Virus record (IMG/VR): IMGVR_UViG_3300049595_005065 | Reading direction: 5' to 3' (one strand) | Source of the DNA: a virus | Lineage: Duplodnaviria > Caudoviricetes | Length of the DNA stretch: 64,000 nucleotides | In this document: positions 1 to 64,000 of the stretch, piece after piece | Position numbering within the stretch: position 1 is the stretch's first letter | Layout of the letters: the number at the start of each line of letters is the position of its first letter | Notes under the pieces: model-generated | Seen by the model: the letters and a program-made list of their open reading frames with translations, nothing else | Told to the model about the DNA's origin: nothing | The model's database searches: none | Program-made: the position numbers and the translations under genes

Positions 1-2
1 CC

Positions 3-137
3 GAGAACCTTTCCACGCATATCTGTGAAACCACCGGGCGCCCGGGTCAGCTTTGCCGCAAGCCCAGTGGTTGGTTCGTAACGCTTTGCTCCGAAGAGGC
101 CGAGAAGATTCAAGCCGTGCCGTACAAATCTATTTAG
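3..137 (+). CDS. 3' end of a small phage protein (partial, runs in from window start)
   Basis: Frame 3 reads ENLSTHICETTGRPGQLCRKPSGWFVTLCSEEAEKIQAVPYKSI-TAG; the ICExxGxPG...GWxxTLC pattern is recalled from small phage proteins. Confidence 0.6.
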   Translation, partial: ENLSTHICETTGRPGQLCRKPSGWFVTLCSEEAEKIQAVPYKSI

Positions 138-163
138 TTTTTTATTTGTGACAGGGAGGTTTC

Positions 164-1198
164 GTGTTTGGTATTGAACAGGACCGTATGAAAGATTGGA
201 GAATCGCCAGCGTGAGCACACGCACTGCGCAGCGATTCTCCATTCGGTACGTCCTTTATCCGGCGTCGGTGTTACGGCGCCACAGCAAAGAAATGCGCTT
301 CGAGTGCATCGTGCGCATGGTCCATCGTGTTCACGGTCTCTGGTTTCGCCGCGTCAAGGACCTGATCACCAACCGCATGTGGCAGCCTGGCGACCTGCAC
401 GCAACCCGGAGCTCGCAACTGTTCACGTTTCGGCGGGTCATGAACTGCCGCCCGTCCAGCGTGTACTTTCGGTTCGGCAACACCGGACGGCTGCGCCCCT
501 GCAAGCAGCACCGCGTGTGTCCGTTCTGCTGGGGCCGCGTCGCGGCACTCCTGTACCGGCGTTTCAAGCGGCGGATCACCAGCGCGCGCAAGACGCACGA
601 CAAGCTGGTGCTGACGTGTCGCGTGGTCACGTATCCCGTGCGCGTCAAGAACTTCAACAACGCGCAGGGCCTCAGCCCGGAAGAAATGCTCGCCCAGGCG
701 CGCCGTCTTCGAGACCTCTTCACCAAGCAGCGCGCGGATTACCGGCAGCTGGTGAAACAACTCCAGCGCAAAACCGTTGGTTCAGCCTGGCGGGTACTGG
801 TCAATCCGCAGGAGGACGGCTGGAACATTGAGGTCCGCCAGCTGTTTCTGGCCCGGCCCCGCGCACAGCTCCCGAGGATCAAATGGCGCGGCGCCAAGAC
901 GACGCTGCTGGAGTCCGTCAAGTTTTCCGACGACGAGCGGATCTACGCCCTGCTGGGCGCGTTCATGACGTATCCTGCGGGCCTGCTGACCGCGTATGCC
1001 GAGCTGACGGCCGTCTATCTGCAGGCCAGCTACGGACTGCGGCTGGCAAGCGGCACGGGCGTGTTTCGCACCTGCGGCGATGGACTGTGCAAGGCGTTCA
1101 AGAAGGACAAGCTCCATGGCGAAGCGACCACAACTCCGGAAGCAAAGAAAGAAGGCAGTGATGTCCTCGACTTTGCTGAGGATCCAGTACCTGTGTGA
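164..1198 (+). CDS. Hypothetical basic protein with Zn-binding CxxxRxCPFC motif; distant Rep_1/IS91-like fold possible
   Basis: GGGAGG RBS before GTG; CKQHRVCPFC motif; no HUH histidines. Confidence 0.6.
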   Translation: MFGIEQDRMKDWRIASVSTRTAQRFSIRYVLYPASVLRRHSKEMRFECIVRMVHRVHGLWFRRVKDLITNRMWQPGDLHATRSSQLFTFRRVMNCRPSSVYFRFGNTGRLRPCKQHRVCPFCWGRVAALLYRRFKRRITSARKTHDKLVLTCRVVTYPVRVKNFNNAQGLSPEEMLAQARRLRDLFTKQRADYRQLVKQLQRKTVGSAWRVLVNPQEDGWNIEVRQLFLARPRAQLPRIKWRGAKTTLLESVKFSDDERIYALLGAFMTYPAGLLTAYAELTAVYLQASYGLRLASGTGVFRTCGDGLCKAFKKDKLHGEATTTPEAKKEGSDVLDFAEDPVPV

Positions 1199-2255
1199 GC
1201 GGCATTTCGGCGGCAACATCGGCGCCTTTGCGCGGGCCGTCAAGATCCACCGCGAAACAGCGTCCGATATCCTGCGCGGCAAGACCACGCCCCAGATGCT
1301 GGTCCTGATCAAGCTGATTCGTTCCCGCCTGGTGAACGCCGAGTGGCTGCTCTGCGGCACGGGGCCCATCAGTCCGGACGAGCCCGGAGACGCGCTGCCA
1401 CACTTTGCGCTGGCCAGTGAGATCAACAGCTCGCACGCGTTTCTCGACAGCGCAGCGGTGCAGTTTGTGATTCCGCGACCCGTCCAGGCGCCCCGCGCGC
1501 CTGGTTCCGGCAAACTGACCAACGACGCCCTGCTGCAGGCGCGCCTCATCCACCAGGCGAGAAGCCACCACAAGCCCGTCGTGCTGTTTCTTGGCCGCGA
1601 GGCCGTTGAACAGAATGTCGGGCCTGTCGTGGTTCAACTGCTGCGCAAGGGTTACGTCACCGGCGTGGCGCTCAGCAGTGCCGCGGCCGCCCTGGACTTT
1701 GAGCAGGCGATTTTTGGCGGGCACCTGCCGGACAGCTCGCGGCGCGCCGAGATGGCGGAGCTGAACCGCGCCGCCGTGCGGGGCGCGCAGTCTGGCCTGG
1801 GCTACGGCGAAGCGCTGGGCCGCTGGAGTTACCCGGCCAGCGCACAGCGCGACCAGAGCGTGATTGCGGTAGCGTACGAACTGAACGTGCCCGCCACGAT
1901 TCATCTGGCGCTCGGAGACACTCCGGCGCATTTCTTTCCGGCCAACAACGCCGCCGAACTGGGCGCGGCGCTGGGGGCCGTGAGTTACGTGGACACGCTG
2001 ATCTTTGCCGAGGAGGTCCGGCAGATGGCGGGCACGCCCAGCGGCGTGTTCCTGGCCGCCGACACCGGCGGGCACAGCGCGCAACTGTTTGCCAACGTAC
2101 TGGAGGCCGTGCATAGCGATAAAGAAACCCACATCAACGACTCGACATTGTCCGTGATCGGCAGGGAGTACCGGCATACGCTCCCTGCGCTACTGACCGC
2201 ATGTGATGCCGTTTACGACGGGAGTGCAGATGACAACAGATTGCGTCGGAAGTGA
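1161..2255 (+). CDS. XRE/CI-type HTH fused to a deoxyhypusine-synthase-like (DHS-like) domain
   Basis: N-terminal GNIGAFARAVKIHRETASDILRGKT...VNAEWLLCGTG; C-terminal KPVVLFLG...GYVTGVAL...GLGYGEALG...SVIAVAYELNVPATIHLALG resembles bacterial DHS-like proteins. Confidence 0.6.
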   Translation: MSSTLLRIQYLCERHFGGNIGAFARAVKIHRETASDILRGKTTPQMLVLIKLIRSRLVNAEWLLCGTGPISPDEPGDALPHFALASEINSSHAFLDSAAVQFVIPRPVQAPRAPGSGKLTNDALLQARLIHQARSHHKPVVLFLGREAVEQNVGPVVVQLLRKGYVTGVALSSAAAALDFEQAIFGGHLPDSSRRAEMAELNRAAVRGAQSGLGYGEALGRWSYPASAQRDQSVIAVAYELNVPATIHLALGDTPAHFFPANNAAELGAALGAVSYVDTLIFAEEVRQMAGTPSGVFLAADTGGHSAQLFANVLEAVHSDKETHINDSTLSVIGREYRHTLPALLTACDAVYDGSADDNRLRRK

Positions 2256-3357
2256 CGTACTAGACGATTTCCTGAAGGTGGCAGCGCCCGCGTCAAAGGA
2301 CAGCCACCGATTGATGCTTGCCGCCGCGCTGCTGGAGGTTCTCCGGCTAGCGGGCAGCGAGTCAAAGACCCCGGGTATCGCCCGGGCCAAAATGGTCACG
2401 GCGGCAGAGCAGCTGGCCGCTTATGACTTTTCGGGGCTCACGTTCTCGATTACCCGCGCCACGCGCAGCGACACCATCAAAGATATCTTTGACCAGGTCG
2501 GCACGCCCCCGGAACAGCGCGACCGCGTGATCCTTGAAGCCCTGCGCCAGTTCGTGAACGTGGTGCAGCTCGAGCCCGAGGTCTCCAGCCAGGAGCTGTT
2601 CAACCAGCTCGTGGCCGAAGCGGCCATAGGCTTCAACGCCCCGCCGCTCCCAGCGCCACCTCCCACGCCGCCGGTTCGCGTGGCAAAGAAAGCGCCGGAG
2701 CTGTCGCAGTCCAAGAACCTCTCCGGCGTGTTCCAGGCGGCCAAGTTCTCGCCCGAGGGTAGCCCCGCCGTGGAGCTGCTCAACTGGCAAAGCGAGTATC
2801 CGGACGCCAAGGGCCTGGGTCCGCAGCTTGCGGCGCTCGCGCTGGCTGAGACAGGCGGCGAGATGAAGATCCTCACGGAGACCGGCGAGTTCGTCTGGCT
2901 GCCCAAGGAAACGTTCCTGCTCGCCAAGGCGGCACCCGAGGAGTACGCCATGGTGCCTCCAGCGCTGTTGGCCAGCGCCCGCATTGCCGCGCCGTGGAAC
3001 TGGACCGCCGATGGTGACATGGAGGCGCGATATGACGCGCGCTTTGGCCGTTTTACGCAGCCTGTTCTGTTTGCCAGCTACGGCCCCGACTTTGTGGGCG
3101 CGCTGCAAGACGTCTTCGATCGACCTGGTAATTACCCGCCGGGGAGCGCTGTCGCAGTCACGCTCAACGTTGACGGAACTCCATATTCCGTTACGCTGGA
3201 CGCCCGTGTTTCCAAAACAGGTCCTTACGTGACGGCAAAGCTGCTGGACGCCAGCGAGAACATCGTGATGCGGCTTGACACGCCCCGCCAGTTCTCGCCG
3301 CGGGGCGTATATTTGTTTCCACTGCCGGAAACGGCTGTCGCGCTACTGGTGTTTTAA
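2230..3357 (+). CDS. Hypothetical protein
   Basis: GGAG RBS, ATG at 2230, stop coupled to next start. Confidence 0.7.
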   Translation: MTTDCVGSDVLDDFLKVAAPASKDSHRLMLAAALLEVLRLAGSESKTPGIARAKMVTAAEQLAAYDFSGLTFSITRATRSDTIKDIFDQVGTPPEQRDRVILEALRQFVNVVQLEPEVSSQELFNQLVAEAAIGFNAPPLPAPPPTPPVRVAKKAPELSQSKNLSGVFQAAKFSPEGSPAVELLNWQSEYPDAKGLGPQLAALALAETGGEMKILTETGEFVWLPKETFLLAKAAPEEYAMVPPALLASARIAAPWNWTADGDMEARYDARFGRFTQPVLFASYGPDFVGALQDVFDRPGNYPPGSAVAVTLNVDGTPYSVTLDARVSKTGPYVTAKLLDASENIVMRLDTPRQFSPRGVYLFPLPETAVALLVF

Positions 3358-4880
3358 TGCCGTATCGGCCACCTAAAGTGCTTGTGCTGGGCGACCTGAT
3401 GCTCGATCTGTGGATTTCCACGCGAGCCCGGGCTGCCAATCCGGAAGGTGCGGCGATGATCGCGACCGGTTCGTCCGAGGAGCGCGACGCGACGCTCGGC
3501 GGAGCCGGACTGGTCGCGAGCCTGCTGCGCAGTATCGGGCTGCGGGTCAAGGTCATGGGAAAGCTCGGAAACGACACCCAGGGCGCCACGGTCCACGCGC
3601 TGCTCCACGAGTTCGGCCTGGGTTGCAAGAACATCACGTTCGCCGACGACGTCGTTACGCCCGCAAAGATGCGTTTCATCAACGAGCACGGTGTGGTGGC
3701 GTACCGCTACGACGAAGAGCGGGCCCAGGCAGAGTATCTGGCCGACAACTCCAGTCACTTTGACTTCGATCTGTTCAGCAAGCACGCGGAGCTGGCCGAC
3801 ATTGTGGTCGTCGCCGATTACGGCAAAGGCTACTGCCAGACGCACGGCAGGAAAATCATCGAGGCGGCCCGCTACTACCGGGCCCTGACGGTGGTCGGCG
3901 CCAAACCGGCCGTGCTGGCCGAGTACGAGGGGGCGGACGTCGTCAAGGTCAACGCCGCCGAGGCCCGAGAGTTTCTCGAGCTGCAGGGTCTGCCCTGGTC
4001 GGCCGACCGGCACGAGACGGTCAAGATGCTCTGCGAGCGCATGAACTGCGCAGTCGCCGTGATGACCGCCTCGCGCAACGGCGCGGTGTACGCCCTGCGC
4101 CTGGGCGACTCGGGCTACATGACGTTCCACACGGCGGCCAAGCCCTGCTTTCCCAGCGTCGTCAATTGCGTCGGCGCGGGAGACGCGTTCATGGCCGGAT
4201 TCGTGGCTGATCTCGTGCTGCCTCCCAAGGCCAGGCGGCGCATCGAGCTGCTCAAGCTCCATACGGCCGTGGCTGCGGGTGCCGCAACGGCTGCCCAGTA
4301 CCTGACCCGCGGTTACCCTGAGATCGATCCCGCCACGCCGTTTCTTGCGGCTTACAACCGGCGCGTCGAGCTGCTCAGTGCCGCGAAGATTGTTCCGTTC
4401 GACCAGGCCGCCGCGCTCTGCCAGGCCTGGCGGTCGACAAACGAAACCGTTGTCTTCACCAACGGTTGTTTTGACCTGCTCCATCACGGGCACGTCAGCC
4501 TGCTCGAACAGGCCAAGCAGCAGGGCAAGCGGCTGGTCGTCGCCGTCAACAGCGACCAGAGCGTGCGCCTGCTCAAGGGGGCCCAGCGCCCCGTGCAAAG
4601 TTTCGAAACCCGCGCCAAGGTGCTTGCGAGCCTTGGCTGCGTCGATGCGGTGGTGATGCTCGACGAAGACGATTTCGCCGCGCAACCAGCGCTGCGCGCC
4701 ATGATCACGGAGTTCGTCCCGGACGTCCTGGTCAAGGGCGCGCAATACAAGGAGGAGGACATCGTCGGTTTCGAGGAGATGGTAAATCGCGACTCCCCGG
4801 GCCGAATCTGGCGTTGTCCGATGGTGGACAACATCAGCACCACAAGCACAGTCGAAAGAATTCACAATGCCCAGCGATAA
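3357..4880 (+). CDS. hldE: Bifunctional heptose-7-phosphate kinase / heptose-1-phosphate nucleotidyltransferase (HldE/RfaE-like)
   Basis: PfkB motifs VLVLGDLMLD and GAGDAFMAG; nucleotidyltransferase motifs TNGCFDLLHHGH, VAVNSDQSVRLLKG..RP and VLVKG. Confidence 0.9.
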   Translation: MPYRPPKVLVLGDLMLDLWISTRARAANPEGAAMIATGSSEERDATLGGAGLVASLLRSIGLRVKVMGKLGNDTQGATVHALLHEFGLGCKNITFADDVVTPAKMRFINEHGVVAYRYDEERAQAEYLADNSSHFDFDLFSKHAELADIVVVADYGKGYCQTHGRKIIEAARYYRALTVVGAKPAVLAEYEGADVVKVNAAEAREFLELQGLPWSADRHETVKMLCERMNCAVAVMTASRNGAVYALRLGDSGYMTFHTAAKPCFPSVVNCVGAGDAFMAGFVADLVLPPKARRRIELLKLHTAVAAGAATAAQYLTRGYPEIDPATPFLAAYNRRVELLSAAKIVPFDQAAALCQAWRSTNETVVFTNGCFDLLHHGHVSLLEQAKQQGKRLVVAVNSDQSVRLLKGAQRPVQSFETRAKVLASLGCVDAVVMLDEDDFAAQPALRAMITEFVPDVLVKGAQYKEEDIVGFEEMVNRDSPGRIWRCPMVDNISTTSTVERIHNAQR

Positions 4881-5130
4881 TTTTGATTTTGGCGGACATA
4901 TCGAGGACGACACCGACGTTTCGCCACGCCGCTACGCCGACGATGAAGAAGTTGCGCTGTCGCCGTACGGTCTGCTCATCAACCGGATCGGTTTTCAGCG
5001 CGGCCGGGAGATCTACGACGCCATGGTGCGAATTGCCAACAGAGCCGTGGAAGAACACGGCGGCAAACCGGGCGTCGTTTTTGATGTTGACGGCGGCCGA
5101 TTTGTAGCGATCAACGAGCCTGGCGCGTAA
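4867..5130 (+). CDS. Small hypothetical protein
   Basis: 87-aa ORF coupled to hldE. Confidence 0.6.
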   Translation: MPSDNFDFGGHIEDDTDVSPRRYADDEEVALSPYGLLINRIGFQRGREIYDAMVRIANRAVEEHGGKPGVVFDVDGGRFVAINEPGA

Positions 5131-5138
5131 ACCGGAGA

Positions 5139-5741
5139 GTGACGATGTACCTGTTCCTGGACACGGAAACGGGCGGCCTGGAAACGCACAACAGCCTGCT
5201 CACCGTGGCGGCGATTGTCGCAGACCGCGAGTTCCGCCCGCTTCGTGGCGGGACGGCGGAAGACACGCTTTACCTGGAGATCCGCCACCCAACATACATC
5301 GTCACTCCCGAGGCGATTACGATCAACAAGATCGACTTGGTGCACCACAGCGCCCGCGGGCTCAAACTGCCCGAGGCGCAGCAGAAGTTCGCCGAGTTTC
5401 TCCAGCGCGCGCACCAGCTGTGCGGACAGAAGCTCATTCCGGGCGGGCACAACCTGACCTTCGACATCGGCTTCATCTGGGAGCAATTGATGTACGAGCA
5501 GGAGTGGAAAAAATACGTCACGCACCCCGCGCTGGACACGGCGATCGTGGCGCAGTTCTTCAACGCGGCGGGCGTTCTCAGCTGCCGTTGCAACCTGACG
5601 GCGGTCTGCGAAGCCCTGGGCATTCCGCTGGAGAATGCGCACAACGCCATGGTGGACACCAAAGCGAGTCTTGAAGTGGCTCGTACGCTCAGCCTGTTGG
5701 CGCGACCGGCGCCCCAGGAATCAAGGCTGGCCGAAGTCTAA
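5139..5741 (+). CDS. DEDDh 3'-5' exonuclease (DnaQ/RNase T-like)
   Basis: ExoI LFLDTETGGL, ExoII GHNLTFD, ExoIII HNAMVDT. Confidence 0.9.
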   Translation: MTMYLFLDTETGGLETHNSLLTVAAIVADREFRPLRGGTAEDTLYLEIRHPTYIVTPEAITINKIDLVHHSARGLKLPEAQQKFAEFLQRAHQLCGQKLIPGGHNLTFDIGFIWEQLMYEQEWKKYVTHPALDTAIVAQFFNAAGVLSCRCNLTAVCEALGIPLENAHNAMVDTKASLEVARTLSLLARPAPQESRLAEV

Positions 5742-5743
5742 AG

Positions 5744-5822
5744 CCGCACGTGTCGGCTCGGCACCCAAGTCGTGAGTGGGTCATAACCACGAGGTCAGTA
5801 GCGTTTCATTTGCTTCGTTCTA
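5744..5822 (+). pseudogene. Degenerate tRNA-Met(CAT)-like sequence
   Basis: D-like stem CGGC/GTCG; anticodon arm GTGG-GTCATAA-CCAC followed by GAGGTC; T arm and acceptor poorly paired. Confidence 0.3.
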
Positions 5823-5864
5823 AACGCGTACTGGAAGTCGTAACAAGGAAGGATCCTGTGGCGC

Positions 5865-5928
5865 GGGCCCCGGGCGCAATTCGGTTGCGCGGAGTATCTC
5901 CTCCAGGTTCAAATCCTGGCGGGGCTCA
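5865..5928 (+). ncRNA. tRNA-like cloverleaf with a truncated anticodon arm
   Basis: 8-bp acceptor GGGCCCCG/CGGGGCTC (one G-U); 1-nt linker; D arm GCGC-AATTCGGTT-GCGC; mini arm GGAG-TAT-CTCC; canonical T arm CCAGG-TTCAAAT-CCTGG; no encoded CCA. Confidence 0.65.
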
Positions 5929-5951
5929 TTACAGAACAGGCAGGCTAATCA

Positions 5952-6560
5952 ATGCACCCTAACTTTCGCCACATGTCGCCGCAAGAAGTCCAGTTCATCC
6001 GTGCTTATGCGCTGGCATTGAAGAGGCATTTTGGCGAGTTTTGCAGCGCGCTGCACCTTATGCGAACGGACGTTGGCGTGAAATGCCCCGTGCGGGCGGC
6101 AGCGCTTGCGCGGGAATTGGAGGAATTTCAGGCACAGTTTGAGCACGCGATGACTGCAGTTGCCGACAAGCACCAGCCAAAAGTGAAAGAGCTGCCGGAG
6201 TTTCCCGGTGTTGATGCTTTGGTGCAGTTAATTCAAATCTCGTTCTTTGCCGTCAGCGACGAAAAGAACTCGGCCAAGTTTGACGGGCACTCGGGCTGGT
6301 ACAGCGGGCATCCGCTTTCCTGGGAAACCATCTGGGAAAAAGAACACAATCCGCAGGAACCGCCGCCCAAAGCTGGACAACCAATGACGGCCATCCTAAA
6401 CGCTTTCTTCAAGCTGCTTGGGTTTTCGAGCACGATCAACCATGTTCCGGGTTTTCCCTACAAAAAGTTGCCGCCGCCAGAAATGCACCAGAGCTACGAG
6501 GACGATTACGACGAGGACGAAGACGACAACAACTTTGATTACTACACTGACGAGGGCTAA
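5952..6560 (+). CDS. Hypothetical protein with acidic C-terminus
   Basis: 202-aa ORF from the ORF track. Confidence 0.65.
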   Translation: MHPNFRHMSPQEVQFIRAYALALKRHFGEFCSALHLMRTDVGVKCPVRAAALARELEEFQAQFEHAMTAVADKHQPKVKELPEFPGVDALVQLIQISFFAVSDEKNSAKFDGHSGWYSGHPLSWETIWEKEHNPQEPPPKAGQPMTAILNAFFKLLGFSSTINHVPGFPYKKLPPPEMHQSYEDDYDEDEDDNNFDYYTDEG

Positions 6561-6563
6561 AAC

Positions 6564-7748
6564 GTGACTTCGCTGTTTGTGTTTACCGCCGACCTTCACC
6601 TGGAGGACGGCGCCTGGAGCACCAGGCCCAGCATTTACGGCGACGCGTATTACAGCTTCGCCCAGATCGTGGACTACTGCATCGAGAAGCGGCTGCCCCT
6701 GATCCTGGGCGGCGACGTGCTCGAGAAGAAGAGCAACTCCGCCCGGCCGATCGCCAAACTCTGCGAAGGCTTGTCCCGGATGCAGCAGGCTGGCGTGCCG
6801 GTCTACTACATCCAGGGCAATCACGAGTACGACCGCAACGCCCCCTGGCTGTCGGTCCATCCCTGGCCGCAGCACATCCACAGGCAGAGCGTGGAGATCC
6901 AGGGCCATCCGGTCTACGGCCTGGACTGGCTGCCCCGCGGCGAGATTCAGGAGGCCTTCAAGGCGGTGCCCGAGCGCACGCACATCCTGATCACGCACCA
7001 GGTCTGGGAGGACCTGATGAAGGGCCTGGGCCGCACCGAGTGCAGCATCGCCGACGTCCACAACGTCCGCACTGTGCTGGCTGGCGACTTCCACGTCACG
7101 ACGACGGTCGAGGGCATCAACGCCGACGGCCTTCGCACCGAGATGCTCTCGCCCGGCTCAATCTGCATGCAGGACTTGGGCGAGTGCCCGACCAAGTACT
7201 TCTTCGTGATCAACCGGAAGGAAGAAGGCGGCTTCGAGTTCGAAGCGCAAAAGCTGCGTACACGGCCGTTTTTGAACTACGCAGTCAAGGAGCAGGAGCT
7301 GCTGGACCGCCTCTGTGCCGGTGAGTTGGCGACGACCATCGCCGAGGCGCAGGCGCAATGCTCGAATGTCGAGCGCGTCCTGGGCATCGACAAGCCGATC
7401 GTCCGGATCAAGTTCGACAAGCGGCTTCCCGACGCGTTCCTGCGGCTGACCACGGCCGTGGGCGACTCGGCGCACCTGTTCTGCGAGGCTTTGGCCGACA
7501 AAAACGCGGTGCAGCAAAGCAAGAACAACAACCGCGACGGCGCCCGCAACGACGTGCTGGCGGCCCTCTCCGACCTGCTCGGCGCAGACTCGGAGGAGTA
7601 CAAACTCGCCGAGCGCCTGGTCCGGGCCGAAGATCCGGGCAAGGAACTCGAGGCGTTTTTCAACGCGTTTTTCACCGAGGAGGTTCCCTGTGCAATTGTT
7701 GAGACTGGAAGTTCGGAACTGGGTACACCATCGCCAGCGGGTGTGTGA
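6564..7748 (+). CDS. sbcD: SbcD/Mre11-like metallophosphoesterase nuclease
   Basis: Motifs ADLHL, GGDV, QGNHE, ITHQ and AGDFH; adjacent to SbcC. Confidence 0.9.
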   Translation: MTSLFVFTADLHLEDGAWSTRPSIYGDAYYSFAQIVDYCIEKRLPLILGGDVLEKKSNSARPIAKLCEGLSRMQQAGVPVYYIQGNHEYDRNAPWLSVHPWPQHIHRQSVEIQGHPVYGLDWLPRGEIQEAFKAVPERTHILITHQVWEDLMKGLGRTECSIADVHNVRTVLAGDFHVTTTVEGINADGLRTEMLSPGSICMQDLGECPTKYFFVINRKEEGGFEFEAQKLRTRPFLNYAVKEQELLDRLCAGELATTIAEAQAQCSNVERVLGIDKPIVRIKFDKRLPDAFLRLTTAVGDSAHLFCEALADKNAVQQSKNNNRDGARNDVLAALSDLLGADSEEYKLAERLVRAEDPGKELEAFFNAFFTEEVPCAIVETGSSELGTPSPAGV

Positions 7749-17308: not shown

Positions 17309-18331
17309 ATGACAATGACAGCCCCAAGCGTCGATCCGCTGAACGCGGTCCTGTACAACCTCCTCGAGCACAAGTTCGGCGAGGTGCGGATCGCCAACGA
17401 AGGCGCCTCGGCGCACATTCAGCGTCTCGCTGACCCGCTGCGCCCCGGACGCTTTGTCGAGCGCGGCCAGTGGGGCGAGTATTACTGCGTGAACTGCCCG
17501 TTCTGCGACGACCACCGCCACCGGCTCTGGGTCAATCACCTGTACGGGGCCGATTACGAGCACAACCGTCGCACCCGCACGCACCTGGCCACCTGCTACA
17601 ACGAGGACTGCATCGCCAAGCCCGGACGGCGCGAGCAGCTCGAGGACCTGATCTTCGGGGCGGGCAAGCCGGTCATCAAGAAGATCGCCATTCGTGCGCC
17701 CTCGGCGGAGGTCGTCCACAAGGCGGTCGCCGCCCCGGGCGAGATCTGCTCGATCGTCGGGCTGCCGGATTTTCACCCTGCGGTGCAGTACGTCCGCTCC
17801 CGGAAATTTGACCCGGCTGTGCTGGACGCAGACTTCCGTATCGGCGTCTGCACGTACGTAACCGAGCCTGCTTACCGGCTAATGTTCAACCGGCTCTACA
17901 TCCCCATCTACTTCAATGGGGAGCTGGTGAGCTGGCAGGGTCGCGCGGTGGGCGCCGCGGCCGTGCCGAAGTACTACAACTGTCCGGGCACCTCGAAGAG
18001 CCGCGTGCTCTACAACTACGACCGGGCGCGCGAGCAGCCCTACGTGGTCGTCGTTGAAGGCGTGCCCAGTGTCTGGCGGATCGGCGCCGCAGCCGTCTGC
18101 ACCTTCGGCAAGACGATGAGCCTCTGGCAGCAGATGACGATCAGCACGACCTGGGCGGGCAAGCCCGTTGTGCTGATGCTCGACAACGATGCCGAGACCG
18201 AGATGGAGCAGGGTATCAGCCTGCTCCGCCACCGCGGCGTCGACGTGCGCCCGGTCTACCTGCCGGACGCGCGTGATCCGGCGGACTACGCCCCGGACGA
18301 GATCCAGGGTTTGATATCTAATGTCCTCTGA
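17309..18331 (+). CDS. DNA primase (Zn finger + TOPRIM)
   Basis: CPFCDDH...CYNEDC zinc domain; VVVEG; MLDND; RDPADY. Confidence 0.88.
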   Translation: MTMTAPSVDPLNAVLYNLLEHKFGEVRIANEGASAHIQRLADPLRPGRFVERGQWGEYYCVNCPFCDDHRHRLWVNHLYGADYEHNRRTRTHLATCYNEDCIAKPGRREQLEDLIFGAGKPVIKKIAIRAPSAEVVHKAVAAPGEICSIVGLPDFHPAVQYVRSRKFDPAVLDADFRIGVCTYVTEPAYRLMFNRLYIPIYFNGELVSWQGRAVGAAAVPKYYNCPGTSKSRVLYNYDRAREQPYVVVVEGVPSVWRIGAAAVCTFGKTMSLWQQMTISTTWAGKPVVLMLDNDAETEMEQGISLLRHRGVDVRPVYLPDARDPADYAPDEIQGLISNVL

Positions 18332-18339
18332 GGAGTCCC

Positions 18340-18699
18340 ATGGGCAACCTGACCACACTGACGATCTATAACGACGGCATTGATCTGCTTCCCAAGCACG
18401 CCCAGGAGTTTGCGGTAGCCTTGCTCGAGGCCACCAATATTTCGGGTACGACGACGATCGCCGTGGGCAACTTCTGCAACCTTGTCAAGGTCCACCAGAC
18501 GCGACACGCCGATGAACGAACGACGTATGTTCACATGGGCAACACGGTTTGCGAGATGAATCCGTGGAGCGCGGAGACCAAGCGGCTGATGCGCGAGAGT
18601 CCCCAGTTCTTCGAGAAGATGCTCAAGTTCATGCGCGCTGAGGTAAAAGCATTGAGCGAAGAGTTCAAGCGAGTTCAGGAAGCCACGAGCACGCCATGA
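18340..18699 (+). CDS. Hypothetical protein
   Basis: GAGGAG RBS; coupled to the polymerase start. Confidence 0.65.
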   Translation: MGNLTTLTIYNDGIDLLPKHAQEFAVALLEATNISGTTTIAVGNFCNLVKVHQTRHADERTTYVHMGNTVCEMNPWSAETKRLMRESPQFFEKMLKFMRAEVKALSEEFKRVQEATSTP

Positions 18700-21600
18700 C
18701 GGCAGTAATGACGTTTCACCACCTGATGTCTCAGGCGTTCGACGACCCGGACAGCGCGGCGCTGGCCGAGGCGCTCTATCCGTTTCTCGACATGACGGGG
18801 CCAGGGATGCCGCAGCCCGGGCCAAACTTCATCGAGCACGCCAACCTGCTGGGCGACTCAATCGATCCGGCGCAGGTCAAAAAGAAGAAGCTCGAGCCGG
18901 GCGAGCACCTGCTGTATCTCTATCGCCGCGCGCTGTACGACGCGACCTTCTCGATGCCGATCCGCGTCAAGAGCGGGCAGAAGGTCTCGCAGTTCGTGCC
19001 GGGTCACATCTGGGGCAAGGCGGCCGAGAAGGCCTACGGCCCCAAGCCCGCCCGGGTCATGATCGTCTCGAAGATCCCCGGGCGGGACGAGATGGCCGAC
19101 GGCTGCGTGATGACCGGCCGGGTGGGGCAGCCGTTCATCGACGTGCTCGAGGATCTCAGCGTGCCACCCGAGGAATACCTCACCTGGTACACGACCTTTG
19201 CTTGCAAGTTCGGCTCGCCAACGCCCGACTCGAGCACCGTGCCCGCCGTCTGGCTTAAGGACTGCGCGCCGCTGCTGGCCCAGGAGCTGCGCCTGGTGCG
19301 CCCGGACTACATCCTGTGCCTGGGGCAAGAGGCGGCCAAGGCCGTGCTCAACACGCCAGGCAATGTCTCAAACCTCTCCGGGCGGGTGATGACCATCAAG
19401 GTCCCCGACCGCCTGGGCGAGCGCGAGATCAAGGTCATGACGGCCATGAACCCCGCGTTCATCCTCCGCAAGCCCGAGGCCTACGAGGACTTCCGCGGTC
19501 AGGTCCGGCGATTCGTGGACCTGATCCATGACCGGATGCAGGACACCGAGACGGTCGACCACGCGGACATCTACACCGAAGAAGCCCTGATCGAGATGGT
19601 CGACGAGATGATCGCCGACCCCGATCCCAACGCGAACATCATCGCCGTGGACTGCGAGTGGCACGGCGACTATCCGACGGAGGCTGGCGCTTATCTCAGG
19701 ACGATCCAGGTCAGCAACCGCGACAAGTGGGCGCGGACCATCGTGCTGCGCTACGACAACGGCGCGGAGGCGTTCCGACCCAATCTCGACGCAGCCCGCG
19801 TTCAACTGAACCGGCTGCTCAAGAGCACCCCAGACCGCAAGGTCCGGGTGGGCGGTCACTTCCTCCGCGCCGACTTGCCGTGGCTGCTCGACTTCGGCGT
19901 GGACTGCCGCGAGGAGTACGCCCCGGCGCCATCGCCCGACATCCGGACTGCGGGCGGCTGGGACACCAGCCTCCTCTACCACGCCTGCAACGAGACGGCG
20001 AAGTTCGGCCTGGACGACTGCTCGATGCGCTTCACGACGGCCCCGACCTACTGGGTCGAGCTCGACAAGTGGAAGAAGGCTTACCAGAAGCGCAAGAAGA
20101 TCAAGGCGAGCGAGATGGAGGGCTACGGCGTGATTCCGTGCTCGGTCCTCCACCCGTACGCCAGCTACGACGCCGACGTCACGCGGCGGATCATGATGAA
20201 GTTCTACGGCACCGACGGTACCGACGGGCTGATCGCCAAAGATATCTTTGGCAACGACTGCTGGCTGCCGTACTGGACGGCGCACCAGGCCAGCCTGGCG
20301 TTCCTCGAGATGGAGCAGACGGGCCTGGTGATCGACCGACCGCGCGCCGACGAGCTGACGACGCTCTTCATGAACACCCAGGACCGGTTGCTCGCGGAGA
20401 TTCGCGCCGACCTGAACTGGCCCACGTTCAACCCGAAGAGCCAGCCGCAGCTCGCCGTGGCCTTGTTCGGGCGGCAGTTCCTGAACCGCTACGCCAACAC
20501 GGTCACCGTGCCGGACGACGTGCGGCCGCTGGACCTGACGCCGGTGAAGACCACCGGCAAGCGCCCGACGCTCTGGAAGGAGCTGAACTACAAAACCCGA
20601 CGCGAGTCGGCCGTTCCCAGCACGGACAAGGAGAGCCTGGGCATTCTGGGCCATACGAACGCCACGGCGGCCAAGATCCGCGACTACAAGTTCATCTCGC
20701 AGGTCCTGGTCTCCGTGTTGCGCAAGCCCAACACCAACGAAGAAGGAGACTTCGAGACCAATGAGGACGGTCATTACACGTATGAAAAAGGCCTTATCGG
20801 AGCTATGCACTCCGACGGCAAGGTCCGTACGCACCTTTTTCAGACTAAGGAAACCGGACGGGCCAGCAGCTCCCGGCCTCCGCTACAGAATCTCAGTTCC
20901 CGGCGCGAGGACGACTACCGGCGGATCCTCGGCGAGTCCTACCGGCATCCCGTCCGCTCGATCCTTCGTGTACCCGAAGGCTGCGTTGGTATCGAGACGG
21001 ACCTCACGGGCGCGGAACTGGCGGTTCTCGCATGGCTCTCGCAGGATCAAAACTTTATTGAACACGTCCGCCGTAACCTTCTTCCCGAAGATCATCCGGA
21101 CCACTACGACATCCACTCGCGACAGGCCGTGAAGGCCTTCGCGCTCTCGGGCGTCGAGCCGACCAAGACCGGAATGAAGAACGCGGGGAAGAAGGGTTTG
21201 CGGGTGGCCGCCAAGAACGTGAACTTCGGCATTCCCTACGGCCGAGGTCCCGAGGCGATCGCCCGACAGTGCAAGGAGGAGGGCGTCGAGGTCACGGCCG
21301 AAGAGTGCCAGTTGATGATCGACGCCTACTTCGAGTCGTACCCCCGGACGAAGGACTTCCTGGCTGAATGCCGGGAGCGCAGTCAGATGCCCGGCTGGCT
21401 CGTGGGCCCCTACGGTCGTTATCGGCGGTTCATGCCCACGACGGACCGCGCCGTGATCGGGGAGCAGCAGCGCCAGGCGCAGAACTTTCCGATTCAAGGC
21501 GGCGTGGCGGATGCCGTGTCGCTGGCGCTCAACAACTTCTACCAGTACCGCCAGGCGCATCCCGAGATTCAGTACGACATTGCGCTGCAGATCCACGACG

Positions 21601-21833
21601 CGATCATGCTCATCGTTCCGATTGAGCACGCCGAGCGGGTCTACAAGGAGGTCGTGCCCAAGTGCATGATCGACGACGTGCCGTTCTGGCCGCGGCGCCT
21701 GGATGGGACGCTCATTCCAGTCAAGGAGCCGTACCACTTCGGCGCTGACCGGGAAGTGTTCGTCAGCTGGGGCGAGAAGCTAAAGCCTGACGCAGCAAAG
21801 ACTTTGGGCTTGAGTTGGTTGTGCGAAGACTGA
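18696..21833 (+). CDS. polA: Family A DNA polymerase with N-terminal UDG-like domain and 3'-5' exonuclease
   Basis: UDG-like block ARVMIVSKIPG..LRLVRPDYILCLG; Exo AVDCEWH and YASYDAD; motif A ETDLTGAEL; motif B RVAAKNVNFGIPYG; motif C QIHDA. Confidence 0.92.
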   Translation: MTAVMTFHHLMSQAFDDPDSAALAEALYPFLDMTGPGMPQPGPNFIEHANLLGDSIDPAQVKKKKLEPGEHLLYLYRRALYDATFSMPIRVKSGQKVSQFVPGHIWGKAAEKAYGPKPARVMIVSKIPGRDEMADGCVMTGRVGQPFIDVLEDLSVPPEEYLTWYTTFACKFGSPTPDSSTVPAVWLKDCAPLLAQELRLVRPDYILCLGQEAAKAVLNTPGNVSNLSGRVMTIKVPDRLGEREIKVMTAMNPAFILRKPEAYEDFRGQVRRFVDLIHDRMQDTETVDHADIYTEEALIEMVDEMIADPDPNANIIAVDCEWHGDYPTEAGAYLRTIQVSNRDKWARTIVLRYDNGAEAFRPNLDAARVQLNRLLKSTPDRKVRVGGHFLRADLPWLLDFGVDCREEYAPAPSPDIRTAGGWDTSLLYHACNETAKFGLDDCSMRFTTAPTYWVELDKWKKAYQKRKKIKASEMEGYGVIPCSVLHPYASYDADVTRRIMMKFYGTDGTDGLIAKDIFGNDCWLPYWTAHQASLAFLEMEQTGLVIDRPRADELTTLFMNTQDRLLAEIRADLNWPTFNPKSQPQLAVALFGRQFLNRYANTVTVPDDVRPLDLTPVKTTGKRPTLWKELNYKTRRESAVPSTDKESLGILGHTNATAAKIRDYKFISQVLVSVLRKPNTNEEGDFETNEDGHYTYEKGLIGAMHSDGKVRTHLFQTKETGRASSSRPPLQNLSSRREDDYRRILGESYRHPVRSILRVPEGCVGIETDLTGAELAVLAWLSQDQNFIEHVRRNLLPEDHPDHYDIHSRQAVKAFALSGVEPTKTGMKNAGKKGLRVAAKNVNFGIPYGRGPEAIARQCKEEGVEVTAEECQLMIDAYFESYPRTKDFLAECRERSQMPGWLVGPYGRYRRFMPTTDRAVIGEQQRQAQNFPIQGGVADAVSLALNNFYQYRQAHPEIQYDIALQIHDAIMLIVPIEHAERVYKEVVPKCMIDDVPFWPRRLDGTLIPVKEPYHFGADREVFVSWGEKLKPDAAKTLGLSWLCED

Positions 21834-21837
21834 ACGC

Positions 21838-21865
21838 TGGACTTTCTCCGGCGACACGCTAGACT
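21838..21865 (+). promoter_or_regulatory. Possible sigma70-like promoter
   Basis: TGGACT-N16-TAGACT in the intergenic region upstream of the AAAGGAG RBS of 21936. Confidence 0.35.
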
Positions 21866-21935
21866 CGGCTTCACCAGTAAACCGCAATTTCACGCGGTCA
21901 TTTGAAATTAGTTTTTTCCCTAAAGGAGAGCAGAT

Positions 21936-23360
21936 ATGCCTCGTTATGCAGCTCAGAATCTTGCCGCCATCGACCCCGAGTACCGCAAGGCCAACGGGAT
22001 CGGTTCGGGCGGCGGTGGCGATCCCACCAAGCGCCGTTACGCCTACGGCAAGCAGAACAACGTCCTGGTCGCCCAGGGCGCGGAGCTGTTTGCCAACGGC
22101 TTCACCATTCGGCTTCTGCCGATCTATGACGAGTCGGCCAAGGACGACGCGGGCAACCGCCAGTTCGTCAACTTCCGCGAGGGCCGCGACAACGCGGCCT
22201 TCGGCGACTGGGGCCGCCTCTACACCTGCGCCAACTGGGTGGGCAACCCGGGCGTGTGTTTCATCATTCACGACGGCAACCCCGACGTGAACATGTATGA
22301 CTCGCCCTACTACGTCCTCCGGAACATCGCCTACAAGAACCAAGACACGCCGGGCATCGGTCGGCTCTACGCCGAGCTGCTGTCGAAGAACTTCGTCCCT
22401 AAGAGCCACGTCGGCTCGCTCCGCAAGCCGGAGAAGACGCTGTTCGTGTCGGCCTCGGCGGTCGGCCTGGACGAAATGGGGCGCCCGGCGCTCCTGACGT
22501 TCGGCGACGATGAGAAGAAGAACGCCCGGATCATCGGCCTGAAGACCTCGGCCGCCCAGGCGCTCTACTCGGCGCTCGCCGTGCGCGACGAGCAGACGGG
22601 CGAGTATCTCTCGGGCGACATGCTCAGCTTCGGCCCCGCCAAGCTGATCACGTTCGTCAACGAGGGTTTCACCAACGGGCACAACGCCAAGAACGCGACG
22701 GCGCTCTCGGTGCAGGGACTCACGGGCGTCCAGGCGCCCAAGTACGCCCAGCAGCAGGCGCCGGTCATCGTGGGTAGCGCCGCGCAGCCCAGCTCGATGA
22801 CGCACCGCGTGGTGATCCACGACAGCTACAACGGCCACCCCGTCTCGCTCGAGCCCTACGCCGAGCAGATCGTGGCCGAGACGCAGTCGTGGGACGAGTA
22901 CATGTTCCTCCCGACCTACGAGGAGCAGGCGGAGATGCTCGTGAAGGCCTTCCCCAAGGAGGCCCTGCAATTCGCCTGGCAGGAGCACCCGGAGTACCTC
23001 CGGACCCTGCCGCGCGGCACGACGACCGTCGAGGTCGGCGGTCGCGACGTCGAGGACCTGGAGGAGCCCGCAGCCCCTGCGCCGCGTGCTTCCGCCCAGC
23101 CTTTCTCGCCGCCGGTGAACCAGACCAAGGCCACCGGCGTGGCTCACGCGGTCGCCGCGGCGCACGACGTGCCGTTCGACGTGCCGTTCGACGTGCCGGG
23201 CGAGCTGTCCGCCGATGAAGCGGCCGGAGTCGACGGAATGTTCGCGGCCGCGACCGACAGCGCCCCGGCTGTTCAGCCGACGGCTACGCCGCGTCCGGCC
23301 TCCAACGTGGCCGACATCGTGGCCAAGGCCCGCGCCGCTGCGGCGTCGCGCGGCCGCTGA
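21936..23360 (+). CDS. Probable single-stranded DNA-binding protein (gp32-like by context)
   Basis: Lies between pol and recA; FTIRLLP motif; low-complexity acidic Ala/Pro tail with DVPF repeats. Confidence 0.5.
   Translation: MPRYAAQNLAAIDPEYRKANGIGSGGGGDPTKRRYAYGKQNNVLVAQGAELFANGFTIRLLPIYDESAKDDAGNRQFVNFREGRDNAAFGDWGRLYTCANWVGNPGVCFIIHDGNPDVNMYDSPYYVLRNIAYKNQDTPGIGRLYAELLSKNFVPKSHVGSLRKPEKTLFVSASAVGLDEMGRPALLTFGDDEKKNARIIGLKTSAAQALYSALAVRDEQTGEYLSGDMLSFGPAKLITFVNEGFTNGHNAKNATALSVQGLTGVQAPKYAQQQAPVIVGSAAQPSSMTHRVVIHDSYNGHPVSLEPYAEQIVAETQSWDEYMFLPTYEEQAEMLVKAFPKEALQFAWQEHPEYLRTLPRGTTTVEVGGRDVEDLEEPAAPAPRASAQPFSPPVNQTKATGVAHAVAAAHDVPFDVPFDVPGELSADEAAGVDGMFAAATDSAPAVQPTATPRPASNVADIVAKARAAAASRGR
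23165..23198 (+). repeat. 12-bp tandem repeat (2.8 copies) encoding DVPF-DVPF-DVP
   Basis: CGACGTGCCGTT twice plus CGACGTGCCG. Confidence 0.9.
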
Positions 23361-23460
23361 TCGCTCGTCTGTACGGCGTTGGGGTACGTACCCTGTCGCC
23401 GTTCTATTTACACCGTTTCGCCGCAGTGCTGCGTAGCCAGCGGCGTCTTTTGAGGGAGTT

Positions 23461-24837
23461 ATGGCAAAACGTAAGAAGGCGACGGAAGAAGAAGGAGTCG
23501 TGAGCCTCCAGACACGCAACGGGGAACACCCGGTGATCACGGAGGTCCTGAAGGCGAATGCCGAGGATCAGGATCCGCTTATCGGCCTGCCGTTGCCATC
23601 GTTGGCTGCGCGGTACTTGCTGCAGGCCAACATATTTCCGCTGTCCCGGTTCACGCAGCTCCGCGGCGAGTTTTCCGCGGGCAAGTCGGCCATGCTCATG
23701 GAGATCATGCGCTGGTTTAACGTGTACGGCGGCGGTGCCATCCTCATCGACACGGAGAATAAAAACTCCGAGACGATGCTCGACGGCATCATGGGCCACA
23801 ACGAGGACTACAAGCGGCGCACGTTCTGCGTGAAGGCCCAGAGCGTCGAGGACTGGCAGAAGAAGTACATGGGCTTCTGCCAGAAGATTCACGCCCAAAG
23901 CGACAACGCCGACCGGGCTTTCCCGGTTTGCATCGGCATCGACTCGATCTCGGCTGTCGAGGTCGACCGCCGCGTCGACAAGGTGGCCGAGGAGGGGCAC
24001 GCGGCGGCAGGGCATCCGTACCTGGCCCGCAATCTGTCGGACTTCATGCGCACCGCGCTGGTGCCCACGCTGCGGCACTACCCGATCGCGTTCGTGGCGA
24101 CCAACCACCTCAAGGAGGAGATCAACTCCATGGGGTTCGGTCCGCCCAAGAAGTACGCGCCCGGCGGCGCCAGCCTGGACTACTACCCAACCTTGATCCT
24201 GGACATGCAGCGCATTTCGCGCAGCACGCTCCAGGTCGGCCGGGCCGAGGGCCAGGCGGTGCGGATCACGGCCACTAAGAACAACCTGGGCGCCCCGGGC
24301 CGCAAGGTGGTGGTCAATCTCATGTGGTACAACGAGATCGTGTCTTGCAAAGACAAGTTCGGCAACGACTCGTTCAAGAATCAGCAGTTCCACTACTGGG
24401 ACTGGCACACCGCTTCGATCCGGCTCCTCATGGAGCTGCAGGACGAGAACAACAAGAAGCTCCCGGCGGGCATGGACCCCAAGCTTCCGGCCCTGCTGCG
24501 CCAGGTGTGCGATCTCGAGTACAAGCACGGCACCAAGAACGCCGACGTGCCGCTGGTCTTCTCGAAGGCCCTGGGCGTCTCCAAGCAGGAGGCCCTTAGT
24601 GAGGTCGAGATTGCCATGGTGCTCGAGAAGAACACCAAGGTCATGGGCGTGCTTCACGGCCTGCTGGGCGTGAACGACTACCTGGTGTGCGACCCCGCGG
24701 TGCGTTACCGCGAGCAGGTTCAGGCCGAGCTGGCCAAGCAAAACATTGTCGACGAGCCGGAGCTTCGCGCGGGCGAGTGTCGCGTGATGGCTGACGTGCT
24801 TCCGGCAGATTTTGATCCACTGGGCCAGGTGAGTTGA
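23461..24837 (+). CDS. recA: RecA/UvsX-like recombinase
   Basis: GEFSAGKS, IDTE, GIDSISA, ATNH, PGGASLDYY. Confidence 0.88.
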   Translation: MAKRKKATEEEGVVSLQTRNGEHPVITEVLKANAEDQDPLIGLPLPSLAARYLLQANIFPLSRFTQLRGEFSAGKSAMLMEIMRWFNVYGGGAILIDTENKNSETMLDGIMGHNEDYKRRTFCVKAQSVEDWQKKYMGFCQKIHAQSDNADRAFPVCIGIDSISAVEVDRRVDKVAEEGHAAAGHPYLARNLSDFMRTALVPTLRHYPIAFVATNHLKEEINSMGFGPPKKYAPGGASLDYYPTLILDMQRISRSTLQVGRAEGQAVRITATKNNLGAPGRKVVVNLMWYNEIVSCKDKFGNDSFKNQQFHYWDWHTASIRLLMELQDENNKKLPAGMDPKLPALLRQVCDLEYKHGTKNADVPLVFSKALGVSKQEALSEVEIAMVLEKNTKVMGVLHGLLGVNDYLVCDPAVRYREQVQAELAKQNIVDEPELRAGECRVMADVLPADFDPLGQVS

Positions 24838-25379
24838 TGGATCGTGAAGATTTTTTTAACAACCTACGCAATGAAGACACCGTCCAAGACGAGCTCCTCC
24901 GCGCCCAGCGGCAGCTTGGCTACGAAGAGCGCGTCATCAAGCGGGTCTTCGCAGAGTGTGGCATCAAGATTACTGGCTGGGGTCTTATGGCAAACCTATG
25001 CCGCCACGAGACCGGCAAAGACAAGCTGAACTTTGACTGGTTCAACACGGCGTTTCGCCGGTTCCCCGCCAGGCTATGCGGGCGGCGCATACCGCGGCTC
25101 CACGAGCTGACGCTCCACGACCTCTGCAAGCCGCTCGGGCAGAACCGCCTGGCCAAGTCGGTCGCCCGAGCGCTGGCCAAGGACGCGGTCGAAGGCGAGG
25201 ACAACAAGTACGTCTTCGTGTTTCCCGTGATTCGCACGTCGTTCTGCGCCCACAACCTGGATTACGCCGTGCCGGGCATGTCCCTGTCGCTGCGCGATCC
25301 GGACGGGAAGCTTATGCTGGCGGTCGGTCCCACGAAGTCTCTTTTCCAGACGATTGGAAAAGACTGGTTTGAGCTCTAG
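24837..25379 (+). CDS. Hypothetical protein
   Basis: ATG overlaps the recA stop. Confidence 0.65.
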   Translation: MDREDFFNNLRNEDTVQDELLRAQRQLGYEERVIKRVFAECGIKITGWGLMANLCRHETGKDKLNFDWFNTAFRRFPARLCGRRIPRLHELTLHDLCKPLGQNRLAKSVARALAKDAVEGEDNKYVFVFPVIRTSFCAHNLDYAVPGMSLSLRDPDGKLMLAVGPTKSLFQTIGKDWFEL

Positions 25380-25385
25380 GAGCAG

Positions 25386-26561
25386 GTGGCACGGATGTCT
25401 GGCGCGCCGACCCGATCCCGCTCGATCTTCGCCCCCGTCACCGCGCTGGCCTTCAACGGCCGCCAGTACGAGGACCTCAAGCAGTTTCTGACACAGCGCA
25501 GCGAGCAGACGCTCGTGGTGCCGATCTCCGACGTGGAGCAGCTTCTGCTTGCCGCGGACGGGCGGCTTGCCGAGAACGGCTACCGCTTCAACATCCTGGG
25601 CTTTCAGGCGCTGGCCAACGGCCTGGGGAGCGGACTGAGCAGTCTGTTCACCGAGCTAATCGGATACCACCAGACGCGCCACGTTCAGGAGTTTGAGCCA
25701 AATCTCCAGGCTGCCGTGAGCATCTTCAACACGGTGGTTCGGGCCCGCATCGAGACCGTCCGTGAGCGCACGCTGCTGGTGGACCAGCAGGCGCGCGTCG
25801 TGGAGGGTTTCCTGGGCTTGAACCACCGGATGCTCGACAACAGCAGCTTCCTGGAGAGCATCCAGACCGAGATGCAGGCCAAACAACCGCAGGCCCGCTT
25901 CCACCGGGCCGAGCTGCTCGGGCGCGAGCTGCGCGTCTTCTACATCGACCCGGCGACCCAGCGCAAAGATATCTATTCGGACTCCCGGCACTCGATCGCC
26001 GCCGGGTGGGCGTTCAGCAACAGCGAGGACCGCCAGAAGGCCGTCACCGCCGGGCTGTGCCTGTTCACCCGCTTTGGCGTGGCCTTGGAACGACCCAAGG
26101 CGAGCTTCCGCATGTCTCACGTCGGCGCCGACCTGGCGGGACGTGCCGCCATCCTGCTCTCTCGCGCCGCCGCCCGCGAGCTGGACGTGCCGACGGTGCT
26201 CTCGCAACTTGGTCGGCTCCAGACGACGCCCATGGGCTTCGTGGACGACACCGAGAAGTTCGACCGCACCGTGACCGAGTGGGTCCAGCAGCTGACCCGC
26301 CTGGGCGTGCTCCGCGATGACGCCAAGTCGATCGTGCGCAACGCTGCGATGGTCGGAGCGGATTTGACCGCCCGCGATCCGGTCGAGGTGTTCACGCGCA
26401 GTGGTTTGGGCGCGCGAACGGCGTACGACCTGATGTGCTCTCTGCTGCGGTACGCAAGTAACGAACCTTCCAAGTCCAAGGAGCGCCTGCAAATGGTGGC
26501 CATGGACATGGTGACCCCCAGACAAAGGAAGCGCAAAACTCAAAATGACCGACAACCCTAA
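25386..26561 (+). CDS. DUF932-like protein
   Basis: GFLGLNHRMLDNSSFL and AGWAFSNSE recall DUF932. Confidence 0.45.
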   Translation: MARMSGAPTRSRSIFAPVTALAFNGRQYEDLKQFLTQRSEQTLVVPISDVEQLLLAADGRLAENGYRFNILGFQALANGLGSGLSSLFTELIGYHQTRHVQEFEPNLQAAVSIFNTVVRARIETVRERTLLVDQQARVVEGFLGLNHRMLDNSSFLESIQTEMQAKQPQARFHRAELLGRELRVFYIDPATQRKDIYSDSRHSIAAGWAFSNSEDRQKAVTAGLCLFTRFGVALERPKASFRMSHVGADLAGRAAILLSRAAARELDVPTVLSQLGRLQTTPMGFVDDTEKFDRTVTEWVQQLTRLGVLRDDAKSIVRNAAMVGADLTARDPVEVFTRSGLGARTAYDLMCSLLRYASNEPSKSKERLQMVAMDMVTPRQRKRKTQNDRQP

Positions 26562-26567
26562 TTTGCC

Positions 26568-26595
26568 TTGACGCTATTTCGTCAGGGCGTACAAC
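26568..26595 (+). promoter_or_regulatory. Possible sigma70-like promoter
   Basis: TTGACG-N16-TACAAC upstream of the GGAGG RBS of 26626. Confidence 0.45.
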
Positions 26596-26625
26596 ACGTG
26601 ATCCATTTACCCATTGGAGGAATCC

Positions 26626-27552
26626 ATGACTCGCCGATCCAACGCGATGGTGGCTATTCAGACCGCGGCCGTGAAGGCTGAAACCGAAGGACCGCAGCTG
26701 AACGCGCGCCTGCAGGCCGTTGTGCGCGAAATCGACACGCTTTTTGGTGACGCACAGACCGCTAGCCTGACGGCTTTCTGGGAGATCGGCCGCCATATCC
26801 ACGACGTCGCCACCGACCCAGATACGTACCTGACCGAGGAGCAGAAGACGGCCCACGTCGACCCGACCTCGCTCCTGATCGCTGCTTTTGCGCCGGTCTA
26901 CACGGCCGAGCAGCTGCGCAGCGCTGAGGCGTTCTTTGAGAAGTATCCGTCGGAGCGCGAGCTGAACCGGCTGCTCGACCTGCGTTCCCCGGACAACCCG
27001 AAGTGGCGTATCACCACCTCGCACGTCCAGCTCCTCACGCAGATCCCCGACGACGACCAGCGCACGGCCCTGGAGGAAAAGTGCGCCGAGGAGGCCCTCC
27101 CGGCCAAGACCCTGGCGAACGAACTCCAGGAGATCCGGGGCAAGAAGCCCGGCGGCGGCCGCAAGCACCAGGCGCCCAAGGGCATCAAGAACCAGCTGTA
27201 CGACCTGCTGCAGCATCTGCGGCGCCTTGTGGGCCGTTCGGAGTCGCTCTGGCTGGGCGACGAGAACATCTACGACGACTACATGAACACCTCGCCCACG
27301 AAGCGCGCTGGCGTGCCCGAGGAGCATTTTCAGGAGCTGGGCGAGCTGCTCACCAAGGTTTCCGACGTCATCGGCGACCACATCGCCATGTACAACAAGG
27401 TGGCCGAGGCGCTCGAAGACTCGGGCGAGCAGGACGAAGAAGTGACGGAGGACGAGGATACGGAGGATTCGGAGAGCGAGATCGAGTCGGCTGCCCGTCG
27501 CGCCGCCTCGGCTGCCGCCGCCGCTCGGCGGAAGTCCAACATCACCCGTTAA
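26626..27552 (+). CDS. DUF1016-N/ParB-HTH-like putative DNA-binding protein with acidic tail
   Basis: AFWEIGRHI and TTSHVQLLTQIPDDDQRTALEEKCAEEALPAKTLANEL. Confidence 0.5.
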   Translation: MTRRSNAMVAIQTAAVKAETEGPQLNARLQAVVREIDTLFGDAQTASLTAFWEIGRHIHDVATDPDTYLTEEQKTAHVDPTSLLIAAFAPVYTAEQLRSAEAFFEKYPSERELNRLLDLRSPDNPKWRITTSHVQLLTQIPDDDQRTALEEKCAEEALPAKTLANELQEIRGKKPGGGRKHQAPKGIKNQLYDLLQHLRRLVGRSESLWLGDENIYDDYMNTSPTKRAGVPEEHFQELGELLTKVSDVIGDHIAMYNKVAEALEDSGEQDEEVTEDEDTEDSESEIESAARRAASAAAAARRKSNITR

Positions 27553-27563
27553 GAAAGTTCCGC

Positions 27564-28112
27564 ATGTTCTTTGTTCGTGAAATCCCCGTGGTCATCGAAC
27601 CGGGCGTTGCTGTGTTGGAAGCTGAAATCACTGTCAGCGGTCCCAAGACGGGCGAACGGAAGATGGCGGCGCATTTCTTTCGCGTCCCTCTCGACGAGAA
27701 GGTCGCGCCGAAACTTCCCCTGGTTCCGACGACGGAGCACCCGCATGTCTTCTCGTTGCACGAGGACATCGACAAGTCGCCCGCCCTGCTGGTCTACGAC
27801 CTGCTCGGGCGCCTTTCATTGCTTTATACCCGCGACCAAAATCGCCGGTCCTGGGAGCGGCACGCGGTCATTGACGAGCACGCAGGCAAGAGCATCACCC
27901 AGTTTTCGGTGCGCTTCTGCTTCAGCGCCGTGAAGGACCGCAACAAGTTCGTATCGTTACTCGACGGCATGATCCAGCAGATCCGCAACGGCGAGACAGT
28001 CTCCAAGGCAGACATGACGTCCGCCCTGACGCTCCTGTCTCGATCGAGGGTCGCGCCGGTGATCCTGCCGGTGGCTGTCGCCAAGAGCAAACTGAAAAAC
28101 GTGCAGCTGTAA
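27564..28112 (+). CDS. Hypothetical protein
   Basis: ATG at 27564 within track ORF 27003-28112. Confidence 0.6.
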   Translation: MFFVREIPVVIEPGVAVLEAEITVSGPKTGERKMAAHFFRVPLDEKVAPKLPLVPTTEHPHVFSLHEDIDKSPALLVYDLLGRLSLLYTRDQNRRSWERHAVIDEHAGKSITQFSVRFCFSAVKDRNKFVSLLDGMIQQIRNGETVSKADMTSALTLLSRSRVAPVILPVAVAKSKLKNVQL

Positions 28113-28143
28113 GGGCTGCGCGTAGTTTCCAGGGACGGAAACA

Positions 28144-28908
28144 ATGGCGTGTGACACTCCGGAACTTTGCGTCTGCGTCCTGTTCTACGGGGAGGACGAG
28201 GTGGCTTTGCCGCTGGCCCAGCGCGTGCTCAACGCGCCGCTGCGGCAGCTGGCCAAGCAGAACGTTGAGTTTCGGTTCGGTTTCAACGCTGTAGGCGAGA
28301 AGACCAGGGCGTACGTGCGCGAGGCCGTTGAGACCGATTTTCACAGACATCTGTGGATCGAGCCCGAGGGCAACATTTTCAAGTACCCGATCATGAGAAG
28401 GATGCTCCATGAGCAGCCGCTCCGCGCCCCGCTCACGATGTGGTTCGACGATGACTCCTGTCTCGCTTCGGACTGCGACGTGGCCGCGTGGTGGCCAAGG
28501 GTCAAGAATCTGCTCGACACGTACGCCATGGTCGGATCGCTCTACAAACAACGACTGCTGGGCGACCAGCCGATCTGGATCAAAAACCAGTGGTGGTACA
28601 ACCAGAAGCCCATACCGCCCTACGTCAAGTTCATCACGGGCGGCTGGTGGACCATCCGCTCGGAGATCCTGCTGCGGTACGACTGGCCGACGCCAGAGCT
28701 GCGGCACCGCGGCGGCGACGTGATGCTGGGCGCCCTGTGCGCGCAGCAGGACATACCGATTACACACTTCCGGGATAAGGTCTGGATCAACGCCAATGCC
28801 GAAGGGGTCGAAAGCAAAGCGCCGCGCCGAGGCTGCAATGAAACGCCCATCGGCATCCGCCGCGGTTCCGGCCCCACTGCCACGAGAAACACTCTTGGCC
28901 CAGGGTAA
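28144..28908 (+). CDS. GT-A fold glycosyltransferase-like protein
   Basis: WFDDDS (DxD); FITGGWW; GGDVMLG. Confidence 0.65.
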   Translation: MACDTPELCVCVLFYGEDEVALPLAQRVLNAPLRQLAKQNVEFRFGFNAVGEKTRAYVREAVETDFHRHLWIEPEGNIFKYPIMRRMLHEQPLRAPLTMWFDDDSCLASDCDVAAWWPRVKNLLDTYAMVGSLYKQRLLGDQPIWIKNQWWYNQKPIPPYVKFITGGWWTIRSEILLRYDWPTPELRHRGGDVMLGALCAQQDIPITHFRDKVWINANAEGVESKAPRRGCNETPIGIRRGSGPTATRNTLGPG

Positions 28909-28984
28909 GTGCTGCGGACGCGGCTGTACCAACTGTCCCTATGATCCGCCGCACGTTCGCGGCAGTACGAAAGTCCAACCATGA
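28838..28984 (+). CDS. DUF5522-like small Cys-rich protein
   Basis: LLAQGKCCGRGCTNCPY; overlaps the upstream gene by 71 nt. Confidence 0.6.
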   Translation: MKRPSASAAVPAPLPRETLLAQGKCCGRGCTNCPYDPPHVRGSTKVQP

Positions 28985-29379
28985 AACTGACGACCGACAC
29001 CGTCGACATCGACACATCCCGCGCGCGGTGGCCCAAGGACCAGCCGTTCCGGCCCGCCCTGATCAAGAGCCGCAAGCAGGACAAGCGCAAGTGGGTGGTG
29101 CTGTCCGAGCCGCTCCTGCCCGGACAGGAGCCGCAGTGGGCCTACACGGAGCACGACGAGTACATTCGTATTCCCGTGTTTCCCTACATGCTCAGCCCGC
29201 GGGGCGACCAGGCGTTGGCGTTCATGCTCCAACTCGGGCTCTCCTGCGCCGCCCACCTGCCGCAGCCCATCTCGGAACTGTACATCGTGACCGGCGTTCC
29301 GGTTCAGCTTCTCTACGGACCTGACAACGAGTGCACCGGGATGCGCTGCTGGGTTGGGTTCGCCATCATCACGGAGTAA
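28981..29379 (+). CDS. Hypothetical protein
   Basis: Coupled ATGA overlap. Confidence 0.6.
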   Translation: MKLTTDTVDIDTSRARWPKDQPFRPALIKSRKQDKRKWVVLSEPLLPGQEPQWAYTEHDEYIRIPVFPYMLSPRGDQALAFMLQLGLSCAAHLPQPISELYIVTGVPVQLLYGPDNECTGMRCWVGFAIITE

Positions 29380-29381
29380 CC

Positions 29382-29807
29382 ATGGCAACGATTCCTGTAA
29401 CCATTAATTCCTGTAACGTACCGACGGCGCAGCCTGAGACCGAGCCGACCGATCCGGCGGGCATCATCGCGACGGCAGGCAAGAAGATCGCCGCGGCCTA
29501 CCGGCGCTACGACGAGTTGCGCGTGCTGACGGCGCAGCTCAACGGCCTGCAGAACGAAGACCCGATTCCCGAGGCGGTTCAGATTCGCGAGGTCACGATC
29601 GACTTCACCGTGAATGGGCAAGCCAAGACGGCCTCCCTCCGCAGCATTCACAAGGTTGGCGACCTGGCCGACCTGCTGGGTCGCGAGACCGAAGCGCTCA
29701 TCAAGCTCATCCTGGAGCAAGCGACGGCCGCGCAGGCGAACGCCACGGCGGTTGTCGAGGCCTGCCTCCGGTCCAGCGCCGCCATTAAACCCCCGCAAAT
29801 CGTATGA
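29382..29807 (+). CDS. Hypothetical protein
   Basis: GGAG RBS; coupled to the next gene. Confidence 0.6.
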   Translation: MATIPVTINSCNVPTAQPETEPTDPAGIIATAGKKIAAAYRRYDELRVLTAQLNGLQNEDPIPEAVQIREVTIDFTVNGQAKTASLRSIHKVGDLADLLGRETEALIKLILEQATAAQANATAVVEACLRSSAAIKPPQIV

Positions 29808-30637
29808 AAGTCAAAGGCTTCAGTTTCAGCCGCGTCAAAGAACGGCGCGACCGGATTTTTGCCCACGCCCTGCGGCCGTACATCGCGGCGCGGATCGTGG
29901 GCGAAACCGTGAAGGACATCTGCAAGGACATCGCCAAGGAGCTGCCGCAGACCGCCTCGCGTGACGCCCTTTTTGAGTCAATCCGGGTCATGGCGGGCAC
30001 GCTTCTCACGCAGCGCGACGCCCGTGAGCTGGCCTGGCGCCTGGCAGGAAACGTCGACCGGCTCCAGGCGGGCCAGCGGGTTCTCCCCTGGACGCGGCAG
30101 ATCGAGGACGAGATCGTCCCCGTGCGCATCGAGCGGATCTACGCCGAAAAGCGCCGCGACAGCCACGGCTACACGCTGCACTGCCGCGCTCTGGCCGGGA
30201 CACCCTGCCCGATGGTTTTCCCGCAGTTCTTCAGCACCCGCAGCTGTCGGGCGATCTCGCGTACGCTGGGCTTCTCGGCAAGCTGGGGCACGTACCCCAT
30301 GCACACGCCGCTCCACTTCATGGGGCTGATGTTCTTCGCCCACATCGAGGCAGACAAGAGCGGCGAGACGCCGTACTTCAAGACAGTCAGCAACACCAGC
30401 GGCCTGGTTGCGCAGAACCGTCCCAAGATCGAAGTCCGCTGCCGGGTGAAGCCGTGCCCACGGGGATACCGACATGCCTGCGACAAGTGCTGGCTTGGAC
30501 AGGACGAATGCCCGGCGGCGATCTACCCGCGGAGTTTAATTCAACGGGAGTGCGCTCAGTGCGCTACGATGGGTTTTTTCGAGCCCGACGACGATGGAAC
30601 CGTTTGCCTGAATTGCCGAGGCTCGCACCATCAATGA
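29804..30637 (+). CDS. Hypothetical protein with Cys-rich (Zn-binding) C-terminus
   Basis: CP..CDKC..C..CAQC..CLNC. Confidence 0.7.
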   Translation: MKVKGFSFSRVKERRDRIFAHALRPYIAARIVGETVKDICKDIAKELPQTASRDALFESIRVMAGTLLTQRDARELAWRLAGNVDRLQAGQRVLPWTRQIEDEIVPVRIERIYAEKRRDSHGYTLHCRALAGTPCPMVFPQFFSTRSCRAISRTLGFSASWGTYPMHTPLHFMGLMFFAHIEADKSGETPYFKTVSNTSGLVAQNRPKIEVRCRVKPCPRGYRHACDKCWLGQDECPAAIYPRSLIQRECAQCATMGFFEPDDDGTVCLNCRGSHHQ

Positions 30638-30652
30638 TTTGCGAGGCGCGCC

Positions 30653-31333
30653 ATGGGACGGATCCTTTACTGCACGGCGGTCTACAACCGCTGGGACACT
30701 TTTCAGGTCCTGCTAGAAAGTTTTCTCGCGCTTACGGCGCAGCCTGGTAACGAAACCGACCGGCTGCAGATTTACGATTGGGACGGTTCGGGCAAAGATA
30801 TCTATTCAAATTCGCCGCCCGGGGTTCACTACTACGCAGCGCATGAGTACGGCCACATCAACCGGGCCCACGCGCGCAACCAGTCCGTGCGGCTGGCGCA
30901 ACCGATGCTGGACGACCTGGTGTTTTTTGTGGACTGTGATATGGTGCTGCCAGCAGACTTCTCCGAGCGCGTGCGCACCCATGTCAAGCCTGGCCAGGCC
31001 TACTTCCCAATTTGTTACTCGCTCTACGAGGGCGCGCCGCAGGTGGTCACCGAGGACGGGCGGCCCTATCGCCGCGCGCCAGGTTCCACGGCAAACGGCT
31101 GGTGGCGGGAAAGCGGCCGGGGAAATTGCGGTTTTGTGGCGGACGACTTCTTCAAGCTGGGCGGCTGGGACGGCCAGCGGTGGGGCGCGCGGTACGGTCG
31201 CGAAGACGACGATGTGTACTGGCGCGCGCATCAAAGCATGACGATTTACCGGGAGCGTGTCCCCGGCTTCTTCCACCAGTGGCACCCCAAGCCGCCGGAA
31301 GAACAAAATCCTTCCACGAAGGGAAAATCATGA
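30653..31333 (+). CDS. Glycosyltransferase, chondroitin GalNAc-transferase/GT7-like
   Basis: LVFFVDCDM; AYFPICYSLY; GWWRESGRG; DFFKLGGWD; YGREDDDVY. Confidence 0.8.
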   Translation: MGRILYCTAVYNRWDTFQVLLESFLALTAQPGNETDRLQIYDWDGSGKDIYSNSPPGVHYYAAHEYGHINRAHARNQSVRLAQPMLDDLVFFVDCDMVLPADFSERVRTHVKPGQAYFPICYSLYEGAPQVVTEDGRPYRRAPGSTANGWWRESGRGNCGFVADDFFKLGGWDGQRWGARYGREDDDVYWRAHQSMTIYRERVPGFFHQWHPKPPEEQNPSTKGKS

Positions 31334-31974
31334 CGATTGGTTACAAAAAGAAAGACAGTAACGGCCCGCTGTATCACCCGGAGCGGGATTACGCCTACAT
31401 CACGCCGACCCTGATGAAGACAGCGATCGAGAACCTCGAGGCGCCGTCGACAGAGTTTCGCCAGTGGAAAGAAAACAACGAGATTTCCGAGGCTGAAATC
31501 ATCGCCGTCGCCGAGGCCCTTGCTGACGCGCAGCGTGATTTCGTCAACGGCGCAGACCCGGTTGATTCACTGGAAAAAGCGCTCGCCCGCCACGGCTGGT
31601 TTAAAGTGCGCCTGACTGTGCGGCTTTATTTGTTGGCAATGATCGGCGAGGTCATGATCGGCGCCTGGTTCAAGGCCGTGCGCGAGGTCACCGAGGTCGG
31701 CGAGGAAAGCCCGGCCCAGAACGAGATGTGCCGCTTTGCGGGTGCCGTACGGGAGTTTGCTGCGCGGGCAGGCGCTCCCGTTATCGATTCCAACGTCACC
31801 GCCCAGCACCTGCTCTTCCAAAACGACCTGCTCCGCGCCCGCATGGCGGTGCTTCACGAGGAGACCAGGCGCTGGCGCGATCGCGCGCTCAACGCCGAGG
31901 AGCAGATCAGCAGGCTGCAGCGCGACCGTTTTCGGCCGTGGTGGAAGAAGCTCATGGGCATCAGGGAGGCATAA
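31330..31974 (+). CDS. Hypothetical protein with C-terminal coiled coil
   Basis: ATG at 31330, coupled. Confidence 0.65.
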   Translation: MTIGYKKKDSNGPLYHPERDYAYITPTLMKTAIENLEAPSTEFRQWKENNEISEAEIIAVAEALADAQRDFVNGADPVDSLEKALARHGWFKVRLTVRLYLLAMIGEVMIGAWFKAVREVTEVGEESPAQNEMCRFAGAVREFAARAGAPVIDSNVTAQHLLFQNDLLRARMAVLHEETRRWRDRALNAEEQISRLQRDRFRPWWKKLMGIREA

Positions 31975-32613
31975 GTGGCCAAGTACAGGATGTACAAGGA
32001 CCCGGAAGAGTTTGCCGGGAAACTTGGGAAGGCGCCCGCGGACGCCATTCGCTGCCTGGGCATGGACCTGGGCAGCAACTGCGGCATCGCCATCTACGAC
32101 TATATTCCGGGGCAGAAGCTGCTCCAGGACAAGCTCCAGCTCTTCCAGTGGGACCTCTCGACGCAAGGCCTCGAGAGCGGTGCGGCCCGGTTTGTCCGGC
32201 TGCGAGCCTTTCTCAACGCCGTGCAGCCCGACGCCGTGGCCTACGAGGACGTGAAGTACTCTCCGCCCAAGGAGTTCTTCATGAATAAGAAATTTGGGAT
32301 CCCCGCCGTGCTGGCCCGCGTGGCCACCGCGAGCGAGGTCCTGGGCGGGCTTAAGGTCACTGTGGCGACCTGGGCGCAAGAGCACAACATCCTGTCGAAC
32401 GGCTACGCAATTGCCACGATCAAGAAGTTTGCCACGGGCAGCGGCCGGGCCAACAAGGAAGACATGATTGCCGCGGCCAACAAGAAGCTCGGCACCGCCT
32501 TCGACCAGTCGAAGTACAAGGCTGACGGCCTGGACAACGTGGCCGACGCCGCGTTCGTGCTGCTCATGCTGCTCCAGACGGTTCGCAACAGCGCGCCGCC
32601 CAAACCGAGGTGA
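31975..32613 (+). CDS. ruvC: RuvC-like Holliday junction resolvase
   Basis: LGMDLG; AYEDV; IKKFATGSGRANKEDM; DNVADA. Confidence 0.85.
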   Translation: MAKYRMYKDPEEFAGKLGKAPADAIRCLGMDLGSNCGIAIYDYIPGQKLLQDKLQLFQWDLSTQGLESGAARFVRLRAFLNAVQPDAVAYEDVKYSPPKEFFMNKKFGIPAVLARVATASEVLGGLKVTVATWAQEHNILSNGYAIATIKKFATGSGRANKEDMIAAANKKLGTAFDQSKYKADGLDNVADAAFVLLMLLQTVRNSAPPKPR

Positions 32614-33254
32614 CCATGGAACGGCCCGATTCGTTTCGTGAAGTCGAGCAGATTACCAACGCCGACGAGATCCGAAAGATCTCCTGCGCCGAGGCGTTGC
32701 ACAACGACTCACGCAGTCTGTGGCTGTTCACGCCCGCGTTGATGGTCACGCATGGCGGCTTTGACCGCGACCCGGTGCAGGAGTTCGACGCGCGATTTCC
32801 GCTGCCGGACGACTATCGGCCTTTTTGCGTGCAGCTCACGCGCGACAACGAGCGGTTCTTTGACGGCCTGGGCGCGCCCCCGCCGCTCCCAGGGCGTCGC
32901 GCAGTGAATTGGGACCAGCGGCTGTACGCAATTGACGAGAAGCACGCCCAGGAGTGCTTTGATTTTCTGGGCGGCGTTGCCTGGTCTGATCCGACGCGGG
33001 GCTACTTCGCCAACACGATGAGTTATGACATGCTCATCCCGGACCCGACATCCAAGACGGGCGCTGTGCTGCCGGTGAAGGTGTTTGGAGTGATTTCCAA
33101 CACGATGATTGCCTACCTGGAAGAACGACCCGGTACCCGGCCACTGGCGCGCTGCGTGCCGATGACGTCTGGTGTGTTGCCCGCCGCGCTACCCCGCAAT
33201 AATCTGCTGCTCGCCGCGCCCAAGGAAGATCCCCTGAACATGCGAGAGGACTGA
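32610..33254 (+). CDS. Hypothetical protein
   Basis: GAGG RBS, coupled. Confidence 0.6.
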   Translation: MTMERPDSFREVEQITNADEIRKISCAEALHNDSRSLWLFTPALMVTHGGFDRDPVQEFDARFPLPDDYRPFCVQLTRDNERFFDGLGAPPPLPGRRAVNWDQRLYAIDEKHAQECFDFLGGVAWSDPTRGYFANTMSYDMLIPDPTSKTGAVLPVKVFGVISNTMIAYLEERPGTRPLARCVPMTSGVLPAALPRNNLLLAAPKEDPLNMRED

Positions 33255-33706
33255 TGGCTAAAGAAAAGAAGGAAGCGGCCGCCGGTGCAGCCGACGGCGA
33301 AGCTGAAAAGATATCTTTCCATGCGGCCGTATTGAACCACGACGGCACGTATTTCACACAAGAGTTTGAAACCCTGGACGAGCTCGTGGCCTACCTCAAG
33401 GCCCGCGTCAATCAGGACGTCTCCGTGTTCGCGTTTCGCGGGACACGGTTGAAGATCTCCAAGCCCCCGATGCGCCACTTGCTCGTGCCCGGGCAGGAGC
33501 CGATCCCGCTGTTCGAGGCGCCGACGGACTTCGAGGAAGACGAGACGGGTTACCTGGGCGTCGACCCCATCAACCTCGAGGCCCCGCCACAGCTCAAGAT
33601 GCCCGGCGCAGGCCGCGCTCCGGCGCCTGCGGGCGAGGAGTTCTACGAGGATGACGACGGCGGGTTGAACGTTTTTGACTCCGTGCTTCCGGATCCGGAC
33701 AGCTAA
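33254..33706 (+). CDS. Hypothetical acidic protein
   Basis: GAGGA RBS, coupled. Confidence 0.65.
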   Translation: MAKEKKEAAAGAADGEAEKISFHAAVLNHDGTYFTQEFETLDELVAYLKARVNQDVSVFAFRGTRLKISKPPMRHLLVPGQEPIPLFEAPTDFEEDETGYLGVDPINLEAPPQLKMPGAGRAPAPAGEEFYEDDDGGLNVFDSVLPDPDS

Positions 33707-33730
33707 ACCGCGGGCATTTTGCGGGCATAT
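33702..33730 (+). promoter_or_regulatory. Promoter-like motif GCTAAA-N16-GGCATAT, copy 1
   Basis: Exact bipartite match shared with 45196, 53183 and 54024. Confidence 0.65.
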
Positions 33731-33809
33731 TAAGTGCCCACTGTGCTTGTGTTAAGCACGGATCCAATTCCGATATCGGGGCGTATGCCCGGAGAGGAGA
33801 CAGCATGCG

Positions 33810-34019
33810 GTGGCTCAATTTTTGACGCACAAAGGAAAGATCGTTCTCGAACAAATCGGCAACGGCGACACTGTGACCGTTCACTATCGAGGACAGCCAA
33901 AACCGGTGGTCGTCACCGGTGAAGATTGGAAGCAGAACAAGCGCTTCCAGCGGTATGACGAGAAGAAGCTGAAACGCCAACAAGCCTACGAGCTGTTCGA
34001 GGCTGGCAAATTGAAGTAA
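33810..34019 (+). CDS. Small hypothetical protein
   Basis: GAGGAG RBS, GTG start. Confidence 0.55.
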   Translation: MAQFLTHKGKIVLEQIGNGDTVTVHYRGQPKPVVVTGEDWKQNKRFQRYDEKKLKRQQAYELFEAGKLK

Positions 34020-34043
34020 CTCTCCCTACGAAGGAGCATAGGT

Positions 34044-35225
34044 ATGCAGACGCAGAACGAATCCAACGAGTTGCAGGCCCTCACCGAGCGCCATGTCCAG
34101 TTGCTTGAGGCGCTGGCCCCCGTGCAGCGCAACGTCCGCGGCATTGCCGTGACCAGCTGGCTGGCGGGCAAGTACCAGAAGTTCGGGGGACTGCGGTCGA
34201 TCCGCCTCCACGATCGGTACCGCAATCCCGTGGCCCGTCCGATCGGCCTGTCGCTGGAAGCCATGTCTGATGGTAGCCTGTCGTTCTCCGGCGCCATCTC
34301 GCGGCCCCGGAACGGCCGGATGCGCTACGACGTCATCTTCCGCTACGACCTGACCCGGCCGATGGTCGAGCACGCGCTGGGCGCCACGCTGCCGACGAAC
34401 AACGTCGTGCTTGCGCGGCGGGCGCTGGGGCTGCTCGAGAAGCTGCTGCGCTACGGCGAGCTCTCGCGGCGGCATCCCCGGCGTGCCCGGACGGAAGTCT
34501 TCCGGCACCCGCAGCTGATGATCCCGTTTGCGCCGGGTTGTGAGCAGGTCGACGAGGAAAAGCTGCTCGCCCTCACCGAGGGGATGCGGCCGGATCTCGT
34601 CCAGGCTTACGCCGAGCGGCTCCGGGCGGACCTGATCGACCGGACGAGTCAGCCGAGCGTGGTTCTGGTGAATGCGGCGATTGCGCCCGACACCGCGATC
34701 ATGGCGGCGGTTGACCGGAAAGTCGCGCTGGAGGACTACACCCCGGTGCTCGGCGTACCCACCGACAACCCGGTGGTGCCGCTGACCAACCCGGCGGCGC
34801 AGCTCCTCGAGAAGCACGACATCTCCAATGTGGCCGCGCTGCCGCAGGAGAAGGTCGATGCGCTGGTGGCCGAGTTTCGCGCCGCGGCTTTCCTGGGTGA
34901 CAAGCTCACCCTGGAAGAGGTCTACGACGCGCTGCTCAACCCGGAGGCTGCGGCCCTCGGCGAGAGCGGGTTCGGCGACACGCCCGAGTCGGTGATCGTG
35001 CAGGCCATGCGCAAGGCGGCCCGAAACCGCGTGGCGCAGGAGGCGACCCACGAGGACCTGATCCGGGCCGCCCGGTATCCGCGGCAGCCGCTGGTCCTGT
35101 CTCGCCTTGCGGTGACCCAGGTCGTGGCGGTCGAGGACATCCAGCTTCCGGATCCGTACGTCGGCTACTTCCTGCCGCCGCTCGACTGGGAGCCCCCTCG
35201 GAAGGCCGCGCGCTACGCGGCGTGA
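34044..35225 (+). CDS. Hypothetical protein
   Basis: AAGGAG RBS; 393 aa. Confidence 0.7.
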   Translation: MQTQNESNELQALTERHVQLLEALAPVQRNVRGIAVTSWLAGKYQKFGGLRSIRLHDRYRNPVARPIGLSLEAMSDGSLSFSGAISRPRNGRMRYDVIFRYDLTRPMVEHALGATLPTNNVVLARRALGLLEKLLRYGELSRRHPRRARTEVFRHPQLMIPFAPGCEQVDEEKLLALTEGMRPDLVQAYAERLRADLIDRTSQPSVVLVNAAIAPDTAIMAAVDRKVALEDYTPVLGVPTDNPVVPLTNPAAQLLEKHDISNVAALPQEKVDALVAEFRAAAFLGDKLTLEEVYDALLNPEAAALGESGFGDTPESVIVQAMRKAARNRVAQEATHEDLIRAARYPRQPLVLSRLAVTQVVAVEDIQLPDPYVGYFLPPLDWEPPRKAARYAA

Positions 35226-35228
35226 CCC

Positions 35229-35513
35229 ATGCGCTACCAGCTCAGACCCCCAGGCGACACGTTACGGTGGCTGTTTGCCCAAGACGGCCAGCCGCACGTA
35301 TTGCCGTTTCTCCCCGCGGAGGAAAACCGGAGTCTGGTCTGCGCGCAGCTGATCGGTGGTGAAGTTCTCGCTGAGGTTGTTCTCTCCGGAGAGCACCTCA
35401 CAGAAGTCTGTGGTCCGGGTTTTCCTCTGGGCCGACTGTATTTCCAGATTTCCAAATCTGCGCTATACAGTGTGTGTCCGGAGTTAACCCCGGCTACCTT
35501 CGGGGAGAGCTAG
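35229..35513 (+). CDS. Small hypothetical protein
   Basis: 94-aa ORF followed by a terminator. Confidence 0.55.
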   Translation: MRYQLRPPGDTLRWLFAQDGQPHVLPFLPAEENRSLVCAQLIGGEVLAEVVLSGEHLTEVCGPGFPLGRLYFQISKSALYSVCPELTPATFGES

Positions 35514-35520
35514 GTTCGGG

Positions 35521-35559
35521 GCGTCAAGCCCCGGGCTGACGCTCTTCTTTAGCTATCAG
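35521..35559 (+). terminator. Intrinsic terminator followed by GCTATCAG
   Basis: GCGTCA(A)GCC/GGCTGACGC stem, then TCTTCTTT. Confidence 0.55.
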
Positions 35560-35566
35560 GGCTTTT

Positions 35567-36529
35567 ATGAGCACGGCACAATACGCCGACCCGTCTCAAG
35601 TGCGCATGGAAAACGGCCGTTCTCTGGCCGACCTGATGCGCCGCGGGCCCGGCGGTTTAAGAGGTGTTGTTGTGGCCAAGTCGACGCCCGGTGGTTTGCC
35701 GGTCAACTACAACCCTCACGACCGCAGCCACCTCGAGGTCCACGTTGAGCCCGAGGGCGGCAACGCCGTGCTGACCATGGACCGGGTCACCTCTGAAGCC
35801 GTGGCGCAGGCGCTGGCCGTGGCAAACCAGGCTGTACAGGGAAACGACATTGATTCCATCCGGGAGCGCGCTGCCTTGGCATTCGAAGAACTGGCAAAGA
35901 TATCTAAGTCGGGCGTGAAGCGGGTGCCGGTCAAGAAAACGGCCGCGACCCCTCCGCCGCGCGAGTTCCGCGACGATGCCCCCGAAGTTACCGAGGAGCG
36001 CGAGATGCTCGAGGAGCTGGAGCAGGAGGTCGAAGCGCTGCGCAGTTTCGAGCAGCCCTTTCCGCGCCCCGCCGCTCCGCCCATCGAGAAGATCGACCGC
36101 GGCTACAGCCCCATGGCCGCTTTTGGCCTGAAGAAAGGTCCCATGGCTACGACCAGCGCGCCCGTTGTCGCCAAAAGTTCCACCAGCGGTCCGCCCCAGA
36201 AGCTCGTTTATTTCGAGAAGGAGGGCATCGGTACGGTTCCGGCCTTTTTCCACGACGTGCTCATTCACGTGGCGAGGCCCGAGCCGGACAGCCCCGAGGA
36301 ATCGGGATTTATCGTGCTGGTGTACGACGTGCGTTTTGAACAGTCGGCTGCCCGCTGGTTTCCGCCCAGTAACGATCCGTACGCGCGCCCTTGGGCCGCC
36401 AAGGTGAGCGACGACAACCGGCTGTATCTTGTTCATACCACGGGATTTCAGTACATTTACGATTCGCGGGAGTACTGTGTCCTGCGCGTGGAAAAAGCAC
36501 TCTGGGCGCCGGAAGGATCCGACGAATGA
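35567..36529 (+). CDS. Hypothetical protein
   Basis: 320-aa ORF. Confidence 0.7.
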   Translation: MSTAQYADPSQVRMENGRSLADLMRRGPGGLRGVVVAKSTPGGLPVNYNPHDRSHLEVHVEPEGGNAVLTMDRVTSEAVAQALAVANQAVQGNDIDSIRERAALAFEELAKISKSGVKRVPVKKTAATPPPREFRDDAPEVTEEREMLEELEQEVEALRSFEQPFPRPAAPPIEKIDRGYSPMAAFGLKKGPMATTSAPVVAKSSTSGPPQKLVYFEKEGIGTVPAFFHDVLIHVARPEPDSPEESGFIVLVYDVRFEQSAARWFPPSNDPYARPWAAKVSDDNRLYLVHTTGFQYIYDSREYCVLRVEKALWAPEGSDE

Positions 36530-36711
36530 TGGAAAAGCAAGGAATCGTTGCGCCCCACGTAACCCCCGCCGAGGACGGTGATACGGCTAAAACCGCGGCG
36601 CAAATCAAGCGCTCGTGTGAAACTCCCGAGGCCGAACTCCAGGCCATCCGCGAGCTGGATGGCGATTTCCGCAAGGCTGCGGCCGAGGCGACCAAGAAGT
36701 CGCTTCGTTAA
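36526..36711 (+). CDS. Small hypothetical protein
   Basis: ATGA coupling; 61 aa. Confidence 0.55.
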   Translation: MMEKQGIVAPHVTPAEDGDTAKTAAQIKRSCETPEAELQAIRELDGDFRKAAAEATKKSLR

Positions 36712-36732
36712 CCTCAAGGACGAGGCGCTATT

Positions 36733-38667
36733 GTGATCACCCCCTCTGGCTCCGCCGGATTCGGCAATCTCGGTCGTGGCGCGCTGGCTGACGAGCGCTT
36801 TCCCGACCCGTTCTGCGACGTCGCCAGCCTGTCGATGCCCGAGAGCATCCAGGTCGCGCTGCGGTGGTGCGAATACATCATGAACGCCAACGGTGTCTAC
36901 CGGCAGGCGATCGACCGGGTGATCTCGTATTTCATCACCGACGTCGAGGTCGGGGATCTCGGCGAAAACACGATTGGCCGGGAAGAGAAAGAAAAGTACC
37001 GGGTGTTCATCGAGGAGACTTTGGGCATCAAGACGGTTCTCAAGGCCGTGGCGATGGACATGCTCACCTACGGGAACAGTTTCACCAGCCTAATCGTCCC
37101 GTTCCGCCGGTATCTCGCCTGCAAAAAGTGCGGCTTCGAGGCGCCGCTCAAGAAAGTCCACAGCTCACCGGCGTTCAACTTCAAGTGGGAAGAGTTCGAC
37201 TTCCACGCCACCTGCCCGAACTGCAAGTATTCGGGCAAGTTCAACCACATCGACCGTCGCGGCGGCAACGACGACGCCATCAAGGTCAAGCGCTGGAGCC
37301 CCCACGAGATCGACATTCTCTGGGACCCGTACTCCGAGGAATGCACCTACATCTGGAAGATCCCGGAGGACTACCGGAACCTGATCAAGGCCGGGCACCT
37401 GCACCACCTGGAGCATGCAAGCTGGGAGGTGATCCAGGCGATCAAGGACGGCAAGAACCTGATGTTCGACAAGGACGTCGTGTTCCATCTCCACGAGTAT
37501 GCGCTGGCTGGCATGCGCAACCGGGGTTGGGGCATTTCACGGATTCTTGTGAATTTCCGTCAGGCCTGGTACTTCCAGATTCTCCAGCGCTACAACGAGG
37601 CCATCGCGCTGGATTACGTCGTGCCTTTTCGCGTGATCACGCCCGGGCAGCGTAGCGGCGACCCAGCTTCCGGCGACCCGGTTCACACAATCAACCTCTC
37701 CAGCTTCGCCTCGCGCGTCCAGGCGATGCTCCGTGCACGCCGCGTCGACCCGGCCCGTTGGAACGTGCTCCCTTTCCCGGTCGAGTACCAGGCCCTGGGC
37801 GGCGATGCCAGCCAGCTCGCCCCCAAGGACCTTATCCAGCAGGCGATGGACACGCTCATGCAGTGCATCGGCATGCCGGTGGAGCTCATGAACGGCACGC
37901 TCAGCTTCCAGGCGGCTCCGGCGGCCCTGCGCCTGTTTGAGGCCAACTGGAGCCACCTGCCGCACAACCTGAACATTTTCTTGCGCAACCTAAGCCAGGT
38001 CCTCTCACGCGTTCAGTCATGGGAGCCGGTCTCGATCAAGTTGCAGCGGGTCACCCACGCCGACGACCTCAACCGCCAGATGGCCAAGCTCCAGCTTATG
38101 CAGGGCCAGATGGTCTCCAAGACCACGGGCCTCAAGAGCGTGGGCCTGGACTACGAGGAAGAGATCAAGCAGCAGCTCGAAGAGGAGCGGATCTACGCCG
38201 AGGCGCAGTCTCGCATGCAAAAAGAGATGGAGCAGGCCCAGAGCATGCAAGACCTGGCCACGCAGGCCGAGATGCTGCAGGGCGCGGGAAATCCCGGCGC
38301 GGGCGCCACCGGCATGCCGCCTGGCGCCGATCCTGCAACGGCGGGTGCAGCCCCTGGCGCGGCTCCCGGCATGGCCCCTGGCATGGGCGGCAGCCCGGTC
38401 GACCAGTTCATGCTGCAGCGGCAGAATTCGCCGAACATTCCGCGCACCCCCGAGGACATGCAGGCTCAGGCGCAGCTCCTGGCGCAGCAGATCCTCCAAC
38501 TTCCGGAAGCTCAGAAGGATTCGGAGCTAATCAAGCTCAAGCGATCCGACCCGACGACGCACGCGCTGGTGTCGAGCATCATCGACGATATCCGCCAGCA
38601 GGCGAAGACCCAGGGCGGCGCCATGCTGATGGCGCAGCAGTTTGGGCAGGGTCAGCCTCCTGGGTAA
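36733..38667 (+). CDS. Probable portal protein with Zn-ribbon insertion
   Basis: Portal-like C-terminal helix VSKTTGLKSVGLDYEEEIKQQLEEE; Gln/Gly/Pro-rich tail; CKKC...CPNC insertion. Confidence 0.6.
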   Translation: MITPSGSAGFGNLGRGALADERFPDPFCDVASLSMPESIQVALRWCEYIMNANGVYRQAIDRVISYFITDVEVGDLGENTIGREEKEKYRVFIEETLGIKTVLKAVAMDMLTYGNSFTSLIVPFRRYLACKKCGFEAPLKKVHSSPAFNFKWEEFDFHATCPNCKYSGKFNHIDRRGGNDDAIKVKRWSPHEIDILWDPYSEECTYIWKIPEDYRNLIKAGHLHHLEHASWEVIQAIKDGKNLMFDKDVVFHLHEYALAGMRNRGWGISRILVNFRQAWYFQILQRYNEAIALDYVVPFRVITPGQRSGDPASGDPVHTINLSSFASRVQAMLRARRVDPARWNVLPFPVEYQALGGDASQLAPKDLIQQAMDTLMQCIGMPVELMNGTLSFQAAPAALRLFEANWSHLPHNLNIFLRNLSQVLSRVQSWEPVSIKLQRVTHADDLNRQMAKLQLMQGQMVSKTTGLKSVGLDYEEEIKQQLEEERIYAEAQSRMQKEMEQAQSMQDLATQAEMLQGAGNPGAGATGMPPGADPATAGAAPGAAPGMAPGMGGSPVDQFMLQRQNSPNIPRTPEDMQAQAQLLAQQILQLPEAQKDSELIKLKRSDPTTHALVSSIIDDIRQQAKTQGGAMLMAQQFGQGQPPG

Positions 38668-38673
38668 CTCCTG

Positions 38674-39714
38674 ATGTGTGTTGGGATCTACACCCACTAC
38701 GCACACTGCGACCAGGCTTACCTTGCGGTGCGCCTTGTCTCGCTGTTGCGCACACTTGGCGAGCCCTTTGATATCTATTCGGACAACTCGCCCGGCAAGC
38801 TCAAGCTTCCCTACGACCGCTCGGTGAAGCACCGCGGGGTTGTCAAATACACCGACTGGGTCAAGAAGCGCCGCGCGGTGATCTGGACGCACGTGCCGCG
38901 GGTCGAGCAGATCGACTACGCCGCCCGTCGCGGTATTAAGACAATCGTGGTGCCCATGTGGCAGGAGATGCAACCGCCCTACAAAAAAGCGCTCAAGCAC
39001 GCCGACCACGTGATTGCCATGTTGAGCGAGTGCCGTGATTTGTTCATGGATGTGCACAAGCTCAATCATGTCTCGCTGATTCCGTTTGACACCGGGTTGC
39101 CAATAACCCGTAAGACCGAGTCGGTTAATCCCCGCAAGATTAGGCTGTTTCTGCCGTGGTTTGACCGGAACGCCCGATGTTCGTCAGGCCAATTTCTGGG
39201 CATGCTTGGTTACATCATTGAGCGCATGGAAGAGCCGCACCTCACGGTGGCCGTTAATTCAAGCCGGTTTGGTCCATCAGCCGCCAAATTTTTTCAGCGC
39301 CTAGGGGACCGCGTGAAGGGTCGTGTGACTCTAGTGCGCAACATTGCGCTGGTGCGGCGCTTTAACCTCTACACAAACGCTGATTTGACGATTTGGCCCG
39401 GGGAATGCGACAACTACGGCCTATGCGGGCTTTCCAGCCTGGCCGCAGGAACGCCCGTGCTCAGCCTGGCCCTTTCGCCCCAGACCGACTACCTCTACCA
39501 GGACGTCAACTCGGCCCTAGTCAAAACACGGGTCGATTACGATGATAATGGCGTTCCGCACGCGGTGCCGAACTACGAAAAGTTTGCCGCGGCGCTCCAG
39601 GAGCTGATTGCCGAACCGCGCCACATTAATTTGATGCAGAAGAAAGTGTCGTATAACCTGCCGTCGCGCAAGGAGGCGTTCGAGGGCGGGTGGCGCAAGC
39701 TTCTGGGTCTTTAA
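38674..39714 (+). CDS. GT-B fold (GT4-like) glycosyltransferase, divergent
   Basis: ADLTIWPGECDNYGLCGLSSLAAGTPVL corresponds to the ExF/YG..EA..G.PV region. Confidence 0.65.
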   Translation: MCVGIYTHYAHCDQAYLAVRLVSLLRTLGEPFDIYSDNSPGKLKLPYDRSVKHRGVVKYTDWVKKRRAVIWTHVPRVEQIDYAARRGIKTIVVPMWQEMQPPYKKALKHADHVIAMLSECRDLFMDVHKLNHVSLIPFDTGLPITRKTESVNPRKIRLFLPWFDRNARCSSGQFLGMLGYIIERMEEPHLTVAVNSSRFGPSAAKFFQRLGDRVKGRVTLVRNIALVRRFNLYTNADLTIWPGECDNYGLCGLSSLAAGTPVLSLALSPQTDYLYQDVNSALVKTRVDYDDNGVPHAVPNYEKFAAALQELIAEPRHINLMQKKVSYNLPSRKEAFEGGWRKLLGL

Positions 39715-39736
39715 CGAGCAGGCACAGGGAGGTGCC

Positions 39737-40474
39737 ATGAACGTCGATTTGCCAATTCAGGAAACCGTCGCTTTTGCCCGGGAGCATTACCAGGACAAAG
39801 CCTCAGTTTACGAAAAGACACTGCTGGATCATTCTCTTTCCGTGGCGCGCATGGCCGAAAAAATCGCAATTAAGCTCTACAGCGACGTGCGCAAGGACCT
39901 GATTTCTGACGAGACCCAAGAAAGCGTGGCAGTCATCGTGCACAGCGCCGTGCTCCACGACCTGATCAACGTCAGCCGCTGCGCCTTTGAGCAGATCGCC
40001 GAGCGCACCACCGTGCAGGTCGCCGCCACAGTGGCCGACCTGAGCCGGGACTTCCGCCTGGTCGAGACAAAGCGCGACATGGAATACCGGGGGCGGCTCA
40101 GCCAGAGCGGCGTCAAGGCGCAGATCGTGGCCACGGCCGACATCATCTGCACCACGATGGAAGTGCTCAAAATGCTCAAGGGGGAAGGCGTGACAGCCGT
40201 GCCCCGGGCCCGTAAGATTCTGATGCAGCTGGATGGGGACCTGCTGGCTATTACCGCCGCGTCGCGCTTCTACCAGCTGCGGCTTTACACGCACGCGGCC
40301 CGAAATCACTTGCATGATGCCAGCCAACTGATAAAAGAGTGCAAAGCCGAGGCACGCGCTGCGCGCCAGTTTGCCAGCACCTCGGCCCGCATCGCTGCCA
40401 AGCGCAGCGCCGAAGAGAAACCCGCGAAGGAGAAGCCCAGTGCCAAAAAGCGAACTCGTCGACGAGATCCGTGA
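39737..40474 (+). CDS. HD-domain protein resembling a RelA/SpoT hydrolase domain
   Basis: DHSLSVA; SAVLHDL; ATADI; lacks the ED motif. Confidence 0.6.
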   Translation: MNVDLPIQETVAFAREHYQDKASVYEKTLLDHSLSVARMAEKIAIKLYSDVRKDLISDETQESVAVIVHSAVLHDLINVSRCAFEQIAERTTVQVAATVADLSRDFRLVETKRDMEYRGRLSQSGVKAQIVATADIICTTMEVLKMLKGEGVTAVPRARKILMQLDGDLLAITAASRFYQLRLYTHAARNHLHDASQLIKECKAEARAARQFASTSARIAAKRSAEEKPAKEKPSAKKRTRRRDP

Positions 40475-40760
40475 AGACTTCATCAAGGCGCATCCGGACA
40501 CGGTTGCGCAGACGTTTAGCATCAACTACTTCTGCGCCTTCGTGATCGACTGGCTGGCCAAGCAGGGTATTCAGGGCATGGGCATGCAGGCCTCGGGCCT
40601 GGCTCTGCGATTGGCCGACGGGCGGCAGCTCGGGCTGATTGACACGGACAGCGCACCGATCACGGCCGACACGCCCTCGGTCGGCATCAACGCCATGCAC
40701 CGGGAAGACCCGCGCAGGATCTTGGGCGACTCGCCCAGCTTTGGCATCACTGGCCGATAG
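40440..40760 (+). CDS. Hypothetical protein
   Basis: AAGGAG RBS, GTG at 40440. Confidence 0.55.
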   Translation: MPKSELVDEIREDFIKAHPDTVAQTFSINYFCAFVIDWLAKQGIQGMGMQASGLALRLADGRQLGLIDTDSAPITADTPSVGINAMHREDPRRILGDSPSFGITGR

Positions 40761-40790
40761 ATATCTATTCACTTCCAACAAGGAGCCGCT

Positions 40791-41408
40791 GTGTTCGTCG
40801 TGTTCGAGGGAATCGACGGGGCTGGGAAAACCACCCAGGCCCGCATGTTGTACGAGCGCCTCAAGAGCGAGGGCGCGAAGGTCGAGCAGGTGGCCGACCC
40901 CGGCACGACCCAGATCGGCACGGCCATCCGGCAGATCCTGCTGCACAACGACGCGCCGATCAGCAATGCGGCCCAGATGCTCCTGTTCAGCGCCGCCCGG
41001 GCCGAGCTGGCGAACTACATCCGGGAGAAGCTCGCCGATAATTTCACAGTAATCTGTGATAGGTGGCTCCTCTCGACGCTCGTCTACCAGGGCGAGCTCA
41101 ACGGCATCGACCCGGAGTTCATCCTGAACGTCTTCCGGGAGACCTCCCACCTGATACCGGACATCTGCGTCCTCTTGGACATGCCAAGCGAGAACTCCGC
41201 CTTGCGCATCGGGAAGGGGCGCGACCGGTATGAACGGATCGACGCTGAGACCCGAACACGCATACGCCGGGCGTACATTCATCACTCCGGCAAGCGAGAG
41301 ATCTGCGAGCGGTTTTTCATGCTCGACGCCCTGCTGCTTCCCGACGAGGTCCATAAGCTCGTCTACAACGCGTATCAGTCCCGCAAATCGTCACCAGTCG
41401 CTGTCTAA
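40791..41408 (+). CDS. tmk: Thymidylate kinase
   Basis: FEGIDGAGKTTQ; VICDRW. Confidence 0.93.
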   Translation: MFVVFEGIDGAGKTTQARMLYERLKSEGAKVEQVADPGTTQIGTAIRQILLHNDAPISNAAQMLLFSAARAELANYIREKLADNFTVICDRWLLSTLVYQGELNGIDPEFILNVFRETSHLIPDICVLLDMPSENSALRIGKGRDRYERIDAETRTRIRRAYIHHSGKREICERFFMLDALLLPDEVHKLVYNAYQSRKSSPVAV

Positions 41409-41423
41409 ATAGGGAGCACAAAC

Positions 41424-41969
41424 ATGTCGATAGTGCCGGTTAGAAAGCCTATGAAGAATCAGCTCTATTTCGACTTTGCGCGGGACGAAAAACATAAGGG
41501 TCACAGTGCGGTAAACCGCAAACCGCGCATCCGGAAAAACCCGATCGCGCGCCACTTGAAGAACGCGCCGAAAACGTCAGAATGCGGTGACGAACTTCGC
41601 GATTTGTGCGTATTACTGCACGGACTCGCGAAGAAGCATGTCGCAGCCGCGAACTTTCACGACTTCAACCTAGTGGCACGCTGCACAAAGCTGCTGCAGA
41701 CACTGGGCGTATCGGTGGAAGCTCCCGCGGAGATGCAGGCCGCTGTCTCCTGTCAGGAGGCCGCGCTCATCACCAGCGCGCCGGAATACCGCCTGCTGCG
41801 CAGCCGCGCCATGGCCGGGCTCGCCACCGTAGCCGACCTGGCTGACCGCCTCCCCTCAAAGGGGAGCGCCGAATACCAGCGGGGCATGTGTGACGCCTAT
41901 GAACAGGCAAGCACCATCGCGATTCTGTTCCTGGAAGACCTGGAAAAGTTTGAGACCAGGGGAAAGTAA
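41424..41969 (+). CDS. Hypothetical protein
   Basis: GGGAG RBS. Confidence 0.6.
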   Translation: MSIVPVRKPMKNQLYFDFARDEKHKGHSAVNRKPRIRKNPIARHLKNAPKTSECGDELRDLCVLLHGLAKKHVAAANFHDFNLVARCTKLLQTLGVSVEAPAEMQAAVSCQEAALITSAPEYRLLRSRAMAGLATVADLADRLPSKGSAEYQRGMCDAYEQASTIAILFLEDLEKFETRGK

Positions 41970-41971
41970 CC

Positions 41972-42286
41972 GTGCCGATCGTAACCAACGAGTTAGATAT
42001 CTTTGAGCTGCGGAACGACGTTCCGGCGGCCAATGGCCAAGACCAGCCGACGATTTTGCTTGAGTCGGGAACCTGGAACACCAAGACGGGCGACGTGACG
42101 GGAATCTGCGTTTCGGTGTTCGGCGACTTGGCGCCGATCATCTCGCCGACCGAGGCCCGCAAGGTGGCTAAATGGCTCGTCCGGGCGGCCGAAGAGCTGG
42201 AAGGCGCTAACGGCCGCAAGGCCCGCCCTGGCTCGAAGCCGTCGCACTACGAGCTCGACGACGACGGCGACGGCGCCGTTCGATAG
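41972..42286 (+). CDS. Hypothetical protein
   Basis: GTG start following the upstream stop. Confidence 0.6.
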   Translation: MPIVTNELDIFELRNDVPAANGQDQPTILLESGTWNTKTGDVTGICVSVFGDLAPIISPTEARKVAKWLVRAAEELEGANGRKARPGSKPSHYELDDDGDGAVR

Positions 42287-42346
42287 CTTGACGACCGCGC
42301 GGTCCCGGAGATAATGCGGCATCTCGTTGTCTCCGGGAGCTAACCT

Positions 42347-42586
42347 GTGCTGACGCTTTCTTCTGCCGGGCTGTTCTTGTCCGGTTTTCTCACTGGTTTC
42401 CTGGCCTTCTGGCTGCGCTGGTACTTCCGGCCCAGCTGGGCTTCTGCTTTTCGGCGCCGAAAGCACTCGATGCGCCATCGGCAGGATTACCTGATTCGAA
42501 TCTCCGGCCGCGCGCGCCGCCAGATTCGCGGCCTGGGTTGTTACTACGGCCACCTCCCCAGGTTTTCTCGCCGCGAGTTTTTCTGA
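42347..42586 (+). CDS. Small membrane protein
   Basis: N-terminal hydrophobic helix, basic tail; coupled to tdk. Confidence 0.5.
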   Translation: MLTLSSAGLFLSGFLTGFLAFWLRWYFRPSWASAFRRRKHSMRHRQDYLIRISGRARRQIRGLGCYYGHLPRFSRREFF

Positions 42587-43167
42587 TGGCCAAGCTCTAC
42601 TTCCGCTACGGCACCGTCAACTCCGCCAAGACGCTCAACCTCCTGGCTGTGGCGCACAACTACCGTCAGCAGGGCAAGCGGGCGCTGCTGGTCAAACCAG
42701 AGCTCGACACCCGCTGGGGTCAGGAGTTCATCACGGCCCGGGCAGGCCTGCGCGAGAAGGCCGACGTCGTTTGCGCTCAGAACACGGTGATCACCTACGA
42801 CCAGCTTCTCGGCGTGGCTTGCGTCCTGGTCGATGAAGCGCAGTTCCTGCCGCTTTTCATCATCGAGCAGCTGGCCTACATCGCCCATCGCAACCCGGGC
42901 GTGCCGGTGATCTGCTACGGCCTGCGGACCGACTTCAAGACGAAGCTCTTCCCAGCGGCTGCCAGGCTGCTGGAGCTGGCCGACACAATCGAGGAGGTCA
43001 AGACCACTTGCGCCTACTGCAGCCGCAAGGCGATCTTCAACCTCAAGTTCGTCGACGGTAAACCAACCCGGGAAGGCCCGTCGGTCGAGCTAGGCGCCGA
43101 GGAGAAATACCAGCCTGCGTGCGCGATCTGCTTCGCCAAGGCGCACGAGAAGGACCATGGCGGCTGA
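42586..43167 (+). CDS. tdk: Thymidine kinase
   Basis: YGTVNSAKT; VDEAQF; YGLRTDF; CAYC..CAIC. Confidence 0.93.
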   Translation: MAKLYFRYGTVNSAKTLNLLAVAHNYRQQGKRALLVKPELDTRWGQEFITARAGLREKADVVCAQNTVITYDQLLGVACVLVDEAQFLPLFIIEQLAYIAHRNPGVPVICYGLRTDFKTKLFPAAARLLELADTIEEVKTTCAYCSRKAIFNLKFVDGKPTREGPSVELGAEEKYQPACAICFAKAHEKDHGG

Positions 43168-43606
43168 GCACGTCATCGCCGGGATCTGCGGCTTCACGAT
43201 CGCCATTGGGCTGGCGACCTACGCCTGTCGGCAGATCATCCAGGAGCACCTCGACCAGCGCGAACGAGAACGCCGTAGAGAGTACTGGAAACGGCATCAG
43301 CTGGAGCTTGAGGCCCAGTGGCGGCGCACTGATGCTGTCTACGCCGCACAGCGCCATACTCAGCCAACCATCACGCTGCCGCCCGAAGTACGGGTCAACG
43401 CCACGACCATCACGGGCCCGATCCAGCCAGCCATTCCAGTCGGCGCGCTCACCTTGGCGGTGCCCGCTAACTACTATCAGGGGCTTTCGCAATCCCGGGA
43501 TCAGCAGTCTGCCGCACCCCCAGTCGCGCCCATTGCGCCTCCGATACCTCCGCCTCATAATCCGGGACGCCGTCGGATTCTGCCCCTCAACGAGCCCGAA
43601 CCATGA
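43157..43606 (+). CDS. Membrane-anchored Pro-rich hypothetical protein
   Basis: N-terminal transmembrane segment. Confidence 0.6.
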   Translation: MAAEHVIAGICGFTIAIGLATYACRQIIQEHLDQRERERRREYWKRHQLELEAQWRRTDAVYAAQRHTQPTITLPPEVRVNATTITGPIQPAIPVGALTLAVPANYYQGLSQSRDQQSAAPPVAPIAPPIPPPHNPGRRRILPLNEPEP

Positions 43607-44013
43607 GCTGCAACAAGCCTAACTGCTGCAAGAAGAACAACCTGCCGCGCGAAGAAATGAACCTCGACGTCGGCGCCGTGGCGGCGGCTTTCACGCAGAT
43701 GCTCCAGGTCGCAAAAACCGGCGTGAACAACTTCCAGTGGGCGAGCGCTGAACTTGTGCAGCTGGCGCAGCTGATCGTAACCCTGGTGCGAAAGCCTGAG
43801 CCCGCCCCGGCGCCGGACGTCAGCGCCACGCACGACCAGCTCACGCTGCGCTTTGGCCCGCAGAACGCATATGCGCTCCACGTGCCCGCCGGAACCGAGA
43901 AACAGCGCAACGCCCTGATCACCCAGCTGCTCGCGGCCACCGTAACGCTCTCGACACCGCCCAATCCGCGCATGCAGAAGCTCAACCAGCTGCCGTTGCC
44001 GTTCTCGGAGTAA
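43603..44013 (+). CDS. Hypothetical protein
   Basis: Coupled ORF. Confidence 0.6.
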   Translation: MSCNKPNCCKKNNLPREEMNLDVGAVAAAFTQMLQVAKTGVNNFQWASAELVQLAQLIVTLVRKPEPAPAPDVSATHDQLTLRFGPQNAYALHVPAGTEKQRNALITQLLAATVTLSTPPNPRMQKLNQLPLPFSE

Positions 44014-44016
44014 AGC

Positions 44017-45189
44017 ATGTCCAAGCCCACGCTCCACCTGATCGGGATCTTCCACACGATCCACAACCTGGACTTCTCGCACTGCGCATTCACGGGCAAG
44101 GCCCTGCGCTTCGCGAAGATGCTCCAGGCTCAGGGCTACAACGTCGTCGAGTACGCCAACGAGGGAAGCCAGAGCGAAGCCCGCGAGAAGGTGGCCATGC
44201 TCTCGCGCGACGAGTATGACCAGCTGCTCGGCGACAAGCACGGCGGCACCAAGTTTCACGGCGACACGGCGCAGCTGCAGAGCCCCTGGCACAAGGCCTT
44301 CGAGGCCAAGCTGCTTCCGGCCCTCAAGGAACGCGTGCAGCGCCGCGACATCATCTGCCATCCGTTCGGCCACGCCCATGCCAGCGTGGTCGCCGCGTTC
44401 CAGGGCAACGTCCACGTCGAGACGGGGATCGGCTACAACACGCTTCTTCCCGGTGCGATGAAGATCTTCGAGAGTTACGCCTGGATGCACTACCACCAGG
44501 GCAAGGAGAACCGCTGGGGCAACAACTACGAGTGGGTCATCCCCAATTACTTCGACCTGGACGACTGGCAGCCCAGTTTCGAGCCGGGCAAGTACATCGC
44601 CTTCATGGGGCGCATCGGTAGCGCCAAGGGCCTGGACACGATCTTGGAGATTGCCAAGCGCGTGGATATCCCCGTGAAGGTCGCCGGGCAGGGCGACATG
44701 TCCGCCTGGCAACATCCCAATCTGGAGTACGTCGGCCCGCTCAAGGGCCGCGAGCGAAGCGACTTTATTCGCAATGCCTACTGCCAGCTCATGCCCACGG
44801 AGTTTGTTGAGCCTTTCGGCGGCTCGGGCGTTGAGGGGTTGCTCTGCGGGACGCCTCTAATCGCGCGAGACTTTGGCGCCTTCACCGAGACAGTCCAGCA
44901 GGGTTTCAACGGCTACCGCTGCCACGTGCTCAAGCAGTGGCTTGGCGCCATTCAGGCAGCTGGAAAACTCAATCGTAAAAAGATCGCCGAGGCAGCGCGG
45001 GCAAAGTACAGCCTGCAAAGTTGCGGCGTGCAGTATGACGTGGCGTTTCGCCAGATCGATGACCTGCACGAGGAGGGCTGGTACACCCTGCCCATCACCA
45101 GGGACGAAAACGCCAACGTGCCCTTCCGGGCGCCGATGGGTCCCGTGCTGCAGAACGTCACGATTCCCATCAAGACCACGAACGCCTGA
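44017..45189 (+). CDS. GT4-family glycosyltransferase
   Basis: FMGRIGSAKG; EPFGGSGVEGLLCGTPLI. Confidence 0.88.
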   Translation: MSKPTLHLIGIFHTIHNLDFSHCAFTGKALRFAKMLQAQGYNVVEYANEGSQSEAREKVAMLSRDEYDQLLGDKHGGTKFHGDTAQLQSPWHKAFEAKLLPALKERVQRRDIICHPFGHAHASVVAAFQGNVHVETGIGYNTLLPGAMKIFESYAWMHYHQGKENRWGNNYEWVIPNYFDLDDWQPSFEPGKYIAFMGRIGSAKGLDTILEIAKRVDIPVKVAGQGDMSAWQHPNLEYVGPLKGRERSDFIRNAYCQLMPTEFVEPFGGSGVEGLLCGTPLIARDFGAFTETVQQGFNGYRCHVLKQWLGAIQAAGKLNRKKIAEAARAKYSLQSCGVQYDVAFRQIDDLHEEGWYTLPITRDENANVPFRAPMGPVLQNVTIPIKTTNA

Positions 45190-45195
45190 CGCAGG

Positions 45196-45224
45196 GCTAA
45201 ACTGCGCGCGTTTTTCGGGCATAT
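45196..45224 (+). promoter_or_regulatory. Promoter-like motif GCTAAA-N16-GGCATAT, copy 2
   Basis: Exact bipartite match, intergenic. Confidence 0.65.
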
Positions 45225-45265
45225 TATCTGCTGCGTATGCTATTGCGCGGCAAACAGGAGGTGAC

Positions 45266-45778
45266 ATGAAAGTCTTGTCCTATGCCAAGGCGTGCGACGT
45301 TGTGGATTATTACAACGCTTCATACTGCACTCGCTTGGTCGCCGAGCAGGTCAAACTGCCTCGGCACGCTGTCTACGAAATCGTGGACTGGCTCTTCAAC
45401 CGCGAGTATCTTCGCGAAGTCGACCTGGCCAACATGGCGACGTCCAAGAAGCTCCTGCCGGAGCTCACCAAGGAGCGCTGGTGCGAGTATCTCTACTCGC
45501 ATGACGTGAGCGCCGAGGACGCGGCGCGCGCGCTTCTCTGGGACGTGCCGCGCGTGCTGGAAAGCTGCTGCGGACCAAAGGAATGGCGCAAGGCAAAAAA
45601 CCGCCAGCGCTGCTTTCGGAAAAAGCCGGAGAACGTGAAACCAAACTCGACCGAGGTCGACCCAACCGTCGAGGAGATCGCGCAGGCTGCCGAGACGGTT
45701 CGCAAGACCTGGAGCGAGAGTCGCTATGGCGGTTCTGCGCCTGTCACTGTGCATGAGTGGCACGATACGCGGCAGTGA
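45266..45778 (+). CDS. Hypothetical protein (possible HTH)
   Basis: AGGAGG RBS, ATG at 45266. Confidence 0.65.
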   Translation: MKVLSYAKACDVVDYYNASYCTRLVAEQVKLPRHAVYEIVDWLFNREYLREVDLANMATSKKLLPELTKERWCEYLYSHDVSAEDAARALLWDVPRVLESCCGPKEWRKAKNRQRCFRKKPENVKPNSTEVDPTVEEIAQAAETVRKTWSESRYGGSAPVTVHEWHDTRQ

Positions 45779-45805
45779 CGCCGTCTGTCGTTCTTCAAAA
45801 CAAAT

Positions 45806-45839
45806 AAACCCGCGGGCTTGGATGCTCGCGGGTTTTTTT
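45806..45839 (+). terminator. Intrinsic terminator
   Basis: CCCGCGGGC-TTGGAT-GCTCGCGGG followed by T7. Confidence 0.85.
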
Positions 45840-45904
45840 ATGGGCGAAACTCGTCGTTTCGTCGCGATGGCTGGGTTAGATATCTTTCCACGGAGGGGGA
45901 CATC

Positions 45905-46156
45905 ATGAATGTCGTGCTGGTGATTTTGTCGTTTCTGACAGCGTTGATCCCGATTGCGGACCGGGGCATGCAGCAGTGGCAAAGCAGGCAGGTCCAAACG
46001 GTGATGAAGCCCGTGCTCGCGCCCACGCCGCCAGAGGTTGGGCAGTCAAACGTTGTCTTCCGCAACGGCGAGTGGTGGAAGTACGAGCAGGGACAGTGGC
46101 TGGTGTGGCGGCAGAACTCTCAACTTGCGCAAGGAGGCGTCAATGTTGTTCGTTAA
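45905..46156 (+). CDS. Small secreted or membrane protein
   Basis: GGAGG RBS; signal-like N-terminus. Confidence 0.6.
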   Translation: MNVVLVILSFLTALIPIADRGMQQWQSRQVQTVMKPVLAPTPPEVGQSNVVFRNGEWWKYEQGQWLVWRQNSQLAQGGVNVVR

Positions 46157-46325
46157 GCATGCAATTGTTTCCTCCGCCGGGCTCTTCGGCGGGGTGTTCG
46201 GATACGTGTCGGCCGAGACAGACGCGTGGACTCTGGTGGGTGCCCTGGTCGGGATGTTTAGCGCCGCGCTCGTGGCGGACGTCCTGACCCAGCCTATGGA
46301 GGTTGATGAAGATGGCAATGATTGA
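46143..46325 (+). CDS. Small two-TM protein
   Basis: AAGGAGG RBS; two hydrophobic segments. Confidence 0.55.
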   Translation: MLFVKHAIVSSAGLFGGVFGYVSAETDAWTLVGALVGMFSAALVADVLTQPMEVDEDGND

Positions 46326-46587
46326 CGACCAACTTGCGCGGTGCAAGTACGCCGTGTCGCGTCTCATGCAGGCGCTGCCGAAACACTACGTCGGCGAGAC
46401 GCGGGTTGAGATCGCGGCCCATGAGATCGACGACCTCAATGTTTTTCTGCAGAACGCGGAAAACATGATCAATATTGCCCGCAACCTGGGCGAGATCCGG
46501 GTGGAATTGTTGACCCGGCTCGAGCGAGCGGAGGCCTTTCTTCAGCTTTATCCGGAGCCCTGGGCCGCGTACAAGGCGCAGAGCTAA
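46303..46587 (+). CDS. Hypothetical protein
   Basis: GGAGG RBS. Confidence 0.6.
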   Translation: MMKMAMIDDQLARCKYAVSRLMQALPKHYVGETRVEIAAHEIDDLNVFLQNAENMINIARNLGEIRVELLTRLERAEAFLQLYPEPWAAYKAQS

Positions 46588-46611
46588 CACACCTAGAAAA
46601 GGAGATTTCCT

Positions 46612-46995
46612 GTGGAGGAGACGCAGATTCCCGCGCGGCAGCGGGTCAAGATCACGGTCGAGCTCGAATGCGACCGCGAGCAATTTCCGGGCTGGGGCTA
46701 CGATCCCCAGGACATGGCCAAGGCCGCTGCCGAGCGTGCCGCGGCGGTGCTTGCGTCTTACAACCCGACGGTGACGCGCGCGCTTTGGTTGCCGGGCGAT
46801 GAGCGCTGGCTCGTTGACGAGATCGCTCGGGTGAAGAACATCGACAAGTCCCAGGCGCGACGTCTGATCGCCACGGGGCAGGTTGAGGTCAACTTCAAAA
46901 AGGTCGAAGACATGTCGACCACGGTGCGGCCTGGCGACACAGTCGAGGTTTTCAACAACACCCGGTTGATCAGTCAGGGCTGGCCAGTGAAATAG
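46612..46995 (+). CDS. S4-domain RNA-binding protein
   Basis: LVDEIARVKNIDKSQARRLIATGQVEVNFKKV..STTVRPGDTVEV. Confidence 0.8.
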   Translation: MEETQIPARQRVKITVELECDREQFPGWGYDPQDMAKAAAERAAAVLASYNPTVTRALWLPGDERWLVDEIARVKNIDKSQARRLIATGQVEVNFKKVEDMSTTVRPGDTVEVFNNTRLISQGWPVK

Positions 46996-47000
46996 TTTTA

Positions 47001-47070
47001 CGGGCAGAGCGCAACGCAGCGCCTGGCAGTACCCAACCTGCCAGCTCGGGTTCGTTCCCCGACTGCCCCC
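47001..47070 (+). ncRNA. Non-canonical tRNA-like cloverleaf
   Basis: Acceptor GGGCAG/CTGCCC; 1-nt linker; D arm GCGC-AACGCA-GCGC; arm CTGGCAG-TACCCAAC-CTGCCAG; T arm TCGGG-TTCGTTC-CCCGA; no CCA. Confidence 0.65.
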
Positions 47071-47186
47071 TGTGCGCGACCAGTCAACCCGCCTCTTTTC
47101 AGCCACTCTACGGGTCCAAACCGATGGGTGAGGGGCTATGGCAGCTGGTCGTGCTGGTTCGTTTCCTGGTCTCAAGGAGGATTCCA

Positions 47187-47528
47187 ATGGTTCGCATTGT
47201 TTTTGCTCTCGTGCTCGTCGGCCTCGGTGTGGGAATCGCCGAGGCGGCTCCGCGTCGTACGAACGTGACGTACAGCCAGCCCACGCCGAGCTACGTCGTG
47301 GACAGCGAGGGCAGCGACCAGGCCCGCTGCCAGCAGGAGGCCAACATCATGGCCTCCCGCCGGTTCTGCGGGCACGTCGGTTCGTGCATCGGCCGGTTCG
47401 AGGGTGTTGGGATGGGCAGCTCGCCCAACTGCAACACCTGCACGCCGGGCTCGGGCATGCGCCTGACGGGCGATGCCTCGGCGCAGGGTTCGGACGGCCG
47501 GTGGTACCGCGTCCGCAGCTGGCGCTGA
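47187..47528 (+). CDS. Secreted Cys-containing small protein
   Basis: AAGGAGG RBS; signal peptide; five Cys. Confidence 0.7.
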   Translation: MVRIVFALVLVGLGVGIAEAAPRRTNVTYSQPTPSYVVDSEGSDQARCQQEANIMASRRFCGHVGSCIGRFEGVGMGSSPNCNTCTPGSGMRLTGDASAQGSDGRWYRVRSWR

Positions 47529-47597
47529 TAGACTGAGGTCAACACACCGGGCGCACCGCTCGCCGCAAGGCTGACGTGCATCAAGGCCCGGTTTTCG

Positions 47598-47643
47598 GGG
47601 CGGGCGCTACTGGGGAACTCGGTGGCGCCCGCCCTTTTCTTTT
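47598..47643 (+). terminator. Intrinsic terminator
   Basis: GGGCGGGCGC/GCGCCCGCCC stem followed by TTTTCTTTT. Confidence 0.85.
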
Positions 47644-47655
47644 CCTGGAGGAACC

Positions 47656-48168
47656 ATGAAACCCAAGTTCGAGCACGACTGCGAAAACTGCACGTTTCTC
47701 GGTCATTTCTATGACCACGACGTGTACCAGTGCGGCAAGAGCCTGGTCGCCCGCTACAGCAGCGAAGGCAGCCAGTACTGGTCGATGCCGCAAAGCCTTG
47801 TGGTGGATAGCCTCGGTCGTGACGGCTGGCAAGAAGATCAGGGCATGCGAGCTGTCGTGGCGGCCATCTTCTGCCGCAACGTCGGCGAGCTGCCCGCGGA
47901 GCAGCGAAAGTGCGAGTCGATTCACGATGTCAAGCGGGCCGTGTCAAAGCTGCGCTGGGACATGCTCTTCAACCCGAGCAGTGATGTTGTCCCAGATCCA
48001 GCCTGGGGCCTGGAAGCCGACACGGCCTTCCAGCATTTCTATATCGCCCGCAGCTTGCTCGAGCAGGCCGAGCACCATCTAAGCATTGCGGCTGCCCACG
48101 ACCGGGTGTGCTGGGAGAAGTTCCGCCAGTTCCGTGAAACCCAGGAGACTGCAAATGACGGGACTTGA
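47656..48168 (+). CDS. Hypothetical phage protein
   Basis: GGAGG RBS; HDCENC motif. Confidence 0.65.
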   Translation: MKPKFEHDCENCTFLGHFYDHDVYQCGKSLVARYSSEGSQYWSMPQSLVVDSLGRDGWQEDQGMRAVVAAIFCRNVGELPAEQRKCESIHDVKRAVSKLRWDMLFNPSSDVVPDPAWGLEADTAFQHFYIARSLLEQAEHHLSIAAAHDRVCWEKFRQFRETQETANDGT

Positions 48169-48409
48169 GGACTGGATAGATATCTTTGCGCCGCACGCGC
48201 GGCGCGAGGAGGGCGTGACTCTGAGCGTTTCGGAGGTCACGCGGCTGGTGTTCGATCTCGAGGCAGCGCGGGCTGCCGTTATGGAGGAGCCTGAAAGGCC
48301 ATGGGACCGTATCGCTGTTCCGTCCGGTTCTTCGTGTCGTACTTCAGCAAGGAGTATCAGCAGATCCTGCAGCTCGGAATGGACAACCGCCGCCACACAG
48401 CCGAGCTGA
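48155..48409 (+). CDS. Small hypothetical protein
   Basis: AGGAG RBS, ATG at 48155. Confidence 0.5.
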   Translation: MTGLEDWIDIFAPHARREEGVTLSVSEVTRLVFDLEAARAAVMEEPERPWDRIAVPSGSSCRTSARSISRSCSSEWTTAATQPS

Positions 48410-48525
48410 TCCGCACCTGCCGCGCTGCTGGCGACAAGGTGCTTCGTGTGCGGGAAAGAATGTTCAGCGGCAGAATGGTCGATCGGTTCGTTTCCAACAC
48501 CTGTTTTGAAAGGGGCCTGATATGA
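48301..48525 (+). CDS. Small hypothetical protein
   Basis: GAAAGG RBS; coupled to the next gene. Confidence 0.5.
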   Translation: MGPYRCSVRFFVSYFSKEYQQILQLGMDNRRHTAELIRTCRAAGDKVLRVRERMFSGRMVDRFVSNTCFERGLI

Positions 48526-48893
48526 CGAAGATCGTGATCAACCGTCGCTACGGAGGCTTCGACCTGTCTGCAGCGGCCCAGGTGAGGCTCTTTCAGCTTG
48601 GCTCGCCTTACGTGCGGGGTTTGTCGCCAGAGGTGCTCACCGAGTGGCACAACGACGACGCGCACTTTTTTTATTCCTGGGAGATTCCGCGCCACGACGC
48701 GTTACTCATTCAGGTGGTTGAGGAGCTGGGGCTCAAGCAAGCCAGCGGACGTTGCGCGGAGTTGGTGATCGTCGAAATCCCGGGTAACCTGTATCGGATT
48801 CGGGAGTACGATGGCCTCGAGTCAGTCGAGACGCCTGAGACGCTCGACTGGATCGACGCCAGCCAGGCGCCGAAGCCGGTGGCCCAGAGTTAA
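48522..48893 (+). CDS. Hypothetical phage protein
   Basis: KIVINRRYGGFDLS...IREYDGLESV. Confidence 0.75.
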   Translation: MTKIVINRRYGGFDLSAAAQVRLFQLGSPYVRGLSPEVLTEWHNDDAHFFYSWEIPRHDALLIQVVEELGLKQASGRCAELVIVEIPGNLYRIREYDGLESVETPETLDWIDASQAPKPVAQS

Positions 48894-48899
48894 TGTTCA

Positions 48900-49245
<346 letters not shown>

Positions 49246-49248
49246 TTG

Positions 49249-49288
49249 CCAAGGCCCGCTTGCGATACGTTTCGCAGGCGGGCCTTGG
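49249..49288 (+). terminator. Hairpin/terminator downstream of tmRNA
   Basis: CCAAGGCCCGC..TGCGA / TCGCA..GCGGGCCTTGG. Confidence 0.7.
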
Positions 49289-49316
49289 TGTTTCTGTAAC
49301 CACAAAGGAGCACAGC

Positions 49317-49775
49317 ATGGCTTTCTGGCTCGATAAGGTCGGCGGTCTGATGATGGGCTCGGTGAAGCTGTACGGCGACACCGAGCTGACGCGGGACGAA
49401 TATCAGCAGCTCTTCGACTTCGCGCCCGAGCACCGCGCGCAGGCGTTGCCGAGCCTCCGGGTGGTGCCCGAGTACGAGGCCGCCCGCGAGGCGCACATGC
49501 TCGCGGTGGTCGAGGAGGTCTCGGCGAGTGACGAGGCCGACAAGGCCCGCGCGGCGTACGAGGCCTTCCAGGTGGCGCACAACGCCGCGGCCCAGCTCGA
49601 CCCCAACGCCCCCGAGGCGCCCAAGGTCGAGCTCGACGCGGCCAAGGCGCTAGCGGACGAGGCGGAGGCCAAGTACCAGGCCGCCGCCGAGGCGCAGAAG
49701 GTGGCTTACGCCAATCTCCAGGAGCTGGCGGCGGTCGTGGAGAAGATGCCGCTCAAGCGCGTTCTGGCGGCGTGA
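49317..49775 (+). CDS. Ala/Glu-rich helical hypothetical protein
   Basis: AAAGGAG RBS. Confidence 0.7.
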   Translation: MAFWLDKVGGLMMGSVKLYGDTELTRDEYQQLFDFAPEHRAQALPSLRVVPEYEAAREAHMLAVVEEVSASDEADKARAAYEAFQVAHNAAAQLDPNAPEAPKVELDAAKALADEAEAKYQAAAEAQKVAYANLQELAAVVEKMPLKRVLAA

Positions 49776-50074
49776 AGCTGTTCCTCGACGATCTCCGGGC
49801 GCCCCCCGGCCCGGAGTACGTCGTGGCCAGGTCCACGGACGAGGCGCTGGTGCTCGTCCAAGAGCGCTGGCCCTCGTTCATGAGCCTGGACCACGACCTG
49901 GGCGGCGAAGACACGACGATGATGTTTCTTCGCAGGTTGGTTAACGAAGTCTGGGACGGCTCGGCGCCAGTTCCAGAATACGCAGTTCACTCGGCCAATC
50001 CAGTCGGCCGGTTGAACATCATCGCGTTCATGGAGAGTTGGAAAAAGTCGCTTGGCGCCGGACCTACGCAGTAG
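49772..50074 (+). CDS. Cyclic-phosphate-processing receiver-like domain protein
   Basis: KLFLDDLR; SLDHDLG; VHSANPVG. Confidence 0.8.
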   Translation: MKLFLDDLRAPPGPEYVVARSTDEALVLVQERWPSFMSLDHDLGGEDTTMMFLRRLVNEVWDGSAPVPEYAVHSANPVGRLNIIAFMESWKKSLGAGPTQ

Positions 50075-50115
50075 TTTCGCCCGGCGGTATCTTTGAGTGG
50101 CGCGCGCTGCTCTTC

Positions 50116-51322
50116 GCGAATAGATATCTAACCTGGCCCTATCTTGGCCGGGAGTCCCATTCCCTTGCGAAAGGAAACCTATGTCCCTGTTTTCAAAGTC
50201 CGGCAACGTGTGGCACCCGCATCGGGAAGCGGCGCTCAATCTACAAGACCGTTTGCCCGCGGGTACCTACACGGTCAAGCAGAACCAGATGACTCAAGAG
50301 TTCTATCTCGAGGCGATCGACAGCTTCACGTTGCCCGACCGGATCTACGGGGATATCGCCCGGCAGACCAACCGGATCATCCGGTCGTTCTCGGAGCGCC
50401 CGGCCGGTACCGGCGTGCTGCTGGTCGGCGAGAAGGGTTCTGGCAAGACCCTGCTCAGCAAGAACGTCTGCATGAACCTGCAGCGCGTCGGCGTGCCCAC
50501 GATCGTGATCAACCACCCGTGGCACGGCGACGAGTTCAACGCGTTCATCCAGACGATCGAGCAGCCCGCTGTGATCCTCTTCGATGAGTTCGAGAAGAAC
50601 TACAAGCGGGAAGTCCAAGAACAGCTGTTGACGCTCCTGGACGGCGTGTTTCCCAGCAAGAAGCTGTTCATGCTCACATGCAACGATCAGTACCGAATCG
50701 ACTCGCATATGCGCAATCGGCCGGGACGGATCTACTACTTCGTCAAGTTCGCTGGGCTGGGCGAGGAGTTCGTGGAGGAGTACTGCCAGGACAACCTGCT
50801 GGATACCCAGTACATCGAGAAGATCGTGCAAATCTCCAAGATGTACGGCCAGTTCAACTTCGACATGCTGCAGAGCCTGGTCGAAGAGATGAACCGGTTT
50901 GACGAAGATCCCATAGCGGCGCTTGAGATGCTCAACGCCAAACCCGAAGAGGACGGCGGCGGCAAGTACGCCGTTCAGATCATCCACGAGGGCTTGGTGT
51001 ACGAGGGCAAGGACATCGACGAAGGCTCGACGTTCACCGGCAATCCGCTGGTAAACGACGTCGACGTCGGGATCTATCTCCGGGGCGAAGGCGCGCCGGG
51101 CGCTCAGGACGACGAGGACGATGACAACCCGGCCACGGAAAACCGAAAGTACCTGTCGCTGGACTTCACGCCGGAGGACTTCGTCAGGTTCGATCCTGTC
51201 AATGGGCAATTCGTCTTCCAGAACGACAAGGCGATGTGCATTTTGACCCGTGTCCGGGAGCGCGCCAGGCACAACATGCTGGCATTCTGACCGGGCTGTT
51301 TTCTGCGAATAGATATCTAACC
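50116..51322 (+). repeat. 18-bp identical direct repeats flanking the AAA ATPase gene
   Basis: GCGAATAGATATCTAACC at 50116-50133 and 51305-51322. Confidence 0.9.
50181..51290 (+). CDS. AAA+ ATPase
   Basis: GEKGSGKT; LFDEFEK; LLDG; RPGR. Confidence 0.9.
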   Translation: MSLFSKSGNVWHPHREAALNLQDRLPAGTYTVKQNQMTQEFYLEAIDSFTLPDRIYGDIARQTNRIIRSFSERPAGTGVLLVGEKGSGKTLLSKNVCMNLQRVGVPTIVINHPWHGDEFNAFIQTIEQPAVILFDEFEKNYKREVQEQLLTLLDGVFPSKKLFMLTCNDQYRIDSHMRNRPGRIYYFVKFAGLGEEFVEEYCQDNLLDTQYIEKIVQISKMYGQFNFDMLQSLVEEMNRFDEDPIAALEMLNAKPEEDGGGKYAVQIIHEGLVYEGKDIDEGSTFTGNPLVNDVDVGIYLRGEGAPGAQDDEDDDNPATENRKYLSLDFTPEDFVRFDPVNGQFVFQNDKAMCILTRVRERARHNMLAF

Positions 51323-51379
51323 CGCCCTTATTCTGGGGCGGATGGGTTCGGTGTTTCCCCCTTTTAACGAGGTGTTTCT

Positions 51380-51961
51380 ATGAAGGACTACGTTCGTTTG
51401 CTTGCCGTCGCCACCATCGTGGCCGTGTACGGTTTCCTGGTGGCGCAGGCTCGAGGGGAAAGCCCCGAGGCCATCAAGCAGGGTATCTGGGAGAACATGC
51501 AGGCCAACTTCCACGCCTGCAACGAGGAGAACCTCCCCAAGCTGCTCGCCACGGTCAGCCGCGAGCTGCCGCAGCGGGAGCTGTTTGTGGAGACCATTAA
51601 GGCCGAATGGGCGGCGGAGGACACGTACACGCGCCTGGTGGACGTCGAGGTGCTTCCGCACTCCGACGCGCCCAACGCGAACTGCACGTTCCCCTACGCC
51701 ACGGCCTGGATTACGCAGCAGACGATTCGGCCTAACAGCCAGAACATTCAGGCGTTCGAGCAGTGCAGGAACGGCCGGTGCCGGGACAAGGATCTGGCGC
51801 ATCTGTTTGCGATCAGCCCCAACCACGACACCGTTCGGTACCAGGCCCTGTTCAAGAAGGAAGGCGGCAAGTGGAAGGGCATTGCCAACCTGACCGAGCC
51901 CGAGCCGGTCGGGGCGCAGGCCGAGGCCGAGGAGACTGCCAGTGTTGGAGCCTTTAACTGA
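51380..51961 (+). CDS. Secreted hypothetical protein
   Basis: GAGG RBS; signal peptide. Confidence 0.7.
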   Translation: MKDYVRLLAVATIVAVYGFLVAQARGESPEAIKQGIWENMQANFHACNEENLPKLLATVSRELPQRELFVETIKAEWAAEDTYTRLVDVEVLPHSDAPNANCTFPYATAWITQQTIRPNSQNIQAFEQCRNGRCRDKDLAHLFAISPNHDTVRYQALFKKEGGKWKGIANLTEPEPVGAQAEAEETASVGAFN

Positions 51962-51971
51962 GGAGGTTTGC

Positions 51972-52337
51972 TTGGACGAACCCCGCGATACGGCGACCTA
52001 CAAGCCCGATACCTGCTACCAGTGTGGCGGGCAGATGGGCCTGTTCAAGCTGAAAGATACCTGGAAGATGCGGATCGATGGCGCGCTGCACCAGGTGCCC
52101 GTCTCTTCCGTGCCGTGCCGAAGGTGCCTGAACTGCGGCACGACTGTTTTGGACGGTACGTCGGATGAGATGGTGCATTACTGCTATGTGCAGTACTGCA
52201 AGAAAAACGGCCTGTACACGCGTTGGCATCGCCTCCAGCGCTGGGTGCGGCGCAGGCTGTGGGTTTACCAGTGCAGGTACAACTGGTACTTGCTGAAGTT
52301 CTACCAGTGGAGGGCTAAATGGTCGCATTCAGCATGA
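51972..52337 (+). CDS. YgiT/MqsA-type zinc-finger protein
   Basis: CYQCGG...VPCRRCLNCG; GAGGAGG RBS before TTG. Confidence 0.65.
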   Translation: MDEPRDTATYKPDTCYQCGGQMGLFKLKDTWKMRIDGALHQVPVSSVPCRRCLNCGTTVLDGTSDEMVHYCYVQYCKKNGLYTRWHRLQRWVRRRLWVYQCRYNWYLLKFYQWRAKWSHSA

Positions 52338-52549
52338 CCGAGGAAGACTCCGCTGAGGTGCTCAAGGACGTCTTCGAGCGGCACCCGCCGCCCAATGATT
52401 ACGGGCCGTTTATGTTCGGCTGTTTTGTCGCGCTGCTCAACCTCGCGCCCGACGAGCAGGCCATCGAGGAGTTCGCCGACAAGTGCGGACTCACGGTGTT
52501 TGTGAAGGTCGTCAAGCTCGACGCGCCGGACAAGCCCAAAGCGGCGTGA
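52319..52549 (+). CDS. Small hypothetical protein
   Basis: Coupled ORF. Confidence 0.5.
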   Translation: MVAFSMTEEDSAEVLKDVFERHPPPNDYGPFMFGCFVALLNLAPDEQAIEEFADKCGLTVFVKVVKLDAPDKPKAA

Positions 52550-52564
52550 TCTGCGTAGAGAACG

Positions 52565-52619
52565 CCGCCTGCAGTCCGGGCTACGCGCCCGGGCTCAGGC
52601 GGTTTCTTTTTGCTATCAG
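52565..52619 (+). terminator. Intrinsic terminator followed by GCTATCAG
   Basis: CCGCCTG..CCGGGC/GCCCGG..CAGGCGG followed by TTTCTTTTT. Confidence 0.8.
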
Positions 52620-52663
52620 CGGTTACACTACAGGCTGGTTTCCTCACACACAGGAGTTTCATC

Positions 52664-52846
52664 ATGCAGGCAGAAGTCTACGTTCAGGGTCAGTTCTACA
52701 AGGTCATGGAGGCTGAGTACACGCACCAGATCCTCAACCAGGTCACCAACGACATCCAGAATGGTTTGGTGCCCCACTTCGATCCCGAGCTGCCTCACTC
52801 GATCGAGATCAGGAATATTCCGGCTCCTGCGCCCGCCGAAGGTTGA
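52664..52846 (+). CDS. Small hypothetical protein
   Basis: AGGAG RBS, ATG at 52664. Confidence 0.6.
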   Translation: MQAEVYVQGQFYKVMEAEYTHQILNQVTNDIQNGLVPHFDPELPHSIEIRNIPAPAPAEG

Positions 52847-52891
52847 GAGTCTATTGCGCATAATTTCCCAATATTTGGGAAGTCAGTTCAT

Positions 52892-52975
52892 AAGCCGTGT
52901 ATCCGTAGTTTGGCCAGTTTTGCGGTTTCTCTCGAGAAACACGCAAATTCAGGGTCAGTTACGGATACACGGTTT
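52892..52975. other. Long imperfect inverted repeat (about 84-nt hairpin/cruciform)
   Basis: CCGTGTATCCGTA (52895-52907) / TACGGATACACGG (52960-52972) enclosing TGGCC/GGTCA, TTTGCG/CGCAAA and GTTTCT-CTCG-AGAAAC. Confidence 0.85.
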
Positions 52976-53182
52976 TGTTTAGGCGCAAAACTAACTTCAG
53001 CTAAGTTCGCCGTAACTCGTTGGCGCGCAAGCATTTACGTCACGCACGTATGCCGCGCAGCACGTAAACCCTTTCTGCACAACGACTTGCGTCAAATCTC
53101 TCAAATCTAACTGCCCTGGTCAGCGCAGTCCGACTGCTCCTGGCAGCGCAGTACGCGCCCGGTTAGATATCAAACCTGGGCA

Positions 53183-53211
53183 GCTAAATCTGGGGCAAAA
53201 ACCAGGCATAT
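53183..53211 (+). promoter_or_regulatory. Promoter-like motif GCTAAA-N16-GGCATAT, copy 3
   Basis: Exact bipartite match, intergenic. Confidence 0.65.
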
Positions 53212-53255
53212 CTGATGAACAGATCGATAGCTGTCATCAACCCCCGGGAGGTTCT

Positions 53256-53396
53256 ATGTTTTCGATTCGCGCTCTTCTGTTCCTGCTGTCCATTGCGCTC
53301 GTGACCCGGCTCATCAGCTGGTCCGTTCGCGGTGGGCTGCTTCTCGTGAAGACCATCGCCTGCCTGCCCTTTCAGGTGGCGCGCTGCTTCATCTGA
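53256..53396 (+). CDS. 46-aa hydrophobic peptide (not in ORF track)
   Basis: GGGAGG RBS; MFSIRALLFLLSIALVTRLISW...CFI-TGA. Confidence 0.6.
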   Translation: MFSIRALLFLLSIALVTRLISWSVRGGLLLVKTIACLPFQVARCFI

Positions 53397-53494
53397 GCGG
53401 ACCTACGGTCGGCGGCCCTGCCTCCCAGCTGGGCCTCCATCCGTGTGTCTGTTTGTTTGGTTGGTTTCCATTCCTATGAAGGAGAGTTCTCACC

Positions 53495-53956
53495 ATGCGC
53501 AACTTCGCGCTTTTCGTGGTCGGTTTCGTGTCGGCGGTGTTCTGTGTCACGCTGGTGCCCGAGTCGGTCGTCCGGCCCCCAATCGTCGCGGCGGAGAACG
53601 CCCCTGAGATCGAGGGCATTCTCGCTGGGGCTGAGCGCTCCGGCGAGTTTTCGCGGATCGTCGTGCCCGCCGAGTACGACCTCCGCTTCCTGGCCGCCTG
53701 GGGCAGCGACGCCTCAGCGGTTGCCTCGTTCGCGCATTCTTTTCGCGAGCAGTCTGGCGCGGGGCTGACCCTGCGTCAGCGTGAGGTGGTACGGCACGAG
53801 ATCCTGCCGCGCTACAAGGCGATCGCGTATCGTCACTGGCAGTCCCTTGGGGCTGACAGGTTCATGCCCGCTGTTAAGGCGGACATCGCGCGGTTTGCTC
53901 CAGAGGTGGCGGGCATGTTGATCGCCGCCTCGGGTTCGGAGACGACTGATCTCTGA
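53495..53956 (+). CDS. Secreted or membrane hypothetical protein
   Basis: AAGGAG RBS; hydrophobic N-terminus. Confidence 0.65.
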   Translation: MRNFALFVVGFVSAVFCVTLVPESVVRPPIVAAENAPEIEGILAGAERSGEFSRIVVPAEYDLRFLAAWGSDASAVASFAHSFREQSGAGLTLRQREVVRHEILPRYKAIAYRHWQSLGADRFMPAVKADIARFAPEVAGMLIAASGSETTDL

Positions 53957-53962
53957 CCAGAG

Positions 53963-54005
53963 AAAGCGCGGACCCGGGGCGCAAGCTCCGGCTCTCCCGC
54001 TTTTT
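53963..54005 (+). terminator. Intrinsic terminator
   Basis: CCGGGGC-GCAA-GCTCCGG with outer AAAGCG/CGCTTT and a T run. Confidence 0.8.
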
Positions 54006-54023
54006 CTTAGCTATCAGCGCCCA

Positions 54024-54052
54024 GCTAAATAACAACCCAAAACCCGGCATAT
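54024..54052 (+). promoter_or_regulatory. Promoter-like motif GCTAAA-N16-GGCATAT, copy 4
   Basis: Exact bipartite match, intergenic. Confidence 0.65.
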
Positions 54053-54144
54053 CTAGTGAGCAAACCATAGGTGTCAGTGTGTACTGGCCGTGGTGCGCTC
54101 CTGGGCGCCAGCAGTTTCTGGCTCTTGCCCGAAGGGAGGCAACG

Positions 54145-54441
54145 ATGACGACGATGCAGTCGACGCAGGTGGCCCGCGCTGAGGCCGCTCTCGAATCGCT
54201 TTTCGCGTTCGAGACGATGTGTGCGGTCGCGCTCAGCAAGCACGGAAAGTGCCGTACGGCCGCAGAGATGTTCCGGCAGCTGGCCAGCCATGCTGAGCTG
54301 GTCGCCGAGAACTCGGTGGTCCTGTCGCGGGTGGCTGAAGCCCGTGGCGAGGAGGCTGCTGCGGTGGCTGAGTGGAAGGTGGTGTGTTGCGCCACGACGG
54401 TCGCCGAGGTTGCCCGTAGGCGCCTGGCGCAGTGTGCGTAA
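54145..54441 (+). CDS. Small Ala-rich hypothetical protein
   Basis: GGGAGG RBS, ATG at 54145. Confidence 0.6.
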   Translation: MTTMQSTQVARAEAALESLFAFETMCAVALSKHGKCRTAAEMFRQLASHAELVAENSVVLSRVAEARGEEAAAVAEWKVVCCATTVAEVARRRLAQCA

Positions 54442-54490
54442 GCGACGACCCCCAGGGCAATCACGCCCTGGGGGCTCTCCCGCTTTTTCT
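54440..54490 (+). terminator. Intrinsic terminator
   Basis: CCCCCAGGGC-AATCAC-GCCCTGGGGG followed by a T run. Confidence 0.8.
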
Positions 54491-54578
54491 TAGCTATCAG
54501 CGCGCCATAGATATCTTTGCCCGTTGCTGCAGCGCCCCGTATTTGCGAAGATAACGCAGTTCCCTGAAGGAGCGCGCC

Positions 54579-56066
54579 ATGCCGTTTAAGTCTGAAAAGC
54601 AGCGGCGTTTTCTGTGGGCCGAGCATCCTGAGATCGCCAAGCGCTGGGCGCACAAGTATCCCGAGTCCAACAAGGGCCTGCCGATGTACGCCGACAAGAA
54701 AGACGACACTGATAAGAAAGCCGCGCTTGATGTTCTGGCCCGCGCCGTGTCGAGCTTTAACCAGACGCGCGCATTTCCCAATAATGGTGAAATTAACGGC
54801 GCAAACGCCAAAAAAGCCAACTCCGGGATGATCTACATCGACGTTCCGCAAGGGGACAAGCCAACTTACGCAGGGGAAGATCGCGAGAAGGGTAAGCAGA
54901 CTGAGGGCGAAAAGCAGGTTGCGCACTGTGACGGCGAAAAGGCCGATCAGGACGCTGTAAGCGCTGTTTTTGGCAAGCTGGCCGTTGTTTTGGCGCCGAA
55001 GTTGCGCGAAATGTGGGAGCAGGAACAAGCGCTGACCGAGGGTCGAGAACCCCTGTTTGTGCCGGAAAACCTCGGTGTTCGGCGTTATTCCATTCCGAGT
55101 CCCGTCGTTCCTCCACCGATGGGCATGGCGCCCCAGGCTCCGGCCCAGGCTGGCATGCAGCCCATGGCGCAGCCTGCAAATACTCCCGTGGGCGGCGGCT
55201 CTCATCCCCAGCACAATCCAATTCAGGCTTTCGGACCGCTCGGTGCCAAGGGCCAGATCAACGGCAACGCGGCGTTTGGCCAGAAGAACTCTCCGGACAG
55301 CCTGAAGACCTCCAGCCTAAAGATTCTCACGAGCATTGATTTCTCGGGGCTGCCGGACCCCGATGACTTGGACCTCGACGAAGACGAGCGCACCAAGAGC
55401 GCCGCCAAGCCGTGCTCCTGCGGCTGCGGCGATACGGTGCCGACCTGCAAGTGCTCGAGCGCGCAGGAGTTCGGCGAGAAGCTGGCTCAGGAACTCGAGC
55501 TGAGCCTGCCTGCCCAGGTGGCTGTAATGGCTGCACTGGGCGGCGGCGCAGGTATTCGTCACGGCGGCCTGGCTGGGCTGACCGGCGGCGGGATCTACGG
55601 CGCCATTAATCCAGGCGAGTACGTTGACGAGAAGGGCCAGAAGCAAAAGCGCACCCGGCTCCAGGGCGCAGCGCAGCACGGCTTCGAGAACGCAGGCAAG
55701 CTCGGCCTGATTGGCGGCGGCCTGGGTGCAGCCACGGCGGGTAGCCTGCCGCTCGTGGCTGAGCTGCTGGGCGACAAGAGCGCAGGCCTGGGAACAGCTT
55801 TGGCCCGCGGCACAGCCCGCGGCGTCGAGAACTACAACGAAGACGTGCGCAATGAGAACTCCGAGCAGCGCGACAACCCAGACTATGCGCCCCAGCAAGA
55901 AGTCAGCGACAGCTCGGGCGCGCTGCTGGCGCTGCTCCTGGGCGGCGGTGGTCTGGCCCTGGCGCACGGCCCCAGCCTGATGGGCAAGATGACCGGCGGC
56001 TCCAGGGGTCGACGGACCAAGCGGGCCACCGCGAAAGATATCTTTGACATCGTTCAGGGTGCGTGA
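54579..56066 (+). CDS. Glycine-zipper-containing protein, probable virion/internal protein
   Basis: N-terminal MPFKSEKQRRFLWAEHPEIAKRW; GxxxG hydrophobic segments. Confidence 0.65.
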   Translation: MPFKSEKQRRFLWAEHPEIAKRWAHKYPESNKGLPMYADKKDDTDKKAALDVLARAVSSFNQTRAFPNNGEINGANAKKANSGMIYIDVPQGDKPTYAGEDREKGKQTEGEKQVAHCDGEKADQDAVSAVFGKLAVVLAPKLREMWEQEQALTEGREPLFVPENLGVRRYSIPSPVVPPPMGMAPQAPAQAGMQPMAQPANTPVGGGSHPQHNPIQAFGPLGAKGQINGNAAFGQKNSPDSLKTSSLKILTSIDFSGLPDPDDLDLDEDERTKSAAKPCSCGCGDTVPTCKCSSAQEFGEKLAQELELSLPAQVAVMAALGGGAGIRHGGLAGLTGGGIYGAINPGEYVDEKGQKQKRTRLQGAAQHGFENAGKLGLIGGGLGAATAGSLPLVAELLGDKSAGLGTALARGTARGVENYNEDVRNENSEQRDNPDYAPQQEVSDSSGALLALLLGGGGLALAHGPSLMGKMTGGSRGRRTKRATAKDIFDIVQGA

Positions 56067-58366
56067 GCTCTATGCCGCTTCCATTGGGACCGATGCTTTC
56101 TTCCGTTGGCCGGGCGCTGACTGGCCCGACGGCACGCAATGTCGCTCGCTTCGGCGCAGGCGGCACGGCGGGCTATCTGGCCAACGACGCCTATCTCAAC
56201 CAGGTCAACCCTGAAGTCTCCGACCTGGGCCGGATGCGCTCTAATCTTTTCTCTGGCGTGCTAGGCGGCGCACTGACCAGCCGCGGCGCCATGCCTGCCT
56301 TGGCCCGGGCTGCAAAGGCGCGCGACCCGAAGCTGCTCCTGGGCGGCCTGGGCGTAGCTGCCCGTTATGGCGCGATTCTGCCCGACATGGAGCACAGCCC
56401 GATTGGTTCTGGCGAAGCGCACAACAGAATTGGCCTGGGCTTTGGCAAGCTGCTTGATCCAGGCCACTCGCCGCTGCCCAAGGTCGTGGCGCACATCAAA
56501 GACCAGAAAAAGCTCGAAGAAACGCTGAACACGTGGTCGCGCCCCGTCGAGCACGGCGCCGAAATTGCGACCGACAAGGCGTACGACAAGATCAAAGCTG
56601 ATCTTGAGAAGAACAAGGGTAGCGCCGCGAAGTGGCTGCAAACAGCTGGGTTGCCTGCGACTTACGGCAGCCTGATCACGGCGCTGGGCGGCACGCCGGG
56701 TGAGAAGCCTACGCTCTCCGACGTCGGCATGGCGGCTGTGCCCCATGTTGCAGGCGGCGCTGGCGGAGCTTACCTGGGCCATCTTCTGGGCGGCGGCGTG
56801 GGGAACTTCCTGTTCAAGGACAACCCAAAAGCTGAGTACGAAGAACGCCGTCGCCAGGAACAGCGGCGTTGGTGGCTGCAGTTCCTGGGTTCTAATCTTG
56901 GCGCCGTAGGCGGTGTCTATGGCGCCATGAACGCCGCGCCGCATCTCAACAAGCTGATTGGTTCAGCCATGCAGACCAAGCAGTCGGAGGTGAAGGAAGC
57001 CGTAGGGCCGATTCCGCCGCAAACTTCTGGCCTGCTCATGCGTTCTTTGAGCAACATGCTGCGCACTGGTACGCGCGCAGGTTTGCAACGCGGCGGCCAA
57101 ATGGCGCTGGGTCTAGGCAAAGACATGGCGCTGGCTGGCGGCATGACAGCCGGACAGTACGCCGCGAACATCGTGCCGCCCGGAGGCTACGACGCCCAGG
57201 GCAAGCCGCTGGGCCCGAACACCGACCTGAGCTACATGGGGTCGCTCTACGGCACAAATCTGCTGGGCGCAAGGCTCGCCCGCGGCATGCTGAGCGGCCA
57301 GGCGTTCGCTGGTAAGGCTAACCCCCTGACGCGCGGCCTGACGCTCGGCGCGATGGCCACGGCTGCGCCGAGCGTGGTGAACCTGGGCACGAGCGTTCCG
57401 CCACTGTTTGGGCAGGTGCTCAACCCGGAGAAAATTAACAAGTACACCGCTGCGCTGGATCAGGACACCGGCCGCTTTGGCCAGGATCCCGCGGGAGCTG
57501 CCCAGGCTGCCGCCCGTGGCGCCCAGAAGGCGCTCGCAAACAAGCCAGTCGTTGCTGATGCGGCCAATCTCACCCAGGACGTCGTCGAAGAAGCAGGCGT
57601 GCCGGGCATGAGCGCCAAGGGCAACCAGAGTATCAAGGACATGCTCGGTTCGACGGGCCTGTCCATGCTGGCTCAGGGCGCGGGCATGGCGACCGGCGGC
57701 GTGGCTGGCCTGACGGCGGGCGACTGGCTCGTCGACAAACTGTTAACTACAGCCGTGAACAAGAAGTGGCTCAAGAAGCGCAAGGGGCTGCACCAGTTCC
57801 TGCGTGACCTGGGCGCCGTTGCTGGCGCGGGCCTGGGAGCTTACGGCGGCCTCAAAGCGCTGAACTACGGCGTCCCAGCTGCCGCGAACTACTACAACAA
57901 ACACCTGGCAACGCAGCCCAAGACGGCGAGCGTCACTCCAGACTGGGAAAAGATATCTTTCGAGCTGGGCGGCCTGGACGTCCGGCTGCCCGACGACGTG
58001 AACGCCGCCCGCATGACCGCTATTGCCGCGCTGGTCTCCGGCGCGCTTGGTGCTGGTCGTGGCGCCTACGACCCTGGCTACGACGAGAAGACGAACCGAC
58101 GCGGACACATTATCTCCAAGACCCGCCGCAGTCGCCTGCGGGGCGCTGGCCTGGGCGGCCTGATTGGCCTGACGACGGGCGTGGGCGGCAGCTACACCTC
58201 GCAGTTCGCCAACCAGTACCGGCCCGAGATCGACGGCTACATCCAGAGCTGGCTGCCGAAATCTGTAACCGAGCCGCAGCCACAGGTGGCAGGCGAGGAA
58301 ATGCTGCCGCACGAGAACGTAGACGTGGTGCAACCGCTGCTTGATACAATCAGTCATACCGCCTAG
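56063..58366 (+). CDS. Large Gly/Ala-rich multi-glycine-zipper protein
   Basis: 767 aa; repeated GGAGGAYLG/GAGLGAYGG-type helices. Confidence 0.7.
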   Translation: MSSMPLPLGPMLSSVGRALTGPTARNVARFGAGGTAGYLANDAYLNQVNPEVSDLGRMRSNLFSGVLGGALTSRGAMPALARAAKARDPKLLLGGLGVAARYGAILPDMEHSPIGSGEAHNRIGLGFGKLLDPGHSPLPKVVAHIKDQKKLEETLNTWSRPVEHGAEIATDKAYDKIKADLEKNKGSAAKWLQTAGLPATYGSLITALGGTPGEKPTLSDVGMAAVPHVAGGAGGAYLGHLLGGGVGNFLFKDNPKAEYEERRRQEQRRWWLQFLGSNLGAVGGVYGAMNAAPHLNKLIGSAMQTKQSEVKEAVGPIPPQTSGLLMRSLSNMLRTGTRAGLQRGGQMALGLGKDMALAGGMTAGQYAANIVPPGGYDAQGKPLGPNTDLSYMGSLYGTNLLGARLARGMLSGQAFAGKANPLTRGLTLGAMATAAPSVVNLGTSVPPLFGQVLNPEKINKYTAALDQDTGRFGQDPAGAAQAAARGAQKALANKPVVADAANLTQDVVEEAGVPGMSAKGNQSIKDMLGSTGLSMLAQGAGMATGGVAGLTAGDWLVDKLLTTAVNKKWLKKRKGLHQFLRDLGAVAGAGLGAYGGLKALNYGVPAAANYYNKHLATQPKTASVTPDWEKISFELGGLDVRLPDDVNAARMTAIAALVSGALGAGRGAYDPGYDEKTNRRGHIISKTRRSRLRGAGLGGLIGLTTGVGGSYTSQFANQYRPEIDGYIQSWLPKSVTEPQPQVAGEEMLPHENVDVVQPLLDTISHTA

Positions 58367-58396
58367 TTGGGTGCTTTTCATACACGGAGTCTTGTT

Positions 58397-58882
58397 ATGT
58401 CTGCTTATCAGAAGATTGCCAGCGCCCGCGAGTTCGGCGAAAAATTTGGTGGCTATATCGAATATGCGGGCAATGATCCAAAAGAACTCGCCTGGCAGAA
58501 AAAATACGAAAAGCATGTCCGCAAGTGGGAAAAAGAAGACATGAAGAAAAAGCCAGCCCGCGAGTTCGGCGAGAAGCTGGCCATGGACCCGCGCCTCATG
58601 GGCGGCCTGGGCGGCGCAGCGGTGATGGGTCTGGGAGGCGCCGCGCTGGGCGCGATGAACCCCGGCGAGGAAGAGACAGTTGACGACAACGGCCGGGTCG
58701 TGAAGCGCCAGAAGAGCCGACTGAGCAGCGCGCTGGCGGGCGGCCTGGGTGGCGCACTGGCAGGTGGTGCGGGCGGCGCAGCTTTGGGTCACTTTCGGGG
58801 CGACAACGTGCGGGATTTTGGCAACATGCTGCGGGCGCGACTGGGCGGTGAAACGCAAGCTCCGCCGCCGAAAGTTATCTGA
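58397..58882 (+). CDS. Glycine-zipper protein, paralogous module to 54579 and 56063
   Basis: AREFGEK twice; GAMNPG...SRLSSALAGGLGG. Confidence 0.65.
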   Translation: MSAYQKIASAREFGEKFGGYIEYAGNDPKELAWQKKYEKHVRKWEKEDMKKKPAREFGEKLAMDPRLMGGLGGAAVMGLGGAALGAMNPGEEETVDDNGRVVKRQKSRLSSALAGGLGGALAGGAGGAALGHFRGDNVRDFGNMLRARLGGETQAPPPKVI

Positions 58883-58913
58883 TAGCTAAAAAAACTTGCG
58901 CTATATTGAGCGC

Positions 58914-59654
58914 ATGGACACAGCCCAACAAGCAGAAGACCCCGAGCTGTCGGCCTACATCCAGGTCTACGGCAACAAGCGCGCCGTGCTCGAGAGCCTG
59001 AAGAGCTTTCGGGCGCACTACCCGCGGGCAAAGATATCTTTGATCTCCGACGGCGGAGAAAGCTTCGCTGAGTTTGCGCAGCCTTTCCAGCTCTATTACG
59101 AGCACTCGCCGGTGAACACGCTGCCGAGCGCCCGGCTGGCCAACCCTGACTGCGCCCGGGAGTATCTCCGCAGGATCTACCAGCACTGTCAGCGCGCCAG
59201 GAGCCTCTGGGTGCTGATCCTGGAAGAAGACGTGCTCACGTACCGTCGGGTGCGCAAGTATCCGAAAGTTCACAGCGCTGGGCCCCGGAACAACCCGTTC
59301 TCGCGTGAGCTCAACGAGTACCTGAACAACAAGCGGCTCACGTCCGGCGTGGAGTACTTCTACAACCTCAGCGGCGGGGGAGTTTTTCACCGCGAGACTT
59401 TCCTGCTGTGCTACGAGCAAAACCACTTCGACCTGAACTACGCCTGGCTGCTCGACGAGCGCCTGGCGGCCACGGACGCGCTGCTCTCGGCGTTCTTTCT
59501 GGCCAACAACCAAGACAACGTCGCCTGGGAAGAAGTCTCCGAGAAGCACATTGCCAGGCAGGATTTAGTGATCGACCGGGACGCCGCGTTCGACCACAAC
59601 GACAAGCGCTGGTACGGCCAGCCGTTTGACGCGAGCCTGCTGCCGCGCGCTTAA
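58914..59654 (+). CDS. GT-A-like glycosyltransferase
   Basis: ISLISDGG; LILEEDV; GGGVF. Confidence 0.55.
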   Translation: MDTAQQAEDPELSAYIQVYGNKRAVLESLKSFRAHYPRAKISLISDGGESFAEFAQPFQLYYEHSPVNTLPSARLANPDCAREYLRRIYQHCQRARSLWVLILEEDVLTYRRVRKYPKVHSAGPRNNPFSRELNEYLNNKRLTSGVEYFYNLSGGGVFHRETFLLCYEQNHFDLNYAWLLDERLAATDALLSAFFLANNQDNVAWEEVSEKHIARQDLVIDRDAAFDHNDKRWYGQPFDASLLPRA

Positions 59655-59722
59655 AACCAGGCGCTTTCTGGTAAACTGGCCCGGAATAGATATCTATTGC
59701 CAGAGCAGGCAAGGACGCCCGC

Positions 59723-61624
59723 ATGCCCGCAGCCGCTGTTCCACAAGCCGACCTGCACGCGCGCTTTCAGCCCGACTACACGCCCGAGCAGCTCGAGGGC
59801 CTGGGCGTGTACGACGCGCTGTACCGTGGCGCTGCGCCCCGTCTAGCCAGCCTGGGCGAGTGGAAGCCCGAGTGGATCAGCGAGCATGACCCCAAGGGCT
59901 GGGCCCAGTGGTACAAGCGCTACGCCGCCGGACGCAGGATCCCGGGCGAAGACGAGCGCCAGATCAAGCGCTGGCTGAGCTTCAAGTCGCGCCACGGCGG
60001 GCCATTCGCAAAGAACCCCACAGCGCGCCGGGGCTGGGCGCTGCGCAACTGGGCTGTGGATCCCGCGAAGCTTGTGCCCGAGCAGGCGCAGCAGATCAAC
60101 GACATGCTCGAGGAGCGTAAGCGCAAGGCGATGCAGAAGTTCGTCCAGGAGCGCGTGCAGACTGAGAAAGCTGCTGAGCTGGTTCCTGAAGTTCAGCTCC
60201 AGGAGCACCAGCAGCGCGTTGCCGATAGAGTCTCCACAGGCGACCCCCGCTTGCTCGTCTATCACGGCCTGGGCTCTGGGAAGTCTCTCTCGGCGCTGGC
60301 TGCGGCCGAGGCTGCCAGGAAAGTCCACGGCGATAACTACGGCGTGGTAGTCCCGGCCAGTTTGCGCGGCAACTTCCAGAAGGAAGTCAAGAAGTTCACC
60401 CGGAACTCCAGCCCCGAGATCCTGAGCTACACGGGCCTGGCGCTGGGCAAGCGCTTTCAGAATCCAGCCGACACGGTGGTCATGGACGAGGCGCAGCGCT
60501 TGCGTAATCCGACCTCGGGGGCGACCCAGGGCGCCAAGCAGCTCGCCCGCCAGGCCAAGAGACTCGTGCTTCTCTCGGGCACGCCGATCACGAACTCGCC
60601 GACTGACCTGGCGAGTTTGATATCTTTGCTCGACAACAAGAACATGTCGCCGCAGGAGTTCGAGCAGAAGTTCATTGGGTACAAGAAAAAGTTCCCTGGC
60701 CTGCTTAAGTATCTTCAGGGCGCGCAGTCAGGCGAGGAACCATACGTCAAGAACGAGGGCGAGCTGCGCAAGATGCTCGCCGGAAAAGTTGACTACCAGC
60801 CGAGCAAGACTCCCCAGGGAGTGACAGTCAACGAAGAGACCGTGCAGGTGCCGCTCTCGGGCGAGCAGGAGCGCATCCAGCGCGCCATTCGGACGCGCAT
60901 TCCGCCAGGGTTTCTCTGGAAGCTCGACCAGGAGTTCCCGCTCTCGCGCGACGAGCTGAACAAGCTGAATAGCTTCTTGACTGGCCTGCGGCAGGTGAGT
61001 CTCTCGACGCAGCCATTTCGGGCCGACAAGAATCCGCTCAAGGCGTTCGACCAGTCGAGCAAGCTGCGCGAGGCCATGAAGCGCCTGCGCGAGAACCTGG
61101 ATGCTGACCCGCGGCGCAAGGCGATCGTCTACTCAAACTTCATCGACTCTGGCATTCAGCCGTACGCCCGGGCGCTCGAGCGGGACAAGATTCCTTACGG
61201 GATCTTCCACGGCGGGATCCCTGTGGCCCAGCGCCAGCAAGCACTCAAAGACTACAACGAGGGCAAGCTCAGAGCTTTGCTGCTGGGCCCAGCCGCCGCC
61301 GAGGGAATCTCGACCAAGGGCACCAGTCTCATTCAGCTCCTGGACCCGTACTGGCACGAATCGCGCACGCAGCAGGCCCGCGGCAGAGGTTTGCGCTTCG
61401 ACTCGCACGAGGGCCTGCCCGAGGAGCTCAAGAACGTCGCGGTGCAAAGATATCTTTCGACGAGCAAAGAGCCTGGCTTGTTTAGCAAGTACGTGCTGGG
61501 CCGCCGACGGGAGCGCACCGGCGACGAGGTTTTGCAGCACCTGGCCGACAAGAAAGAGCAGCTCAACGAGGCCTTCCGCAAAATCCTGCGTGAAGTGGGG
61601 ACGCCGCGCGAGACAGTACAATAG
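59723..61624 (+). CDS. SNF2-like SF2 helicase (NCLDV D6/D11-like motifs) with an extra N-terminal domain
   Basis: VYHGLGSGKS; DEAQ; SGTPITN; QARGRGLRFDSH..LP..KNVAVQRY; N-terminal DPKGWAQWYKRY..GRR..EDERQIKRW. Confidence 0.85.
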   Translation: MPAAAVPQADLHARFQPDYTPEQLEGLGVYDALYRGAAPRLASLGEWKPEWISEHDPKGWAQWYKRYAAGRRIPGEDERQIKRWLSFKSRHGGPFAKNPTARRGWALRNWAVDPAKLVPEQAQQINDMLEERKRKAMQKFVQERVQTEKAAELVPEVQLQEHQQRVADRVSTGDPRLLVYHGLGSGKSLSALAAAEAARKVHGDNYGVVVPASLRGNFQKEVKKFTRNSSPEILSYTGLALGKRFQNPADTVVMDEAQRLRNPTSGATQGAKQLARQAKRLVLLSGTPITNSPTDLASLISLLDNKNMSPQEFEQKFIGYKKKFPGLLKYLQGAQSGEEPYVKNEGELRKMLAGKVDYQPSKTPQGVTVNEETVQVPLSGEQERIQRAIRTRIPPGFLWKLDQEFPLSRDELNKLNSFLTGLRQVSLSTQPFRADKNPLKAFDQSSKLREAMKRLRENLDADPRRKAIVYSNFIDSGIQPYARALERDKIPYGIFHGGIPVAQRQQALKDYNEGKLRALLLGPAAAEGISTKGTSLIQLLDPYWHESRTQQARGRGLRFDSHEGLPEELKNVAVQRYLSTSKEPGLFSKYVLGRRRERTGDEVLQHLADKKEQLNEAFRKILREVGTPRETVQ

Positions 61625-61670
61625 CGGCTGGTGTGCTGGATTCTCTTGCTGATTTCCAAGGACGGAAACC

Positions 61671-63806
61671 ATGCCGACTCCCCTGACCCGTGTTTTCCGG
61701 CTGCTGCGCTTCTTTGCGACGCGGCGGCGCGCCGTGAACGAAACGACTGGCGTGCCCACGGATCTGCTGCCAGGCGAGATCGCTTACGGCGAGGACGAGA
61801 ACACGGTCTACATCGGCCGCACTGATGGCTCAGTAGGTATTCTCGCCTCGGGCGGCTCTGTTGGCCCGACTGGTCCCACGGGACCGACAGGCCCCGCAGG
61901 GACGCCCGGTGCCACAGGACCGTCTGGTGCGCGCGGTTTTGTCGGAGCCACCGGCGCCACGGGCGTTACTGGCGCCACGGGGCCCTCGGGAGCTTCCGGC
62001 GCGCGTGGTCCCACAGGAGCTACCGGCGCGACAGGCGCAACAGGTCCGTCTGGTCCAAGCGGTGTACCGGGTTTGCAGGGACCGACGGGCTTGCAGGGCC
62101 TGCCCGGCTCGACGGGGCCGACCGGTCCAACTGGTCCCGCCGGGCCTACTGGTGTTGGTGCGACAGGCGCCACAGGGGCCACGGGACCGACCGGTCCAAC
62201 TGGTCCCGCCGGGCCTACTGGTGTTGGTGCGACAGGCGCCACAGGGGCCACGGGACCGACGGGGCCTTCTGGCGCCGCAGGGTCTACTGGCCCATCGGGC
62301 GTGGGCTTTAACTGGCGCGGAGAATATCAGAACCCAGAAGTCTACGGGCCCTACAACGTCAATGATGTTGTGCTGTTCAACGGCAGCGCGTACATCTGTT
62401 TGCAGTACATGTCAGGTTTGATTGACCCGGAAACAATTCCTGACGGGCCCGATTATTGGGCGCTGTTTGCGGCAGGCGGAACTGCGGGATTGAACGGCGC
62501 GCCCGGCGCTACGGGACCAACAGGCCCAGCGGGCGCCACGGGACCCGCAGGCCCGACAGGCGCTACAGGCCCCACAGGCCCCGCGGGGCCGACAGGCGCG
62601 ACAGGCGCGACGGGACCTAGCGGTTCGGTTGGTGCCACGGGACCAACAGGGCCGTCAGGCGCTGACGGCAAAAGCGTCACGATTCTGGGCAGCTACAGCA
62701 GCGAGAGCGCGTTAATTGCAGCGCAGCCGACTGGTGCCGAAGGCGACGCATATCTTGTTGCTGGCAATTTGTACGTTTGGTCTTCAAACACGGCGACGTG
62801 GACTAACGTTGGCAATATCCAAGGGCCGCAAGGCGCCACCGGTCCGACCGGTCCGACTGGCGCTACTGGCGCTACTGGGACCCCGGGCGCAACTGGCGCA
62901 ACTGGCGCTACGGGGCCGACCGGCCCTCAAGGCGCGACCGGTGCCACTGGTCCCACCGGGCCAAGCGCGCTTAGCGCTGATTTCACCGTGCTGGCCGTTT
63001 CGCAGGGCGCGTACAGCGACGGCATGGTTATTTCGGCGGGCACAGCGATTGAGACGATCATCAAGAACATGCTGCAGGTTGTGGTGCCGCCAAACTACGC
63101 CGCGCCAACGCTTGCGCTAGGGAGCAATATCGCGATTACGGAGATCGGCACGACGGTCTCGCCTACGCTTACGCCGACCTGGACACAGAACGACGCCGGA
63201 ACAGCGACGGCATACACTCTCAAGCGCGGCGGCTCGGGCGGCACGACGATCTACAGCGCGGCAAGCCCGGCGGCCTACACCGACTCCTCGGCGTATCAGC
63301 TTACGACCGCGACGCAGTACTACGCGCGCACTGATTACGGCCAGGGCCCGCTCAAGCAGGACAACACCGGCGCTGACTTTCCAACTGGTCGTATCGCCGC
63401 AGGCTTTAAGGAAGCTACGGCAACGCTCACGCCGCGGCGGCGCGTGTTTTACTGGGCTGACACTAGCACGGATATCCCAACGACCAGGGCGCAGTTTATC
63501 GCGGCGCACGCGACGCCTGTGTTTTTTATCGCCTCGGGGCTTGAGATTGCGATTCCCCAAGGCGCCAAACGCGTGGTGATTGCCGTACCGCAGAGCGCTG
63601 GTTTGACCCTGAACACAAACTCAATCTTCTATGTGCAGCTCAACGGTTTTGTAGGTGACACGTTTACGTTGTTGAATCCGGCACCGCTGATTGGCGGCGC
63701 AAGTGATTACTCGCCGATCGCCTACACTGTGTACTACTACATCACGGGCTCGGGTTTTGGCAGCGCCGCCACGTATCGTCTGCTCTTTACGGTGAACGCC
63801 ACATGA
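61671..63806 (+). CDS. Collagen-like (G-P/A-T) fibre protein, probable tail fibre
   Basis: Three Gly-X-Y tracts; N-terminal [13 protein letters not shown]; WRGEY..YNVNDVV..NGSAYIC. Confidence 0.8.
62118..62255 (+). repeat. Perfect 69-bp tandem duplication within the collagen tract
   Basis: 62118-62186 equals 62187-62255, encoding [23 protein letters not shown]. Confidence 0.9.
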
Positions 63807-64000
63807 GTACGCCGCTTCCAACACCAAAAGGCTATCAACGTCTTGGTAGCTTTCCCTTGGACAGCACTGCAGTCTTTGAGACTTACGCGGCGCTGTCGGC
63901 GTACGCAAGCGACACCAGCAGCGCGGCTTACGTTGGGCAAATTTGTGCTGTCAACACGGGCACCGCGGTTACGATCTACGTCATTGAAACTAACAGATCG
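63803..64000 (+). CDS. Partial CDS, probably structural, runs off the window
   Basis: ATGA coupling; [22 protein letters not shown]...YVGQICAV. Confidence 0.6.

What the first reader, a model, noticed from the sequence alone, without database searches (positions are those of the whole stretch)
2479..61457. Dispersed AT-rich palindrome WWWGATATCWWW written into genes in all three frames: an unexplained cis-acting system
Seen: 25 copies by eye, mostly WWAGATATCTWW; some extend to perfect 14-18-bp palindromes (TCAAAGATATCTTTGA at 2477, GCCAAAGATATCTTTGGC at 20235). 17 are intragenic, 2 sit on gene junctions and 6 are intergenic. Intragenic copies fall in all three frames (KDIF/KDIY, KISF/KISK, RYL), often using AT-rich codons (ATA, AGA, TTA, CTA) that look rare in this GC-rich genome. 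A rough mononucleotide estimate at about 64% GC predicts about 7 GATATC and far less than one fully W-flanked copy; I found about 7 GATATC with other flanks. Selection therefore appears to act on the DNA 12-mer. Inference: a binding site for a dimeric phage protein, by analogy to parS, matS or SlmA/Noc sites (segregation, compaction, packaging), or a recombination or modification site.
Basis: partly seen in the sequence, partly recalled or inferred. Interest (0 to 1): 0.92.

Follow-up and report, generated by a model that had tools for sequence, protein, structure and literature searches.

The report
Evenly spaced palindrome lattice, jumbo phage
An uncultured lake-water phage of about 200 kb has written the palindrome AWAGATATCTWT into its DNA every 2-4 kb, changing rare codons and even amino acids to do so. 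This most likely makes a genome-wide set of docking sites for a two-fold symmetric DNA-binding protein, which I could not identify.

Summary
There are 25 WWWGATATCWWW sites where none is expected. A codon-preserving shuffle keeps about 0.4 of the 17 sites that touch codons.

Selection acts on the DNA:
- 15 of 18 peptide-compatible places carry the motif, although the needed codons have a joint probability of 0.5-1%.
- KDI[FY] occurs 5 times against 0.14 expected.
- A variable DNA polymerase loop was overwritten to KDIF/KDIY only in this clade.
- In a sister phage (76% nucleotide identity), 12 of 18 alignable sites are kept: 142/144 bases identical, against 77% in the flanks.
- Six further sites are recent gains.

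Base preferences are mirror-symmetric out to position ±7. Spacing is more even than random (CV 0.59).

True promoter-like elements in the window are different. They are directional and strictly intergenic.

Best reading (0.5): a lattice of sites for a symmetric dimer that marks or organises the whole phage chromosome. The motif should be nearly absent from a GC-rich host.

No binder was found. There is no HTH_3, ParB, RHH or DNA methyltransferase match, and the one XRE-type candidate was rejected.

Rival readings are a promoter, a nuclease or modification target, and a host-factor site.

The scan had already flagged this lattice on overlapping windows of the same genome.

The closest precedents are the Cluster O mycobacteriophage 17-bp repeats and cyanobacterial HIP1. 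The function of both is also unknown.

The parts
2479..2490 (.). lattice site AAAGATATCTTT (16-bp palindrome with its flanks), inside gene 2203/2314-3357, frame 0, KDIF
   Evidence: Kept in G001 while the flanks diverge. The G007 orthologue reads KAIV with no site.
8214..8225 (.). lattice site AAAGATATCTAT inside the SbcC/Rad50-like gene 7690-9846, frame 2, AKISI
   Evidence: Kept in G001. Outgroups read SKLSI/LKLNV with no site.
12886..12897 (.). lattice site ATTGATATCTAT on a gene junction; it holds the TGA stop of 12477-12890 and overlaps the ATG at 12896
   Evidence: The identical site is in G001.
15482..15493 (.). lattice site AAAGATATCTAT near the 3' end of the 244-aa ORF 14887-15621, 124 nt before the DnaB-like gene
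   Evidence: Kept in G001.
18310..18321 (.). lattice site TTTGATATCTAA in the last 22 nt of the DnaG-like gene 17309-18331
   Evidence: Found in this phage only: G001 has GTTGATCTCTCA and the outgroups have no site, so it is a gain.
20238..20249 (.). lattice site AAAGATATCTTT (18-bp palindrome with its flanks) in the middle of DNA polymerase 18696-21833, KDIF
   Evidence: L001 and L002 have KDIF/KDIY carrying the motif. 26 more distant polymerases have unrelated residues and no site.
25965..25976 (.). lattice site AAAGATATCTAT in gene 25395-26561, KDIY
   Evidence: Kept in G001. Outgroups already have TDIY ACTGATATCTAT, an older partial site.
30794..30805 (.). lattice site AAAGATATCTAT in gene 30653-31333, KDIY
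   Evidence: Kept in G001.
33307..33318 (.). lattice site AAAGATATCTTT in gene 33254-33706, frame 2, EKISF
   Evidence: Kept in G001. Outgroups read ETQRY/SPGHY.
35896..35907 (.). lattice site AAAGATATCTAA in gene 35567/35672-36529, frame 2, AKISK
   Evidence: Kept in G001. Outgroups read AKMAK/SKMEK.
38767..38778 (.). lattice site TTTGATATCTAT in gene 38674-39714, FDIY
   Evidence: A gain in this phage. G001 has TGCGACATCTAT (CDIY) and the outgroups CSLY/CTLY.
40757..40768 (.). lattice site ATAGATATCTAT on a junction; it holds the TAG stop of 40440-40760, 22 nt before the start at 40791
   Evidence: Kept in G001.
41993..42004 (.). lattice site TTAGATATCTTT, 21 nt into gene 41972-42286, LDIF
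   Evidence: A gain in this phage. G001 has AGCGACATTTTT.
45876..45887 (.). lattice site TTAGATATCTTT, intergenic, downstream of a terminator-like hairpin and 17 nt before the start at 45905
   Evidence: G001 has a site 14 nt before a start at what looks like the matching place; synteny is inferred from gene order, not from an alignment.
48176..48187 (.). lattice site ATAGATATCTTT, intergenic, 8 nt after the stop at 48168
   Evidence: G001 has TTTGATATTCTT.
50120..50131 (.). lattice site ATAGATATCTAA between the cREC receiver gene and the AAA ATPase gene
51309..51320 (.). lattice site ATAGATATCTAA, intergenic, with the same extended context as 50120
53163..53174 (+). TTAGATATCAAA: fits the search pattern but is the directional upstream element of a promoter-like CTAAAT-N17-GGCATATC. 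It is not a lattice site.
   Evidence: It is the only site with A after GATATC.
54507..54518 (.). lattice site ATAGATATCTTT, intergenic, 6 nt after a TTAGCTATCAG element
   Evidence: Absent in G001.
56034..56045 (.). lattice site AAAGATATCTTT in the last 33 nt of gene 54579-56066, KDIF
57949..57960 (.). lattice site AAAGATATCTTT in gene 56063/56093-58366, frame 2, EKISF
59030..59041 (.). lattice site AAAGATATCTTT in gene 58896/58914-59654, frame 2, AKISL
59686..59697 (.). lattice site ATAGATATCTAT, intergenic, 25 nt before the SNF2 helicase start
   Evidence: Kept in G001.
60616..60627 (.). lattice site TTTGATATCTTT in the SNF2 helicase gene 59723-61624, frame 2, SLISL
   Evidence: A stepwise gain: outgroups SLLSM CTTGCTGTC, G001 SLISM CCTGATCTCGAT, window TTTGATATCTTT.
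61446..61457 (.). lattice site AAAGATATCTTT in the helicase gene, frame 1, QRYLS; the oldest site
   Evidence: Also AAAGATATCTWW in G001, G003, G004 and G005.

Best explanation
The 12-mer AWAGATATCTWT is the recognition site of a two-fold symmetric (dimeric or tetrameric) sequence-specific protein that reads double-stranded DNA. With the exclusion of T at -7 and A at +7, the site is effectively 14 bp. The sites form a genome-wide lattice, about one per 2.5 kb in this window and one per 4.2 kb in the sister genome. Selection keeps the lattice evenly spread and still adds to it. New sites go wherever the cost is lowest: gene junctions, gene ends, variable protein loops and synonymous positions.

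A GC-rich host chromosome should hold only about 0.4 such sites per Mb. The lattice therefore works as a dense tag that separates phage DNA from host DNA and covers every part of the phage chromosome.

What the bound protein does is inferred, not shown. My odds within this reading:
- about 40%: compaction, positioning or organisation of the phage chromosome (like matS, SlmA or Noc site arrays);
- about 30%: roadblocks that brake transcription along the almost wholly one-directional genome (stoperator-like);
- about 30%: a self-mark that stops or deflects a processive nuclease or another DNA-tracking machine.

Shown here: over-representation, selection at the DNA level, symmetry, conservation, gains, even spacing, and distinctness from the promoter-like elements. 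Inferred: that a protein binds, that it is phage-encoded, and what it does.
For: Over-representation: 25 sites against 0 expected. A codon-preserving shuffle gives about 0.4 of 17 sites.

Selection at the DNA level: 15 of 18 peptide-compatible places are realised. KDI[FY] occurs 5 times against 0.14 expected, and the codon probability is 0.5-1%.

Symmetry: the left and right columns mirror each other at every position out to ±16. The only marginal difference is at ±5, where the coding form AAA/TWT is imposed. Intergenic sites favour ATAGATATCTAT. Coding sites use AAAGATATCTWT, because ATAG would place a stop codon in one frame.

Conservation: 12 of 18 alignable sites are kept in G001, with 142/144 bases identical against 77% in the flanks. 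Random hexamers are fully identical in 23% of cases.

Overwriting of protein sequence: the DNA polymerase loop is KDIF/KDIY only in the lattice clade. The same holds for SKLSI->AKISI, AKMAK->AKISK and ETQRY->EKISF.

Ongoing gain: six window-only sites arose by 3-5 clustered substitutions, as polarised by outgroups.

Even spacing:
- CV 0.585 in G001 (P=1e-4), with the largest gap 10.9 kb against a random median of 17.8 kb.
- CV 0.594 in the window (P=0.005).
- Sites lie in all functional modules, with no skew-linked clustering.

Sharpness: 25 exact copies and no 1-mismatch copy.

Distinct promoters: the promoter-like elements are different, directional and strictly intergenic.
Against: No binder was found.
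- Six-frame searches of three complete relatives find no HTH_3, ParB_N or RHH_1.
- Proteome-wide Pfam and PHROG scans of G001 show no recognised sequence-specific DNA-binding family.
- Nine proteins share the phyletic pattern of the motif. All are acidic and of unknown fold.

The all-or-none site spectrum is more typical of nucleases and modification enzymes than of regulators.

Nine or ten sites lie 14-125 nt upstream of start codons. GATATCT also resembles the -10-like GGCATATC of the promoter-like elements, so a transcription role is not excluded.

One complete relative (G006) has no enrichment at all, so the lattice is dispensable in this phage family.
Confidence: 0.5

Rival explanations
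1. The sites are targets of a sequence-specific enzyme rather than a stable binder. The enzyme could be a restriction-like or homing-like PD-(D/E)XK nuclease or nickase, or a base-modifying enzyme. Regularly placed nicks or breaks would seed recombination-dependent replication of a 200-kb genome, or a modification would mark the DNA as self.
For: Symmetric recognition and an all-or-none site spectrum (25 exact, no 1-mismatch) suit oligomeric nucleases. The core is the EcoRV hexamer.

G001 and a second lattice-bearing contig (L210, 4 sites in 12.4 kb, two of them flanking the gene) encode a 152-aa PDDEXK_5 protein. It is related to the tetrameric homing endonuclease I-Ssp6803I (2OST) and keeps a D...QIK motif that aligns with it.

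The phage has RecA-like, SbcCD-like and several helicase genes for break-induced replication. A DUF1016/YhcG-like protein (N-terminal domain match only) sits in the same module.
Against: The PDDEXK_5 gene is sporadic. It is present in G003, which has only 3 strict sites. It is absent from G004, G005 and G007, which have the looser enrichment. That pattern is typical of a mobile homing endonuclease gene.

I could not show that the window's own genome carries the gene. No DNA methyltransferase was found. Cutting one's own genome at 50-70 sites is costly. A recognition site of 12-14 bp is far longer than those of type II enzymes.
Confidence: 0.15
2. The palindrome is a promoter (a -10-like melting element) for the phage's own RNA polymerase or sigma factor. 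It recurs every few kb to re-start transcription along a genome whose genes nearly all point one way.
For: Sites are 3-4 times enriched in non-coding DNA (10 of 25 against 12% of bases). Many lie 14-125 nt upstream of starts. The motif is an AT-rich island in 62% GC DNA. GATATCT resembles the GGCATATC -10-like box. The number of sites (about 50-70 per genome) is what one expects of promoters.
Against: Full mirror symmetry serves no purpose for a polymerase that reads one direction, and on a one-strand genome it would fire antisense.

Fifteen or sixteen sites lie inside genes. Some are mid-gene, 1.5 kb from any start, and were bought with amino-acid changes.

Sites occur in all modules alike, not in one temporal class. 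Separate bipartite, directional, strictly intergenic promoter-like elements already exist.
Confidence: 0.12
3. The sites bind a host protein (a nucleoid-associated protein, regulator or repair factor) that the phage recruits or titrates. Differences between relatives would then reflect different hosts.
For: No phage-encoded binder could be found. The enrichment varies among otherwise collinear relatives and is absent in G006.
Against: The host is unknown. I know of no host factor with this motif (own knowledge). A 62% GC genome would carry almost no such sites (0.38 per Mb), so a host protein with this specificity would have almost no sites in its own chromosome.
Confidence: 0.1
4. No function: the motif is produced and kept by a neutral process such as biased mismatch repair or gene conversion, as was once proposed for HIP1. 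Alternatively, it acts at the RNA level.
For: 1-mismatch neighbours are missing (0 against 2.7 in shuffles), as a conversion process would predict. All genes are on one strand, so every site is transcribed.
Against: A conversion process does not predict even spacing. Sites arise by 3-5 clustered substitutions, including non-synonymous ones, from poor pre-sites. Mirror symmetry out to ±7 is unnecessary for a single-stranded RNA signal. A 12-nt AU-rich self-complement is too weak to fold (inference).
Confidence: 0.05

Closest known systems
17-bp dyad-symmetric repeat of Cluster O mycobacteriophages (TGTTCGG-N3-CCGAACA; Cresawn et al. 2015, PMC4351075, read)
   Same: An invariant inverted repeat is present more than 30 times throughout a phage genome. 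It has GC/AT contrast with its flanks. Sites are split between intergenic gaps, the 5' ends of genes and gene interiors, and are mostly at the same places in related phages. It has no orientation relative to transcription, and its binder and function are unknown.
   Different: The sequence and architecture differ (7+3+7 with a spacer, against a continuous 12-14-mer). The host is an actinobacterium and the genome is 70 kb. That paper reports neither even spacing, nor overwriting of protein sequence, nor lineage-specific gain. There is no homology between the phages.
HIP1 (GCGATCGC) of cyanobacterial chromosomes (Xu, Lawrence and Durand 2018, PMC5861425; Elhai 2015, PMC4390886)
   Same: A short palindrome that is over-represented many-fold. 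It is conserved within and between ORFs, so it is kept by selection and not by peptide, RNA or expression roles. Its non-random spacing suggests a role in chromosome structure.
   Different: HIP1 is an 8-mer in cellular chromosomes, GC-rich, thousands of copies, and linked to orphan methyltransferases that recognise its core. Here the motif is a 12-14-mer in a virus, AT-rich in a GC-rich genome, with tens of copies, and no DNA methyltransferase was found.
Bacterial site arrays for nucleoid proteins: matS/MatP, SBS/SlmA, NBS/Noc, parS/ParB (own knowledge)
   Same: Palindromes of 12-16 bp read by dimers. They are scattered over coding and non-coding DNA and serve chromosome organisation, not local gene control.
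   Different: Those arrays are confined to, or excluded from, one chromosomal region, and their sites tolerate mismatches. Here the sites are spread evenly over the whole genome with no 1-mismatch copies. No ParB_N domain was found in the relatives.
Stoperators of Cluster A mycobacteriophages (L5 repressor gp71; own knowledge)
   Same: Two to three dozen copies of one site are spread through a phage genome, some of them inside genes. They act genome-wide by blocking transcription elongation rather than at single promoters.
   Different: Stoperators are asymmetric 13-mers oriented with transcription. They are bound by a monomeric HTH repressor of a temperate phage. The sites here are symmetric, no HTH repressor was found, and nothing suggests lysogeny.

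Membership tests
ParB-parS / Noc-NBS | a palindromic site of 14-16 bp read by a dimer | tested here: met
   Mirror-symmetric base preferences out to ±7.
ParB-parS / Noc-NBS | a ParB-family protein (ParB_N, PF02195) encoded by the same replicon | tested here: not met
   No match at E<=1 in six-frame searches of G001, G004 and G007. The rest of the window's own genome could not be searched.
ParB-parS / Noc-NBS | sites clustered near an origin (parS) or excluded from one region (NBS) | tested here: not met
   Nearly every 5-kb bin of G001 holds 1-2 sites; CV 0.585.
matS/MatP and SBS/SlmA type arrays | dispersed palindromes in coding and non-coding DNA that act on the chromosome as a whole | tested here: inconclusive
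   The distribution fits. Action on the chromosome is not testable here, and no MatP- or TetR-type protein appeared in the top family lists.
Cluster O mycobacteriophage dyad repeats | more than 30 near-invariant inverted repeats throughout the genome, in intergenic, 5'-proximal and internal positions | tested here: met
   25 in 64 kb and 49 in G001; 10 intergenic or junction, 5 within 150 nt of a start, the rest internal. The paper was read.
Cluster O mycobacteriophage dyad repeats | the sequence TGTTCGG-N3-CCGAACA and kinship with the Cluster O phages | tested here: not met
   The word is different and has no spacer. No nucleotide match to any isolated phage, and the best polymerase identity is 24-25%.
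Cluster A stoperators | an asymmetric site oriented with the direction of transcription | tested here: not met
   The site is a true palindrome.
Cluster A stoperators | an HTH repressor encoded by the phage | tested here: not met
   No HTH_3 match in G001, G004 or G007. The window's XRE-like protein (1080-2255) has a different recognition helix in G001 although the site is identical, and it is also present in the lattice-free G006.
HIP1-type iterated palindromes | over-representation kept by selection within and between ORFs | tested here: met
HIP1-type iterated palindromes | cognate orphan DNA methyltransferases that recognise the core | tested here: not met
   No DNA methyltransferase family appeared in the G001 proteome scans. 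The two Methyltransf_24 hits are of the O-methyltransferase type.
Promoter of a sigma-dependent or phage RNA polymerase | an asymmetric sequence with a fixed orientation relative to the genes | tested here: not met
   Symmetric, although all 74 genes are on one strand.
Promoter of a sigma-dependent or phage RNA polymerase | a position upstream of genes in non-coding DNA | tested here: not met
   15-16 of 25 sites are inside genes, several of them mid-gene.
Promoter of a sigma-dependent or phage RNA polymerase | transcripts start a fixed distance downstream | not testable with these tools
   No RNA run was listed for this DNA.
Type II restriction site (EcoRV, GATATC) | the bare hexamer is what is recognised, so in a phage it is avoided or methylated whatever its flanks | tested here: not met
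   GATATC without A/T flanks occurs 7 times against 4.6 expected for all GATATC, so it is neither avoided nor enriched. The signal lies in the 12-mer.
Chi-like nuclease-modulating sequence | over-represented and spread through the genome | tested here: met
Chi-like nuclease-modulating sequence | a short asymmetric word with strand bias, read as a single strand by RecBCD or AddAB | tested here: not met
   A 12-14-bp palindrome with no strand information.

The most novel reading that the evidence does not exclude
The lattice is a viral self-identity code. It is a host-absent palindrome kept at a bounded spacing over the whole chromosome, so that a so far unknown phage protein of no recognised DNA-binding family can coat, tether or shield phage DNA and only phage DNA. 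For example, it could halt a processive nuclease that clears host DNA, or load a genome-wide protective or compacting machine. Selection for this code is strong enough to overwrite enzyme sequences and is still adding sites. This would be a new kind of chromosome-level signal in viruses, with a new protein family behind it.
Probability: 0.2. Interest if true: 0.85.

Novelty: new variant of a known kind. Interest (0 to 1): 0.62.

Why it matters
This is a clear case of a second code laid over protein-coding sequence in a virus. A 12-14-bp DNA word is maintained with 142 of 144 bases identical in the kept sites, against 77% in the flanks. It is spaced evenly and is imposed even on the DNA polymerase.

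The few precedents (Cluster O repeats, HIP1) have stayed unexplained for years. Here the system is small (about 50-70 sites and about 230 genes) and the motif is sharp. Its history can also be read, with ancient, shared and newly gained sites side by side. A binder screen is therefore tractable even without a cultured host.

Finding the reader protein would probably reveal a new DNA-binding family and a new principle of phage chromosome handling, whether organisation, global transcription braking or self-marking.

In practice, the motif is also a sensitive marker for this phage clade in lake metagenomes.

Tried and rejected
1. Isolated relatives. Megablast of 20 kb found nothing, and the polymerase reaches at most 25% identity to isolates.

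2. Expression data. No RNA holder was listed for this DNA.

3. Population variation. Contigs from four lake runs were laid on 44000-62000. They show the phage at low depth with only two base differences in 18 kb, neither of them in a site. That gives no power to test selection. Contigs cannot show nicks or ends.

4. Binder by known families. There is no HTH_3, ParB_N or RHH_1 match. The PHROG 'DNA binding protein' and 'transcriptional regulator' hits turned out to be MazG-like and CsrA.

5. Its HTH_3 match is below the cut-off. Its recognition helix differs between the window and G001 although the site is identical. It is also present in G006, which has no lattice.

6. Phyletic profile (present in G003, G004, G005 and G007, absent in G006). 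This gave nine proteins, one of which is a glycosyltransferase. The eight I checked are acidic; all but the glycosyltransferase have no informative family hit. The weak methylase-like hit of one rests on a single PPY motif. No candidate came out of it.

7. PDDEXK_5 nuclease. Its distribution is sporadic, so I keep it only as a speculative enzyme candidate.

8. 'Sister phages carry a symmetrically altered version' (earlier follow-up). This was only partly reproduced. Relatives at about 68% polymerase identity have a looser WWGATATCWW enrichment (16-29 copies per 144-205 kb) with A or T mixed at ±4. It is not a clean switch. Part of their TTAGATAT excess belongs to the directional promoter-upstream element.

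9. Other lineages with the lattice.

10. Replication-linked placement. There is no GC-skew polarity and no clustering in G001. The 73-123-bp 'terminal repeats' are assembly overlaps, so I treated the maps as circular.

11. The rest of the window's own genome.

Full report
WHAT IS THERE

One hundred dinucleotide-preserving shuffles gave none. GATATC itself occurs 32 times against 4.6 expected, so only 7 copies lack A/T flanks. The window is 59-66% GC throughout.

It is part of an uncultured, roughly 200-kb tailed phage.
- It encodes a family A DNA polymerase with a UDG domain, DnaB- and DnaG-like proteins, a RecA-like protein, SbcCD-like proteins, helicases and a collagen-like fibre.
- It has no nucleotide match among isolated phages, and polymerase identity to them is at most 25%.
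- IMG/VR holds 29 relatives.
- All 74 genes I call in the window are on the + strand. In the complete sister genome G001, 220 of 225 genes share one strand.
- The phage is present in lake-water runs from 2016 to 2024.

IS IT MORE THAN CHANCE AND CODON USAGE?

Permuting synonymous codons across the window's genes leaves 8.4 sites on average. Eight of these lie wholly outside the shuffled codons, so about 0.4 of the 17 codon-touching sites are expected. In G001 the figures are 49 observed against 15.6, with 14 untouched.

- Of the 18 places where the protein sequence allows the motif, 15 carry it.
- The codons needed are minor ones: AAA 19%, GAT 20%, TAT 19%, TCT 6%, ATA and AGA 2%. KDIF or KDIY would be written as the motif with probability 1.0% or 0.5%.
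- The peptides are themselves in excess: KDI[FY] 5 against 0.14 expected, and KIS 7 against 1.8. The DNA word therefore drives the protein sequence, not the reverse.
- The clearest case is the DNA polymerase. The two closest relatives have KDIF/KDIY with the motif. Twenty-six more distant polymerases have unrelated residues (RSNT, KDQH, SDAN and others) in the same loop.

CONSERVATION AND TURNOVER

G001 (203,910 bp, circular map, 87% polymerase identity, 76% nucleotide identity over 45 kb of alignment) has 49 sites.

- Of the 18 window sites that fall in alignable DNA, 12 are sites in G001. Inside these 12-mers, 142 of 144 bases are identical, and the two changes are A/T swaps at the degenerate position. 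The 30-nt flanks are 77% identical. A random aligned hexamer is fully identical in 23% of cases.
- The other six sites are absent in G001. Outgroups show they are gains in the window's lineage, made by 3-5 clustered substitutions, some of them non-synonymous. An example is SLLSM CTTGCTGTC, then SLISM CCTGATCTCGAT, then SLISL TTTGATATCTTT.
- Most sites shared with G001 are missing from the 68% relatives.
- One site (61446) is also present in G003, G004 and G005, and one (25965) has an older partial form there.
- The strict word WWAGATATCTWW occurs 41 times in G001 but only 0-4 times in five complete relatives.
- Those relatives show a looser WWGATATCWW excess (16-29 copies), except G006, which has 4.

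So the system is old but weak in the family. It was sharpened and expanded in this narrow clade and is still growing: 25 sites in 64 kb here, against one per 4.2 kb in G001.

ANATOMY OF THE SITE

I pooled the 74 sites of the window and G001. Each left column mirrors the complement of the right column out to ±16. The only marginal departure is at ±5 (p=0.048).

- The consensus is A(89%) W A(88%) GATATC T(95%) W T(91%).
- T is excluded at -7 (1 of 74) and A at +7 (2 of 74). The flanks are G/C-rich.
- Where there is no coding constraint, the form is ATAGATATCTAT. Inside genes it is AAAGATATCTWT, read as K-D-I-F/Y, x-K-I-S-x or x-R-Y-L-x. ATAG would place a stop codon in one frame and ATA is a 2% codon.
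- At 12886 and 40757 the motif supplies the stop codon of the upstream gene. At 12886 it also overlaps the next ATG.
- The window has no 1-mismatch copy, against 2.7 in shuffles.

Full two-fold symmetry points to a symmetric oligomer on double-stranded DNA. It argues against a single-stranded RNA signal and against a directional polymerase signal.

DISTRIBUTION

Sites are over-dispersed.
- In G001 the coefficient of variation of the gaps is 0.585, against 0.97 for random placement (P=1e-4). The largest gap is 10.9 kb, against a random median of 17.8 kb.
- In the window the CV is 0.594 (P=0.005).
- Almost every 5-kb bin of G001 holds one or two sites, across the structural, replication and small-gene regions. 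There is no GC-skew polarity.
- Non-coding DNA is favoured 3-4 fold. Within genes the first 150 nt are favoured. This is what one expects if sites go where they cost least.

NOT THE PROMOTERS

The intergenic regions carry two other recurrent elements. Both are directional, on the gene strand, and never inside genes.
- A bipartite CTAAAT-N16/17-GGCATATY, at 33703, 45197, 53184 and 54025, with seven more in G001.
- A TTAGCTATCAG box that directly follows a terminator-like hairpin and T-run, at 35550, 52610, 54008 and 54491.

In relative G007 this box reads TTAGATATCAR. The window site at 53163 (TTAGATATCAAA) sits in exactly that position. It is therefore an upstream promoter element and not a lattice site, which leaves 24 lattice sites.

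In the clade with the strong lattice, the box has lost the GATATC core (A to C). That may be avoidance of cross-recognition, but this is inference.

The family encodes an RNA polymerase and a sigma-like protein. The distant isolate Arash carries such proteins in its virion (PMC10585845). The bipartite elements suit a sigma-type holoenzyme. The palindromes do not.

WHO READS IT?

I could not find out.
- Pfam and PHROG scans of 211 G001 proteins gave no recognised sequence-specific DNA-binding family and no DNA methyltransferase.
- The PHROG 'DNA binding' and 'regulator' hits are MazG-like and CsrA.
- Six-frame searches for HTH_3, ParB_N and RHH_1 found nothing in three complete relatives.
- The window's XRE-like protein (1080-2255, with a weak HTH_3 match) has a different recognition helix in G001 although the sites are identical. 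It also exists in the lattice-free G006, so I reject it.
- Nine proteins follow the motif's phyletic pattern. One is a glycosyltransferase; the eight I checked are acidic, and the rest have no informative family match.
- A 152-aa PD-(D/E)XK protein related to the tetrameric homing endonuclease I-Ssp6803I is present in G001 and in a further lattice-bearing contig. There, two sites flank the gene. However, a family member also sits in G003, which lacks the strict lattice, and none is in G004, G005, G006 or G007.

READING

The evidence supports a lattice of sites for a symmetric DNA-binding protein that acts on the phage chromosome as a whole.

At 62% GC the word is expected 0.38 times per Mb. 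A GC-rich host chromosome would therefore be almost free of it, while the phage carries one every 2-4 kb. That makes it a dense, evenly spaced self-tag.

What the bound protein does is inference. It could compact or position the DNA, act as a roadblock on a one-directional genome, or stop a tracking nuclease.

The rivals are an enzyme target (0.15), a promoter (0.12), a host factor (0.10), and a neutral or RNA-level origin (0.05).

COMPARISON WITH WHAT IS KNOWN

The nearest precedent is the 17-bp dyad repeat of Cluster O mycobacteriophages. It has 34 copies, split between intergenic, 5'-proximal and internal positions, is conserved in place, has no orientation, and its function is unknown (PMC4351075).

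HIP1 of cyanobacteria shares the signature of selection and the non-random spacing, but it is linked to methyltransferases (PMC5861425; PMC4390886).

The matS, SlmA and Noc arrays and the stoperators are functional analogies only. Their defining features were tested here and not met: regional confinement, a ParB domain, and asymmetry (see the membership table).

I rate the finding as a new variant of a known but unexplained kind. The new aspects are the even spacing, the overwriting of protein sequence, the readable history of gains, and the setting in a jumbo phage with its own RNA polymerase.

Earlier notes of this scan had already flagged the same lattice on overlapping and neighbouring windows of this genome, and one follow-up reached a similar reading. 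My tests were run independently of it.

Noticed in passing
window 33703-33731, 45197-45225, 53184-53212, 54025-54053 (+ strand): A bipartite promoter-like element, CTAAAT-N16/17-GGCATATY. It is always intergenic and on the gene strand. Seven more copies are in G001. It is a likely sigma-type promoter class of this phage family.
   Followed up: partly
window 35550-35558, 52610-52618, 54008-54016, 54491-54499 (+); 58880 (-): A TTAGCTATCAG box placed directly after a terminator-like hairpin and T-run, often just upstream of the CTAAAT element. In relative G007 the same box reads TTAGATATCAR. The clade with the strong lattice has therefore lost the GATATC core in this element.
   Followed up: partly
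window 48900-49245 (+): A phage-encoded tmRNA gene (tag peptide GTFNSAPALAA) called by ARAGORN. Lake-metagenome contigs pile up here at depths of 14-205, presumably because cellular tmRNAs also match.
   Followed up: no
window 5851-5928 (+): A tRNA-Ala (TGC) in the 210-nt intergenic region 5742-5951.
   Followed up: no
whole window; G001: Almost complete one-strand gene orientation: 74 of 74 genes in the window and 220 of 225 in the 204-kb sister genome.
   Followed up: partly
window 18696-21833: The DNA polymerase A carries an N-terminal uracil-DNA glycosylase domain (PF03167) in front of the exonuclease and polymerase domains.
   Followed up: no
window 49772-50074 and 50181-51290: A cREC_REC receiver-like protein (PF20274, E=3e-20) lies next to an AAA ATPase with faint sigma-54-activator likeness. 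Lattice sites sit in both flanking intergenic gaps.
   Followed up: no
window 1080-2255: An XRE/CI-like helix-turn-helix (ending in ...AEWLLCGTGP) fused to a Rossmann-like domain. It is 53% identical to its G001 orthologue, but the recognition helix is diverged. It is present in all six relatives compared.
   Followed up: yes
L039:10709-11167 (-) in G001; L210:6001-6435: A free-standing PDDEXK_5 nuclease related to the homing endonuclease I-Ssp6803I (2OST). It is sporadic among the relatives. In L210 it is flanked by two lattice sites, 160 nt upstream and 50 nt downstream.
   Followed up: partly
G001, reverse-complement coordinates 112446-113598 (outside the window): Two adjacent paralogous proteins share a ...RPxDIxAxxExxGxxxxxxQxSVxLRxFNK... 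motif. One has a lysine/alanine-rich, histone H1-like tail. They may be non-specific DNA-coating proteins.
   Followed up: no
window 61671-63806 and downstream: A collagen-repeat fibre protein. Two genes further downstream is a protein with an Mtd_N domain (the N-terminus of a major tropism determinant). This hints at a diversity-generating retroelement target.
   Followed up: no

What the first reader, a model, noticed from the sequence alone, without database searches (positions are those of the whole stretch)
5865..5928. tRNA-like RNA with canonical acceptor, D and T arms but no anticodon loop
Seen: a 64-nt cloverleaf with an 8-bp acceptor, a 1-nt connector, a GCGC D stem, a perfect TTCAAAT T loop, and a 4-bp/3-nt mini-hairpin in place of the anticodon arm. 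All stems still pair, which argues against random decay. Established: anticodon-less tRNA mimics exist (tmRNA TLD, bacterial Y RNA/YrlA, mascRNA). Inference: a decoy for tRNA-sensing or tRNA-cleaving defences, or a processing signal for RNase P/Z.
Basis: partly seen in the sequence, partly recalled or inferred. Interest (0 to 1): 0.8.

Follow-up and report, generated by a model that had tools for sequence, protein, structure and literature searches.

The report
tRNA-derived stub capping phage RNA
The 64-base element is a real, conserved remnant of a phage tRNA gene that has lost its anticodon arm; it forms the tail of a larger folded RNA and most likely serves as a cutting and end-forming signal for the host's tRNA-processing enzymes, not as a decoder.

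Summary
Window 5865-5928 folds as a cloverleaf with acceptor, D-like and T arms and only a 4-bp/3-nt stub where the anticodon arm belongs (MFE -36.7 kcal/mol, z -4.8).

It is not free-standing. It is the 3' module of a composite RNA of about 205 nt (5724-5928): hairpins P0 and P1, an H-type pseudoknot with an invariant core, a long covarying hairpin P3, helices P4/P5, then the tRNA-like unit.

I found 15 distinct versions in uncultured phages of about 200 kb:
- Ten end in an anticodon-less module. Two carry the stub, seven have a 5-6 nt linker, and one is a third design.
- Five carry the same 5' domain followed by a full tRNA-Gln(UUG) or tRNA-Thr(UGU).
- No phage copy that reaches far enough has the 5' domain without a tRNA-shaped partner.

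The module therefore descends from a real tRNA. Its stems are kept by compensatory changes, and it is 89% identical between two phages whose flanking genes are 61-66% identical.

Best reading (inferred, about 50%): a tRNA-shaped handle for RNase P, RNase Z and the CCA-adding enzyme that sets the 3' end of the upstream RNA, as in MALAT1-mascRNA and plant mitochondrial t-elements. Expression is untested.

The 16S-like 15-mer beside it is not conserved. First readers in this scan separately flagged the homologous element in a sister phage genome, and follow-up reports describe comparable tRNA mimics at the ends of unrelated phage RNAs.

The parts
5724..5739 (+). P0 hairpin (5 bp, 6-nt loop). In this phage it overlaps the last codons and the stop codon (5739-5741) of the exonuclease gene. 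In L126 it lies after the stop.
   Evidence: A4 helix 1: 90% of cells paired, 4 of 5 pairs with changes on both sides. Position relative to the stop codons read.
5743..5757 (+). P1 hairpin (GCCG/CGGC, variable loop).
   Evidence: A4 helix 2: 91% of cells paired, one pair with a change on both sides.
5763..5792 (+). H-type pseudoknot core. S1 is 5763-5767 with 5777-5781. S2 is 5770-5774 with 5788-5792. The 13-mer AGUCGUGAGUGGG is invariant.
   Evidence: The outer S1 pair occurs as A-U, C-G and G-C. S2 is 100% paired but invariant apart from U-A/U.G. The same core is present once per genome in 5 IMG/VR phage records. An alternative hairpin GUGG-loop-CCRC cannot be excluded for the S2 3' strand.
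5795..5834 (+). P3, a long hairpin with a bulged G (5828) and a variable tip.
   Evidence: A4 helix 5: 93.5% of cells paired, 11 of 12 pairs with changes on both sides. Also recovered by single-sequence folding.
5839..5863 (+). P4 (5839-5845 with 5857-5863) enclosing P5 (5847-5849 with 5854-5856). The 5' strand of P4 carries the 16S-like 15-mer (5834-5848). The 3' strand ends 1 nt before the tRNA-like unit.
   Evidence: A4 helix 6: 75.6% of cells paired, 6 of 10 pairs with changes on both sides. The 15-mer equals E. coli 16S 1491-1505, but only in the window and L122.
5865..5928 (+). tRNA-derived module. Acceptor 5865-5872 / 5920-5927, D-like arm 5874-5890, anticodon-stem stub 5891-5901, T arm 5903-5919, unpaired A5928. 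No CCA is encoded.
   Evidence: Fold. A5 counts: D-like and T stems 100% paired, 8 pairs with changes on both sides, 0 of 500 shuffles reach the covariation score. One copy in the window and one per related genome.
5139..5741 (+). Upstream DEDDh (RNase_T family) exonuclease gene. Probably on the same transcript, since the RNA begins inside its 3' end.
   Evidence: Pfam PF00929, E 1.6e-09. No promoter-like or terminator-like site lies between the gene and the RNA.

Best explanation
Window 5865-5928 is a tRNA-derived module: the acceptor/T-arm stack plus a D-like arm that can build the tRNA elbow, with the anticodon arm cut down to a stub. It is the 3' end of a conserved composite phage RNA of about 205 nt (P0, P1, pseudoknot, P3, P4/P5, tRNA-like unit), probably transcribed together with the upstream exonuclease gene.

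Shown:
- The module descends from a genuine tRNA gene at this site, Gln(UUG) or Thr(UGU) in sister phages.
- It is single-copy.
- It is kept by purifying selection with compensatory changes.
- It always accompanies the same 5' domain.

Inferred:
- Host RNase P cuts between C5864 and G5865. The upstream RNA then ends inside helix P4 with a 1-nt overhang, which would resist 3' exonucleases.
- RNase Z or another nuclease frees the small tRNA-like piece and gives the downstream message a new 5' end.
- The module thus works as a tRNA punctuation mark and 3'-end-forming device, kept after the decoding function was lost.

The function of the pseudoknot domain itself is unknown.
For: 1. Fold and significance.
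2. Homologous RNA after the same gene in L001 and L002, and in L117-L122, L128 and L136.
3. The same 5' domain is followed by full tRNAs in L126, L130, L131, L133 (Gln-UUG) and L134 (Thr-UGU) by ARAGORN. The Rfam tRNA model was run on L126 and L134 and scored 59-65 bits, whereas the armless versions fail that model.
4. 5' domain: 88.7% of cells paired, 23 pairs with changes on both sides, 0 of 500 shuffles reach this, and slid controls give about 36%.
5. tRNA-like unit: 91% paired, D-like and T stems 100%, T-loop U54-U55-C56-R57-A58 and D-loop GG invariant, linker free to vary.
6. Window against L136: tRNA-like unit 89% identical, exonuclease gene 66%, downstream gene 61%.
7. Co-occurrence: 15 of 15 distinct full-length phage copies of the 5' domain have a tRNA or tRNA-like partner. 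A 16th copy, L132, is cut off by the contig end. A tRNA occurs without the domain (L124/125). Where the function is gone, the DNA is deleted down to a 3' remnant (L135) or to nothing (L123, L137).
8. A possibly related pseudoknot+hairpin core in proteobacterial genomes and prophage-like contigs is followed by terminator-like hairpins with U runs instead of a tRNA. This fits a role of the partner in 3'-end formation.
9. No promoter-like or terminator-like site flanks the RNA.
10. Precedents for tRNA-like processing signals: MALAT1/mascRNA (PMC8457004) and plant mitochondrial t-elements (PMC1920247).
Against: - No expression or end-mapping data exist, so cleavage by RNase P or RNase Z is pure inference.
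- The acceptor/T stack is 13 bp (8+5, or 7+6 in L128) rather than the canonical 12, and the outer acceptor pairs are frayed in half the relatives. The real cleavage site is therefore uncertain.
- Helix P4 abuts the acceptor. It could hinder RNase P, or it could mean that the RNA works as one uncut piece.
- Homology of the bacterial core to the phage 5' domain rests on sequences pre-selected by a 21-base pattern, so their CM E-values are inflated.
- Conservation of tRNA shape is equally expected for a decoy or docking role.
Confidence: 0.5

Rival explanations
1. Decoy or sponge. The released or attached tRNA-shaped piece soaks up a host factor that recognises the tRNA top half. Candidates are a defence nuclease or toxin acting on the acceptor end, a modification enzyme, or the tRNA quality-control machinery. 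This would protect host or phage tRNAs.
For: The tRNA elbow and acceptor/T stack are conserved while the anticodon is dispensable. The phage also carries its own tmRNA and few tRNAs, so it invests in translation upkeep. The element is single-copy and conserved.
Against: Most known anti-phage tRNA nucleases cut the anticodon loop, which is absent here (established knowledge). This reading does not explain why the module is always fused to the same 5' domain, or why a full tRNA fills the same slot in sister phages. No defence or counter-defence gene was recognised next to it.
Confidence: 0.15
2. One uncut functional RNA. The tRNA-shaped 3' domain docks the pseudoknot domain onto tRNA-binding machinery (CCA-adding enzyme, an aminoacyl-tRNA synthetase, EF-Tu or the ribosome), in the way of plant-virus 3' tRNA-like structures or the tRNA-like domain of tmRNA.
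For: P4 ends 1 nt from the acceptor, so the two helices could stack into one continuous unit. Pseudoknots upstream of a 3' tRNA-like end recall plant-virus 3' ends (own knowledge). The 13-bp stack resembles special-purpose tRNAs such as tRNA-Sec (weak Rfam match).
Against: In five sister phages the partner is an ordinary tRNA. To decode, it must be cut from the 5' domain, so the ancestral state was a processed RNA. The possibly related bacterial versions of the core lack any tRNA part. No CCA is encoded, and no conserved identity element is present: the G.U pair shifts position between relatives.
Confidence: 0.15
3. A decaying tRNA pseudogene with no function of its own. It survives only because little time has passed or because it overlaps signals for the neighbouring genes.
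For: It derives from a tRNA by deletion. The outer acceptor pairs are frayed in several relatives. Other lineages have lost the tRNA altogether.
Against: Ten distinct armless versions occur across phages whose exonuclease is only 59-90% identical in protein to the window's. All keep the D-like and T stems 100% paired, with compensatory changes and invariant T-loop and GG residues. Identity is 89% where the flanking genes are 61-66% identical. Real decay at this site looks different: it leaves a 3' remnant or nothing.
Confidence: 0.07
4. A non-canonical decoding tRNA. The arm at 5874-5890 can be read as a 5-bp stem (GCGCA/UGCGC) with a 7-nt loop AUUCGGU carrying U33 and anticodon UCG. That would make a D-armless tRNA-Arg with the stub as a variable arm.
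For: This reading works for the window and L136, by direct reading. The loop differs from the tRNA-Gln anticodon loop of sister phages by about one base. MAFFT aligns this arm to the anticodon arm of the full tRNAs.
Against: In the other eight armless relatives the loop is 6, 7, 8 or 9 nt with different triplets, while GG and the first A stay fixed. That is D-loop behaviour, not anticodon-loop behaviour. The connector to the acceptor is 1 nt. Bacterial translation is not known to use D-armless tRNAs (own knowledge). The Rfam tRNA model gives no match.
Confidence: 0.03
5. The 15-mer at 5834-5848 would copy 16S 1491-1505 and bait factors or toxins that act on helix 44.
For: The 15-mer is identical to E. 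coli rrsB 1491-1505. Among random 209-nt pieces of the window, a match this long was seen only in pieces that contain this site.
Against: Only the window and L122 have the 15-mer, and they are not sisters on the exonuclease tree. Three relatives keep 11 nt, a length seen by chance in about 4% of random pieces, and seven keep 8 nt or fewer. The segment is the 5' strand of covarying helix P4, which explains its conservation. The partner strand does not reproduce the 1404-1411 pairing register (and direct reading).
Confidence: 0.03

Closest known systems
MALAT1/NEAT1 mascRNA-menRNA tRNA-like elements (Rfam RF01684; PMC8457004)
   Same: A tRNA-shaped unit with acceptor and T arms and a reduced anticodon arm sits directly 3' of a structured stabilising RNA element. 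RNase P cleavage at its 5' edge creates the mature 3' end of the upstream RNA. mascRNA-menRNA is the best, though sub-threshold, Rfam match for the window and two relatives (23.9-24.6 bits).
   Different: The score is far below the gathering threshold of 42.5 bits, so this is no sequence relative. mascRNA lies in vertebrate nuclear lncRNAs, whereas this is a DNA phage of bacteria. The upstream element here is a pseudoknot plus hairpins, not a triple helix. Cleavage is untested here.
Plant mitochondrial t-elements (PMC1920247)
   Same: These are non-canonical tRNA-like cloverleaves, recognisable by the T-arm motif GGTTCRANYCC, that lie within polycistronic transcripts and direct RNase P/Z cuts forming mRNA 3' and 5' ends. 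The window's T arm (GGTTCAAATCC) fits that motif. The derivation from tRNA genes is also the same.
   Different: The genetic system differs (organelle against phage). t-elements are scattered and poorly conserved. This module is single-copy, tied to one RNA domain, and under clear purifying selection.
Canonical phage tRNA-Gln(UUG) and tRNA-Thr(UGU) at the same locus in sister phages (L126, L130, L131, L133, L134)
   Same: Same genomic slot, same 5' domain in front, a similar T arm, and an acceptor related to the L134 tRNA. These are the evolutionary source of the module.
   Different: The window's unit lacks an anticodon arm, has an 8+5 stack and a 1-nt connector, and fails the Rfam tRNA model.
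tmRNA tRNA-like domain and bacterial Y RNA (YrlA)
   Same: Both are anticodon-less tRNA mimics that keep the acceptor/T stack and the elbow.
   Different: In tmRNA the acceptor is formed by the two ends of a long RNA that carries a tag reading frame. A true tmRNA lies elsewhere in the window (48900-49247). In YrlA the ends form a Ro-binding stem and the acceptor is closed by a loop (own knowledge). Here the acceptor is open at the 3' end, and no match to any Rfam Y-RNA family appeared.
Phage T4 RNAC and RNAD, small stable RNAs from the tRNA gene cluster (PMC3014915)
   Same: They are phage-encoded small RNAs of unknown role made alongside tRNAs.
   Different: There is no sequence or structural comparison available here. 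The paper states only that they exist and that their role is unknown.

Membership tests
tRNA (Rfam RF00005) | Four-arm cloverleaf including an anticodon arm with a 7-nt loop; score at or above 29 bits | tested here: not met
   There is no RF00005 match at the gathering score or at E up to 10. The full tRNAs at the same site in L126 and L134 score 59-65 bits. The anticodon arm is a 4-bp/3-nt stub.
tRNA (Rfam RF00005) | Conserved elbow residues: T loop U54-U55-C56-R57-A58 closed by G53-C61, and GG in the D loop | tested here: met
   All ten armless versions keep GG-UUC-R-A-N-U-CC and a GG in the first arm's loop.
mascRNA-menRNA (Rfam RF01684) | Score at or above 42.5 bits | tested here: not met
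   23.9 bits in the window and 24.1-24.6 bits in L121 and L122.
mascRNA-menRNA (Rfam RF01684) | RNase P cleavage at its 5' edge forms the 3' end of the upstream RNA | not testable with these tools
   No RNA run was listed for this sequence.
Plant-type t-element (functional class) | tRNA-like fold with the T-arm motif GGTTCRANYCC inside a longer transcript | tested here: met
   GGTTCAAATCC lies at 5906-5916. No promoter-like or terminator-like site flanks it.
Plant-type t-element (functional class) | Transcript ends coincide with the edges of the element | not testable with these tools
   No RNA data are available.
tmRNA (Rfam RF00023) | Tag reading frame and pseudoknots between the two acceptor strands | tested here: not met
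   Both acceptor strands lie within 64 nt with no reading frame between them. The window's tmRNA is a separate gene at 48900-49247.
Bacterial Y RNA / YrlA | The 5' and 3' ends pair into a Ro-binding stem and the tRNA-like part is internal; the gene is usually next to rsr | tested here: not met
   The 3' flank is not conserved and does not pair with the 5' part. No Y-RNA family matched at E up to 10. No Ro/TROVE domain appeared among the neighbouring proteins scanned.
16S rRNA decoding-site mimic | Conserved copy of both strands of the top of helix 44 with the A1492/A1493 internal loop | tested here: not met
   The 15-mer occurs in 2 of 13 family members tested, an 11-mer in 3, and 8 nt or fewer in the rest. 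The segment pairs within P4 in a different register.

The most novel reading that the evidence does not exclude
A widespread, uncatalogued phage pseudoknot RNA has, in a clade of freshwater jumbo phages, replaced the usual terminator with a captured tRNA gene. It then stripped that tRNA of its anticodon arm, leaving a dedicated RNase P/Z/CCA handle. That would be the first bacterial-virus counterpart of the MALAT1-mascRNA and t-element strategy, with the evolutionary intermediates (full tRNA, stub, no arm) still alive in sister phages. A bolder variant is that the uncut RNA uses the tRNA-shaped end to dock its pseudoknot domain on host tRNA-binding machinery or on a tRNA-directed defence protein.
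Probability: 0.4. Interest if true: 0.78.

Novelty: new variant of a known kind. Interest (0 to 1): 0.62.

Why it matters
tRNA-shaped processing signals are established in eukaryotic nuclei, in organelles and, from my own recollection, in a mouse herpesvirus. I found no description of one in a bacteriophage. Four literature searches and Rfam 15 gave nothing for either module.

This family offers a natural series at one locus: full tRNA, tRNA with a stub, and tRNA with no anticodon arm. It shows which parts of a tRNA are needed once decoding is given up. It also gives a testable case of how large phages might define RNA ends.

It further exposes a pseudoknot RNA core that may be shared by many proteobacterial prophages and whose function is unknown.

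For annotation, it shows that ARAGORN can call such elements as ordinary tRNAs (here 'tRNA-Ala') while covariance models miss them entirely.

Tried and rejected
- No whole genome is held for the window. blastn of 5000-7000 against the INPHARED phages gave no match.
- The exact T-arm/acceptor pattern gave nothing in IMG/VR. The first core pattern and the D/T/acceptor pattern gave only L001 and L002 there, and the latter gave nothing in genome contigs.
L055 is an ABC-transporter coding sequence, and L044 is a short look-alike of the core only.
- Sequencing runs: seven DNA holders from lake and freshwater metagenomes. No RNA holder was listed in either search.
- Leader-trailer extension of the acceptor, as in MALAT1, exists in L001 but is not general (direct reading).
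Its loop varies in sequence and length across the family. As an alternative to S1/S2 it cannot be excluded, because the paired bases never vary. S1 is supported by a covarying outer pair.
- The ORF at 5750-5962 (70 aa) overlapping the RNA is rejected as a gene. Relatives differ by indels that are not multiples of three in P3 and in the linker.
- The number of independent arm losses could not be settled. On the exonuclease tree the full-tRNA clade is nested among armless lineages. The AU test does not clearly reject one split between full-tRNA and other lineages (p 0.053), and the locus is mosaic.
- Whether the first arm descends from the D arm or from the anticodon arm is ambiguous at the sequence level. 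I call it D-like by its behaviour.
- The weak TilS_C hit of the 384-aa protein at 2203-3357 (E 0.006, below cutoff) was not supported by PHROGs or PDB sequence searches and was dropped.
- The phage's own RNA polymerase, reported by earlier notes outside this window, could not be confirmed from the genes I scanned. I do not use it as evidence.
- CM hits at 62878 (collagen-like coding repeat) and 49218 (tmRNA T arm) are not further copies.

Full report
**What is at the coordinates.**
- The acceptor has 8 bp, including one G.U pair.
- A one-base connector leads to a GCGC/GCGC stem with a 9-nt loop that contains GG.
- A 4-bp/3-nt stub follows.
- The T arm has a textbook UUCAAAU loop.

The MFE is -36.7 kcal/mol, z is -4.78, and none of 200 shuffles folds as well. 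Rfam's tRNA model does not match at any threshold. The best match is mascRNA-menRNA at 23.9 bits, well below its cutoff of 42.5 bits. ARAGORN's 'tRNA-Ala(tgc)' at 5851-5928 uses 14 extra bases that stay unpaired, and it is not reproduced in relatives. I treat it as an artefact.

**Setting.** The window is a 62% GC piece of an uncultured phage. No genome is held for it and nothing similar exists in INPHARED. The element follows a DEDDh (RNase_T family) exonuclease gene at 5139-5741. That gene lies behind an HldE-like kinase/cytidylyltransferase gene and ahead of Mre11/Rad50-like genes. A tmRNA gene lies at 48900-49247. No promoter-like or terminator-like site flanks the element.

**The element is the tail of a larger RNA.** Two IMG/VR phage records (L001 in a 204-kb record, L002 in a 154-kb record) have exonucleases 72-73% identical in protein to the window's. 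Both keep the whole stretch from the end of that gene to the end of the tRNA-like unit.

Fetching contigs for further exonuclease homologues and scanning IMG/VR with the invariant core gave 15 distinct full-length versions and one cut off by a contig end. On a 14-sequence alignment (A4) I placed six helices:
- P0, which overlaps the last codons of the exonuclease gene in this clade but lies after the stop codon in L126;
- P1;
- pseudoknot stems S1 and S2 around the invariant 13-mer AGUCGUGAGUGGG;
- the long hairpin P3;
- P4 enclosing P5.

Overall, 88.7% of cells pair and 23 pairs show changes on both sides. None of 500 shuffles reaches these values, and slid controls pair at about 36%. P3 and P0 covary heavily. 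The outer S1 pair occurs as A-U, C-G and G-C. S2 never varies except U-A to U.G, so it is compatible with the model but unproven.

**Where the tRNA-like unit comes from.** In L126, L130, L131 and L133 the same 5' domain is followed by a complete tRNA-Gln(UUG). In L134 it is followed by a tRNA-Thr(UGU) whose D arm is identical to that of the Gln tRNAs. ARAGORN calls all five. The Rfam tRNA model was run on L126 and L134 and scored 59-65 bits.

In L124/125 a tRNA-Gln follows the exonuclease gene without the 5' domain. L135 keeps only what looks like the last 14 or so bases of the tRNA. L123 and L137 have nothing.

The armless versions fall into three designs:
- A, with the stub: the window and L136.
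- B, with a 5-6 nt linker: L001, L002, L117, L118, L119, L121, L122.
- C: L128, with a Gln-like acceptor, a GAGG/CCUC first stem, and a 7+6 stack instead of 8+5.

The window's T arm and acceptor are closest to the L134 tRNA. The stub sits where the anticodon stem should be.

The deletion, however, is old and its product is maintained.

**Evidence for selection on the unit.** Across the ten armless versions (A5), the first stem and the T stem pair in 100% of cells. Eight pairs show changes on both sides, and none of 500 shuffles reaches the covariation score. The T loop and the loop GG are invariant, while the linker varies freely. Only the inner six acceptor pairs are solid.

Between the window and L136 the unit is 89% identical, while the exonuclease gene is 66% and the downstream gene 61% identical.

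The same comparison shows a mosaic junction. The window's exonuclease gene and 5' domain group with design B (79-83% identical). Its tRNA-like unit and downstream gene group with L136. The unit is single-copy in the window and in three related records. The 5' core is single-copy in five records.

**Which arm survived.** MAFFT aligns the first arm to the anticodon arm of the full tRNAs. In the window and L136 it can even be drawn as a 5-bp stem with a 7-nt loop carrying UCG. In the other eight versions the loop has 6 to 9 nt, with a fixed first A and a fixed GG. That is how D loops behave. In design A the stub occupies the anticodon position. I therefore call the arm D-like by role and leave its ancestry open. 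A decoding role is unlikely.

**The 16S look-alike.** I confirmed that 5834-5848 equals E. coli rrsB 1491-1505. Only the window and L122 have it, and they are not sisters on the exonuclease tree. Three relatives keep 11 nt, a length seen by chance in about 4% of random pieces, and the rest keep 8 nt or fewer. The segment is the 5' strand of covarying helix P4. I regard the match as a coincidence built on a structural constraint.

**A wider family for the core.**
- *Where found.* A looser pattern found the same core in four other IMG/VR contigs and in alpha- and betaproteobacterial genomes. The IMG/VR copies lie next to terminase or tail genes. In Lacimonas the copy lies between the capsid and small-terminase genes.
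- *Structure.* There the core is followed by a P3-like hairpin with the same bulge position. Several copies (L143, L146, L149, L152, L156) then carry a terminator-like hairpin with a U run, and none carries a tRNA.
- *Statistical support.* A covariance model of the phage core scores the betaproteobacterial copies at E 1e-7 to 8e-5 and most of the others at E 2e-4 to 0.7. The weakest include a coding-sequence hit (L154) that I regard as chance. These sequences were pre-selected by the pattern, so I treat homology as likely for the betaproteobacterial copies and only plausible for the rest. No Rfam family covers them.

**Mechanism.**
- *Argument.* A real tRNA behind the 5' domain must be released by RNase P. 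The ancestral RNA was therefore cut exactly at the domain/tRNA boundary. After the anticodon arm was lost, the retained parts are what RNase P, RNase Z and the CCA-adding enzyme read: the acceptor/T stack, the T loop and the D-loop GG. The 5' domain is never found in these phages without such a partner, and its possible bacterial cousins carry a terminator there instead.
- *Predicted cleavage.* The most economical reading is that the unit is a tRNA-shaped end-forming and punctuation signal. A cut at 5864/5865 would leave the upstream RNA ending in helix P4 with a one-base overhang, a shape that resists 3' exonucleases. It would also separate that RNA from the downstream message.
- *Precedents.* This is the logic of MALAT1-mascRNA (PMC8457004) and of plant mitochondrial t-elements (PMC1920247).
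- *Confidence.* All cleavage steps are inferred, and no RNA data could be found. I put this reading at about 50%. The rest is shared among a decoy role, a docking role in an uncut RNA, and minor alternatives. The function of the pseudoknot domain remains unknown.

**Novelty and standing.** Four literature searches found no description of such a phage element. The nearest statement is that T4's RNAC and RNAD from its tRNA cluster have unknown roles (PMC3014915). A 2023 catalogue of candidate viral RNAs mentions tRNA-like candidates only in general terms (PMC10690425).

First readers in this scan flagged the homologous element in a sister genome. Follow-up reports describe comparable tRNA mimics at the ends of other phage RNAs. 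These are leads, not evidence, but they suggest a recurring phage strategy.

I class the finding as a new variant of a known kind.

Noticed in passing
window 48900-49247 (+): A phage-encoded tmRNA (Rfam RF00023, 121 bits) with predicted tag peptide GTFNSAPALAA. It is the only other tRNA-related gene in the 64-kb window.
   Followed up: partly
L143-L153, L155, L156, L158 (IMG/VR contigs and alpha/betaproteobacterial genomes): The invariant pseudoknot core of the 5' domain, plus a P3-like hairpin, occurs in prophage-like contexts: after terminase gpA, and between the capsid and small-terminase genes. Several copies are followed by terminator-like hairpins with U runs, and none by a tRNA. No Rfam family covers it. 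It may be a widespread uncatalogued phage RNA.
   Followed up: partly
window 5864/5865 junction; compare L117 and L136: A mosaic breakpoint. The exonuclease gene and 5' domain resemble design-B phages (79-83% identical), whereas the tRNA-like unit (89%) and the downstream gene resemble L136. The boundary between the two RNA modules coincides with a recombination junction.
   Followed up: yes
L134:2230-2301: The tRNA in this slot is Thr(UGU), but its D arm is identical to that of the tRNA-Gln genes of sister phages. One tRNA gene appears to have switched anticodon and acceptor identity.
   Followed up: no
L135:2097-2153: Only what looks like the last 14 or so bases of the tRNA (T-stem 3' strand plus acceptor 3' strand) remain after the exonuclease gene. 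This is an example of real decay at this locus.
   Followed up: no
L001, L119, L121, L122, L117, L002, just 3' of the tRNA-like unit: In design-B relatives a C-run 5-7 nt downstream can pair with the GGGG of the acceptor 3' strand. This gives an alternative hairpin that would compete with the acceptor stem. It is absent in the window and L136.
   Followed up: no
window 1080-5130, and L130 and L133 upstream of the RNA: A conserved gene block precedes the RNA even in distant phages that lack the exonuclease gene. It comprises an HTH protein of about 390 aa, a protein of about 380 aa, and a small protein of 87-91 aa that is 37-38% identical between these phages. All are of unknown function.
   Followed up: partly
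window 61671-63806 (+): A 711-aa protein with collagen-like Gly-X-Y repeats (Pfam Collagen, E 7.5e-35). Its repetitive DNA gave a false weak hit to the tRNA-like model.
   Followed up: partly
G001 (204-kb record of L001): A complete sister phage with terminal repeats carries only four canonical tRNAs: Thr-UGU twice, Lys-UUU and Asn-GUU. It has no tRNA-Gln, so the lost decoding function was not replaced by another copy.
   Followed up: yes

Follow-up and report, generated by a model that had tools for sequence, protein, structure and literature searches.

A conserved family of tRNA-like RNAs in a tRNA slot behind S4-type mosaic genes of uncultured freshwater jumbo phages

Phage T4 encodes two stable tRNA-like RNAs in its tRNA region, RNA C and RNA D, neither of which is a decoder. 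In eukaryotes, mascRNA and the MEN-beta RNA (from MALAT1 and NEAT1; RF01684) combine an acceptor stem and a T arm with a reduced middle and are likewise non-decoding; mascRNA is freed from a longer transcript by tRNA-processing enzymes. Unusual folds are also found among decoders: tRNA-Pyl and reduced mitochondrial tRNAs exhibit a 1-nt connector between acceptor and D stem, a small D loop devoid of GG, a long anticodon stem and a short variable region, and they function as charged decoders whose 7-nt loops contain U33. Finally, plant mitochondria contain t-elements (Forner et al. 2007, PMC1920247), tRNA-like folds at which RNase P and RNase Z are proposed to cut and thereby form the ends of mRNAs.

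We have analysed a 64,000-nt stretch of DNA (hereafter the window) that originates from an uncultured freshwater jumbo phage of high GC content (about 62%), and we find that an element at 47002-47068 belongs to a previously uncatalogued family of tRNA-like, tRNA-derived RNAs. We take RNA C and RNA D of T4 to be without sequence relation to this family, to adopt another fold and to have no tie to an S4 gene. Comparison with mascRNA reveals that the latter is eukaryotic and known to be processed out of its transcript, whereas release of the phage element is a proposal; the phage element has no RF01684 match and carries a full-length 7-bp anticodon-like arm. From tRNA-Pyl and the mitochondrial tRNAs the family differs by its 8-nt loop, by A33 and by homologues that have dropped the arm altogether. 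The t-elements share with the family that they are tRNA-like, non-decoding and situated next to protein-coding RNAs, either between them or at their ends; they are organellar and experimentally mapped, whereas the phage family has been analysed at the sequence level, and the constant distance of 6 nt from a stop codon and the anticodon-like arm with an invariant 8-nt loop (full form) set it apart from the t-elements.

Fold, distribution and conservation of the element

The element (67 nt, + strand) exhibits a cloverleaf with four arms as its minimum-free-energy (MFE) structure (Table 1), with a fold energy of -34.9 kcal/mol (z -2.9) that was equalled by 3 of 200 shuffled sequences. An earlier note on this DNA had described the connectors, the D stem and loop, the 7-bp arm with its 8-nt loop and the lack of a CCA end, as well as the start of the element 6 nt 3' of the S4 stop codon: all of these details are correct in the MFE fold. 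The D arm and the anticodon-like arm are joined without a linker, and the RNA may begin with C47001 as its nucleotide 1, which would face C47069 as a mismatch. Scanning the complete 64-kb window for a T arm combined with an acceptor stem returned two elements only, at 47002-47068 and at 5866-5926; given that the same scan on shuffled sequence found a mean of 0.3, these are not chance occurrences.

Table 1. Features of the S4 gene and the tRNA-like element in the window
Feature	Position	Strand	Basis or remark
127-aa protein gene, stop TAG at 46993-46995	46612-46995	+	ORF and Pfam S4 match
Spacer TTTTAC	46996-47001	+	6 nt separating the stop codon from the first stem
Acceptor stem, 5' strand GGGCAG (6 bp)	47002-47007	+	pairs with 47063-47068 in 100% of cells
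Connector A47008 (1 nt)	47008	+	between acceptor and D stem
D arm: GCGC, 6-nt loop AACGCA, GCGC (4-bp stem)	47009-47022	+	MFE fold
Anticodon-like arm: 7-bp stem CUGGCAG/CUGCCAG, 8-nt loop UACCCAAC at 47030-47037	47023-47044	+	three stem pairs with double changes
Linker C47045 (1 nt)	47045	+	anticodon-like arm to T arm
T arm: UCGGG, loop UUCGUUC, CCCGA (5 bp)	47046-47062	+	double changes at two pairs
Acceptor stem, 3' strand CUGCCC	47063-47068	+	MFE fold and pair count; no CCA follows
Discriminator-like base and conserved trailer CUGUG	47069-47074	+	N-CUGUG in 7 of 13 copies

Further copies were gathered by exact-pattern scans, through neighbouring proteins and with a covariance model based on the four copies obtained first; together this resulted in 13 copies from 12 phage contexts, all uncultured. 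Eight of these are full forms (window, L009, L001, L002, L003, L054, L057 and L059) and were aligned by MAFFT; the remaining five (the second copy of L002, L006, L050/L051, L052 and L058) are mini forms, which were compared via covariance-model alignments and a manual table. The mini forms possess acceptor, D and T arms as in the full forms, with 1-5 nt replacing the anticodon-like arm, so that this arm is missing from 5 of the 13 copies; in L002, which carries both forms, an extra gene separates them. The phage of the window encodes a PolA-UDG fusion, an SbcC-like ATPase, DnaB and an SNF2 helicase, and its close relatives are contigs of 204-208 kb, including one complete genome with direct terminal repeats (G001, 204 kb). 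No DNA match to the element plus downstream block was found for cultured phages in 50,697 GenBank phage records, and the S4 gene and the 113-aa gene downstream had zero protein matches in the same records. A bacterial counterpart is absent among 185,579 bacterial species genomes searched with a degenerate pattern. A bacterial origin or attachment site was considered for the six pattern matches obtained there and rejected, as they are chance matches: the 5' acceptor strand is missing from every one of them, no tRNA is among them and they lie in coding sequence, with four of the six representing one conserved stretch in four Alphaproteobacteria MAGs. A look for RNA runs of this phage found none listed; the contigs obtained from four DNA runs were short and all agreed exactly with the window, and no new variant came to light. 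The members found form a small family within a clade of uncultured freshwater jumbo phages of high GC content.

Across the eight full forms, 97.2% of the 176 pair cells are standard pairs, and two-sided compensatory changes are found at seven pairs: one in the acceptor stem, one in the D stem, three in the anticodon-like stem and two in the T stem. Covariation scored 0.253 compared to 0.146 for shuffled alignments, a level reached by none of 500 shuffles; as a control, sliding the 3' partners by 1-3 columns left at most 50% of cells paired and at most four two-sided pairs. Within the acceptor stem there is one double change from G-C to A-U together with two G.U changes, whilst the D stem, paired in 100% of cells, shows one such G-C to A-U double change; the second pair of the T stem is C-G, U-A, A-U or G-C over the full and mini forms. 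Compensatory changes are hence present in all four helices, the outcome that the check proposed in the earlier note had asked about. Read from the opposite strand, the eight G.U cells would turn into A.C mismatches, and this identifies the RNA as that of the + strand. When the window is compared with L001, L002, L003 and L009, the element is 96-97% identical, while third codon positions of the conserved downstream gene are 73-79% identical; flank identity is about 45-65%, with the exception of L009, the closest relative, for which identity reaches 90% over the 60 nt downstream. On the + strand, strong purifying selection acts on the cloverleaf.

In spite of its four-helix cloverleaf, a canonical tRNA trait, the element departs from tRNA in most other respects. 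We counted as canonical any element that reached the RF00005 gathering threshold of 29 bits or was called by a tRNA finder; the window element did neither. Searching Rfam over 46900-47200 returned nothing up to an E value of 10, including no tRNA, and ARAGORN made no call at any of the 13 copies, the window element included. The RF00023 model likewise gave no match at the window element, and the G3:U70 pair of the tRNA-like domain of tmRNA is absent: seven of the eight full forms have G-C at position 3:70, and only L054 has G.U. The base 5' of the NCC triplet is A, not U33, in 8/8 full forms, and the anticodon-like loop of the window element comprises 8 nt rather than 7. The D loop of the window element (AACGCA) has a single G and no GG and so lacks G18/G19 (at least one G is present in the D loop of 13/13 copies), its T loop (UUCGUUC) has U in place of the canonical A58, and there is no variable region; some mini forms retain GG and A58. 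The bases flanking the 6-bp acceptor stem are unpaired in all eight full forms (C.C, C.U, U.U, U.C or C.A), and the acceptor/T stack consists of 6+5 bp in full forms and of 7+4 bp in mini forms. The T loop begins with YUCG in 12 of the 13 copies, with CUCG lying one base in for L059, and around the N-CUGUG trailer the flanks are otherwise unalignable.

With no tRNA match, A33, an 8-nt loop, neither GG nor A58, and homologues that lack the arm, decoding is unlikely, frameshift suppression included: the A in place of U33 and the five homologues without an anticodon arm speak against a role as a frameshift suppressor, to which the earlier note had alluded. The proposal of a new tRNA-like family has fared better, as the element is conserved, compensated in four helices and without an Rfam match to E 10. 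We regard it as close to certain that a selected, structured, non-decoding tRNA-like RNA exists here.

The loop of the anticodon-like arm reads UA-N-CCAAC in 8/8 full forms, with N being C, C, G, A, C, G, A and A. Its sequence is invariant except for this wobble-like N while three stem pairs beneath it covary. By sequence, the loop looks like the tRNA-Gly pattern U-U-NCC-A-A in which A has replaced U33 and a further C stands at the 3' side, and a lead worth recording is that the arm resembles a tRNA-Gly arm minus one G of the 5' strand, leaving C39 unpaired. The low-GC relatives carry a tRNA-Gly(UCC) that adjoins the same 113-aa gene, and compared by eye 12 of 15 positions of the anticodon arm match the tRNA-Gly of these relatives with one base deleted. 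Both RNAs share the loop motif U-x-NCC-A-A followed by CCUG and a D arm of the form GC.C-AA..GCA-G.GC, and both adjoin the same conserved gene, albeit on opposite sides. The element differs from tRNA-Gly by A33, the 8-nt loop, the 7-bp stem, the 1-nt connectors and the 6-bp acceptor stem, by the lack of a variable loop, of G18/G19 and of A58, and by being missed by tRNA finders. An origin from tRNA-Gly is weakened by the fact that a short motif is its sole basis and that the family covariance model favours no tRNA-Gly over other tRNAs: phage tRNA-Gly scores 18 bits, and tRNA-Leu, tRNA-Lys and tRNA-Thr score within 17-23 bits. The tRNA complement of G001 comprises tRNA-Lys, tRNA-Thr (two copies) and tRNA-Asn plus the tmRNA, with no tRNA-Gly. 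Pairing of the loop with the downstream gene was considered and rejected: the complementary GUUGG falls in the Val-Gly codons of an EGVGMG motif and does not covary with N.

The S4 mosaic gene and the surrounding tRNA region

The 127-aa protein encoded upstream matches Pfam S4 (PF01479) over residues 65-111 with an E value of 1.1e-8 and 35.1 bits (cut-off 22.8). Residues 63-127 constitute the S4 RNA-binding domain, and residues 1-62 form a conserved domain, here termed Ndom, with the motif PGWGYDPQD and no Pfam match. The AlphaFold model has pLDDT values of 76-88 over the S4 part and of 54-77 over the N-terminal domain, the latter being of low confidence. Structural matches by Foldseek include uS4, RluF, RsuA, Hsp15, YlmH and TyrRS, all with E values of 1e-3 or weaker; uS4, RluF and RsuA rank above both Hsp15 (11th) and YlmH (45th). 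A sequence search of the PDB placed uS4 first, with YlmH at E 0.41. The likeness to Hsp15 and RqcP that had been suggested for this protein is not borne out, with NCBIfam returning only sub-threshold uS4, RluA and TlyA. From sequence and predicted structure, the S4 domain appears to be generic and to fall in no subfamily: the protein has the S4 fold in common with known S4 binders (uS4, the N-terminal domains of RluF/RsuA, Hsp15, RqcP/YlmH and the C-terminal domain of TyrRS), and differs from them by its own N-terminal domain and the lack of a subfamily. Its relatives number 22 among 1.84 billion representative proteins, and those whose contigs were looked up are on uncultured phage-like contigs. 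One protein, P0001, is 99% identical to the S4 protein and is without a gene record.

Comparison of the contexts reveals that the upstream gene is a mosaic of a coiled "A" part, Ndom and S4 in at least five arrangements, with at least four of these bearing S4 (Ndom-S4, A-S4, truncated A-S4 and S4-linker-Ndom). In 10 of the 12 contexts a spacer of exactly 6 nt separates the stop codon from the first paired base, whichever domain ends the gene, and the slot lies after the small mosaic gene and 5' of the conserved 113-aa gene. As regards the pairing of protein gene and RNA proposed in the earlier note, an S4 domain is indeed encoded upstream in 9 of the 12 contexts; it is absent from L003, L058 and L059, and L053 has an ordinary tRNA-Lys in the same slot, at the same distance behind an S4 homologue. 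These four exceptions indicate that the constant feature is a tRNA slot in a mosaic region rather than an obligate pairing of S4 gene and RNA.

Terminators at 45806-45835 and 47597-47635 bracket the region, and on the + strand no promoter-like or terminator-like site was found between 45835 and 47597. The element is on the same strand as its neighbours, 118 nt 5' of the next start, and with no promoter or terminator signal in between it is most simply regarded as part of an operon RNA.

The tmRNA reported 1.8 kb downstream is real (Rfam, 121 bits) and is present at a similar distance in L002 and L009; judged from gene order, the proximity of element and tmRNA is a matter of synteny within a tRNA region. 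A rescue or decoy system that includes this tmRNA, as had been envisaged, finds no backing here: SmpB was not found in the complete 204-kb relative G001, and complementarity between loop and tmRNA is seen in the window only. Pairing of the loop CCAAC with GUUGG of the tmRNA at its resume codon GGC was rejected on the grounds that L002 and L009 have AACC-GGC with an unchanged loop. Neither a CCA-adding enzyme nor a FemAB-type transferase was found in G001.

The element near 5865 had been ascribed the same architecture, and this holds in part: the connectors, the GCGC/GCGC D stem, the AA at the start of the D loop and the lack of CCA agree, whereas the sister element has a stub of 4 bp with a 3-nt loop and a canonical T loop. 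This sister element also escapes the covariance model derived from the 47002 family. ARAGORN labels 5851-5928 as tRNA-Ala, 5866-5926 shows a weak match to RF01684 (23.9 bits, E 0.0066), and similarity to the tRNA-Thr of G001 is limited to the T arm and acceptor stem.

Candidate roles of the element

Taking the analysis as a whole, we see an even chance that the element is a tRNA-derived non-decoding RNA that is excised by host RNase P and RNase Z and that has a loop-specific partner in addition. The acceptor/D/T core shared by the copies is the very part of a tRNA that is recognised by RNase P, RNase Z and the CCA-adding enzyme, which favours such a t-element-like role; the acceptor/T stack, the YUCG motif in 13/13 copies and a middle that is non-decoding or reduced are the traits of a processing element. 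In this model, the element would be transcribed within the operon RNA, and host tRNA-maturation enzymes would read the acceptor/T-arm stack (11-12 positions) together with the D/T elbow. RNase P would cut 5-6 nt past the upstream stop codon and the 3' side would be trimmed by RNase Z or exonucleases, after which CCA may be added. These cuts would divide the operon RNA into an upstream and a downstream mRNA, each with a stability of its own and the downstream one beginning with the conserved CUGUG, and would release a stable RNA of about 67-69 nt. Against a purely processing role, the invariant 8-nt loop over a covarying stem and the fixed 6-nt spacer would be left unexplained, and the full forms exhibit a 6+5-bp stack with a mismatch and not the canonical 7+5. 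As processing alone explains neither the frozen loop nor the spacer, a candidate loop-specific partner was added to the model: the loop of the full form would provide a second, sequence-specific contact, with GlyRS or the neighbouring S4 protein as candidate partners. In terms of sequence, the frozen loop over a covarying stem points to such a specific partner.

S4 domains bind structured RNA including tRNA, as in the C-terminal domain of TyrRS, Hsp15 and RqcP, and the released RNA could be the ligand of the upstream S4 protein, with the particle acting on ribosomes or tRNA metabolism or serving operon autoregulation. The presence of S4 upstream in 9 of the 12 contexts, an adjacency that outlasted domain shuffling (at least four arrangements), speaks for this, as do weak matches to the Pfam TyrRS C-terminal domain (E 9.5e-4 and 3.6e-3, below cut-off); with elements that have no S4 neighbour in L003, L058 and L059, an S4 domain that is generic and belongs to no NCBIfam subfamily, and contexts that are not independent but stem from one syntenic phage clade, we consider it unlikely. 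A combined scheme, which appears to us distinctly doubtful, would have the full form as a ribosome-excluded mimic of tRNA-Gly that together with the S4 protein forms a phage ribonucleoprotein diverting or sensing glycyl-tRNA metabolism as a decoy, sponge or donor. GlyRS reads C35 and C36 and not N34; in this scheme C35, C36, A37 and A38 would still be read by GlyRS or another loop-specific factor, and A33, the 8-nt loop, the 1/72 mismatch and the altered elbow would exclude EF-Tu and the ribosome. If true, this would be a new phage route to manipulate the host translation apparatus. The full form may instead be an odd working tRNA, charged probably with glycine via C35/C36, that decodes GGN, frameshifts, or donates glycine off the ribosome in the manner of the staphylococcal non-proteinogenic tRNA-Gly. 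The sequence U-A-NCC-A-A-C in 8/8 full forms, in which only the wobble-like base varies, is expected if C35, C36, A37 and A38 matter; G001 is without a tRNA-Gly, phage tmRNAs resume at the glycine codon GGC, and a decoding tRNA with an 8-nt loop exists in nature, namely yeast mitochondrial tRNA-Thr (PMC3113583). In spite of this, we judge a working tRNA improbable: A33 replaces the near-universal U33, G18, G19 and A58 are missing, position 1/72 is mismatched and no tRNA model or finder recognises the element, whilst N as C, G or A in near-identical elements would shift codon reading among sister phages, five homologues have no anticodon arm and G001 encodes neither a FemAB-type transferase nor a CCA-adding enzyme.

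A strongly conserved, non-decoding, tRNA-shaped RNA with a tRNA-Gly-like loop is also what would be expected of a mimic of host tRNA that soaks up a defence nuclease, an acetyltransferase toxin or a synthetase and thereby protects or reprograms translation, and tRNAs carried by phages are known to counteract defences that cleave tRNA; next to the element, however, we identified no gene for defence or counter-defence, and the mini forms are without the loop that a loop-directed enzyme would need, so that we rate this role as having little probability. The same low standing applies to a function in cis, in which the uncut cloverleaf would stabilise the 3' end of the upstream mRNA or act as a pause or termination signal: it is located at the 3' end of the upstream cistron, and a GC hairpin plus U-rich tail follows the element in L001, L003 and the mini copy of L002, but the window has no U tract or terminator-like site 3' of the element, and a simple hairpin would suffice for such a purpose, yet a four-way junction, a YUCG T loop and a D arm have been selected. 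That the element is a decaying tRNA pseudogene or an attP-like recombination scar devoid of function could be argued from its tRNA-derived but non-canonical nature, from the mosaic region with its swapped domains and genes and from the extra gene between the full and mini copies of L002. This reading is largely refuted by the covariation in four helices, and identity of 96-97% against 73-79% at neutral sites, the lack of a bacterial counterpart and the direct terminal repeats of G001 also stand against it: we consider it highly improbable.

Implications for phage biology

Our findings reveal that a jumbo phage lineage maintains non-decoding tRNA look-alikes at a fixed operon position under strong selection. 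The frozen 8-nt loop with its resemblance to tRNA-Gly and the fixed distance of 6 nt from an S4-type mosaic gene are the unusual features of this family, and the tRNA finders used for phage annotation skip or mislabel such elements. The copies moreover represent a natural set of variants that differ in whether they possess the anticodon arm and whether they have an S4 neighbour. Returning to excision by host enzymes, the role that we favour: if host RNase P and RNase Z do excise these elements, this would constitute a mitochondria-like tRNA punctuation that shapes the mRNAs of the phage.

Mosaic genes and variable RNAs around the tRNA-like element

The small gene or genes 5' of the tRNA-like element are assembled in mosaic fashion from three modules: a coiled part (A), a domain with the motif PGWGYDPQD (Ndom) and the RNA-binding S4 domain. 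Comparing the window with the related contigs L001, L002, L003, L006, L009, L050, L052, L054, L057, L058 and L059, we found at least five arrangements of these modules among close relatives, arising by fusion, splitting, order swap and loss. The slot of the element, or the spot adjoining it, holds ordinary tRNAs in three relatives (see table). In L002, the full element is followed by an inserted 100-aa gene and then by a second copy of the element, this one in the mini form, in which the anticodon-like arm is absent: the elbow of this copy is canonical, with GG in the D loop and the T loop UUCGAUA. The extra gene is bracketed by full and mini copies in a cassette-like manner, which was seen in this one relative.

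Downstream of the element we identified another structured RNA that is conserved. It forms a long hairpin interrupted by internal loops, and its apical loop is invariably GUCCAAA. This hairpin is common to the window, L009, L050, L052 and L054 and is missing from L001, L002, L003 and L006; in the RNAalifold analysis two-sided changes preserve six of its pairs, and an Rfam search gave no match.

Features in the window and in related phage contigs
Feature	Sequence	Position	Strand	Remark
Small upstream gene(s), modules A, Ndom, S4	window	46303-46995
Second structured RNA	window	47081-47147	+	between tRNA-like element and next gene
113-aa protein gene	window	47187-47528	+
tmRNA	window	48900-49247	+
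tmRNA	L002	11040-11387
tmRNA	L009	5853-6212
Element called tRNA-Ala(TGC)	window	5851-5928	+	ARAGORN
Extra 100-aa gene and mini copy	L002	8340-8713		after full element
tRNA-Lys	L053	1897-1958		starts 5 nt past stop of S4 homologue
Canonical tRNA	L059	1605-1635		starts about 10 nt past full element
tRNA-Lys	L057	825-898		about 150 nt past full element

The 113-aa gene and its tRNA-Gly neighbour

The 113-aa protein, conserved in 27 jumbo-phage contigs, combines a signal-peptide-like N-terminus with a cysteine-rich core bearing the motif CQQEANIMASRRFCGHVGSC; it falls into no Pfam family, and a search of GenBank phages returned no match. Directly 3' of its gene homologue, at a distance of about 10-95 nt, a canonical tRNA-Gly(UCC) is present in low-GC relatives (19 of the contigs L010-L030), and no tRNA-like element lies upstream of the homologue in these relatives.

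The element at 5851-5928 and the phage tmRNAs

The tRNA-Ala identity assigned by ARAGORN to the other element is probably wrong. It folds with an acceptor stem of 8 bp, a D arm and a canonical T arm, between which stands a 4-bp stub closed by a 3-nt loop; the sole Rfam match, to mascRNA, was weak at 23.9 bits.

SmpB is not encoded in the complete 204-kb relative G001. The tmRNAs of the window, L002 and L009 encode short tags (GTFNSAPALAA, GASAPALAA and GAPLALAA), and in all three the resume codon is GGC, for glycine, rather than the usual alanine codon.

What the first reader, a model, noticed from the sequence alone, without database searches (positions are those of the whole stretch)
59723..61624. 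Giant-virus-style helicase fusion in a phage structural region
Seen: the helicase motifs YHGLGSGK and GRGLRFDSH..LP..NV.V.RY recall the NCLDV D6/D11 SNF2-like helicases, and the N-terminal DPKGWAQWY..RY..GRR..DERQIKRW domain recalls a small protein family seen in large eukaryotic viruses (recall, not searched). Inference: a virion-packaged remodeller or early-transcription factor with a phage-NCLDV gene-exchange history.
Basis: inference. Interest (0 to 1): 0.6.

Follow-up and report, generated by a model that had tools for sequence, protein, structure and literature searches.

The report
Phage SNF2 motor with polymerase-linked domain
This gene of an uncultured ~200-kb lake phage encodes an ordinary SNF2-type DNA motor. 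It is fused to an undescribed small domain that other phages build directly into their own RNA polymerase, so it is most likely a helper of the phage's polymerase and not a gene swapped with giant viruses.

Summary
The ORF (59723-61624, +, 633 aa) and every quoted motif are real.

**Motor.** Residues 151-633 are an intact SNF2 ATPase. Its closest relatives are over 400 proteins of related ~200-kb phages (62-95% identity). Among cultured phages the closest are Salmonella phage Arash Gp217 and a Pseudanabaena phage helicase (about 33%). Vaccinia NPH-I shares a distinctive motif VI tail but is no closer overall than archaeal or eukaryotic SNF2 proteins. Gene exchange with giant viruses is therefore not supported.

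**N-terminal domain.** Residues ~10-145 form an uncatalogued all-helical, Trp/Arg-rich domain with no Pfam or PHROG match.
- A profile of it finds 826 protein clusters.
- 35 of the 148 best carriers are pieces of phage RNA polymerase (beta N-terminal piece or beta'-N) with this domain attached; 18 are SNF2 proteins.
- In this clade the domain occurs once per genome, always with the helicase: fused, permuted or as an adjacent gene.
- All four complete relatives encode an Arash-like two-chain RNA polymerase.

**Virion evidence.** Published Arash virion proteomics found Gp217 about as abundant as the polymerase subunits.

**Reading.** Most likely a polymerase-associated, possibly virion-carried SNF2 factor (confidence about 0.5).

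The scan reached a similar reading before on a related 205-kb phage (e1-5390929).

The parts
59723..61624 (+). Whole gene: N-domain + SNF2 ATPase, 633 aa
   Evidence: ORF list and translation. More than 400 homologues at 62-95% identity in ~200-kb phage contigs.
59711..59715 (+). Ribosome-binding site AAGGA, 7 nt before the ATG
   Evidence: Read directly from the sequence.
59750..60157 (+). N-domain (residues ~10-145): all-helical, Trp/Arg-rich, uncatalogued, linked to RNA polymerase in other phages
   Evidence: No Pfam or PHROG hit. AF2 pLDDT 83. Profile finds 826 clusters. Fused to RNAP beta-N or beta'-N pieces in 35 of 148 carriers.
60167..60175 (+). Junction motif K149-A150-A151 (K-x-A/S), 13 residues before LQEHQ
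   Evidence: K149 is invariant. K-x-A lies before the core in 90 of 105 homologues and at other module borders in 27/29 and 21/23.
60173..61603 (+). SNF2 ATPase core (residues 151-627), two RecA-like lobes with SNF2 helical inserts
   Evidence: Pfam PF00176 and PF00271. VIA Z 28.4 to INO80 over 402 residues. Foldseek E 3e-19 to Sulfolobus SNF2.
60266..60286 (+). Walker A / motif I, GLGSGKS (residues 182-188)
   Evidence: Invariant in 40 homologues.
60485..60496 (+). Walker B / motif II, DEAQ (residues 255-258)
   Evidence: D255, E256 and A257 are invariant.
60575..60595 (+). Motif III, SGTPITN (residues 285-291)
   Evidence: G286, P288, I289, T290 and N291 are invariant.
61343..61453 (+). Motif VI with its extension (residues 541-577), the stretch that aligns with vaccinia NPH-I
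   Evidence: HMMER alignment to 6rfl_Y residues 456-500. Residues are invariant in the clade.
59686..59697 (.). Copy of the genome-wide 12-bp palindrome ATAGATATCTAT, 25 nt before the start codon
   Evidence: Pattern search: 20 copies in the window, 0 expected by chance.
61446..61457 (.). Palindrome copy AAAGATATCTTT inside the gene, written over codons Q575-R576-Y577-L578 (CAA AGA TAT CTT)
   Evidence: Pattern search. Codon reading is from the coordinates.

Best explanation
The gene encodes a transcription-associated SNF2 DNA translocase of a jumbo phage that brings its own multisubunit RNA polymerase. The C-terminal 480 residues are an active double-stranded-DNA motor. The N-terminal 140 residues are a module that belongs to the phage transcription machinery: in other phage lineages it is part of the beta or beta' polypeptide. 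Here it most likely couples the motor to the polymerase or to the nucleic acid the polymerase holds. By analogy with RapA, Mfd/CSB and poxvirus NPH-I, the motor would push or release stalled polymerase and clear the template. This probably begins with early transcription of the injected genome, because the protein is probably carried in the virion. Shown: domain make-up, intact catalytic motifs, strong conservation, fusion of the N-domain to polymerase pieces, and co-occurrence with a phage polymerase. Inferred: physical contact with the polymerase, packaging in this phage, cutting at the K-x-A junction, and the actual step of transcription served.
For: 1. The SNF2 core is intact, with all motifs invariant.
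2. The N-domain and core are obligate partners in the clade. All 120 listed homologues have both, in nine different orders including H-N permutations. One relative has a split form with overlapping genes. There is one copy of the N-domain per complete genome, always in the helicase gene.
3. Of the 148 best N-domain carriers, 31 hold the first ~260 residues of RNAP beta followed by the N-domain, and 4 hold N-domain + beta'-N. The profile of that beta segment hits only RNAP beta subunits in the PDB, best E 1.6e-10.
4. Gene context confirms RNAP operons: the next gene is Rpb2_3 in L064, and the domain sits between Rpb2_6 and Rpb1_2 genes in L065.
5. Four of 4 complete relatives encode an Arash-like beta-beta'N chain (1457-1472 aa) plus a beta'-C chain.
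6. Three of 4 cultured phage lineages with a stand-alone N-domain also encode a multisubunit RNAP.
7. Arash Gp217 (33% identical core) lies next to the beta'-C gene. In virion mass spectrometry it had 38 peptides and 1148 spectra, against 1210 for beta'-C and 1333 for the major capsid protein (PMC10585845).
8. Iyer et al. 2021 note a Swi2/Snf2-type helicase tied by phyletic pattern to the RNAP of group 1 (phiKZ-like) jumbo phages and propose a RapA-like role (PMC7824862). That is a different helicase: no phiKZ-like phage matched this core at E <= 1e-5, so this is precedent by analogy only.
Against: - Pseudanabaena phage PA-SR01 has the helicase subfamily but no detectable RNAP.
- In this clade the helicase lies about 40 kb from the RNAP genes, not in one operon.
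- Arash Gp217 lacks the N-domain and Arash has no copy of it. The N-domain is therefore not needed for packaging or function there.
- The N-domain is also fused to enzymes with no obvious transcription role (LigD 3'-phosphoesterase, PAP2, peptidase C39, GNAT). It also occurs alone in what looks like a bacterial chromosome (L062).
- The Arash virion proteome lists 116 proteins including metabolic enzymes, so carry-over is possible.
- No experiment or confident model shows contact with the polymerase.
Confidence: 0.5

Rival explanations
1. An injected 'polyvalent-type' counter-defence protein, like phage P1 DarB. The SNF2 motor tracks along incoming DNA to shield it from restriction or other defence proteins. 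The gene serves as a scaffold on which relatives hang further effector domains. Any link to the polymerase is incidental.
For: The core matches PHROG_62, a family of very long proteins, at profile positions 674-1100 of 1881 (E 1e-44). Orthologues have gained NUDIX, P-loop kinase, PARP-like, DUF6782 metallopeptidase, DUF6321 and DUF4236 modules at three insertion points. K-x-A/S motifs mark nearly every module border, as expected for processed cargo. Iyer et al. 2017 place SNF2 ATPases among the hubs of polyvalent proteins (PMC5512222).
Against: No DNA methylase, MuF or zincin peptidase partner is present in this protein. The window's own protein has only two modules. This reading does not explain why the N-domain is built into RNAP subunits.
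Confidence: 0.2
2. A replication or recombination helicase (fork remodeller or annealing motor) of the phage DNA metabolism set.
For: The next-nearest cultured-phage relatives (21-28% identity) are SNF2 'DNA helicases' of Gordonia, Pseudomonas and other siphophages. Iyer et al. 2021 suggest that jumbo-phage SNF2 proteins may replace UvsW.
Against: The gene lies far from the replication module of the window: DNA polymerase at 18696-21833, SbcC-like at 7690-9846, and another helicase at 13047-14930. The Arash counterpart is abundant in virions and lies next to an RNAP gene. The N-domain fusions point to transcription.
Confidence: 0.12
3. A hub for RNA or nucleotide end-processing. The N-domain grips RNA or DNA ends or a nucleotide, and it brings repair or signal-degrading enzymes, here a motor, to that substrate. 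This would counter host attacks on RNA or host nucleotide alarm signals.
For: Partner domains of the N-domain include LigD_N 3'-phosphoesterase (11 of 77), NUDIX (8), P-loop kinases, 2H phosphoesterases including 2H-SAK and Acb1, PAP2 and inorganic pyrophosphatase. The domain is very basic and rich in aromatic residues.
Against: Several of these enzymes (pyrophosphatase, NUDIX, kinase) sit in the same chains as RNAP pieces, so they fit a transcription-linked role as well. No ligase partner was seen. No binding test was possible.
Confidence: 0.1
4. One reading: a D6/D11-type helicase and a giant-virus domain that moved between phages and nucleocytoplasmic large DNA viruses.
For: NPH-I gives the best single aligned stretch among PDB sequences (residues 250-574, 36.6 bits), with a shared motif VI tail. 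VETF-s (D6) also matches, at E 5.6e-5. The N-domain model matches a Nucleocytoviricota DUF5824 cluster at TM 0.62 over 115 residues.
Against: Whole-protein scores rank Sulfolobus SNF2 and an ISWI-like protein above NPH-I. By structure NPH-I is rank 35. All near homologues are phage proteins. There is no Pfam hit to NPH-I-specific or DUF5824 models in this protein or in 30 diverse N-domain proteins. The best PDB fold match of the N-domain, mimivirus R596 at Z 4.2, is below any useful threshold.
Confidence: 0.05

Closest known systems
Salmonella phage Arash Gp217 'DNA helicase' (WGL32668.1), with RNAP Gp206/Gp216
   Same: The SNF2 core is 32.5-33.8% identical over 95% of its length. The genome has the same layout of a beta-beta'N chain plus a beta'-C chain. 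Gp217 was detected in virions at the level of the polymerase subunits (PMC10585845).
   Different: Gp217 is 472 aa and lacks the N-domain; Arash has no copy of that domain. In Arash the gene abuts the beta'-C gene. In this clade the two lie about 40 kb apart.
Vaccinia virus NPH-I (D11; PDB 6RFL chain Y) and VETF small subunit (D6; 7AMV chain W)
   Same: They are SNF2-like ATPases carried in the virion with the viral RNA polymerase. Motif VI has the form Q..GR..R..SH with a following P.E...V.V stretch. Profile E-values are 5.8e-10 and 5.6e-5; VIA Z is 23.1.
   Different: They are not closer than archaeal or eukaryotic SNF2 proteins. No NPH-I C-terminal domain is present. The N-terminal domains are unrelated. 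No evidence of common descent beyond the SNF2 superfamily was found.
Escherichia coli RapA (HepA), the RNAP-recycling SNF2 ATPase
   Same: Proposed working analogy: an SNF2 motor that acts on the polymerase. Iyer et al. 2021 proposed the same analogy for a different, phiKZ-type jumbo-phage helicase.
   Different: RapA did not appear among PDB sequence hits at E <= 1e-3 or among the 50 best structural rows. RapA's own N- and C-terminal domains gave no Pfam hit here.
Polyvalent proteins of phages and plasmids (Iyer et al. 2017), e.g. P1 DarB; PHROG_62
   Same: The SNF2 core matches PHROG_62 (E 1e-44). Orthologues show modular gain of unrelated enzyme domains. Virion delivery is likely.
   Different: No adenine methylase, MuF or zincin peptidase is present. 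The invariant partner is an undescribed domain tied to RNAP.
Virion-associated SNF2 helicases of nucleus-forming jumbo phages (e.g. 201phi2-1 gp233)
   Same: It is an SNF2 domain helicase of an RNAP-carrying jumbo phage. It is listed with virion proteins and localises with capsid 'bouquets' (PMC10245766).
   Different: No similarity was detected by tblastn at E <= 1e-5 in the phage collection. It has no N-domain fusion.
Pfam DUF5824 (PF19141), a family of Nucleocytoviricota
   Same: A predicted-structure match of the N-domain: TM 0.62, 115 residues, rmsd 3.1.
   Different: No sequence-level match in any scan. The function of DUF5824 is unknown, and no paper mentions it.

Membership tests
SNF2/SWI2 ATPases (Pfam PF00176 + PF00271) | Two RecA-like lobes with helicase motifs I, II, III, V and VI intact | tested here: met
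   GLGSGKS, DEAQ, SGTPITN and Q..GRG.R are all invariant in 40 homologues. Pfam matches are above cut-off.
SNF2/SWI2 ATPases (Pfam PF00176 + PF00271) | SNF2-type fold including the helical inserts in both lobes | tested here: met
   VIA Z 28.4 (INO80, 402 residues, rmsd 2.8), 27.3 (SRCAP) and 26.6 (Snf2h). Foldseek E 3e-19.
SNF2/SWI2 ATPases (Pfam PF00176 + PF00271) | Canonical SNF2 motif VI (D-R-x-H-R-I-G-Q) | tested here: not met
   The motif here is QARGRGLRFDSH, the general SF2 form also seen in NPH-I. This is a variant within the family, not grounds for exclusion.
Giant-virus D6/D11 (VETF-s / NPH-I) helicases | Closer to D11/D6 than to other SNF2 proteins | tested here: not met
   By profile, Sulfolobus SNF2 scores E 1.1e-12 and an ISWI-like protein 1.6e-10, ahead of NPH-I at 5.8e-10. 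By structure, NPH-I is rank 35 at Z 23.1 against 28.4 for the best match.
Giant-virus D6/D11 (VETF-s / NPH-I) helicases | Motif VI extension GR..R..SH..P.E...V.V | tested here: met
   HMMER alignment of profile positions 530-574 to NPH-I residues 456-500.
Giant-virus D6/D11 (VETF-s / NPH-I) helicases | Family-specific C-terminal domain of NPH-I | tested here: not met
   Pfam found no hit other than generic helicase families at E <= 1.
Giant-virus D6/D11 (VETF-s / NPH-I) helicases | Position inside the giant-virus clade in a tree | not testable with these tools
   No giant-virus sequences could be obtained for a tree.
Polyvalent proteins (Iyer et al. 2017) | Several domains of unrelated activity in one phage polypeptide | tested here: inconclusive
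   The window's protein has two modules. Of the 120 homologues, 71 carry at least one further module, some of them kinase, NUDIX, PARP-like or peptidase.
Polyvalent proteins (Iyer et al. 2017) | Delivery with the virion (MuF or other head-linked domains, or proteomics) | not testable with these tools
   The only evidence is the Arash counterpart in published virion proteomics. No head-linked domain was seen.
RapA/HepA | RapA-specific N- and C-terminal domains and close core similarity | tested here: not met
   No RapA domain was found by Pfam. RapA is absent from PDB sequence hits at E <= 1e-3.
Pfam DUF5824 (PF19141) | Match to the family model | tested here: not met
   No hit at E <= 10 for residues 1-160. 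No hit at E <= 1 for 30 diverse N-domain proteins.
Pfam DUF5824 (PF19141) | Same fold | tested here: inconclusive
   TM 0.62 to one predicted-model cluster. There is no solved structure, and the best PDB Z is 4.2.

The most novel reading that the evidence does not exclude
The Trp/Arg-rich N-domain is a general docking (or nucleic-acid-gripping) module of phage multisubunit RNA polymerases. Through it, phages hang a changing set of helpers on the transcribing enzyme: an SNF2 motor, pyrophosphatase, NUDIX, kinases and end-trimming phosphoesterases. They do so either in the same chain as beta or beta' or in trans. This would be a phage counterpart of the 'complete' poxvirus virion polymerase complex or of helper recruitment by the eukaryotic polymerase tail. 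The domain could share distant ancestry with the giant-virus DUF5824 family.
Probability: 0.25. Interest if true: 0.75.

Novelty: new variant of a known kind. Interest (0 to 1): 0.55.

Why it matters
Phage-encoded multisubunit RNA polymerases are poorly understood, and how they start, stop and recycle is largely unknown. This work identifies a conserved SNF2 motor tied to such a polymerase through a domain that no database describes and that I found in no paper. That same domain sits inside polymerase subunits of other phages next to pyrophosphatase, NUDIX and kinase modules. This gives a concrete handle: a candidate accessory factor and a candidate recruitment module. Both could be tested in the cultured phage Arash and in Vibrio jumbo phages. 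The work also corrects an appealing but unsupported story of gene exchange between phages and giant viruses. The resemblance to poxvirus NPH-I is one of working logic and of one motif, not of demonstrated descent.

Tried and rejected
- **Complex prediction.** The SNF2 core against the N-domain gave no verdict (score 0.00). It counts neither for nor against binding.
- **N-domain family scans.** Single-sequence Pfam and PHROG scans were empty. The PDB profile search gave only chance-level hits.
- **N-domain fold searches.**
  - Foldseek against the PDB found nothing.
  - Foldseek against BFVD gave one weak row, G8DGZ4 at E 0.067.
  - VIA-wide gave a best Z of 4.2, to the C-terminal domain of mimivirus R596, below any useful level.
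- **Weak leads not relied on.** DUF4880 (FecR anti-sigma N-domain) hit 4 of 30 members at E 0.003, and sigma region 4 and HTH rows scored Z 2.5-3.2. These are too weak to use.
- **DUF6321.** The language-model feature search suggested it is a relative of the N-domain (score 0.79). Inspection shows an unrelated Cys-containing motif that merely co-occurs.
- **No near-identical cultured phage.** Megablast of 14 kb around the gene against cultured phages found no match.
- **Own genome.** The window's whole genome is not held, so the RNAP was checked in four complete relatives and not in this genome.
- **Literature.** Searches for DUF5824, DUF6321 and for D11-like helicases in phages found nothing useful.
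- **PA-SR01.** The paper has no proteomics.
- **Other hits.** The tblastn hits in Pseudomonas, Xanthomonas and Gordonia phages are ordinary ~55-80-kb siphophage helicases, not phiKZ-type phages.
Full report
**1. What is there**

The window holds an ORF at 59723-61624 (+) of 633 aa, with an AAGGA ribosome site 7 nt upstream. Pfam finds SNF2-rel_dom (residues 249-318) and Helicase_C (452-559). PHROG_62 'DNA helicase' matches residues 113-562 at E 1e-44. Residues 1-160 match no Pfam or PHROG family, even at E 10. Earlier notes of this scan say the window belongs to an uncultured freshwater phage of about 208 kb. No whole genome is held for the window.

**2. The motor**

An AlphaFold model built on 40 homologues (pLDDT 75.8) aligns over residues 151-627 with many solved SNF2 ATPases:
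- INO80, Z 28.4
- SRCAP, Z 27.3
- Snf2h, Z 26.6
- CSB, Z 24
- vaccinia NPH-I, Z 23.1 (rank 35)

Foldseek ranks Sulfolobus SNF2 first at E 3e-19. Walker A, DEAQ, SGTPITN and motif VI are invariant across the clade, so the enzyme should be active.

A profile of the clade against PDB sequences gives:
- Sulfolobus SNF2, E 1.1e-12
- an ISWI-like protein, E 1.6e-10
- NPH-I, E 5.8e-10
- Rad5, E 7.5e-10
- VETF-s (D6), E 5.6e-5

NPH-I gives the longest single alignment, covering residues 250-574. The protein as a whole is no nearer to poxvirus helicases than to other SNF2 proteins.

**3. Relatives**

The protein database returns 405 hits. The best 120 are 62-95% identical and come from contigs of up to 212 kb. 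Among 50,697 cultured-phage records only two pass E 1e-14:
- Salmonella phage Arash Gp217: 32.5% identity by tblastn (33.8% in a local alignment)
- the helicase of Pseudanabaena phage PA-SR01: 33% identity

All further hits are ordinary SNF2 'DNA helicases' of Gordonia, Pseudomonas, Listeria and other phages at 21-28% identity.

**4. A fixed pair on a shifting scaffold**

All 120 homologues contain both the N-domain and the core, but in nine arrangements. X stands for extra modules:

| Arrangement | Count |
|---|---|
| N-H | 43 |
| N-X-H | 31 |
| N-H-X | 24 |
| X-N-H | 7 |
| N-X-H-X | 5 |
| X-N-X-H | 2 |
| X-N-H-X | 2 |
| H-N or X-H-N (permuted) | 6 |

- **Extra modules.** Those that could be named include DUF4236, DUF6321, P-loop kinases, NUDIX, a PARP-like domain and a DUF6782 peptidase. 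Most have no family match.
- **Split form.** One relative encodes a 1041-aa helicase and a 179-aa N-domain as overlapping neighbouring genes.
- **Copy number.** Each of four complete relatives has exactly one full N-domain, in the helicase gene.
- **Conservation.** The helicase is far better conserved (62-83%) than its neighbours (32-55%).
- **Border motif.** Nearly every module border carries K-x-A/S:
  - before the core, 90 of 105 homologues have K-x-A in the 22 residues ahead of the conserved LQEHQ anchor, typically 13 residues before it
  - before an internal N-domain, 27 of 29
  - after the core when more follows, 21 of 23
  - about 0.1 is expected by chance per 20 residues

  In this protein the motif is K149-A150-A151. 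This fits an earlier agent's reading of K-x-A as a processing signal of packaged proteins (e1-5340455). I did not test the protease link.

**5. The N-domain**

It is all-helical (pLDDT 83) and rich in invariant Trp, Tyr and Arg.

A profile of it finds 826 clusters among 1.84 billion representatives. The carriers are 78-2184 aa long, and the domain sits at any position in them.

Pfam partners among carriers include:
- LigD 3'-phosphoesterase
- NUDIX
- P-loop kinases
- 2H phosphoesterases
- PAP2
- inorganic pyrophosphatase
- SNF2
- in two long proteins, RNA_pol_Rpb1 domains

Following that last lead, BLAST mapping of the 148 best carriers against the clade's polymerase showed:
- 31 begin with the first ~260 residues of RNAP beta and then carry the N-domain, directly or after pyrophosphatase, NUDIX or kinase modules
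- 4 carry (NUDIX-)N-domain-beta'N
- 18 carry the SNF2 core

A profile of the beta-like segment hits only RNAP beta subunits in the PDB: 44 hits, best E 1.6e-10, covering beta residues ~26-240. Gene context agrees. In L064 the next gene is the Rpb2_3 piece of beta. In L065 the domain lies between the Rpb2_6 gene and the Rpb1_2 region. In other phage lineages the N-domain is therefore part of the split polymerase subunits.

**6. Polymerase in this clade**

Four of four complete relatives encode an Arash Gp216-like beta'-C chain (E 1e-43 to 1e-48). They also encode one 1457-1472-aa chain holding both Rpb2_6 and Rpb1_2. I confirmed it in the relatives but could not check it in this genome. Three of four cultured phage lineages with a stand-alone N-domain also encode a multisubunit polymerase: Vibrio pVa-21, Vibrio BONAISHI and Cobetia Carin-5. 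The Flavobacterium phage, whose match is short and weak, does not. PA-SR01 has the helicase but no detectable polymerase.

**7. Virion link**

In Arash the helicase gene follows the beta'-C gene among structural genes. Published virion proteomics found Gp217 with 100% coverage, 38 unique peptides and 1148 spectra. Compare Gp216 at 1210, Gp206 at 3516, sigma Gp10 at 467 and the major capsid protein at 1333 (PMC10585845). That list has 116 proteins, so some carry-over is possible. A virion-listed SNF2 helicase is also reported for the nucleus-forming phage 201phi2-1 (PMC10245766). Iyer et al. 2021 tie a Swi2/Snf2-type helicase of group 1 (phiKZ-like) jumbo phages to their polymerase by phyletic pattern and suggest a RapA-like role (PMC7824862). 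No phiKZ-like phage matched this core, so that is an analogy and not evidence about this helicase.

**8. Giant-virus echo of the N-domain**

The ESM-atlas fold search gives TM 0.62 over 115 residues to a Nucleocytoviricota cluster carrying DUF5824. That is as good as the matches to unnamed phage and bacterial clusters that are probably true relatives (TM 0.57-0.60). No sequence method links the two. The best PDB row, mimivirus R596 at Z 4.2, is not significant. It remains a lead.

**9. Verdict**

The evolutionary part (phage-giant-virus exchange) is not supported.

The best explanation is an RNA-polymerase-associated SNF2 translocase whose N-domain is a polymerase-linked module (confidence about 0.5). 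The rivals are:
- a DarB-like injected counter-defence scaffold (0.2)
- a replication or recombination helicase (0.12)
- an RNA-end-processing hub (0.1)
- giant-virus descent (0.05)

A related 205-kb phage was read in much the same way earlier in this scan (e1-5390929). My evidence (fusions to beta and beta' pieces, permuted and split forms, PDB profile checks) was gathered independently of it.

Noticed in passing
L003:8836-9666, L007:9085-9855, L060:733-1536 and 31 further related loci; absent from window 1-64000: A trypsin-like serine protease gene with an N-terminal hydrophobic leader lies 0.1-3.5 kb upstream of the helicase in 34 of 38 related loci (48-69% identity). It has no homologue anywhere in this window, where the upstream gene is an unrelated 252-aa ORF (58896-59654). 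Given the Lys-x-Ala junction motifs, a link between this protease and processing of the helicase protein is worth testing.
   Followed up: partly
window 59686-59697 and 61446-61457: Two copies of the genome-wide 12-bp palindrome flank or enter the gene. One lies 25 nt before the start codon. The other is written over codons Q575-R576-Y577-L578 with the AT-rich codons AGA, TAT and CTT, inside the conserved motif VI tail.
   Followed up: partly
P0221, P0225, P0233, P0247-P0250, P0257, P0193; P0177, P0196, P0253 (metagenomic proteins): In other phages the split RNA polymerase pieces carry whole enzyme modules in the same chain. Inorganic pyrophosphatase, NUDIX or P-loop kinase follows the beta N-terminal piece, and NUDIX precedes beta'-N. 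These polymerase subunits have built-in nucleotide-handling enzymes, and I found no description of them.
   Followed up: partly
L004:15808-16431; P0053:749-823; P0090:683-757: DUF6321, a Cys-containing 72-aa domain, occurs both as a separate gene about 4 kb downstream of the helicase and fused to the helicase C-terminus in other relatives. Modules seem to move between the helicase gene and its neighbourhood.
   Followed up: no
L062:6001-6504 (JGI contig of 115 kb): A stand-alone N-domain protein (167 aa) sits among ABC transporter, MerR, NUDIX and hydrolase genes in what looks like a bacterial chromosome. The domain is therefore not confined to phages.
   Followed up: no
window 54579-58882: Three consecutive ORFs (495, 767 and 171 aa) upstream have no Pfam or PHROG match. 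The 495-aa one is the only neighbour loosely kept upstream of the helicase in relatives, at 32-55% identity.
   Followed up: no
window 61671-63806: The gene just downstream is a 711-aa collagen-repeat protein. It matches many PHROG tail-fibre families through its Gly-x-Thr/Ser repeats, and homologues appear after the helicase in only 2 of 38 related loci.
   Followed up: no
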